This document shows, one piece after another, positions 1 to 29,088 of a stretch of 29,088 nt of DNA (its first letter is position 1; each line of letters begins with the position of its first letter). The translations under genes and the position numbers were made by a program. Source of the DNA: Acidobacteriota bacterium (GTDB lineage: Bacteria; Acidobacteriota; UBA890); NCBI GenBank assembly GCA_022563115.1, contig JADFNY010000001.1:1-29088 (forward strand), given 5' to 3'. Below the pieces are notes generated by a model. That model saw nothing but the letters and a program-made list of their open reading frames with translations. It was not told the DNA's origin and made no database searches.

Positions 1-512
1 TCGGCACGGTTCAGGTGTTGAAGGAGGTTCTCCCGGTGATGAAGCGGCAACGCTCCGGGCACGTCATGAATATGTCGTCGGTGGTGGGGCGGAAGGCTTT
101 CCCCGGTTTCGGCGGCTACTCGAGCGTCATGTACGCACTGTCGGGTCTCACCGATGCGCTCCGCCAGGAGCTGCGGGGGACCGGGATCAACGTGTCGGTG
201 ATTCACCCGGCGCTGACGCAGACACCGCTGTTGTCGGCGGTGGACAGGGTCGACATGCCGCCGCCGTTCCGCAACCTGACGCCGATCCCGGTCGAGGATG
301 TGGCCGCGGCGGTGCTCAACGGCGTCCACAACAACCGTCTACGGACCGTTGTTTCCCTGCCGCCGAAAATGCTTCTGCTCGCCGACGCGATCTCGCCCAA
401 GTTGGGCGACCTGATCGTACGCCTCCTGGAGAACAAGCTGTTCGGCAGGTTGATCGGCTCCTACAAGGGATCGGTCTATCAGCACGAGCCGGCGACTCGA
501 AGCGTTGCTTGA
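1..512 (+). CDS. SDR-family oxidoreductase, C-terminal part (5' end outside window)
   Basis: Classical SDR C-terminal pattern GHVMNMSSVVG...GGYSSVMYALSGLTDALRQELRGTGINVSVIHP. The catalytic YxxxK position reads YxxxM. Confidence 0.85.
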   Translation, partial: GTVQVLKEVLPVMKRQRSGHVMNMSSVVGRKAFPGFGGYSSVMYALSGLTDALRQELRGTGINVSVIHPALTQTPLLSAVDRVDMPPPFRNLTPIPVEDVAAAVLNGVHNNRLRTVVSLPPKMLLLADAISPKLGDLIVRLLENKLFGRLIGSYKGSVYQHEPATRSVA

Positions 513-598
513 CCGCCGCCGTTCATGCTGGCCCAGTCGTTTGCTCTCGTGAAGCTGCAGAGCTGAAGAGGAGCGAAGTCGCCGAAGCGGTCCGCCGG

Positions 599-2047
599 TC
601 ATGGGTCTGTACCCGTGACACTTGGCGCTCCGGCGAGCCAGAGCGCGGCTCGCCGGCCCTGGCGTATTCCCGTCACCGCGGACTTCGAAAAAGCGACGCC
701 GTGGAGGCCGTTGCCGGCCAGGAACAAGCCCGGGGTGTGCTCGAGGGCTGCTTCGATGCGAGCCACGCGTGACGGGTGCTCGAGATCGTATTGCGGAATC
801 GCGCGACGCCAATTCTTCACTTCGGAGAACACAGGAACGGACGTCAGACCGAATATCCTCGCCAGCTCGTCGCGCACGAGCTCGACCAGGGCGTCGTCAT
901 CGAGCGCCGCAACGTCGGGATCCACACTGCCGCCGAGCATCGCCCGTACCAACACGTGTCCGTCCGGGCTGCGTCCCGCAAACAGCTGCGAATCCCAGAT
1001 GGAACCGAGAATCCGGTAACCCTGGGCGCGGGGGATGAGCACGCCGAAGCCGGTCGGGAAGCTCGAGGCTGCTTGCGGCCGATAACCCAGCGCCACGACG
1101 ACGACGGGCGGCGTCGCGATCTGGCGCAGCGCCGCCGCCACTTCGGGAGCGATGTCCGCCACCGCGTCGGCGTTTGCGAAGGCCTCACCGGCCGCGATCA
1201 CCGCGCTCGCTTCGATCGGAGCAGCATCGCCCCCCACGAGCACGCGGTAGCGTGGCGGTCCACGATCGGCGCCTTCGTCCGCCGCCGTGACCGCTTCGAC
1301 TGTCTCCACCTTGGCGTCACACCGCACCGTAAACCCGTCACTTTCAGCGAGTGCCACGGCCACCGATTGCAATCCCCGCCGGAAGGAGACGAGCTTTCCG
1401 GAGGGCCCACTCGAGAAACGCTGGTCGCGCGCGCGCTTCTTGCGGGCGGCGATCATGCCGCGGATCAACGAGCCGTGGTCACGCTCCAGAGCGACCAGCC
1501 TCGGAAAGCAGGCGCTCACCGAGAGCCGGCGCGCATCGCCGGCGAAGACGCCGAGCACCATCGGTGCGATCAACTTGTCTGCCGCCTCGACTCCCAATCG
1601 ACGGCGGGCAAAGTCCCAGACACTCTCGGCCGCGGCACGTTCCAGCCCGGCGCGCCGGATGAAGGGTTCCGCCATCATCCGCAGCAGGCCCATGGGCCCG
1701 ACGATCCCCGAGCGGGCGAACGCCAGCGGGTTCGCTTTCACCTCCCGGAGCCGCCCGTGCAACAGGTACCGACGCGCCGCGGCCTCGTTGGCCTCCACCT
1801 TTTCGCCGGCGATCCCGGTCCGCGCCAGCAGTTCGTCGAACTCCGGCTCGTTGTCGAGGTATGCGGCCGGGCCCGTTTCGACCAGCCAGCCGTCGCGTTT
1901 GACGGTACGCGCCTTGCCACCGACCGCGGGACTCGCTTCGAGCACCAGGATGTCGAGCCCGCCCGCGACCTCACTTCGATGACGAGCGGCTTCGTGAGCT
2001 GCACACAGGCCGGAGATTCCGGCGCCGATGATGACCAGGTGCTTCAT
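599..2047 (-). CDS. hemY: Protoporphyrinogen oxidase, HemY-type flavoprotein
   Basis: N-terminal FAD motif VIIGAGISGL, LEASPAVGGKART, ETGP, APMVLGVFAGD, WRRAIPQY, AGNGLHGV. Start moved to the ATG at 2047, where the dinucleotide fold begins. Confidence 0.9.
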   Translation of the reverse strand: MKHLVIIGAGISGLCAAHEAARHRSEVAGGLDILVLEASPAVGGKARTVKRDGWLVETGPAAYLDNEPEFDELLARTGIAGEKVEANEAAARRYLLHGRLREVKANPLAFARSGIVGPMGLLRMMAEPFIRRAGLERAAAESVWDFARRRLGVEAADKLIAPMVLGVFAGDARRLSVSACFPRLVALERDHGSLIRGMIAARKKRARDQRFSSGPSGKLVSFRRGLQSVAVALAESDGFTVRCDAKVETVEAVTAADEGADRGPPRYRVLVGGDAAPIEASAVIAAGEAFANADAVADIAPEVAAALRQIATPPVVVVALGYRPQAASSFPTGFGVLIPRAQGYRILGSIWDSQLFAGRSPDGHVLVRAMLGGSVDPDVAALDDDALVELVRDELARIFGLTSVPVFSEVKNWRRAIPQYDLEHPSRVARIEAALEHTPGLFLAGNGLHGVAFSKSAVTGIRQGRRAALWLAGAPSVTGTDP

Positions 2048-2070
2048 CGGTCCACCGCCGCCTGCTGTGG

Positions 2071-2117
2071 GCGCATGGGGGTTGCGGGGCCTATGCTGCG
2101 TCGCAACCCCCACGCAC
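2071..2117 (-). repeat. Intergenic stem-loop between hemN and hemY
   Basis: Perfect 11-bp inverted repeat, tgggggttgcg (2076-2086) / cgcaaccccca (2102-2112). It extends to 16 bp with two G-U pairs on the minus-strand RNA. Confidence 0.75.
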
Positions 2118-2146
2118 GGCACCCGCTGGAGCTTTTTAGCACGCTG

Positions 2147-3574
2147 CTAGACGGTACGGCTGAAGACCGGCTTGTCCGAGTCTTGCTTCTCGCGCAGGTA
2201 GCGATCGAAGCACATCGCCAGGTTGCGGACGAACAGCTCGCCGACCGGAGTGACCTCGATGCCGTCGGTGCCGACCTCGACCATGCCGTCGGCCTCGTGG
2301 GTGGCGAGCGCGGCGAGATCCTCGGCGAAGTAGTCGGAAAACTCGATGCCGTGGCGGGATTCGATGGCGGCGAACTCGACGCGGAAGTTGCACATGAGCT
2401 CGTGGATGACGTCGCGCCGCACTTCGTCATCGGCGCTGCGGGCGACGCCGCGGTAGACGGGTAGCCGCCCGGCGTCGATCGCCTTCCCGTAGCTGCTGAG
2501 TTTCTTCTCGTTCTGCACGTAGGAGCCCTGTACGTCGCCGATCGCCGAGATTCCCAAGCCGATGACGTCCGACGCCGGAATTACCGAGTAACCCTGGAAA
2601 TTGCGTCGCAGCCGGTGTTGCTGACGGGCTCGAAAGAGCTCGTCATCGGGCCGCGCGAAGTGGTCCATGCCGATGGGCTCGTAACCTGCCTTCAGGAGCT
2701 TGTCGCGAGCGACGGCGAACAGCTCGAGCTTGAGATCACGTCCCGGGAGGTCGTCCGGCGAGATCTTGTTCTGATGGGCTCGCATCCACGGAACGAGCGC
2801 AAACGAGTAGATCGCCAGCCGGTCGACACCCATGCTGATGACCTGTTCCACGGCCTGCGCGAACGACTCGGGGCTCTGCAGCGGGAGGCCATAGATCAGG
2901 TCGACGTTGATCCCCCGAAATCCCTTGCCGCGGGCGTACTCGATCAGCGCTCGGGTCTGCTCCACCGATTGCACTCGATTGACCGCTTCTTGCACCCGCG
3001 GGGTGAAGTCCTGCACGCCCATCGACACCCGATTGAAGCCGCGCTCGGCGAGAACATCGAGATGCTCGAACGTCGTCACCCTGGGGTCGACCTCGACGGC
3101 AAGCTCGGCGTCGTCGCGACGTTCGAAGCGCTCGAACAGGAAGTCGAGGAGCTCGGCGAGGTCGTTCGGCCGGTGGTAGGTGGGCGTGCCGCCGCCGAGA
3201 TGGAGTTGGGACACCTGCCGCCGGTGCGGTAGGCGTTCCGCGACCAGATCGATTTCGCGGCGCAGCAGCTCGAGGTACGGGGCCGTCTTCTCGTAGTGCG
3301 GGCTGATGATGACGTGGCAGGCGCAGAACAGGCATTGTTCCTCACAAAACGGCAGGTGTACGTAGATTGATAGCGGCTCGGACGCCTGCTCGTCGGCAGC
3401 CGTGAGCAGGTCGGCATAAACGTCCGCGTCGAGGCCTTCCTGAAACTCCACCGCGGTGGGGTAGCTCGTATACCTCGGTCCTTGCCGGTCGTAGCGTCGC
3501 ATGAGCTCGGTGGTTACCGCCGGCGAAAGCGGTCGAGCCGTGGCCCCTCCCGGATGGGTGTCGTTCTGTGCCAT
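2147..3574 (-). CDS. hemN: Oxygen-independent coproporphyrinogen III oxidase (radical SAM)
   Basis: RYTSYPTA, YVHLPFCEEQCLFCAC (CxxxCxxCxC), HLGGGTPT, EVDPR, IGMDHFA and RRNFQGYS are hallmarks of HemN proper rather than HemW. Confidence 0.95.
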   Translation of the reverse strand: MAQNDTHPGGATARPLSPAVTTELMRRYDRQGPRYTSYPTAVEFQEGLDADVYADLLTAADEQASEPLSIYVHLPFCEEQCLFCACHVIISPHYEKTAPYLELLRREIDLVAERLPHRRQVSQLHLGGGTPTYHRPNDLAELLDFLFERFERRDDAELAVEVDPRVTTFEHLDVLAERGFNRVSMGVQDFTPRVQEAVNRVQSVEQTRALIEYARGKGFRGINVDLIYGLPLQSPESFAQAVEQVISMGVDRLAIYSFALVPWMRAHQNKISPDDLPGRDLKLELFAVARDKLLKAGYEPIGMDHFARPDDELFRARQQHRLRRNFQGYSVIPASDVIGLGISAIGDVQGSYVQNEKKLSSYGKAIDAGRLPVYRGVARSADDEVRRDVIHELMCNFRVEFAAIESRHGIEFSDYFAEDLAALATHEADGMVEVGTDGIEVTPVGELFVRNLAMCFDRYLREKQDSDKPVFSRTV

Positions 3575-3587
3575 GTGCCTTCCGCCT

Positions 3588-4643
3588 CTATCCTCCGGTG
3601 CCGGCCGATGCGACGGCGCGACGATCTTCCTGCGCTTCGTCGTGAACGGCCTCGATCAGCGCCTCGACGCTCTCGATCGGGGTCTGCGGGAGGATGCCGT
3701 GCCCCAAGTTCACGATATGGCCCTCACGGGGAACGCCTTGCAACAATCGGCGCGCCGCCCGCGACGTCCGCTCGGGACCGGCGAGCAGAACCGCCGGGTC
3801 GAGATTTCCCTGCAGGACCTTCTGCGGTCCCAACGCCTGGCGCAACCCGGACAGATCGACCCGCCAGTCGACCGAGAAGCCATCGGCCGGCAGGGAAATC
3901 ATCCCTCCCAGCAGATGCGGCGCATTCTGCATGAACAAGATGCTCGGCACCCCGAGCTCGCCGATCTGCTCGAGAAGATTCTGCAAGTGCGGTTTCACCA
4001 GCGCCGACCAATCCGCAAACGACAGCACGCCCGACCAGGTCTCGAAGATCTGTACGGCGTCCACGCCGGCCTCCACCTGCCCTCTCAGGTACGAAACCGA
4101 CAGGTCGGTGAGCCGCTCGAGAAGGTCGGCCAGGACTCCCGGTTCGTCGGCGGCGAGCGCCCGCAGCGCCGGAAAGTCGCGCCCACCGCGACCTTGCACC
4201 AGGTACGCCGCCAAGGTCCAGGGTCCGCCGCTGAACCCGAGCACCGGAACACGGTCGGCAAGCTCGTTCTTGACCGAACGAATCGTCTCCAGGACCGTCG
4301 GGGCGATCTCCTCCTGGTCCGGAACCGGCAACGCCTGGATCGCCGCCGCCGACCGCAGCGGCTTGTTGATCACCGGACCGGGAGCGAACTCGACGTCGAT
4401 CCCGAGCGCCCCGATCGGGCTCATGATGTCGGCGAAAACAATGGCGGCATCGAGCGGGAACCGTTCGAGGGGCATCAGCGTCACTTCGGTCGCCAAATCG
4501 GGGCGGGCGCACAACTCTTCGAACGAGAAACGCTCGCGGAGCGCCCGGTACTCGGGGAGGTAACGACCGGCCTGCCGCATGATCCACAGCGGCCTGCGTT
4601 CCGTGTCTTGGCCGCGAAGCGTGCGCAACAGAAGGTCGTTCAT
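3588..4643 (-). CDS. hemE: Uroporphyrinogen decarboxylase
   Basis: PLWIMRQAGRYLPEY, DAAIVFADI, GGPWTLAAY, QGNLDP, NLGHGI. The ATG at 4643 overlaps the hemL stop (ATGA). Confidence 0.95.
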   Translation of the reverse strand: MNDLLLRTLRGQDTERRPLWIMRQAGRYLPEYRALRERFSFEELCARPDLATEVTLMPLERFPLDAAIVFADIMSPIGALGIDVEFAPGPVINKPLRSAAAIQALPVPDQEEIAPTVLETIRSVKNELADRVPVLGFSGGPWTLAAYLVQGRGGRDFPALRALAADEPGVLADLLERLTDLSVSYLRGQVEAGVDAVQIFETWSGVLSFADWSALVKPHLQNLLEQIGELGVPSILFMQNAPHLLGGMISLPADGFSVDWRVDLSGLRQALGPQKVLQGNLDPAVLLAGPERTSRAARRLLQGVPREGHIVNLGHGILPQTPIESVEALIEAVHDEAQEDRRAVASAGTGG

Positions 4644-6013
4644 GACGGTCCCATTGCCGCGAGCGCCGCCGCGACGCCGTCGCAGAAGCGCTCGAGGTGT
4701 TGGTCTTCGTGAGCCAACGACAGGAACCCCACCTCGTAGCTCGACGGCGCCAGGTACACGCCGTTCTTGAGCATGAGGTGGAAGAAGCGACGGTAGCGCT
4801 CGGCGGCATGCGGGTCGATCGCAGCGGCGCTGCGTGGCGGCTCTCCGCCTTGGAACGCCAGCCAGAAGATCGAAGCGCAGCGCACCAGCTGAATCGGTGT
4901 TGTTGCCGCCTCCAAGATCGGCACCAGCATGGTCTCGAGCCTCTCGCCGGCGGCCTCCAGCTTCTGCCAACCTCGCTCGCGCTCGAGTAGGCGAAGGGTC
5001 TCGAGGCCGGCTGCCATCGCCACCGGGTTGCCCGAGAGCGTCCCCGCCTGGTAGACGGGCCCCTCGGGGGCCAGGTGGTCCATGATGTCGGCGCCGCCGC
5101 CGAACCCGCCTACGGGAAGCCCGCCGCCGATTACCTTGCCGAAGGTGGCGAGGTCGGGCGTGATGCCGAACAGCTCCGCGGCTCCGCCCGGCCCTACCCG
5201 GAAGCCGCTGATGACCTCGTCGAAGAGCAGCAGCGCGCCTCGCTGCCGCGTGAGGTCGCGCAGCGCCCCGAGGAAAGCCGCGCGTTGGAGGAGCAAACCG
5301 TTGTTGGCCGGTATCGGTTCGACGATGACCGCCGCGATGTTGTCGCCCTGGCGGCGAAAAAGGGCCTCGAGCGCCTCTTCATCGTCGAGCGGCAAGACGC
5401 AGGTCTGCGAGGCGAACGATTCGGGGACGCCCGCTGAGTCGGGCCGGCCGAACGTCGCCAAGCCGGAGCCGGCGGCGACCAGCAGATGATCGGCGTGGCC
5501 GTGATAGCAACCCGAGAACTTCACGATCAGGTCTCGGCCGGTGGCGCCGCGCGCCAAACGAATCGCGCTCATCGTTGCCTCGGTACCGGAGGAAACAAAG
5601 CGGACCTTTTCGAGCCCCGGGTACAGCGACGTCACCGTTTCTGCGAGCTCGATCTCGACCTCGCAGAGCGCACCGTACGTGGTGCCGCGCTCGGCAGCCC
5701 GGCGGACCGCTTCGACGACCGCAGGGTGAGCGTGCCCGAGAATCAGCGGACCCCAGGAACAGACGAAATCGATGTAACTGCGGCCGTCCACATCCTCGAT
5801 GAGGGCGCCGCTACCCGACCGGATCACGATCGGCTCGCCACCGACGGCGCGAAACGCCCGCACCGGGGAGTTCACCCCGCCGGGGATACACTCCTTCGCA
5901 CGTTGGAACCACGCTGCGGACGTCGCCCCCGGCGCGGGCGCGGGCGCGGCTGACTCGGCTGCGGCTGACTCGGCTGCGGCTGACTCGGTGGCGGGTGCGG
6001 CTCCTTCCTTCAT
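4640..6013 (-). CDS. hemL: Glutamate-1-semialdehyde 2,1-aminomutase
   Basis: IPGGVNSPVRAF, SGTEATMSAIRLARG, GCYHGHAD, FDEVISGFR, PLP lysine in GKVIGGGLPVG, YQAGTLSGNP. The ATG at 6013 overlaps the hemB stop. Confidence 0.95.
   Translation of the reverse strand: MKEGAAPATESAAAESAAAESAAPAPAPGATSAAWFQRAKECIPGGVNSPVRAFRAVGGEPIVIRSGSGALIEDVDGRSYIDFVCSWGPLILGHAHPAVVEAVRRAAERGTTYGALCEVEIELAETVTSLYPGLEKVRFVSSGTEATMSAIRLARGATGRDLIVKFSGCYHGHADHLLVAAGSGLATFGRPDSAGVPESFASQTCVLPLDDEEALEALFRRQGDNIAAVIVEPIPANNGLLLQRAAFLGALRDLTRQRGALLLFDEVISGFRVGPGGAAELFGITPDLATFGKVIGGGLPVGGFGGGADIMDHLAPEGPVYQAGTLSGNPVAMAAGLETLRLLERERGWQKLEAAGERLETMLVPILEAATTPIQLVRCASIFWLAFQGGEPPRSAAAIDPHAAERYRRFFHLMLKNGVYLAPSSYEVGFLSLAHEDQHLERFCDGVAAALAAMGPS
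5931..5988. repeat. Tandem repeats in the hemL 5' extension (6-bp x3, and 15-bp x~2.9)
   Basis: ggcgcg x3 at 5931-5948; gcggctgactcggct x2 plus 13 bp at 5946-5988. Encodes ESAAAESAAAESAAPAPAP. Confidence 0.85.
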
Positions 6014-7017
6014 AGCCATCCACGCTGCAGCGCATCGCGTGCGTGGTAGGTGATGATCAGGTCGGCCCCGGCTCGAACCATCGCACCCAGGTTCTCGCGG
6101 ACCACGGCTGCTTCGTCCAACCAACCGCGCTCCGCCGCCGCCTTCACGGCGGAGTACTCACCCGAGACGTTGTAGGTAGCCAACGGCAAGCTGGTCTCTT
6201 CGCGTACCGCCCGGACGACGTCGAGGTACGCCAGAGCCGGCTTGACCATCAGCATGTCGGCCCCTTCTTGCTCGTCGAGACGGGCCTCGCGGATTGCCTC
6301 GCGAACGTTGGCCGGGTCCATCTGGTACGCCTTGCGGTCGCCCGCAGCCGGGGTCGACTCGGCGGCATCGCGGAACGGACCGTAGTACGCCGATGCGTAC
6401 TTGACCGCGTACGACAGGATCCCGACGTCTGTATGGCCGGCTTCGTCGAGCCCTTCGCGTATGGCGGCCACCCGCCCGTCCATCATGTCGGACGGGGCGA
6501 CCAGGTCGGCCCCTGCTTCGGCGTGCGCCACCGCCGTTTCCCGCAGCAAGGGCAGCGTCTCATCGTTGATCACTTTGCCGTCGCGCAACACCCCACAATG
6601 TCCATGCGACGTGTAGGCGCACAGGCACACGTCCGTGATCACGACGATCTCGTCGCCGACCTGCTGTTTGAGAGCCGCGACCGCCCGTGCGACCGCGCTG
6701 TCCGGCGAGCTCGCCGGCGTCCCTCGTTCATCCTTCGATCCATCGGGTGGCGTACCGAACAGAAGTACGGCGCGAATACCGAGCTCGGCGTCGGCCAGCA
6801 CGCGCTGCACGAGATCCTTGACCCCATATCTCGAGATCCCGGGCATCGACTCGATGGGGTCCTCGGCCCGATCCGTGGGAAGAACGAAATGCGGCATGAT
6901 GAGCTGCTCGGCGGAGACCCGATTCTCACGCACCAGGGCTCGCAGCCGCTCGGTAACGCGGAGCCGTCTGGGGCGGCTGCTGAGCGCTGCGGGAACTTCT
7001 CGGGAATCGATGGTCAC
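6010..7017 (-). CDS. hemB: Porphobilinogen synthase (ALA dehydratase), Zn-Cys type
   Basis: RPRRLR, DVCLCAYTSHGHCG zinc site, SDMMDGRV, YAVKYASAYYGPFR, MVKPAL, YNVSGEY. GTG start overlaps the hemD stop. Confidence 0.95.
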   Translation of the reverse strand: MTIDSREVPAALSSRPRRLRVTERLRALVRENRVSAEQLIMPHFVLPTDRAEDPIESMPGISRYGVKDLVQRVLADAELGIRAVLLFGTPPDGSKDERGTPASSPDSAVARAVAALKQQVGDEIVVITDVCLCAYTSHGHCGVLRDGKVINDETLPLLRETAVAHAEAGADLVAPSDMMDGRVAAIREGLDEAGHTDVGILSYAVKYASAYYGPFRDAAESTPAAGDRKAYQMDPANVREAIREARLDEQEGADMLMVKPALAYLDVVRAVREETSLPLATYNVSGEYSAVKAAAERGWLDEAAVVRENLGAMVRAGADLIITYHARDALQRGWL

Positions 7018-7754
7018 GGGATCGCCTCGATCATGCCTTCGAGATCACGTCCGGTTGCCTCGCCGTCGACTCGCAAGCCGGCTTCGCGGGCGGCACGGGT
7101 GGTCGAAGGCCCGATGGTGATGATGGGAACGCTCTCAGGAACGTGGGCCCTCGCCAACAGGCCGGCTACCGCCGAAGGGCTCGCCAGGAAGATCGCGTCG
7201 ACGTTCATGCCGGCGATGTCCTCGCGCGGCTCCTCGGCCGGCGCCACGACCGTTCGGTACACGGCAACGTGCGACACCGCGATGCCCAAGGGCTCGAGCG
7301 TCGCTTCGAGATCACGGCTCGGCTTTTCCGCCCCGGCTCCGACCACTCGGATCGATCGAGGGTCGCCGTCGGCCAAGCGTTCAGCGAGGCTCTCGGCAAG
7401 CGTGCGAACGGTGCCGTCCGGCCCGATGAGGTCAACGCGGCCAAGCTCCCGCTCGGCGGCGTCGGCAGTGGTCCTTCCCACTGCGGCGATCGAAACGCTT
7501 ACTACCGATCGCGGCCCGGCGAGCGCTGCAACGCCGCCAACACCCCGCACCGAGGAGACAACGAGCCAGTCGGCGTCGTGCAGGGCAGCTACGAGCTTGG
7601 CGGCCGTCGCCTGGTCGCGGATGGGCCGCCCTTCGATACACGGAAACACCACGGCGCGGCCGCCCCGTGCGGCAAGCCCGTCGGCCCAGACCTCGGCATC
7701 CTCGCGAGCCCGCGTCAGCAGCACGGTGAGCCCATCGACGTTGCCCACGATCAT
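7014..7754 (-). CDS. hemD: Uroporphyrinogen-III synthase
   Basis: VLLTRA, FPCI, LVVSSVRGV, AAVGRTTA, VYRT, FLASPSAV, TIGPSTT. Lies between hemC and hemB with 4-nt overlaps at both ends. Confidence 0.88.
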   Translation of the reverse strand: MIVGNVDGLTVLLTRAREDAEVWADGLAARGGRAVVFPCIEGRPIRDQATAAKLVAALHDADWLVVSSVRGVGGVAALAGPRSVVSVSIAAVGRTTADAAERELGRVDLIGPDGTVRTLAESLAERLADGDPRSIRVVGAGAEKPSRDLEATLEPLGIAVSHVAVYRTVVAPAEEPREDIAGMNVDAIFLASPSAVAGLLARAHVPESVPIITIGPSTTRAAREAGLRVDGEATGRDLEGMIEAIP

Positions 7755-8719
7755 GCCTCCACACCGGCGCCATCGGCGGGCGCCGTGCACAGTTTGTCCG
7801 AGAGCCGCGCCCATAGACGCGCGGCCAGCTCTTCGGGATTCTCTCCCCGACCGCTTTGCCGTACGAGCAGGCCGTCGGATTCGATCACCGACACGAGCTC
7901 CAAATCGCCTCCCTCGAGCCGTCGGCACCAGGCGCCGAACGGCAAGTCGCAGCCGCCGTCAACCAGCCGCAGGAGCTCACGCTCCGCCCGCACCGGGACT
8001 GCCGCATCGGCGTCGTGCAGCGGGGCGACAGCGTCGACCACGCGATCGCCCCCACGGCACTGTAGGGCAAGGGCTCCTTGGGCCGGTGCGGGCACGAAAA
8101 CAGCGGGGTCGAGGCGCAGGTTCACGAGGCTGTCCAAGCCCAGGTCGGAGGCGTTCTGACGCTCGAGCCGTATCAAGCCCGCGGCAGCCAGGACGATGGC
8201 GTCGTAGGCGCCCTCGCGGAGCTTGGCCAGGCGGGTGGGCACGTTGCCGCGGATGGGCTCGATTCTCAAATCGGGGCGCAGCGACCGCAACAGGGCGCGA
8301 CGACGCTCGGACGCGGTGCCGACGACGGCATTCTCCTTCAGCTGCAGGTCGAGCCCGAGTTCCGCGCCCGGGGCGCCGGGCCCCGCACGCCGACCATCGG
8401 CACGCATGATCAAGCAATCCTCCGGTTCGAGCCGCTCGGGCATCGCCGCAACCACCAATCCTTCAGCGCTCCGGGAGGGGAGATCCTTGTAGCTGTGGAC
8501 GGCCAGATCGACCTTGGCGTCGAGAAGAGCCGCTTCGATCTCACCAACGAAAACTCCAGGGGCGCCGATCTCCGAGAAGCGACGATCTTGGTCGCGATCG
8601 CCGGCCGTCTCGACGATGACGACTTCCGTGTCGTGTCCGAGATCAGCGAGGGCCCGAGCCACGCCGTTCGTCTGAGCGAGCGCCAGGGCGGAGCCACGTG
8701 AGCCGATGCGGATCTTCAC
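7751..8719 (-). CDS. hemC: Hydroxymethylbilane synthase (porphobilinogen deaminase)
   Basis: IRIGSRGSALALAQ, VHSYKDLP (catalytic Asp), GTASERR, RGNVPTRL, LAAAGL.RL, cofactor Cys in GGCDLP. Confidence 0.95.
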   Translation of the reverse strand: MKIRIGSRGSALALAQTNGVARALADLGHDTEVVIVETAGDRDQDRRFSEIGAPGVFVGEIEAALLDAKVDLAVHSYKDLPSRSAEGLVVAAMPERLEPEDCLIMRADGRRAGPGAPGAELGLDLQLKENAVVGTASERRRALLRSLRPDLRIEPIRGNVPTRLAKLREGAYDAIVLAAAGLIRLERQNASDLGLDSLVNLRLDPAVFVPAPAQGALALQCRGGDRVVDAVAPLHDADAAVPVRAERELLRLVDGGCDLPFGAWCRRLEGGDLELVSVIESDGLLVRQSGRGENPEELAARLWARLSDKLCTAPADGAGVEA

Positions 8720-10083
8720 AGCGTCACTCGTTTGGCGTCGAGCTCCGTGTCACCTTCTCCGGACGCCAACCGGGGACCGTCCTGGGCCGCCGGCCTCTGC
8801 AGGAACTCGGCCCCGAGGAACTCGTCGACATCGGCGAAAAACGTCTTGGCGACGTCCAGCCCTTTGTCGCGGACGATCGCCCGCATGCCCACGAGCGGCA
8901 CGTGGGCAAGCCGTCGCGCCAACACTTGAGCCCAACGGGCCACCACCTCGCGGTCATCCTCGCTCAGTGTTGACAGGTCCTTGCGGAACAAGCGCTCGAG
9001 CGCGATTCGGGTGGTTTCCTGGTATTTCCGTTGCATCGCCACCAGCATCGGCGATAACGCCTTGTCGGCCAGCCGGCCGCGCAGGTCGGCAAGTGCCCGA
9101 TCGACCATCGCCCGGGCATCGGCGGCAGCGTCGGCGCGCTGCTCGCTGTGTTTCCGGCCCTCATCGACGATGTCATCGATGCCGACCCGCTCGACGCCCG
9201 CCGCGACCGCATCGGCGGCGGCGACATCCGGTGGATTCGCCATGTCGATGATCAACGGTGGGCGACTCGAGGGCGAACGCGCCGCCAGCCGTTCGAGATC
9301 GGCGCGGGTGATCACCGGGTCGGGCGAGGCGGTCGCTGTGATCACGACTTCGATCTCGTCGGTTCCTCCACCGAGCGCCTCGAGCGGGCGCGCCACCCCG
9401 CCGACGCGGTCGGCGAGCTCGGCGGCGCGCTCGAGCGAGCGGTTGAAAACGATGATCTCGATCCCTTCTTGAGCGAGCGTCTCGGCGCAGCGCTCCGTCA
9501 TCGGCGATACGCCGACAATACCGAGAGCGGATGGAGTCTCTGCCAGGCGCTCGCGAGCGCGCAAGATGGCGACCTCGGCCAACGAGACCTTGCCCACGCC
9601 GATCCTGGTGCTTCCGTGGATTCGTCGAGCCGTCTTGGTGGCTTCCTCGAACAACCACTCGAGTCGCGGCCCGACCAGGCCGAGGGTACGCGAGAGCTCC
9701 AGCGATTCCCGTATCTGTCCGCGAATCTCGGTTTCGCCGACCATGGCGGAATCCAACCCGGCGGCAACGTGGAAGACGTGCTCCACCGCGCCTTCGCCCA
9801 CCCACGCCGTCATGGCTCGCTCCGACTCACCCACGGCGGGTGTTCGCCCGGTGATCGCGGCGTAGATCCGGGGGCGACAAGCGCTCACGGGATCGCTTTT
9901 GTCGGCGACGTACACCACTTCAACCCGGTTGCACGTCGCCAGGTACACGACCTCCTGTAGGCCGGCGCTGGCGGCGATCTCGCGAATCGCCTGCGGCCGC
10001 TCGTCGACGGGGATGGTGAAGCGGGCTACCGCGTCGTTACCTTGACGGCGCCAACTCACACCTGCCACGCCGATTCTGTCCAT
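8716..10083 (-). CDS. hemA: Glutamyl-tRNA reductase
   Basis: YLATCNRVE (catalytic Cys), HVFHVAAGLDSAMVGETEIRGQ, FNRS, ITATAS, IIDMANPPDV. The Rossmann glycine loop is degenerate (GVSPMT). Confidence 0.9.
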   Translation of the reverse strand: MDRIGVAGVSWRRQGNDAVARFTIPVDERPQAIREIAASAGLQEVVYLATCNRVEVVYVADKSDPVSACRPRIYAAITGRTPAVGESERAMTAWVGEGAVEHVFHVAAGLDSAMVGETEIRGQIRESLELSRTLGLVGPRLEWLFEEATKTARRIHGSTRIGVGKVSLAEVAILRARERLAETPSALGIVGVSPMTERCAETLAQEGIEIIVFNRSLERAAELADRVGGVARPLEALGGGTDEIEVVITATASPDPVITRADLERLAARSPSSRPPLIIDMANPPDVAAADAVAAGVERVGIDDIVDEGRKHSEQRADAAADARAMVDRALADLRGRLADKALSPMLVAMQRKYQETTRIALERLFRKDLSTLSEDDREVVARWAQVLARRLAHVPLVGMRAIVRDKGLDVAKTFFADVDEFLGAEFLQRPAAQDGPRLASGEGDTELDAKRVTL

Positions 10084-10159
10084 GTGCCTCGAAGGCTGCC
10101 ACCCGTTGAGAATGCGAGCTTAGCTACCCGGACAAGCTAGCCCGGAGCCGCTCCCGGAG

Positions 10160-10176
10160 TTGTCACAGACTTGTCA
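10160..10176. promoter_or_regulatory. Candidate OmpR/PhoB-type direct-repeat operator upstream of hemA
   Basis: TTGTCA-cagac-TTGTCA, two hexamers with an 11-bp period, in the 142-bp hemH-hemA gap. Resembles the CTGTCA-N5-CTGTCA Pho-box architecture. Confidence 0.35.
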
Positions 10177-10225
10177 TCAACCGCAGCCCCCCGCACCCGC
10201 AGTAGCATCCCGTCGGGAACGCGGG

Positions 10226-11197
10226 CTAGCTGTTGGGGAACGCCGTTCGCACAAGGGCGGCCAGCAGCGCCGGATGATCCTCGGGCGCGTCGACCCGGAT
10301 GAAGGTGTCGCCTCCGGCTTCCTCGAACAGTTCACGACCCCGGACGCCGATCTCCTGGATGGTTTCGAGACCGTCGGTCAGAAACCCCGGCGCGATCACC
10401 GCGAGACTACGGACGCCTCTCCGGGGCAGCTCCGCGAACAGTTCGGCGGTTGTCGGCTTCAGCCATGGCTCGGGACCGAACTTCGACTGATAGCAATGGG
10501 TGGCGCGCCCCGGGTCCCAATCGAGCGCCCTCAGGAGAGCATCGGTCGTGGCCAGACAGTCGGCACTGTACTGCTTCCGCTCGCGGCGGTCGTAGCGGGT
10601 CGGAATGCCGTGGTACGAAAGCAAGAGGTGCTCCGGTTCGACCCCGGCCTCCGCCCATGCGACGCGGCAGCGATCGGCCAAGGCGTCGATGAATCCGGGA
10701 TCATCCGCGGGCAGCGTCACCTTGCGGACGTTGGCAGGAACGCCGAGCGCGAGCGCGACTCGATCCGCTTCGAGAAACACCGACCCGGTCGTCGAGCTGG
10801 TCCGGTGCGCGTACAGGGGAAGGACCACCGCTTCGGTATCTGTGCCAACCCGCTCGCTGAACGTCCGATGCAGCGAACGGTCGCCGTACCGATAGGCCCA
10901 TGCGACGTCAAAGCGGTCGCCGGCGATCTCCTCGATCCCCGCCGCGATCTTGCGAGTGCCGACCTCGAGCGGTGACCCGCCCGCCGTCCAGATCGATCGA
11001 TACAGCTTCGCCACCCTGCGGGGGCGGCGGCGTAGTACGAGGCGGCGCAGAATCGGTTGCCACAGCCAGCCCGGCAAGTCGATGACGCTCGGATCCGACA
11101 GAAACTCGAGCAGGAACTTGTGCACGGCCTCGGGAGTCGGGGCGTCGGGCGTCCCGAGATTGACGATGATCAGAAGCCGCCGATTCGCTGTGCTCAT
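10226..11197 (-). CDS. hemH: Ferrochelatase, protoporphyrin (PpfC) type
   Basis: VNLGTPDAP, FLSDPSVID, LSYHGIP, YQSKFGPEPWLKP, GFLTDGLETIQEI. Confidence 0.95.
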   Translation of the reverse strand: MSTANRRLLIIVNLGTPDAPTPEAVHKFLLEFLSDPSVIDLPGWLWQPILRRLVLRRRPRRVAKLYRSIWTAGGSPLEVGTRKIAAGIEEIAGDRFDVAWAYRYGDRSLHRTFSERVGTDTEAVVLPLYAHRTSSTTGSVFLEADRVALALGVPANVRKVTLPADDPGFIDALADRCRVAWAEAGVEPEHLLLSYHGIPTRYDRRERKQYSADCLATTDALLRALDWDPGRATHCYQSKFGPEPWLKPTTAELFAELPRRGVRSLAVIAPGFLTDGLETIQEIGVRGRELFEEAGGDTFIRVDAPEDHPALLAALVRTAFPNS

Positions 11198-11253
11198 GGT
11201 CGAGGAGGGTTCGTCCGGTCGAGGCCACCGCTCGCAGCGATGTCACGATGGGC

Positions 11254-12759
11254 CTAGATGCTTTCTCGCTGCGGTTCCCGCAGCCGGATGAAGCGTCGCG
11301 CTAGGTCGAGTTCCCATGGTTTCCCATACCGGCAAGTGGCGTATCGCCAGCCGGCGAGGCGACGAATCAGGGTCTTGCCCCAGCGCGGTGTCGTGTAGTC
11401 CTGAACGGTAGGGAATCGACAATAGAGTACCTTCGAAAAGTCTTTCACGCGTTGCCGTATCGCCGGCGTGAGCCACGGAGCGTCCTGGTGGCAGACATAG
11501 TCGATCCACTGCGCCTGCGTCCATTCCTCGGGCGTCGTCGGTAGCGCCGGTCCCTCCGGCCCGTAGGTTCGCAACACCGGAATGCGCGCGCTCGATCGGT
11601 CCCGTTCCGTCCAAGCGGGCTCCCGTTGCGGTGTCGGACTGTAGAAATAGAGGATGACTTCGCACGTCGGGTGGATCGCTTTCAGTTTCTTGATGAACTC
11701 GAACGTCTTCTCGATTTCTCCTTCGGGATCTTCGGGGCCGCCGAGGACGAACGAGAATTCCGGTATGACCCCGTGCGCGCGACAGCGACGCGCGACCTCG
11801 AAAGTGTGTTCGACCTTGGTCCCTTTCTTCATGCTTTTGAGGACGGAATCACTCGCCGCCTCCGCCCCGACGTAGGTCATCTTGAGGCTGCTCTTTTCGA
11901 TCAGATTCCACGTCTTGGTCGAGAAATTGGCCAACGTGTCGGTTCGGGCGTAGCACCACCAGGGAAGCTGGAAGTGGGCGAGCACCTCCAGGATCTCCAC
12001 GCTGGTCTCCTCACGGTCGAAAAAGTTGTGGTCGTAGTACTGGACGGCGTTCGCCCCGTACTTGTCACGCAACGTCGTAAGAGCGGCGGCCAGGCGGTCG
12101 GTGCCTTGGAGATCGGTGTGGCCGTTGAACATGGACACCACGCCACAGAAGGTGCAGCGGTACCGGCAGCCGATTGCCGCTTGGTGTACCGCCGTGCGCG
12201 AACCGAGAAAGCTCGGCCTGAGGTATTGCTCGACGTCCCGCAGGCGGTCGTACGGGTAGGGTGGGTAGGCGTCCGGCGAGCGGAACGGGCGGTCGGGGTT
12301 GTGCACTATTTGGCCGTTCAGCTTCCACGTCAGGCCACGAATCTCAGCCGGGCCGGCACCGGGAAGCCGGTCCAGCAACTCCAGTAGCGTCTCCTCTCCC
12401 TGGCCTCGGATCACGAAATCGACGTAGGGCGCGTTGATGGCGGAGTCTGGATACAGGGTAGGGAAAAAGCCGCCCCACGCGATGGGCACCTCCGGGGCGT
12501 GTTCCCGAACCATCGATGAAATCTCGATGGCGGGTGCGACCTGCGGGCCGGGCATCACGGTGACGGCAACCAGTGCCACATCGGATTGATCGAGAAGGCT
12601 CTGTATCTCGGAGAGGGGGTTGGGAACGACGTTGCCGTCGATGATCTCGAATTCCCATCGTTCCTCGAGTGCGGCACCGAGCGCCAGAAGCGACAAGGGG
12701 AACCGCACCGCCCGCGGGGAGCACATTTTCGGATTGACCAGGATGACGCGTCGCCTCAT
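11254..12759 (-). CDS. Cobalamin-binding radical SAM protein (class B methyltransferase-like)
   Basis: N-terminal B12-binding domain ([31 protein letters not shown]), [15 protein letters not shown]. The ATG at 12759 overlaps the fcl stop. Confidence 0.88.
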
Positions 12760-13736
12760 GGAATTGGCTCGCCAGGTCGTGGAGTCTTGTCTGATTCGAT
12801 GCGCGAGTGATTGTTCTCGCAAAACCATGAATACGTCTTGCGGAGGCCTTCTTTCAACCCCGTCTCCGGTTGCCACCCGAGGGCGCGCAACCGGGATGCG
12901 TCAAGGAGCTTGCGTGGTGCACCGTCGGGCTTATCGGGCTCAAAACGAATCTCTGCACCCGGAAAGACGATCTCACGGATCATCTCGGCGAGCTCGCGGA
13001 TTTCCAAGTCCTGTCCGGTCCCGATGTTGATGTGGTCTTCGTCGGAGTATTCCTTCATCAGAAACAGGCAAGCGTCGGCGAGGTCATCAACGTACATGAA
13101 CTCCCGTCGGGCGGTCCCGGTTCCCCATACCCTGACCTGGCTCTCGCCCGATAGGCGTACGTCGTGAAAGCGGCGCATCAGTGCGGCGATCACGTGGGAC
13201 GACTCGGTTTCGAAGTTGTCCTGCGGGCCGTACAGGTTGGTCGGCATCACGCTGATGAAGTCGCATCCGTATTGTCGCCGATATGCCTGGCAGAGCTTTA
13301 TGCCGGCGATCTTGGCCATCGCGTAGGGCTCGTTTGTAGGCTCCAGGGGTCCGGTGAGCAACGCCTCTTCAGGCATCGGCTGCTCTGCCTCGCGCGGGTA
13401 GCTACACGAGCTTCCGAGATAGAGGAGCTTTGTCGCACCGTGCCGATAGGCGGCATGCACGACGGTGGCGTGGATCATCAGATTGTCGTAGATGAACTCC
13501 GCCGGTCGGGTAGCGTTCGCCCAAATACCGCCGACGGTTCCCGCCGCCAGAAACACGTAGCCGGGGTTTGATTCCTCGAACCACGCATCGACGTCCGCCT
13601 GGTTCCGAAGGTCGAGCTGCGCTCGCGTCGGCAGGAGAAGGCGTTCGAACCCCTCCTGTCGGAGCCGGCGGACAATGGCTGAGCCGACGAGCCCTCGATG
13701 CCCCGCCACATAGACTCTCGCTTCTGTATCGAACAT
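12756..13736 (-). CDS. fcl: GDP-L-fucose synthase (GDP-4-keto-6-deoxymannose epimerase/reductase)
   Basis: [65 protein letters not shown]. Start set at the ATG at 13736. Confidence 0.93.
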
Positions 13737-13784
13737 CAACGCAACGCCGTCAGTTATGTTCTGGCCAGGAATTGAGACACCGAG

Positions 13785-13865
13785 CAGGGTGCTGCAGAAC
13801 TCCCGGGGGCGCCTCTGCCCCACAAGAGCCATGCGCCGCGCCCCCGGGAGTTCTTCAGCACCCTG
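13785..13865. mobile_element. 81-bp palindromic element (MITE/REP-like) with 28-bp terminal inverted repeats
   Basis: cagggtgctgcagaactcccgggggcgc (13785-13812) pairs with gcgcccccgggagttcttcagcaccctg (13838-13865) at 27/28 positions around a 25-nt spacer. The inverted repeat is certain; mobility is inferred. Confidence 0.6.
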
Positions 13866-13872
13866 TTAAGAT
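13864..13872 (+). promoter_or_regulatory. Putative extended -10 element (TGnTAAGAT) for the GT4-led plus-strand operon
   Basis: TG-T-TAAGAT about 30 nt upstream of the ATG at 13902. The TG is supplied by the end of the inverted-repeat element. Confidence 0.3.
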
Positions 13873-13901
13873 ACTCCAGGAGCGGACCCTCGTTTGAAAG
13901 C

Positions 13902-14990
13902 ATGAGTCCACCGCGTCGGGTATCACCCACGGCCGAGCGGCAGCCGAGCGTCGTATTCATGGTCCCCGGCTTCCCCGAGGGCGAGGAGGACACAACGTGT
14001 CTTCCCGCGATCCAGAATTACATAGACGCCTTTTGCGCGTCGCGACCCGACCTCGACGTGCACGTGATCGCGTTCCAATATCCGTTTTTCCGCGGAGAAT
14101 ACGCGTGGAAGGAAGCGACGGTTCACGCTCTCGGTGGGATGAACCGCAGGAGCTTGAGGCGCATGCCCACGTGGGCACGGGCGATCCTGACCTTCATGCG
14201 ACTCCGCAGGCGCACGGATGTGCGGGTGCTGCACACATTTTGGTTGACCGAATGCACTCGAGTCGGTCAATGGCTCGGCAGGGCCTTCGGAATCCGGCAC
14301 GTCGCCAGTATTGGCGGGCAGGACGCCCAACCGACAAATCCGTACCTGCGCCACCTGAGGCTGGATGATCTGGTGCTGACGGCGGGCTCCAACTTTACCG
14401 CCAATGTTTTCGCCAAGCACTCCGCCGGTGCGCGCGTTCATGTGATCCCCCTCGGACTTGATACGAGGCACCTGGAAGCGATCGATCCCCCGCCGGAGAG
14501 AGACATCGATGTGATCGGCGTCGGTTCGCTCATCCCGTTGAAGGACTACGGAGCGTTCGTGGATATCGTTGCCGCTCTCACCTCCGATTTTCCCGACGTC
14601 AGCGCCCGCATCATCGGTGCCGGTCCGCAGCAGGAGGCGCTCCGAGAGCGCATCGTGCGGCATGGTTTGCAGAACAACGTCGTGCTGATGGGTCATCTAC
14701 CCCGCGACGAAGTCTTCCGTTACATGCTGCGGAGCAAGGTATTCCTGCACACCTCGAAGTACGAGAGTCAGGGCTACGTTTTTCTGGAGGCGCTCTTTGC
14801 CGGGTTGCACGTGGTCTGCTACGACGTTGGGTACACCGGCAATAGCGACCGTGTATTCAGGTGCCGGTCGAGCCACGAGATCATCGACGTGGCGACCGAC
14901 CTGATCCGCAATCCTGGCCGCTTGCTTCGCCAGCGAGTGCCAACCGTGGAGGATACAGTCAGGGCCTTCGAAGCGATCTACGGCGACTGA
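13902..14990 (+). CDS. Glycosyltransferase family 4 (GT-B, retaining)
   Basis: VIPLGLD, IGVGSLIPLKDY, IIGAGPQ, GHLPRDEV, VFLHTSKYESQGYVFLEAL (ExxxxxxxE). Confidence 0.88.
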   Translation: MSPPRRVSPTAERQPSVVFMVPGFPEGEEDTTCLPAIQNYIDAFCASRPDLDVHVIAFQYPFFRGEYAWKEATVHALGGMNRRSLRRMPTWARAILTFMRLRRRTDVRVLHTFWLTECTRVGQWLGRAFGIRHVASIGGQDAQPTNPYLRHLRLDDLVLTAGSNFTANVFAKHSAGARVHVIPLGLDTRHLEAIDPPPERDIDVIGVGSLIPLKDYGAFVDIVAALTSDFPDVSARIIGAGPQQEALRERIVRHGLQNNVVLMGHLPRDEVFRYMLRSKVFLHTSKYESQGYVFLEALFAGLHVVCYDVGYTGNSDRVFRCRSSHEIIDVATDLIRNPGRLLRQRVPTVEDTVRAFEAIYGD

Positions 14991-15042
14991 CTTGGAGGTC
15001 GGAGCAAAGCGCGTCACCCTTCGTTTCACCTCAAAGAAGGCG

Positions 15043-15834
15043 ATGTTGCATCCATACTTCTTCAAGAAGCTGTTGCTCAAATCAGCGATCGCGCTCCCCG
15101 CGCCCCGTCTCTTGTCCCGGCTCTGTCGTCTGTACAACGACGCCAAGAACGGGGAGAACTTCGGCGATATGACGATCAACGGCGAGGTGCGCTTTCTCCG
15201 CTCCCAGGCCCACGGCTGTGACGTGCTCTTCGACGTCGGCGCCAACCGAGGTGAATGGACCCAGCACGCTCTGGCGGCGACCAAAGAGGCTCAAATCCAC
15301 TGCTTTGAACCGCTACCGTCCCTTTACCAGACACTGCTCGCCAACCAATTTCCGCGGCGGGTCGTCTGCAATGAGTTCGGGTTGTCTGACGAGACCGGTG
15401 AGCGTCAAATGGACCCCGCGACAACATCCTTGTACGGCCGCCGCCCGAATTCCGACGGCGGTCCTGCGTCCTCGTTGACAGCAACTGTCCGGTTGAGCAC
15501 CCTCGACGAATATTGTGCCGAGCAAGGGGTCGAGCAGATTGATTTACTCAAGCTCGATGTGGAGGGGCACGAGCTGGCCGTGTTGCGGGGTGGACAGAAA
15601 ATGATCCACGAGGGACGCGTCAAACGGATTCAATTCGAGTATGGCCCGTGCAACATCGATTCGCGCGTGCTGTTACGCGACTTGTTCGCGTTCTTCGAAG
15701 ACCTGGAGTACGACGTCTACAAGATCACTCCGCGCAAGCTAGTCAAGCTGAGCGCGTACGACCGGCGATTGGAGAACTTCCAATACAAGAACTTCGCGGT
15801 GCTGCATCCGTCGCTCGGGGCAAAGCGGAGCTGA
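15043..15834 (+). CDS. FkbM-family methyltransferase
   Basis: FDVGANRGEW, HCFEP, TLDEY, IDLLKLDVEGHELAVLRG, IQFEY. ATG at 15043 follows AAGAAGG; a TTG at 14992 is an alternative start. Confidence 0.88.
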   Translation: MLHPYFFKKLLLKSAIALPAPRLLSRLCRLYNDAKNGENFGDMTINGEVRFLRSQAHGCDVLFDVGANRGEWTQHALAATKEAQIHCFEPLPSLYQTLLANQFPRRVVCNEFGLSDETGERQMDPATTSLYGRRPNSDGGPASSLTATVRLSTLDEYCAEQGVEQIDLLKLDVEGHELAVLRGGQKMIHEGRVKRIQFEYGPCNIDSRVLLRDLFAFFEDLEYDVYKITPRKLVKLSAYDRRLENFQYKNFAVLHPSLGAKRS

Positions 15835-15837
15835 GCC

Positions 15838-16794
15838 ATGTCCGGAGACATGGAATTGGTGCAGCTCCTGGTGTGTCCCTCGTGTCGGACACCGCTGGTC
15901 GAAGAGACCGACGGCATATTGCGCTGTCCGGATGAAGGGACGACCTACACTCGCGAGGCGGGTGTCTGGCGGCTGCTCGACGACTCCAGAGGTTCGGACG
16001 CGACCAGATTTCTGGCCCACTACCAGGCCGTGCGGCGACGTGAGGGCTGGGGTGCCGACGACGACGGCTACTACCGGGCCCTGCCATTCGAGGACCGAAC
16101 CGGTCGTCATCCGGCGATCTGGTACATCCGCGCGACAACGTATCGAGTGTTCGTCCGCAAGGTCATGCAACCGATCGAGACCGTTCGTGGAAGGCAGAGA
16201 ATCCTCGATCTCGGTGCCGGCAACGGCTGGCTCTCGTACCGCCTCGCCCGCCGCGGTCACGAGGTGGCCGCGGTCGATCTCAACGACGACCCGCAGGACG
16301 GCCTGGGCGCCCACGTTCACTACGACCGCGAGGCGCCGTTCGCGGTGATCCAGGCGTCATTCGATCAACTGCCCTGGCCGGACGATGTCATCGACTTGGC
16401 CATCTACAACGGCAGCCTGCACTACAGCACCGATTACTGCGCCACCCTGCGCGAAGCGCTTCGCGTGCTCGCCCCGGGTGGCCGGGTGGTGATTCTCGAC
16501 TCTCCCTTTTATCGCCACCGCAAGAGCGGTGAGGCGATGGTTCGAGAGCGAGAGGATGTCTTTCGAGACGACTGCGGCGGTGACACCGGTGGGATGGGCA
16601 ACGAGGGATTCTTGACGCTCGCCCGCCTGGACGGGCTGGAACAGGACCTCGGCATCTCATGGCGGGTGTTGCACCCGTACTACGGACTCCGCTGGGCGCT
16701 ACAGCCGGTCAAGAACTGGATCATGGGGCGGCGTGAGCCGGCTCGCTTCCATGTCGTCATCGGCTCCTCGTCATCGGGTGAAGCTTCGCGATGA
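15838..16794 (+). CDS. Class I SAM-dependent methyltransferase with N-terminal Trm112-like domain
   Basis: LVCPSCRTPL...LRCPDEGTTY...GVWRLL, then ILDLGAGNGW, AAVDL, FDQLPW, YNGSLHY, LRVLAPGG. Confidence 0.82.
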   Translation: MSGDMELVQLLVCPSCRTPLVEETDGILRCPDEGTTYTREAGVWRLLDDSRGSDATRFLAHYQAVRRREGWGADDDGYYRALPFEDRTGRHPAIWYIRATTYRVFVRKVMQPIETVRGRQRILDLGAGNGWLSYRLARRGHEVAAVDLNDDPQDGLGAHVHYDREAPFAVIQASFDQLPWPDDVIDLAIYNGSLHYSTDYCATLREALRVLAPGGRVVILDSPFYRHRKSGEAMVREREDVFRDDCGGDTGGMGNEGFLTLARLDGLEQDLGISWRVLHPYYGLRWALQPVKNWIMGRREPARFHVVIGSSSSGEASR

Positions 16795-18581
16795 GTGGCG
16801 GACGGTCGATCGGATCGTGGTGGAGCGTTCTGGCGCTCGCGGCGACGGCCTTCTTCGTCGCCTACAGTTCGCCGATCGACTTCACCTACAGCGATCCGTG
16901 GGGCAACCTCCTCACCGCGCAAGCGATTCTCGAGCACGGGACGATCAAACTCGACGCCTATCCCGAGGCACACGCGCTCTCGGAGCTCCGGCTCGACACG
17001 GAGCTTGACGGCCATCGCTACTACGACTACCCGGTCGGCACACCGGTGCTTGCGGTGCCGGCCGTGTGGCTCGCACGGCTCGCGGGCATGGACATGGCGG
17101 ACGAGGACGAGAACACCGCCTTGCAGCAGCTACTGGCGGCCTTGACCGTCGTTTTCTCCGTACCTCTCATCTTCGTGTTGTGCCGGCTGTACCTTCCCTA
17201 TGCGTACAGCTTGCTCATCACCGTCGTTTTTGTCTTCGGCAGCTCGGTCGCCAGCACGCTGGGAACGGCGTTCTGGAGCTCGAACCTGACGTTCCTGCTC
17301 AACCTGACGACCGTGTGGATCCTTGCTCGGGACCGCCTCGGGGTTCGACCTGCCAACCCCTACCTCATCGGCGTACTGCTCTTCCTCGCCTACCTCTGCC
17401 GCCCGACAGCCGCGTTGTTGGTCGTGGTTGTTATCGGGTACTTGGCGCTGGCGAGACGGCCGCTTCTGTGGCGCACGTCGGGGGTCGTTGCCGTCCTGGG
17501 CTGTGCCTTCGTGGTGTTCGCCTATGCAGAGTTCGGGTTGTTGGTGCCACCGTATTACGCGCCGTCGGGACTGGGATCCGGCGATTTCTGGACCGCCCTG
17601 GTCGGCAACGTCGTAAGCCCTTCTCGAGGGGTGCTGGTCCTCTATCCTTTTCTTCTCCCCGTCGTGGTCGGCGGCGCAGTGTTCCATCGGCGCCTGGCGC
17701 CGGACCCGTTGCTTCGACTGGCCCTCATCTGGCTTGGCCTGCACTGGATCACCGTCTCCTCACCCGTCACTCTTGGCAACGGTCACACCGTCCTCTGGTG
17801 GGGCGCCTGGAGTTTCGGCAATCGGTTGTTCGCGGATGCGCTCCCGGCACTGATCCTTCTGACGATCGGTGTCTTCAAGGCAGCCCTGGACACTCTCGCG
17901 CCGCCGAGTCAACGGCGGGCGACGGTGGCCTTTGTCGTGCTCGGCGGTGTGGCGATCTTCATCCACAGTTATCAAGGCCTGTACAACGTGTACCCGTTCC
18001 TCTGGAGTCAAGACGGGACCTATGTTGACCACCTCTTCGACTGGCAGCACCCGCAGTTTCTCGCCAGCGCGGCGAGTCTGGCTCGGCATCGGCGACAACA
18101 TCTGCTCCCGGCCGCAGCGCCACGCTCTCTCTACGATCCGATCACGCCGACCAGCGAAGGGGTGATCTTCGAGAACTGGTCCCTGCCGGAGGGCAACGGC
18201 CAATGGCGTTGGTCCAACGGGACCTCCGCGACCATTCTCTTCCGAACCGGCCCCGAGACACCCGCTACGCCCGGCCCCCTGGTCCTCGAGGTGGTGGCCG
18301 GAACCTTCCAGGCCCAGCGACTGACGGTGTTCATCAACGATGTCGAAGTCGGAACGATCGACAGCCGCACCCATTGGGAACCTGCGACCTACCGGTTCAA
18401 CGTAGCCGCCTCCGCCCTGGCCGGGGTGACATCAGATGAGGATGCCGCTACGGGCGTCGTCGAGATCAGGTTCTCGATCCCCCAAGCACGTAGCCCCGCG
18501 AGCCTGAATCCGGATGGGCGGGGCGACCGGCGGTTGCTGGGGCTGTGCTTGCGCGAGCTCATCCTGGTGACTCCGACGTGA
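16791..18581 (+). CDS. Polytopic membrane protein, probable GT-C-superfamily glycosyltransferase with C-terminal extracytoplasmic beta domain
   Basis: N-terminal TM helix followed by a YSD-containing loop and many hydrophobic segments (YLCRPT, SPSRG, WWGAWSFGNRLFADALP). Ends in a soluble domain with W.WS.G and D.RLLGL. ATGA overlap with the upstream methyltransferase. Confidence 0.6.
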   Translation: MSGGRSIGSWWSVLALAATAFFVAYSSPIDFTYSDPWGNLLTAQAILEHGTIKLDAYPEAHALSELRLDTELDGHRYYDYPVGTPVLAVPAVWLARLAGMDMADEDENTALQQLLAALTVVFSVPLIFVLCRLYLPYAYSLLITVVFVFGSSVASTLGTAFWSSNLTFLLNLTTVWILARDRLGVRPANPYLIGVLLFLAYLCRPTAALLVVVVIGYLALARRPLLWRTSGVVAVLGCAFVVFAYAEFGLLVPPYYAPSGLGSGDFWTALVGNVVSPSRGVLVLYPFLLPVVVGGAVFHRRLAPDPLLRLALIWLGLHWITVSSPVTLGNGHTVLWWGAWSFGNRLFADALPALILLTIGVFKAALDTLAPPSQRRATVAFVVLGGVAIFIHSYQGLYNVYPFLWSQDGTYVDHLFDWQHPQFLASAASLARHRRQHLLPAAAPRSLYDPITPTSEGVIFENWSLPEGNGQWRWSNGTSATILFRTGPETPATPGPLVLEVVAGTFQAQRLTVFINDVEVGTIDSRTHWEPATYRFNVAASALAGVTSDEDAATGVVEIRFSIPQARSPASLNPDGRGDRRLLGLCLRELILVTPT

Positions 18582-18607
18582 GAAGGCGCCCGCCAACAAG
18601 CCCAGGA

Positions 18608-18661
18608 GAGGCGCTGACCCTGCCACAGGGCCCTGGTTTCGACCTCGGCGTGGATCAGGAT
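18608..18661 (-). pseudogene. Relic fragment of an FkbM-family methyltransferase paralog (inverted)
   Basis: The minus strand reads ILIHAEVETRALWQGQRL, versus TIIHVEVETREFWHGQKL in the adjacent gene (19156-19209). 11 of 16 residues are identical over IH..L. Confidence 0.7.
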
Positions 18662-18666
18662 TTGGC

Positions 18667-19461
18667 GTGATGACGCTCTATACAGACATTCTGTTTCAGG
18701 TACTGATAAAGCGACTGCAACCAGACCTCGTCTGCGATGTTGGCTCCATGAATGCACGCGATGCGAAACGCTTTCGTCACGTGTTGCCCAAGGCGAGGAT
18801 CGTTGCCTTTGAAGCGAGTCCCCATAACGCGCAGCTCATAGAGGAAAGCGGTGATGTAGACGACTACGACATACAGCTTCGACGTCAAGCGGTCTCGAAT
18901 GTCGATGGCACGCTTACCTTCAACGTCGAGCATTTTTCCAGCGAAAAAGGCCAGCATCTGCGTCAGAGCATTAGCTCGACGCGGAAACGAATAGCGGGCA
19001 GCCTGGGTAGGACTGAAGTCGAAGTCGAATCGATTCGCTTAGATACTTTTGTCCAACGGTTGACTCCACCCCCTGCGAGCATCGCTCTTTGGATCGATGC
19101 CGAAGGTAATAGCTATGAAATCCTCGAAGGTATGGAGGGAATCCGGCACAGAGTCACGATCATCCATGTCGAGGTAGAAACTCGGGAATTCTGGCATGGT
19201 CAGAAACTGAAAGCCGACGTCGTAGACCTGATGGCGTCTATGGACTTCGTTTCCTTTGCCCGCGGATACGATGAGTTTCAGCACGATGTCATTTTTCTAG
19301 CGGCCCGCACGTTGACATCATCCGGAGTCAACTTTCGGTTGCATGCGTTTCGCGTCTTCATTGTCTCCGCATTTGCTCATGGCTTTGAACTCATCAAGCG
19401 CAAAATCAAGCGCACAGTTCATGCGATTCGATCAGCTGTGAGAAACAAGCGCCTGCTTTAG
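18667..19461 (+). CDS. FkbM-family methyltransferase (low GC)
   Basis: VCDVGSMNA, IVAFEASP, AVSN, VESIRLD, LWIDAEG...ILEG, IHVEVE. Start is GTG 18667 or ATG 18670. Confidence 0.8.
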   Translation: MMTLYTDILFQVLIKRLQPDLVCDVGSMNARDAKRFRHVLPKARIVAFEASPHNAQLIEESGDVDDYDIQLRRQAVSNVDGTLTFNVEHFSSEKGQHLRQSISSTRKRIAGSLGRTEVEVESIRLDTFVQRLTPPPASIALWIDAEGNSYEILEGMEGIRHRVTIIHVEVETREFWHGQKLKADVVDLMASMDFVSFARGYDEFQHDVIFLAARTLTSSGVNFRLHAFRVFIVSAFAHGFELIKRKIKRTVHAIRSAVRNKRLL

Positions 19462-20334
19462 GCACCTGAGATACTGTCGCCACGTGTAGCGGCCGGGTCG
19501 CACTTCGGTCAACAACTTGTACATGCCGTCCAGACGTTTTCCCGAGCTGATCATTTGCAACGCCAGGTAGACTTTCAGCGTCTCCATGAAGTGTGCCGCG
19601 CTCCTTTTGATTTCTGGCGGTATCCGCTGAGCTTGTCTGTATCGTTCGTAGGTGTTCAAAAAGGCTTCTATCCCCTGGATACGCTCCGAGAAATCGGCAG
19701 TGTTGGAGACTCTGTTGGGCGCATCCACATGTTTTACGGCTAGATCTTCCGGGATGAAGTAGAACTTCCCGGAACAGGCGAGACAAAACCAGGTCTCAGA
19801 ATCTTCGGCATACCGGCGTCCCTCTACAACCCCCCCCAGAGACAGGACGTGGTCGCGGCGAAGAAGGACCGATGAGGACGTAATGGCGATGCCGTGGTCA
19901 AGCACCGCCGCGTAATAGTCTTGTACTACTCCCTCGGCGACGTCACCGGTTCGAAGTGAGAGATCAGCGACCGAGTATTGGGTGAAGACAGCGCACACTC
20001 CGGGGATGTGATCTGCTTTCGTCATGGTTCGCTCTAGAAAACCCTCAGACCATTCATCATCGGCATCCAGCAGCCCTACCCATGTTGTGCCCAAAGCTCG
20101 CATGCCGACGTTGCGCGCCGCACCAGGGCCGTTATTGGGGGTGCGTATGAGGCGCACGCGCGGGTCCGCTGACTGCTCCACCCAATCCGGGCCGGCATCG
20201 GTCGAACCGTCATCGACGACGACAAGCGACAAATCGGCATAGGATTGACTCAGCACCGAGGCTACCGCCCGACCGATCGTCGCCTCCTTGTTGAAAAGGG
20301 GAATCACGACCCCCGCTTTGTCGGACGCCATCAT
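19432..20334 (-). CDS. Glycosyltransferase family 2 (GT-A)
   Basis: VVIPLFNKE..I.RAV.SVLSQ, VVDDGSTD, NNGPGAARNVG, LLDADDEW, EDSETW. Overlaps the convergent FkbM gene by 30 bp. Confidence 0.9.
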   Translation of the reverse strand: MMASDKAGVVIPLFNKEATIGRAVASVLSQSYADLSLVVVDDGSTDAGPDWVEQSADPRVRLIRTPNNGPGAARNVGMRALGTTWVGLLDADDEWSEGFLERTMTKADHIPGVCAVFTQYSVADLSLRTGDVAEGVVQDYYAAVLDHGIAITSSSVLLRRDHVLSLGGVVEGRRYAEDSETWFCLACSGKFYFIPEDLAVKHVDAPNRVSNTADFSERIQGIEAFLNTYERYRQAQRIPPEIKRSAAHFMETLKVYLALQMISSGKRLDGMYKLLTEVRPGRYTWRQYLRCLKQALVSHS

Positions 20335-20372
20335 GAATACCTTCGCTCGGCCCGCCGTTGCCCGCCGTGTTG

Positions 20373-20378
20373 ATCATA
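20373..20378 (-). promoter_or_regulatory. Putative -10 hexamer (TATGAT) for the GT2 gene
   Basis: 5/6 match to TATAAT about 40 nt upstream of the GT2 start. No recognisable -35. Confidence 0.25.
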
Positions 20379-20478
20379 GGGACAATCGGGGCGCGATCCT
20401 ACGCGCCAGGACTTCTATCCTGAAGACCCTCGATCACTCCCGATCCCCGGGAGACGTGTTCTATCTGGTGAACCCGAC

Positions 20479-21633
20479 GTGACAAGGCACAGGTTTCACG
20501 ATCTCGAGAGGCGCTTGCTGCGGGGCGTCCTGGGTGACGACTACGCGCGCCGCGAGGGCCAATGCCGGCTGGCCCCAGAGTGGCTGATTCTGTGTATCAA
20601 CAACTTCTGCAATCTGCATTGCAGGATGTGCGACGTCGGGCTCGGCGCCAGCGACACCGTGTTCTACGCCAACCTGATTGGCGATCAGCCCCAAAACATG
20701 AGCCTGGACCTGCTGAACACGATACTGGACCAGGCAACGCTCTTCAGGCCGGCTCCCCGGATCGGCTTGTCGTACACCGAGCCGTTGATTCACGCTCGCA
20801 TCCTGGATTTCTGCGAGGCGATTGCGCGACGCCGGCTGTTCGTCAGCATCACCACAAATGGCTATCTTCTGCCGAGATTGGCCGGCGGCCTCGTGGCGTG
20901 CGGCGTGGATCACATTACCGTGTCCGTCGATGGATCCGAGGCGGTGCACGATCGCGTGCGACGATGCGACGGCTCGTTCAGGCGATTGTATGAGGGGGTC
21001 GAGAAACTGAACGAAGCCAAGTCGAAAGCCAATCGACAGACACCCGTCGTTCAGTTCTCCTACACCCTGACGGACGAGAACTACACCGACATGGTGAATT
21101 TCGTCAAGCAGGTGGCTCCGCTGCAACCTGATCGTCTGATTTTTTCGCACCTCAATTTCATCACCGCCCAGATGGCGCACGTTCACAACGCGACGTATCA
21201 GGGCGACTTGCGCGTGGTGCGTTCGAATCTGGGAGAAATGGATCTCGGCGGGATTGCTCTCGAGGACATGGGTCAGGCTCTGCACGAACTGAAGGCGTAC
21301 GTCGGCTCCCTGGCGAAGCCTCCGCGTCTCACCATCGTCCCCGATCTGTCCGATCTCCCAGAGTTGGAGGTGTTCTATCGAAAGCCGCTGACGTTCATCG
21401 GTAGCCGACGTTGCACCGACCCGTGGCGACTCATGATGATCAAGACAGACGGCGGAGTCATTCCCGCTCATGGTCGCTGTTTCAACTTTCCGGTGGGCCG
21501 GGTCACCGAGCGACCTCTCAAGGAGATCTGGAACAGCGATCGCTACTTGGAGCTTCGGGGCATCTTGAAGAGTGCAGGAGGCACGCTACCCGCTTGCTCT
21601 CGTTGTTGCGGGGTCATCGGCAAGCCGCGATGA
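20479..21633 (+). CDS. Radical SAM protein with C-terminal SPASM/twitch domain
   Basis: CNLHCRMC, YTEPL, ITTNGYLL, VSVDG...HDRVR. C-terminal CTDPW..MMIKTDGGV....RC...GRV....LKEIWNS...ACSRCC. Confidence 0.88.
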   Translation: MTRHRFHDLERRLLRGVLGDDYARREGQCRLAPEWLILCINNFCNLHCRMCDVGLGASDTVFYANLIGDQPQNMSLDLLNTILDQATLFRPAPRIGLSYTEPLIHARILDFCEAIARRRLFVSITTNGYLLPRLAGGLVACGVDHITVSVDGSEAVHDRVRRCDGSFRRLYEGVEKLNEAKSKANRQTPVVQFSYTLTDENYTDMVNFVKQVAPLQPDRLIFSHLNFITAQMAHVHNATYQGDLRVVRSNLGEMDLGGIALEDMGQALHELKAYVGSLAKPPRLTIVPDLSDLPELEVFYRKPLTFIGSRRCTDPWRLMMIKTDGGVIPAHGRCFNFPVGRVTERPLKEIWNSDRYLELRGILKSAGGTLPACSRCCGVIGKPR

Positions 21634-22588
21634 GTCTCCGCCGCGCCGTTCTGCCAACGATGTAGGCGGCGGGGTCGCTCACCGCCAGGTAACGGAGGCC
21701 CCGAAATCGATCTCGCCACCGATCGGGGCTTTCCCGGTGCAGCTCGCGGTAATCGTTGACCGTCATTTCCCAGAATTCCTCGGCCAGACCTGCCGACCGG
21801 TGGGCGCGCGCCGCGTACCGTTTGACGCGCAGACAGGAAACGATCGAGCCCTTCTGGCTGGCGTGGGCGTCGAGGGCAGAGCCATGGGCCGACGCGACGC
21901 TCGAGATGTCCACGACCCGGTTGACGAGAACGGCGCTCAGCGGCACCTGGATTTGGAAGACACGGATCCGTGGCCCGTCATCTCCCGGGTAGCACGTTGC
22001 CAGCGCCGAGGCCAACGCGTGTGCGATCGCATGGTGCTCGGGATGGAAATCGACCCGTGACGGCGCGTAGACGAACGTCGGTTTGCAGCGTCGCAACAGC
22101 TCACAGAGCCGCGACTGAAGCGCGCCCCGTTGCCATTCTCCCTCAGGGAGGCTGAACCACTCGAGTCGATCGATGCGCAAGTGCGCGGCCGCCGCTTCGG
22201 CCTCGAGCCGGCGCGTCTCCGCCATCTGCTGCGGCGCCAGGCCGAACGCTCGCGAACGTCGCCCGTCGGTGACGTAGGCGACGCTCACCCGGTCACCGGC
22301 CGCCTCGTGCCGGAGGATTGCGCCGCCACAACCGACGACCTCGTCATCAGGATGAGGCGCAACGACGAGCACCGACCCGTCGTTGCCGAAGAACACCTCC
22401 TCCACTCGGGACGCCCTCAGGTGACTCAGGAGGCCGAATCCGGCGCACCACAGCGTGGCGAAAGCCTCCTGTACGCCGGTCTTCGCCCAATCCCGCGGGC
22501 GTGGCCGCTTCCGCCGCATGGCGCTAGCCGGCATTGCAGGCGCACCCCTTTCCGCCTCCACAGTAGCAACCCGTTGAGCAATGCCCAC
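21614..22588 (-). CDS. PIG-L/LmbE-family N-acetylglucosaminyl deacetylase
   Basis: VLVVAPHPDDEVVGCGG, YVTDG, R..EA.AAA..L, D.HPEH. A GTG start overlaps the GNAT stop by 1 nt; internal ATG starts are possible. Confidence 0.85.
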   Translation of the reverse strand: MGIAQRVATVEAERGAPAMPASAMRRKRPRPRDWAKTGVQEAFATLWCAGFGLLSHLRASRVEEVFFGNDGSVLVVAPHPDDEVVGCGGAILRHEAAGDRVSVAYVTDGRRSRAFGLAPQQMAETRRLEAEAAAAHLRIDRLEWFSLPEGEWQRGALQSRLCELLRRCKPTFVYAPSRVDFHPEHHAIAHALASALATCYPGDDGPRIRVFQIQVPLSAVLVNRVVDISSVASAHGSALDAHASQKGSIVSCLRVKRYAARAHRSAGLAEEFWEMTVNDYRELHRESPDRWRDRFRGLRYLAVSDPAAYIVGRTARRRLIAACR

Positions 22589-23655
22589 TAGATAAGGTCG
22601 AAGTCACCTCCCGCGAGCATCCAGCGCCCGGAGCCGCGAAGCGTTTCGATCCGAATATCCGGATCCAAGATCACCGCGTGGATAACGAACGTCCCCCAAC
22701 TGAACAGAAAGCCTCGACGGCGAAAAAGCCGGTGGTCGCGACTGCCGGGGACCGCCAGGGCGACCGCGATGTCCGCCCCTGCGTCCCGCAGTCTGTCGGC
22801 GGCCTCGCGGATGAGCCAGCTGCCAAAGCGGCTGTCCGGGTGCGGCGTGACTAACTCGGCGATGGCACCAATCCGGCGGCCGTTGACCTCTTGTACTCGG
22901 TAGGCGGCGTATCCGACTGGCTCTTGGCCGTCGCTGGCGACCACGATCCGGTAGGGTGACACCGGTACGTCGAGGAGCCTGTGAACCATCCACGCCTTGT
23001 CGCGGTGAAGTTCGAGGTGCTCCTTCGAGTCGCGCGCGCCCGCCAGCCGGTCGAACGCCGCTTCGGATTCGGCCCGATCCATCGCCTCGAACACCCGGCC
23101 GGGAGACCGCCGCGCGCCGAGGTTCCAGAACGTGTTCCAGAGCCCGCCGGCGGCCTCGAGCCCCGGTAGTCCACCGAGCCGCGTCCGTCTTGCCAACAAC
23201 ACGTCGGGCCGGATGGGGCGGATCATCCAGCGCAGGGATGACACCCGTTGCCAGCCGAGGGCATCGGTGCGCGACCCGTACTCCTCGTTGGGCATGCCGA
23301 GGACGAACGCCACACCGGCGTCGCGCCAGGCGGCGTGAGCGCGGGTTACGACGGCGGTGAACGCTCCTTGGCGGCGCAGCTCGGGTGCGGTCATGGCATC
23401 GACCGCCACCATGACGGTGTGCTCCCCGTCCGGAAGACGGACGCGCCGTGGGATTCCCGCGTATTGACACAGCGGACGATCCTGGCCGTCGACCGCGAGC
23501 CACACGTTGGGCGGGGCCTTGGCGTGATCGCCAAGCTTCCACCTCCACAGCTGCGGCGTCATGGGCCGCTCGAACACCCGTTCGAACAGCGCGGCCAGGT
23601 GCACCTCATCCCCCGAACGGTACGGGCGAACGGTCCATGACCGCTGCTCGATCAC
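22588..23655 (-). CDS. GNAT-family acyltransferase (355 aa, probably two GNAT-like lobes)
   Basis: VRPYRSGD..L.ALF..VF, W.WK, VDAMTAPELRRQGAF (acyl-CoA motif A), GMPN, second lobe GYAAYR...IAEL. Confidence 0.75.
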   Translation of the reverse strand: MIEQRSWTVRPYRSGDEVHLAALFERVFERPMTPQLWRWKLGDHAKAPPNVWLAVDGQDRPLCQYAGIPRRVRLPDGEHTVMVAVDAMTAPELRRQGAFTAVVTRAHAAWRDAGVAFVLGMPNEEYGSRTDALGWQRVSSLRWMIRPIRPDVLLARRTRLGGLPGLEAAGGLWNTFWNLGARRSPGRVFEAMDRAESEAAFDRLAGARDSKEHLELHRDKAWMVHRLLDVPVSPYRIVVASDGQEPVGYAAYRVQEVNGRRIGAIAELVTPHPDSRFGSWLIREAADRLRDAGADIAVALAVPGSRDHRLFRRRGFLFSWGTFVIHAVILDPDIRIETLRGSGRWMLAGGDFDLI

Positions 23656-23685
23656 GATTGGCTCGGTCTCACAACCCGCCCGATC

Positions 23686-24732
23686 TCATAACCCGCTCGC
23701 CCGCCAGGGCGACAAGTGCAACGGGCAAACGCACCGGCGGCAGATCTCGTCGCTGGCGACGTCGAGATTGCGGCGAAACGCAACCGCTCGGTCAGCGTTC
23801 AGAATCTCGTCGAGGGGCGCCTCGTGAATGTTGCCGAGCGGCGGGTGGAAAAAGCATGGTCGCACGGTGCCATCGGCCTCGATCACCGTTGAGACCCAGG
23901 GGGCGTTGCATGTCGGAGCTACAGGCTCGCACTGTCCGCTGAGGGCCAGGAAATGGCGCGCAATCCGCCGGAGCTTGTCGGGCGACTCAGCGATAAAGTC
24001 GGACTCGAAGTCACTACGAGAGCTGGTGATGACCGCTTCGAGCATGCCCTCGAACTCGCGGGCCTCCTCGGGTTCAAGGCCCACCTCGGCCGCCCTGGCC
24101 TCGTCCCAGCGCACCGGTCGGTTGAATGCCTCGGTGGTGATATCGGCCGCCAGGAAGGAGATCTGGTTCAGTGTGATGTCGTGAGCGGCCTCGATGATCC
24201 CGAGAAGATGCTTGTAGTTGAGACGCTGAACCACGCACCGACCGGTGACCCGATAACTCGGGTCGATCTGCCGCAGTGCCCTGACACCGGCGGCGAGGCG
24301 GTCGAACACCCCGGGGATGCGGCGAATGCGGTCGTGCAGCGACCGGTTTCCGTCGAGGGACACGATGACCTCGTCGCACCACAGCACGACCGGCTGCGCG
24401 TGCCGTTCGAGGCTCAGACCGGTCGAGAGCAAGGTAATCCGAACGCCTTGCTCCTTGAGCAGCTCGCACAGCGTCCAGAGATTCGAATGCAGCAGAGCCT
24501 CGCCACCCGATAACACGACGGACCGGACGCCAAGCTTGCCGAACGCCCCGACATGAGGCTCTAGATCTTGGCGCGAGAGTTCCTGTCTGCGGTCGTTCGC
24601 CTTCCAGATGTCGCACATCACGCAACGGCAATCGCAGCGACTGTGCGGCATGAGAACGACCACCGGCAGCGTGTGGATCCGATGGGTCCACAGGGTCACG
24701 TGGCGCTTGACGATTTGACTTGGAGCGAGCAT
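23686..24732 (-). CDS. Radical SAM protein with C-terminal SPASM/twitch domain
   Basis: CDCRCVMCDIW, LSGGEALL, VSLDG...HDRIR. C-terminal CNAPW.STVIEADGTVRPCFF...GNI...L.EILN...CRRCVC. Confidence 0.88.
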   Translation of the reverse strand: MLAPSQIVKRHVTLWTHRIHTLPVVVLMPHSRCDCRCVMCDIWKANDRRQELSRQDLEPHVGAFGKLGVRSVVLSGGEALLHSNLWTLCELLKEQGVRITLLSTGLSLERHAQPVVLWCDEVIVSLDGNRSLHDRIRRIPGVFDRLAAGVRALRQIDPSYRVTGRCVVQRLNYKHLLGIIEAAHDITLNQISFLAADITTEAFNRPVRWDEARAAEVGLEPEEAREFEGMLEAVITSSRSDFESDFIAESPDKLRRIARHFLALSGQCEPVAPTCNAPWVSTVIEADGTVRPCFFHPPLGNIHEAPLDEILNADRAVAFRRNLDVASDEICRRCVCPLHLSPWRASGL

Positions 24733-25400
24733 CAGGGCGCCCTTTGCAAGCGGTAGATCGTCAATACCTCGCTGATCAGGTTCTGTCGGGTGACGACGTC
24801 GAGAATGAGGTCGTTGCGGCGAAAAGCCGCGAGGAACGTTGCGCTGTCGCCATCCGAAGAGAGGACCACGAGCGCGTAGCCTCCAGGGGTCAGATGATCC
24901 GGAAGCGCGGCCGCAAAGCGCTCGACAACGTCATCAGAGCGCCAGGCCATCTCGAAGCCATCGTCGGGCCGGCCGCGGAAGTACGGCGGGTTGAACAGCA
25001 CGACGTCGTAACGGCGCCCGTGCACTGGCTCGAAGAGGTCGCCTTCGTAGACAACGATGCGGTCCTCCATCGTGTGGAGCAAAGCGTTGATGCGCGCGCA
25101 GCGCACGGCCTCCGGATTGATGTCCACGGCATCGACGTTCGGGGCCCATTGTGCAGCCAGCAGGGCGCCGATGCCGGTTCCGGTACCCATGTCGAGCACC
25201 CGCGCACGCGGCTGAATCAATGATTCGTTGAGCGTCTCGGAAAGCAACTGGCCGGTGCGGAACAGCCGGGGATTGAAAACGTGCGGCAGCACGACGATGG
25301 AACGCCCGGCCACATGTTCGATCACCATGCGGTTGAGGCGATGGCGCTGAAAGAGCACGAAGCGGCAGCGCAACAACAGCCGCCACAGCGGCCGCAGCAT
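24732..25400 (-). CDS. HemK/PrmC-like methyltransferase (NPPY motif)
   Basis: VFNP, VLDMGTGTG, AVDINPEAVRCARIN, GDLFEPV, DVVLFNPPYF. Start set at the ATG at 25400, 2 bp after the upstream stop. Confidence 0.85.
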   Translation of the reverse strand: MLRPLWRLLLRCRFVLFQRHRLNRMVIEHVAGRSIVVLPHVFNPRLFRTGQLLSETLNESLIQPRARVLDMGTGTGIGALLAAQWAPNVDAVDINPEAVRCARINALLHTMEDRIVVYEGDLFEPVHGRRYDVVLFNPPYFRGRPDDGFEMAWRSDDVVERFAAALPDHLTPGGYALVVLSSDGDSATFLAAFRRNDLILDVVTRQNLISEVLTIYRLQRAP

Positions 25401-25402
25401 GC

Positions 25403-26824
25403 TCAGCGCCGCTCGAAGACGGTCAGGTGGTGAGCACGCTGCGGCTCCACCTGATGTCGCGCCAGGAGCATCCCGAGGCGGCCGAGCCAGGCATTGAAAA
25501 AGGTGATGAGTCGCCTGGTCTGACTGCGCAGACCGTGTCCGTGTTCGCGGCTCAGGGCCACTTCGTTCACCAACCAGCGGATGGCGAATCGGTAGAACAG
25601 TCGCGATCGCCTCCCGGCGACCGTGAGGTCCCGATCTGAGCCTTCTTCCCAGCTCGTTGACGACACGACGCGGTCGGCCACCTGCCGATAGTACTCCGTG
25701 CCTTTGATCGGGTACGCGACGGTGGTGAGAAACGTGTCGGGGGCGGCGGCTTTGAGATAGTCGACCGTCGCTGCGATGTCGGCCGGGGTCTCGCCCTCGT
25801 AGCCGAGCATGATGAAGGTCCCCGCTTCGATCCCGTGGCTTTGGAGCATCCCGATGACCTCGCCCATGCGAGCGGCGTTCGTGCGCCGTTTCATCGCGTC
25901 GAGTATCCGCTGCGAGCCGCTTTCGGCGCCTACCCACAACCGAAAACAACCCATGTCGGCGAGCGTCTGGATGATCTCCTCATCCAATCGATCTTCGCGC
26001 GAGATGGCCTCGAACGGTACTCGCAGCCCGCGTCTCTTCAGCTCGGCCGCGTACTCGAGATTCCAACGATGATGCACCGTAAACACATCGTCGGCGTACC
26101 AGAGCATGTCGGGATGATACGTCTCGACGATCAACTCCACCTCGTCAGCCACGTTCTGCGGTGATCGGCGGCGGTGGGTGAAGCCGAACACGCTGTGGCT
26201 GCACCAGGTGCACTGGTAGGCACAACCTCGGGCGGTGATCAGAGAGACCGCGCTCCTGCCGCGCTCACGACGCCAGGCGTCCAAGTAGCGCTCCATGTCG
26301 ATTGCCCCGCGGTCGGGGAAGGGCTGCCCGTCGAGGTCGTCGAGGGGGCGACGAGCGGGAGTCTCCACGAACTCGCCGTCGGGCGCCCGGAAGGCGATGC
26401 CCGGGATGTGTCCCAGGTTCTGTGGCCCCTGGTCAAGGAGATGCGGGACGAGCTCTTCGAGCGTGAGCTCGCCTTCGCCGCTGACCACCACGTCGGCTCC
26501 GCGGGCCAGATACTCCTCATGGTAGCTATAGGGCTCCGGTCCTCCCAGCACCACGATGGCTCCCTGATCCTTGGCCAGCCGGGTCATGGCGAGCACGTTG
26601 CGGCGGGTCATCAGATTGCCTGAGATGCCGACGATGGGTGGCGTTTCGTCGGCGACGAGGCGGCCGAAGTCGGCGGGATGGTTGAACGTGGTGTCGAAGA
26701 TCTCCACCTCGGTGCCGCGCTGCTTCAGGTGTGATGAGAGGTACAGGAGTCCCAACGGAGGATAGGGATGCTTCTCTGCCGGATCTTCTTCGAGGTGATA
26801 CCCGTGCGTCAGCAGCAGATCCAT
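25403..26824 (-). CDS. Cobalamin-binding radical SAM protein
   Basis: YPPLGLLYLSS, VVLGGPEP, GEGELT, PFPDR, TARGCAYQCTWCSH, ADDVF, WVGAESGSQRILDAM, YPIKGT. Confidence 0.9.
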   Translation of the reverse strand: MDLLLTHGYHLEEDPAEKHPYPPLGLLYLSSHLKQRGTEVEIFDTTFNHPADFGRLVADETPPIVGISGNLMTRRNVLAMTRLAKDQGAIVVLGGPEPYSYHEEYLARGADVVVSGEGELTLEELVPHLLDQGPQNLGHIPGIAFRAPDGEFVETPARRPLDDLDGQPFPDRGAIDMERYLDAWRRERGRSAVSLITARGCAYQCTWCSHSVFGFTHRRRSPQNVADEVELIVETYHPDMLWYADDVFTVHHRWNLEYAAELKRRGLRVPFEAISREDRLDEEIIQTLADMGCFRLWVGAESGSQRILDAMKRRTNAARMGEVIGMLQSHGIEAGTFIMLGYEGETPADIAATVDYLKAAAPDTFLTTVAYPIKGTEYYRQVADRVVSSTSWEEGSDRDLTVAGRRSRLFYRFAIRWLVNEVALSREHGHGLRSQTRRLITFFNAWLGRLGMLLARHQVEPQRAHHLTVFERR

Positions 26825-26839
26825 AGCTCTCTTCGCCCT

Positions 26840-26884
26840 CGAGGCTCGTCGGCCACGCTGCCCCCCGAGCCTCGCTTATTTTTT
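26840..26884 (+). terminator. Intrinsic-terminator-like hairpin with T-tract, oriented antisense to the flanking genes
   Basis: cgaggctcg (26840-26848) / cgagcctcg (26866-26874) form a perfect 9-bp stem, followed by CTTATTTTTT. Confidence 0.45.
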
Positions 26885-26887
26885 ACC

Positions 26888-28303
26888 TCATGACAGCCTG
26901 GGCGCCGGATGCAGCCTCTCGATGAGCATCTGCTCCAGCGGAAGACCGTAGAAGTCGCGCCGGCAACGCCAGCGCGACACCGCCTGCAGCGGCCACCTCC
27001 GCCAGGTTTCCGGGCCCCCAGCAAACCGATTATAGAACTTGAATCGTTCGATCAGCCGGTACTTCTCCGGGCTTACCCAAGGCGCGGCCGAGCCGATGAA
27101 GTCGAACTCCGCCCAGTCTTCCAGGGTCGAGGGCAACTCGTAGCCCGACCGAACCATGTCCTCCGTGATCTGCGAGCCGGGGTAGGGCTTGAAGTAGAAG
27201 AGCGGCGTCTCGAAATGCGGGCTCATCGCCCGCAAGCGTTTCATGAGGCTCACCGTCTCGTCGACGCTCTCGTCGCTCTCTCCGGGAAAGCCGACGATGA
27301 AGGGGAAGATGCCGGCCACCCCATGGCGGACGCACATGTCGGCTGTTTTCAGCACTTGCTCTATGGTGATGTCCTTTTTCATCCAGTCGAGCATTTCTTG
27401 CGAGCCCGACTCGACGCCGACCATTACCCGACGCAGACCTGAACGCACGCAGAGCCTGAATTTTTCTTCATCGAGCCGGACACCCTGGTCGGCGCGGAGC
27501 GTGGCGGTCCAGTCGAACTGGAGACCGCGTTGCAGGAACTGGTGGGCGATCTCCGCCGCGCGGTCCGCATAGGTGAAGAAAGTTTCATCTTGAAACGCCA
27601 GCTCGGTGAAGTGATGGCGCTGCCACAAGGCTTCGATCTCTTCGCCCATCCGCGAGGGAGCCACGGCCGTCCAGCGACGGCCGTAGACGAACGGATCAGC
27701 GCAGAAGGTGCAACGGAAGTAGCAGCCGACCGAAGAAATGTAATCGACTTGACGCTGCGCCTTCAAGCGGAAGTACCGCTCGACCGGAAGCAGCGCGTAG
27801 TTAGCGGCCGGCAGGTCGTCCATGGCGACGATGGGTCGAGGAGGGTTCAGCTTTGCTTCGCCGTCGCGGCGGAAGGCAATGCCCTCCAGCTGGTCCAGGT
27901 CCCCACCACCGGCCACCCTCTCGACCAGCTCGACAAAAGTCGCCTCCCCCTGACCGCGGACGGTGACGTCGACCGAGGGTTCGTTCAGCGTCTCCAGCGG
28001 AAAGAGCGAGGGGTGCCATCCACCCCAGACCACGGGAAGGTCGGGGCGTCGCGCCTTGGCCGCTCGGCTGACCTGCAACGCATCGCGTATGGGGTCGCCG
28101 GTGAGGACGGTAATCCCGAGCAGCAGCGCGCCTTCGATCTCGCGGAGCACCGCTGCCACCGGGTCCGTCTCTAATCGGCCGTCGACGATCAGTACCTCGA
28201 ACTGGCGCTGATCGATGCACGATCCAAGGGCCACGAGTGCCAACGGCATCGTGTAGAACACCGAGCGCGGGTTGTAGAGCACGATCTTCGGTTTGCGGCT
28301 CTG
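26888..28303 (-). CDS. Cobalamin-binding radical SAM protein; start codon uncertain or disrupted
   Basis: KIVLYNP..YTMPLALVALG, VWGGWHPSL, RGQGE, SSVGCYFRCTFC, GVESGS. The expected start position (28303) reads CAG; the nearest in-frame starts are GTG 28282 and ATG 28249. Confidence 0.8.
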   Translation of the reverse strand, partial: QSRKPKIVLYNPRSVFYTMPLALVALGSCIDQRQFEVLIVDGRLETDPVAAVLREIEGALLLGITVLTGDPIRDALQVSRAAKARRPDLPVVWGGWHPSLFPLETLNEPSVDVTVRGQGEATFVELVERVAGGGDLDQLEGIAFRRDGEAKLNPPRPIVAMDDLPAANYALLPVERYFRLKAQRQVDYISSVGCYFRCTFCADPFVYGRRWTAVAPSRMGEEIEALWQRHHFTELAFQDETFFTYADRAAEIAHQFLQRGLQFDWTATLRADQGVRLDEEKFRLCVRSGLRRVMVGVESGSQEMLDWMKKDITIEQVLKTADMCVRHGVAGIFPFIVGFPGESDESVDETVSLMKRLRAMSPHFETPLFYFKPYPGSQITEDMVRSGYELPSTLEDWAEFDFIGSAAPWVSPEKYRLIERFKFYNRFAGGPETWRRWPLQAVSRWRCRRDFYGLPLEQMLIERLHPAPRLS

Positions 28304-29088
28304 TCGGAGCTCTCCGGTGTCGGCACGGCTGCCTCCTGTGGCGTCATCGCCGTCGACAACGAGCCGGCTCGCCGGTCCGAGAGACGCATCAAGCGTTGCA
28401 TCCGGAAGCGCGCGAGCGGCAGTGTGGCCCCGTGGTAGAGAGCGGCCCCGGCGAGCCGGAACGCTCCGCGGTCGAGGCGGGTTGGTCGGCGAAGTGCTCC
28501 GAGCAGCCGACGAGCGGCGCTGCGAGCCCTGAACTCCTTGTGCAGCACACGGTACAACTGCCGGTAGAACTCGGTGGTGTAGGTGCCGACAAACATCATG
28601 TCGAGGTCCTCGGAGTCGATCCAGTTCTGCTTGGGGCCCAGATCCTGCTCCACCATCTGGTAGAACTTGGTGCCGGGGAGCGGATAGGAGACCGACATGC
28701 CGATCTCGTCGGGCCGGCACTCGCGCACCATTCGCAACGTCTTCTCGATATCTCCCCGGTCCTCGCCCGGATAGCCGAACTGCAGAAAGAACCCCACCCG
28801 GATACCCGCGTCGTGCAGCCGTTCGGTCGCCTCGTAGATCTGTTCGACCCGGGTACCCTTGTCCATGGCGTCGAGGATCTTCTGGGAGCCGGACTCGGCG
28901 CCCACCCAGACGTTGTGCGCACCGGCGCGTCGGAACGCGTCGATCTCACCTTCCCGCAGCAGCAGATCGACACGGCTCTGACACTTGAACCCTACCCGGG
29001 CGTCACGGGCTTCCAGCTCGTCCGCGAAACGTGCCATCCAGCCGCCGCGGAGCCCTATGATGTCGTCGGCGAACCAGATGTGATCGGG
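28189..29088 (-). CDS. Cobalamin-binding radical SAM protein, C-terminal part (5' end beyond window)
   Basis: The frame is open to the window edge: PDHIWFADDI, QSRVDL, WVGAESGSQKILDAMDKG, FLQFGYPGE, SYPLPGT. Paralogous to 25403-26824. The B12 domain and CxxxCxxC motif are not visible and are inferred from that paralogy. Confidence 0.8.
   Translation of the reverse strand, partial: PDHIWFADDIIGLRGGWMARFADELEARDARVGFKCQSRVDLLLREGEIDAFRRAGAHNVWVGAESGSQKILDAMDKGTRVEQIYEATERLHDAGIRVGFFLQFGYPGEDRGDIEKTLRMVRECRPDEIGMSVSYPLPGTKFYQMVEQDLGPKQNWIDSEDLDMMFVGTYTTEFYRQLYRVLHKEFRARSAARRLLGALRRPTRLDRGAFRLAGAALYHGATLPLARFRMQRLMRLSDRRAGSLSTAMTPQEAAVPTPESSDRAANRRSCSTTRARCSTRCRWHSWPLDRASISASSRY

Follow-up and report, generated by a model that had tools for sequence, protein, structure and literature searches.

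Gene content of the locus

The window, a stretch of 29,088 nucleotides that makes up the whole of contig C32, comes from an uncultured marine-sediment Acidobacteriota bacterium, represented by a metagenome-assembled genome (MAG) of 447 contigs (3.4-Mb assembly, 75% complete). Positions 11254–29088 carry the following genes, given with their profile matches and motifs.

11254–12759, minus strand: B12_A, B12-binding-domain radical SAM enzyme of orthogroup A, sister of C (Pfam B12-binding 2e-14, Radical_SAM 4.6e-13)
12756–13832, minus strand: fcl, GDP-L-fucose-synthase-like NDP-sugar epimerase/reductase (NCBIfam GDPFucSynFcl 487.8 bits, cut-off 500; Pfam Epimerase 1.5e-65)
13902–14990, plus strand: GT4 glycosyltransferase (Pfam Glycos_transf_1 7e-19; EX7E motif at residue 288)
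14992–15834, plus strand: FkbM-family methyltransferase 1 (Pfam Methyltransf_21 2e-18; NCBIfam fkbM_fam 96.7 bits, cut-off 37.7)
15838–16794, plus strand: MT11, class I SAM methyltransferase with N-terminal Trm112-like zinc ribbon, conserved core (Pfam Methyltransf_11 3.5e-16, Trm112p 7e-5)
16791–18581, plus strand: 596-aa polytopic membrane protein, GT-C candidate (Atlas neighbour clusters; PMT_2 paralog on contig C55)
18667–19461, plus strand: FkbM-family methyltransferase 2 (FkbM2), low-GC block (Pfam Methyltransf_21 3.8e-14)
19432–20334, minus strand: GT2 glycosyltransferase, low-GC block (Pfam Glycos_transf_2 2.8e-29; DAD motif)
20479–21633, plus strand: SPASM1, radical SAM enzyme with SPASM/twitch domain (Pfam Radical_SAM 1.6e-17, SPASM 2.6e-9)
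21614–22588, minus strand: PIG-L/LmbE-family de-N-acetylase (Pfam PIG-L 7e-28; AHPDDE and HPEH metal-binding motifs)
22588–23655, minus strand: two-domain GNAT acyltransferase (Pfam Acetyltransf_9, residues 9–125; Acetyltransf_1/_17, residues 216–316)
23686–24732, minus strand: SPASM2, radical SAM enzyme with twitch-like partial SPASM domain, conserved core (Pfam SPASM 1.1e-13, Radical_SAM 8.9e-13)
24732–25400, minus strand: HemK-like small-domain methyltransferase with NPPY motif, conserved core (Pfam MTS 4.3e-17; NCBIfam PRK14968.1-3 108 bits)
25403–26824, minus strand: B12_B, B12-binding-domain radical SAM enzyme of orthogroup B (Pfam B12-binding and Radical_SAM; CAYQCTWC motif)
26888–28303, minus strand: B12_C, B12-binding-domain radical SAM enzyme of orthogroup C (Pfam B12-binding and Radical_SAM; CYFRCTFC motif)
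28189–29088, minus strand: B12_D, C-terminal part of a fourth B12-type radical SAM enzyme, orthogroup D (Pfam Radical_SAM 2e-10)

Every enzyme class listed in the preliminary description of this stretch is encoded here with intact catalytic motifs, as judged from Pfam and NCBIfam, and a GDP-fucose-synthase-like gene is present beyond that inventory. The ORF coordinates bear out the tight packing that had been described, with junctions that are mostly overlaps of 1–4 nt or gaps of 1–3 nt (fcl overlaps B12_A by 4 nt), and 11254–29088 indeed holds no PKS, NRPS, terpene synthase, transporter or regulator. The locus runs on into contig C78 of the same genome, giving a size of at least 25 kb, or at least 35 kb if contig C55, whose linkage is putative, also belongs to it. 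Contigs from independent marine-sediment metagenomes carry near-identical pieces of the locus that bridge, with few differences, the junctions MT11/GT-C gene, GT-C gene/FkbM2 and GT2-SPASM1-PIG-L; because independent assemblies span these junctions, the gene arrangement is not a binning artefact.

The GT4 enzyme has a counterpart with 76% identity in the relative G011, and no gmd gene scores above cut-off in the MAG. The 596-aa membrane protein, whose coding strand is T-rich (AT skew −0.35), is probably a GT-C-fold glycosyltransferase of PMT_2/GT87-like type, judging from a 33% identical paralog on C55 that matches Pfam PMT_2 (6e-11) and from its Atlas neighbour clusters, most of which have no common Pfam family while those that have one are PMT, PMT_2, GT87 or GT22. 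The FkbM2/GT2 block has a GC content of 0.53 over 19–20 kb. The closest NCBIfam matches of the PIG-L gene are BshB1/BshB2, under cut-off, and the domain architecture of the GNAT protein resembles Eis/MshD. The HemK-like methyltransferase carries the motif LFNPPYF and is a predicted N-methyltransferase for amino or amide groups.

The radical SAM enzymes

All four B12-type proteins keep the CxxxCxxC motif, which reads CRYRCTFC in B12_A and CPYHCNWC in the joined B12_D protein. The latter is divided between two contigs: when the G011 ortholog is mapped onto the locus, residues 1–268 fall on C78:804..1, which encodes the N-terminal part, and residues 268–529 on window positions 29088..28303. Loss of the ancestral B12_D stop has produced a 38-residue tail overlapping B12_C. 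When this junction is aligned with those of G011 and G012, B12_C itself shows CAG in place of its ancestral ATG; it may start instead at a GTG seven codons further downstream.

The pairing of B12_A with B12_C and of B12_B with B12_D, proposed earlier, is recovered both in pairwise comparison (27% identity, 206 bits, and 35%, 257 bits, against 67–127 bits for cross pairs) and in a tree of 95 sequences, where each pair forms sister groups with 100% support. Orthogroup A comprises 22 rows in this tree, again at 100% support. The most conserved gene of the cassette is B12_B, with orthologs 52–80% identical in five phyla.

None of the radical SAM enzymes reaches an NCBIfam equivalog cut-off, in agreement with the earlier statement that no characterised pathway could be matched. 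The best scores are 125 bits for HpnJ (cut-off 578) and 149 for BchE (cut-off 481); HpnJ is also the best match of B12_A, at 107 bits, and the AprD4 equivalog yields only 37–66 bits against a cut-off of 500. By sequence, the nearest solved relative of the B12-type enzymes is AprD4, which acts on paromamine, and the other close one is the protein-acting QCMT/MgmA; the sugar-acting solved relatives AprD4 and BlsE are distant (E 1e-12 to 1e-17). An AF2 model of B12_B (pLDDT 86.2) matches TsrM, MgmA, CysS, AprD4, TokK and OxsB at TM 0.63–0.71, so nearly equally across class B enzymes that the fold search does not separate functions. AprD4 binds no cobalamin (PMC12931638), and cobalamin use by the four enzymes described here is putative; neither cobQ nor CobS was found in the 75%-complete MAG.

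Of the two remaining radical SAM enzymes, SPASM1 has a CX3CX2C motif at residues 44–51 and five C-terminal cysteines, and has a homolog in a single other locus (L040, 39%). SPASM2 is present in 16 of the 36 related loci described below, and C33/C37/C40 together with C275, C293, C331, C334 and C336 are invariant in 10 orthologs; it was not found in five B12_B-carrying genomes that are at least 90% complete. Its nearest solved sequence is BlsE (2.5e-12), which acts on cytosylglucuronate, and its model (pLDDT 79.6) matches SkfB, BlsE, SuiB and anSME about equally.

The likeness of SPASM2 to the RiPP maturases SkfB and SuiB, the proximity of QCMT/MgmA, a protein glutamine C-methylase, NCBIfam matches to the RiPP enzymes ApyD and rSAM_ocin_1, and the resemblance of the NPPY methyltransferase to HemK-type glutamine N-methylases would suit a polytheonamide- or MCR-like post-translational methylation of a peptide or protein, in which a SPASM peptide maturase and a methyltransferase for amide nitrogens assist B12-type C-methyltransferases. 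However, screening 775 candidate short ORFs from an earlier compilation of the loci revealed no conserved small ORF within the cassette or next to it, the only clusters being gene fragments or opposite-strand shadows; the intergenic gaps of the window are too short for a precursor gene, and there was no sign of a leader-binding RRE, protease or exporter. Such a product would also leave the enrichment of glycosyltransferases unexplained, and we consider it very unlikely.

A recurring core in several phyla

A neighbourhood survey across genomes identified 36 loci that share a core made up of the B12-type genes D-C-B-A, MT11, the NPPY methyltransferase, the twitch enzyme and a nucleotidyltransferase-like protein. 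These loci come from Acidobacteriota, Chloroflexota, KSB1 and Pseudomonadota (including Micropepsaceae and Gammaproteobacteria MAGs), and the core is conserved as a unit in at least four phyla. MT11 orthologs occur in 21 of the loci, often adjoining B12_B, and the NPPY methyltransferase in 16. Among good-quality Acidobacteriota genomes sampled, 33 of 371 (~9%) hold a B12_B ortholog; none was detected in the other four genomes of the same genus (55–88% complete). The four B12-type orthogroups form clean clades, in each of which Chloroflexota rows are nested among Acidobacteriota rows, a pattern that fits transfer of the whole cassette as a unit. Literature searches for the cassette returned nothing.

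The remaining genes are distributed differently, and the 18 kb originally described as one pathway unit is not one evolutionary unit; what is conserved in it is the B12/methyltransferase/twitch core. Only 5–6 of the 36 loci have PIG-L and GNAT, two (this one and G011) have fcl, and fcl and FkbM are confined to this lineage. The G011 locus is collinear from B12_A to B12_D at 69–80% protein identity, except that positions 16791–21633, a 4.8-kb insertion beginning with the GT-C gene, continuing with FkbM2 and GT2 and ending with SPASM1, are missing from it. A fossil gene fragment lies in the region too, and one gene junction is damaged.

The nested insertion, these two lesions and the fragmentation of the MAG into 447 contigs might be taken to indicate chance juxtaposition of unrelated modifying genes, or mis-assembly. 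Co-occurrence of the genes across genomes is nevertheless non-random, which excludes the chance assembly that the preliminary description had named as its refutation; together with the collinear G011 locus, 36 recurring loci, four congruent orthogroups and the independent contigs bridging three stretches of the locus, this makes either explanation extremely improbable.

Glycan context and the probable product

Contig C78, which abuts the window, carries the nucleotidyltransferase-like gene, two GT4 genes, a methyltransferase and a GT4-GT2 fusion, and C55 encodes a GT2, a GT4, a WecA-like PF00953 enzyme and a PMT_2 GT-C enzyme. In G012, an ortholog of this last enzyme lies on one contig with the cassette, ~1.4 kb from its first flanking GT4. 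Across the 36 loci, GT4 genes occur in 22 (against ~12–15 GT4 genes in the whole 3.4-Mb assembly of this genome) and Wzx (Polysacc_synt) flippases in four; an amidohydrolase is present in related loci, and in L034 a GHMP sugar kinase adjoins the nucleotidyltransferase-like gene. A surface glycan or glycoconjugate, as first suggested, is thus the best-supported class of product. On the other hand, 14 of the 36 loci contain no glycosyltransferase, and the cassettes of G030, L027 and L049 have none within 20 kb, that of G030 being surrounded by housekeeping genes (amidase, oxoacid:ferredoxin oxidoreductase, helicase, GGT); given such isolated cassettes, a sugar substrate is only probable.

The absence of polysaccharide genes around some cassettes would also suit a diffusible small molecule of the aminocyclitol/aminoglycoside type, in which GlcNAc is transferred onto an aglycone, deacetylated, subjected to radical SAM ring contraction or deoxygenation, and then C-, N- and O-methylated and acylated, following the pathway logic of pactamycin, gentamicin or apramycin biosynthesis. 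The combination of GT4, PIG-L, acyltransferase, several B12-type enzymes and N-/O-methyltransferases mirrors the pactamycin and gentamicin tailoring sets (PMC9092360; PMC12931638), and AprD4 is the nearest solved sequence. Yet neither the window nor C78 or C55 contains a 2-deoxy-scyllo-inosose synthase, sugar aminotransferase, PKS, carrier protein, resistance gene or exporter, the relevant equivalog scores (AprD4 among them) all lie far under cut-off, and genes for lipid-carrier glycans (WecA-like, GT-C, Wzx) occur with the cassette both in this genome and in relatives. We therefore regard a diffusible product as unlikely.

Similarly, the stand-alone cassettes of G030 and L027, the occurrence of the cassette in Acidobacteriota and anaerobic Chloroflexota from soils and sediments, and best NCBIfam matches that include HpnJ, HpnR and TIGR04072 ('lipid biosynthesis B12-binding/radical SAM protein') could point to membrane lipids, through C-methylation in mid-chain of either membrane-spanning (brGDGT-type) lipids or hopanoids, or through glycolipid head-group remodelling, with the adjoining sugar genes serving the head group only. 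Those three scores are, however, 4–5 fold under their cut-offs and therefore represent generic superfamily matches. None of the 36 loci examined showed a lipid-synthesis gene (squalene-hopene cyclase, Tes/Mss-like enzyme, acyltransferase, PlsA-type enzyme) next to it, it is not obvious what the NPPY N-methyltransferase and the nucleotidyltransferase-like protein would do on an alkyl chain, and a literature search tying brGDGT to radical SAM methyltransferases returned nothing, making a lipid substrate distinctly unlikely.

With moderate confidence, we interpret 11254–29088 as most of a locus for a cell-envelope glycan, either a polysaccharide or a glycoconjugate, with a built-in, uncharacterised and horizontally mobile tailoring cassette. 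In such a glycan locus, a GT4 or WecA-like enzyme would place a HexNAc, most simply GlcNAc, on a carrier, and the PIG-L enzyme would strip its N-acetyl group; the freed amine could then undergo re-acylation through the two-domain GNAT, N-methylation through the NPPY enzyme, or both. Transfer of GlcNAc followed by deacetylation and radical SAM chemistry has precedent in BHT cyclitol ether and pactamycin (PMC9092360). The four B12-type enzymes would work successively on unactivated carbons, whether in the sugar or in its N-acyl group, by C-methylation in the style of GenK/GenD1/TokK/CysS or by radical rearrangement in the style of HpnJ/AprD4, and the twitch enzyme would perform an oxidation, epimerisation or decarboxylation as in BtrN or BlsE. 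The FkbM enzymes would O-methylate, the Fcl-like enzyme would be a source of 6-deoxyhexose, and a polyprenyl phosphate carrier would bear the glycan while GT2, GT4 and GT-C enzymes build and transfer it. In this lineage the 4.8-kb insertion of GT-C, FkbM2, GT2 and SPASM1 genes has lengthened the locus. The chemistry itself, whether C-methylation or a radical rearrangement acting on an amino sugar stripped of its N-acetyl group, is inferred, and the heavily C- and O-methylated, re-acylated product originally proposed is putative; the cassette probably yields a heavily methylated cell-surface sugar.

Gene content and extent of the locus

The window is one entire contig of a metagenome-assembled genome (MAG) that is 75% complete and divided over 447 contigs. 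Pfam and NCBIfam searches confirmed every enzyme class that the preliminary description had listed between position 11254 and the contig end, including four radical SAM proteins of the B12-binding type (B12_A to B12_D, hereafter A to D) and two with SPASM/twitch domains.

Features of the window and of two further contigs (C78 and C55) of the same MAG
599-11197: heme operon (HemN-like, hemE, hemL, hemC, hemA, hemH), on the same strand as B12_A
11254-12759: B12_A, B12-binding and radical SAM domains
20479-21633: SPASM1, radical SAM protein with SPASM/twitch domain
23686-24732: SPASM2, radical SAM protein with SPASM/twitch domain
25403-26824: B12_B, B12-binding and radical SAM domains
26888-28303: B12_C, B12-binding and radical SAM domains
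28189-29088: B12_D, B12-type radical SAM protein, cut at the contig end
Within 11254-29088: two FkbM methyltransferases; a class I methyltransferase with a zinc ribbon; a two-domain GNAT; GT4 and GT2 glycosyltransferases (all by Pfam/NCBIfam)
Within 11254-29088: HemK-like methyltransferase with an NPPY motif
Within 11254-29088: PIG-L deacetylase with intact HPDD and HPEH motifs
Window: 596-aa membrane protein, probable GT-C (its Atlas neighbour clusters mostly lack a Pfam family, and those that have a name belong to GT-C families)
Window: GDP-fucose-synthase-like gene (Fcl-like; NCBIfam 487.8 bits against a cut-off of 500)
C78, 755-1789 (-): 344-aa NTase-like protein with a GS...DxD nucleotidyltransferase-fold signature (GS...DADVDF), no Pfam match
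C78: two GT4 genes; a methyltransferase; a GT4-GT2 fusion
C55: GT2; GT4; WecA/MraY-type PF00953 transferase; PMT_2 GT-C protein

The PIG-L protein scores 98.1 bits against Pfam PF02585 (cut-off 28.2), and its AHPDDE and HPEH motifs are placed at residues 79 and 182, respectively; its best NCBIfam matches are BshB1/BshB2 (2e-17), and the BshB and MshB equivalog cut-offs are not reached. For gmd, the GDP-mannose 4,6-dehydratase that partners Fcl, the 75%-complete MAG gave no match above cut-off (best 61 bits against 415); if this absence is real, the Fcl-like enzyme might use a sugar other than GDP-4-keto-6-deoxymannose. An Rfam search of the window returned no RNA family, promoter and terminator scans performed no better than on shuffled sequence, and all that the RNA-labelled run yielded were pieces from relatives, 90-95% alike. 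The long open reading frames at the window's left end, 2-772 and 776-2464 (+), or 599-2122 (-), are without a Pfam match.

On the right, the D ortholog of a relative from a different genus of the same family (G011) aligns across both contigs, residues 1-268 to C78 804..1 and residues 268-529 to window 29088..28303, which places C78 directly against the window. The NTase-like gene (~340 aa) lies directly upstream of D in Acidobacteriota, Chloroflexota and Micropepsaceae, and in one related locus (L034) it adjoins a GHMP kinase and a GT4 gene; a PDB profile search with the protein found no more than a weak resemblance to the MNT nucleotidyltransferase motif, at E 0.005. In a second relative, G012, a single contig carries both the cassette's first flanking GT4 gene and, ~1.4 kb away from it, the ortholog of the C55 GT-C protein, and from this synteny we infer that C55 would belong with the window locus.

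On the left, the heme operon ends 56 nt from B12_A. We considered and rejected a functional link between the two, as the adjacency is not kept: an amidohydrolase lies beside B12_A in G011, and other genes do so in G012. Such gene orders make a connection of the cassette to tetrapyrroles unlikely, and 11200 was taken as the locus boundary.

Radical SAM enzymes of the cassette

All four B12-type proteins keep the CxxxCxxC motif. Pfam PF02310 and PF04055 score above cut-off in A, B and C, while the D protein joined across the window and C78 has the motif too and can be aligned to B along 456 residues. By this domain layout, A to D are class B (B12-domain) radical SAM enzymes, for which cobalamin binding is a prediction only. 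The paralog pairs proposed earlier, A with C and B with D, were upheld by BLAST and by a 95-sequence tree, in which both pairs form sister groups with 100% support.

The preliminary description had left room for the enzymes to fall into characterised isofunctional families. We compared them with HpnJ, BchE, HpnR, PhpK, BzaD, QCMT, AprD4, KedN5 and TsrM-type enzymes, and membership was rejected: every NCBIfam equivalog score is far under its cut-off, none of the radical SAM proteins reaching one, and PDB sequence and fold searches gave superfamily-level matches only. HpnJ is the top NCBIfam match for three of the four B12-type paralogs, with a best score of 124.6 against a cut-off of 577.6; the corresponding values are 148.5 against 481.4 for BchE, 122.1 against 450 for BzaD, 116.8 against 600 for PhpK and 66.4 against 500 for AprD4.

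AprD4 (PDB 6fd2) is also the nearest solved sequence to the B12-type enzymes (5.6e-17), with a structural match of TM 0.71-0.74, and the B12_B model matches TsrM, MgmA, CysS, TokK and OxsB at TM 0.63-0.70. Since AlphaFold2 models of B12_B (pLDDT 86) and SPASM2 (pLDDT 80) match all class B and all SPASM/twitch enzymes, respectively, about equally well, structure confirms the superfamily and is uninformative on substrate. AprD4 shares the domain layout of A to D, yet binds no cobalamin (PMC12931638). In the 75%-complete MAG, cobQ and CobS were not found; if their absence is real, the organism would have to import cobalamin.

Both SPASM1 and SPASM2 score above the Pfam SPASM cut-off. A full SPASM domain carries seven cysteines in its C-terminal auxiliary-cluster region, and twitch domains carry fewer; SPASM1 has five C-terminal cysteines and SPASM2 five invariant ones, with GxxxxC before the second, so both are twitch-like or partial SPASM rather than full seven-cysteine proteins.

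Conservation, layering and rearrangement

The gene order is collinear from A to D in G011, at 69-80% protein identity. Searches of relatives, a phylum-wide sample and a collection of species-representative genomes yielded 36 cassette loci, picked by having B; many are cut by contig ends, and the per-gene counts are therefore lower bounds.

Occurrence of cassette and accessory genes among the 36 loci (lower bounds)
A: 23
D: 23
C: 21
Class I methyltransferase 'F6': 22
GT4: 22
Zinc-ribbon methyltransferase: 21
NPPY methyltransferase: 16
Twitch enzyme SPASM2: 16
NTase-like protein: 16
Amidohydrolase: 10
GNAT: 6
PIG-L: 5
Wzx: 4

This recurrence, together with the collinearity in G011, speaks against the chance assembly of unrelated genes that had been considered at the outset. 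Carriers belong to Acidobacteriota, Chloroflexota (Anaerolineae, Ardenticatenaceae, Chloroflexia), KSB1 and Micropepsaceae, with one gammaproteobacterial MAG, and Chloroflexota sequences are nested among those of Acidobacteriota in each of the four orthogroup trees. Only 33 of 371 good-quality Acidobacteriota genomes hold a B ortholog; several complete Acidobacteriota genomes, G190, G262 and G200 for example, are among the carriers. Taken together, the synteny, recurrence, nesting and patchy spread point to horizontal transfer of the cassette as one unit. Marine-sediment metagenomes of at least five studies contain near-identical contigs, and because several gene junctions of the window are bridged in independent assemblies with few differences, the arrangement is not a binning artefact.

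In some cases the cassette stands alone. In genome G030 it consists of D, C, B, fused methyltransferases and A and is found amid housekeeping genes, and in locus L027 a flavin reductase and a further methyltransferase come after it. A repeated element lies on both sides of B12_A in G030 (L015 7129-7415 and 9443-9888), with a further copy ~25 kb upstream (L014 1854-2609), which hints at mobility of single cassette genes.

The 18 kb is layered, with a core of D-C-B, methyltransferases, A, SPASM2 and the NTase-like gene, and lineage-specific parts around it. Among the 36 loci, fcl and FkbM genes occur only in the window genome and G011. Relative to G011, the stretch 16791-21633 (GT-C, FkbM2, GT2, SPASM1) is an insertion: in that genome the convergent zinc-ribbon methyltransferase and PIG-L genes are direct neighbours. 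The inserted form is present in independent metagenome contigs. Within this stretch, a low-GC FkbM2-GT2 block (GC 0.53) lies between the two copies of a 24-nt direct repeat, which are 88% identical; one (18564-18587) covers the GT-C stop codon and the other (20465-20488) the GTG start codon of SPASM1. A GTGA overlap probably once coupled the GT-C gene to SPASM1, until a 1.9-kb insertion split the two. In the 85-nt spacer before FkbM2, 18608-18661 (-) translates to ILIHAEVETRALWQGQRL, resembling TIIHVEVETREFWHGQKL of FkbM2 (19156-19209); this fragment is a relic of an inverted FkbM copy, which fits rearrangement at that spot.

At the D/C junction (28189-28315), G011 and G012 have GAATGAG, an ATGA stop/start overlap, in place of which the window has GACAGAG, so that D loses its stop codon and gains a 38-residue tail. 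C, left without an ATG, could start at a GTG seven codons downstream. Contigs from two other studies span this junction with few differences, as given in a variant table that does not list this position. In the divergent fcl/GT4 intergenic region, a 28-nt inverted repeat (13785-13865; 96% complementary, 25-nt spacer) coincides with breaks in contigs from other metagenomes, with many different loose ends at 13865-13870, which suggests a multi-copy mobile or REP-like element.

A probable sugar-tailoring module in a glycan locus

The best functional evidence for the cassette is its gene context. GT4 genes, which accompany 22 of the 36 loci, occur about once per 250 kb in the 3.4-Mb assembly of this genome, and related loci contain Wzx flippases and a GHMP sugar kinase. 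Gene types that a lipid-carrier glycan locus would contain are found in the window (GT4, GT2, probable GT-C), on C78 (GT4-GT2) and on C55 (WecA-like and PMT_2 GT-C genes); the window has no Wzx, Wzy or Wzz gene, Wzx being present only in related loci. The set of GT4, PIG-L and two-domain GNAT matches an established scheme in which GlcNAc is attached, then deacetylated and re-acylated, and GlcNAc transfer followed by deacetylation and radical SAM chemistry has been described for the BHT cyclitol ether (HpnI/HpnK/HpnJ) and for pactamycin (PtmJ/PtmG/PtmC, with C-methylases PtmH/L/M; PMC9092360). On these grounds, we read the cassette as a sugar-tailoring module in a cell-envelope glycan locus. 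A sugar substrate is only probable, as 14 of the 36 loci have no glycosyltransferase, the cassette stands alone in G030 and L027, and SPASM2 was not found in five B-carrying genomes that are at least 90% complete.

The nearest solved sequences span more than one substrate type, with a sugar for AprD4 and a protein for QCMT/MgmA in the case of the B12-type enzymes, and a sugar nucleoside for BlsE in the case of SPASM2. A RiPP-like role, in which the cassette modifies a peptide or protein, is weakened by the lack of a conserved short ORF family among 775 candidates across loci, and by intergenic gaps in the window of at most 145 nt with no precursor gene seen near the maturases; the reading as a RiPP cluster was rejected after this screen. 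Action on a lipid is weakened by the absence of lipid-synthesis genes from the surroundings. Production of a small molecule is weakened likewise, since core, resistance and export genes are missing and lipid-carrier glycan genes are present instead; an aminoglycoside or aminocyclitol type would further call for enzymes that the Pfam-scanned ORFs of 11254-29088, C78 and C55 do not include, namely a 2-DOI synthase-like enzyme or a sugar aminotransferase. The class-III aminotransferase encoded at 4640-6124 belongs to the heme operon, as HemL.

Comparison with known systems places the putative sugar-tailoring module near several of them. The sugar-tailoring class B enzymes GenK/GenD1 (gentamicin C-methylases), AprD4 (apramycin C3' deoxygenation) and HpnJ (hopanoid cyclitol ether) share with A to D the N-terminal Rossmann (B12-binding) domain, the radical SAM core and CxxxCxxC, but A to D score 4-5 fold under every equivalog cut-off, and the cassette differs in uniting four co-inherited paralogs in a glycan assembly locus rather than an aminoglycoside or hopanoid cluster. 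Its enzyme classes (glycosyltransferase, deacetylase, radical SAM, B12-type C-methylases, methyltransferases, acyltransferase) resemble those of the BHT and pactamycin routes, whereas hopanoid and polyketide/aminobenzoate genes are lacking here and the deacetylase is of PIG-L type, in 5 of the 36 loci. Mycothiol and bacillithiol synthesis employs three classes that are also found within this one locus (MshA/BshA GT4, MshB/BshB PIG-L, MshD two-domain GNAT); however, scores are far under cut-off, a cysteine ligase (MshC/BshC) is missing, and here the three come with six radical SAM enzymes and lipid-carrier glycan genes. Polysaccharide loci that depend on Wzx/Wzy or GT-C and contain O-methylated sugars share GT2, GT4, probable GT-C, Fcl-like and FkbM genes with the window, in addition to the WecA-like initiating transferase on C55 and Wzx in related loci, but our literature search found none described as carrying four B12-type radical SAM enzymes in a conserved block.

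Within such a module, A to D would perform C-methylation or rearrangement, the NPPY enzyme N-methylation, the twitch enzyme oxidation or decarboxylation, and the FkbM enzymes O-methylation. More tentatively, and with the odds against it, the four B12-domain paralogs may act in sequence on one de-N-acetylated amino sugar, yielding a poly-C-methylated or ring-rearranged (carbocyclic) sugar in a surface glycan. If true, this would be a glycan modification class and a set of radical reactions without characterised precedent in polysaccharide biosynthesis.

Literature searches found the cassette nowhere described. Its enzymes come from known superfamilies and its product class, a surface glycan, is probably already known, but for the conserved four-paralog radical SAM block we found no characterised counterpart. 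B12-domain radical SAM enzymes act at unactivated carbons, where they achieve some of the most difficult chemistry in biology, and to our knowledge substrates have been established for only a small minority of them. Four distinct orthogroups travelling with methyltransferases over several phyla thus constitute a defined target for new radical chemistry, and the orthogroup definitions and locus list offer an immediate route to picking cultured carriers or genes for heterologous expression. The phyla that carry the cassette are abundant in soils and sediments, and the envelopes of Acidobacteriota and Anaerolineae are, as far as we know, almost unstudied; if the product is a surface glycan, the cassette would represent a new kind of envelope decoration in these bacteria.
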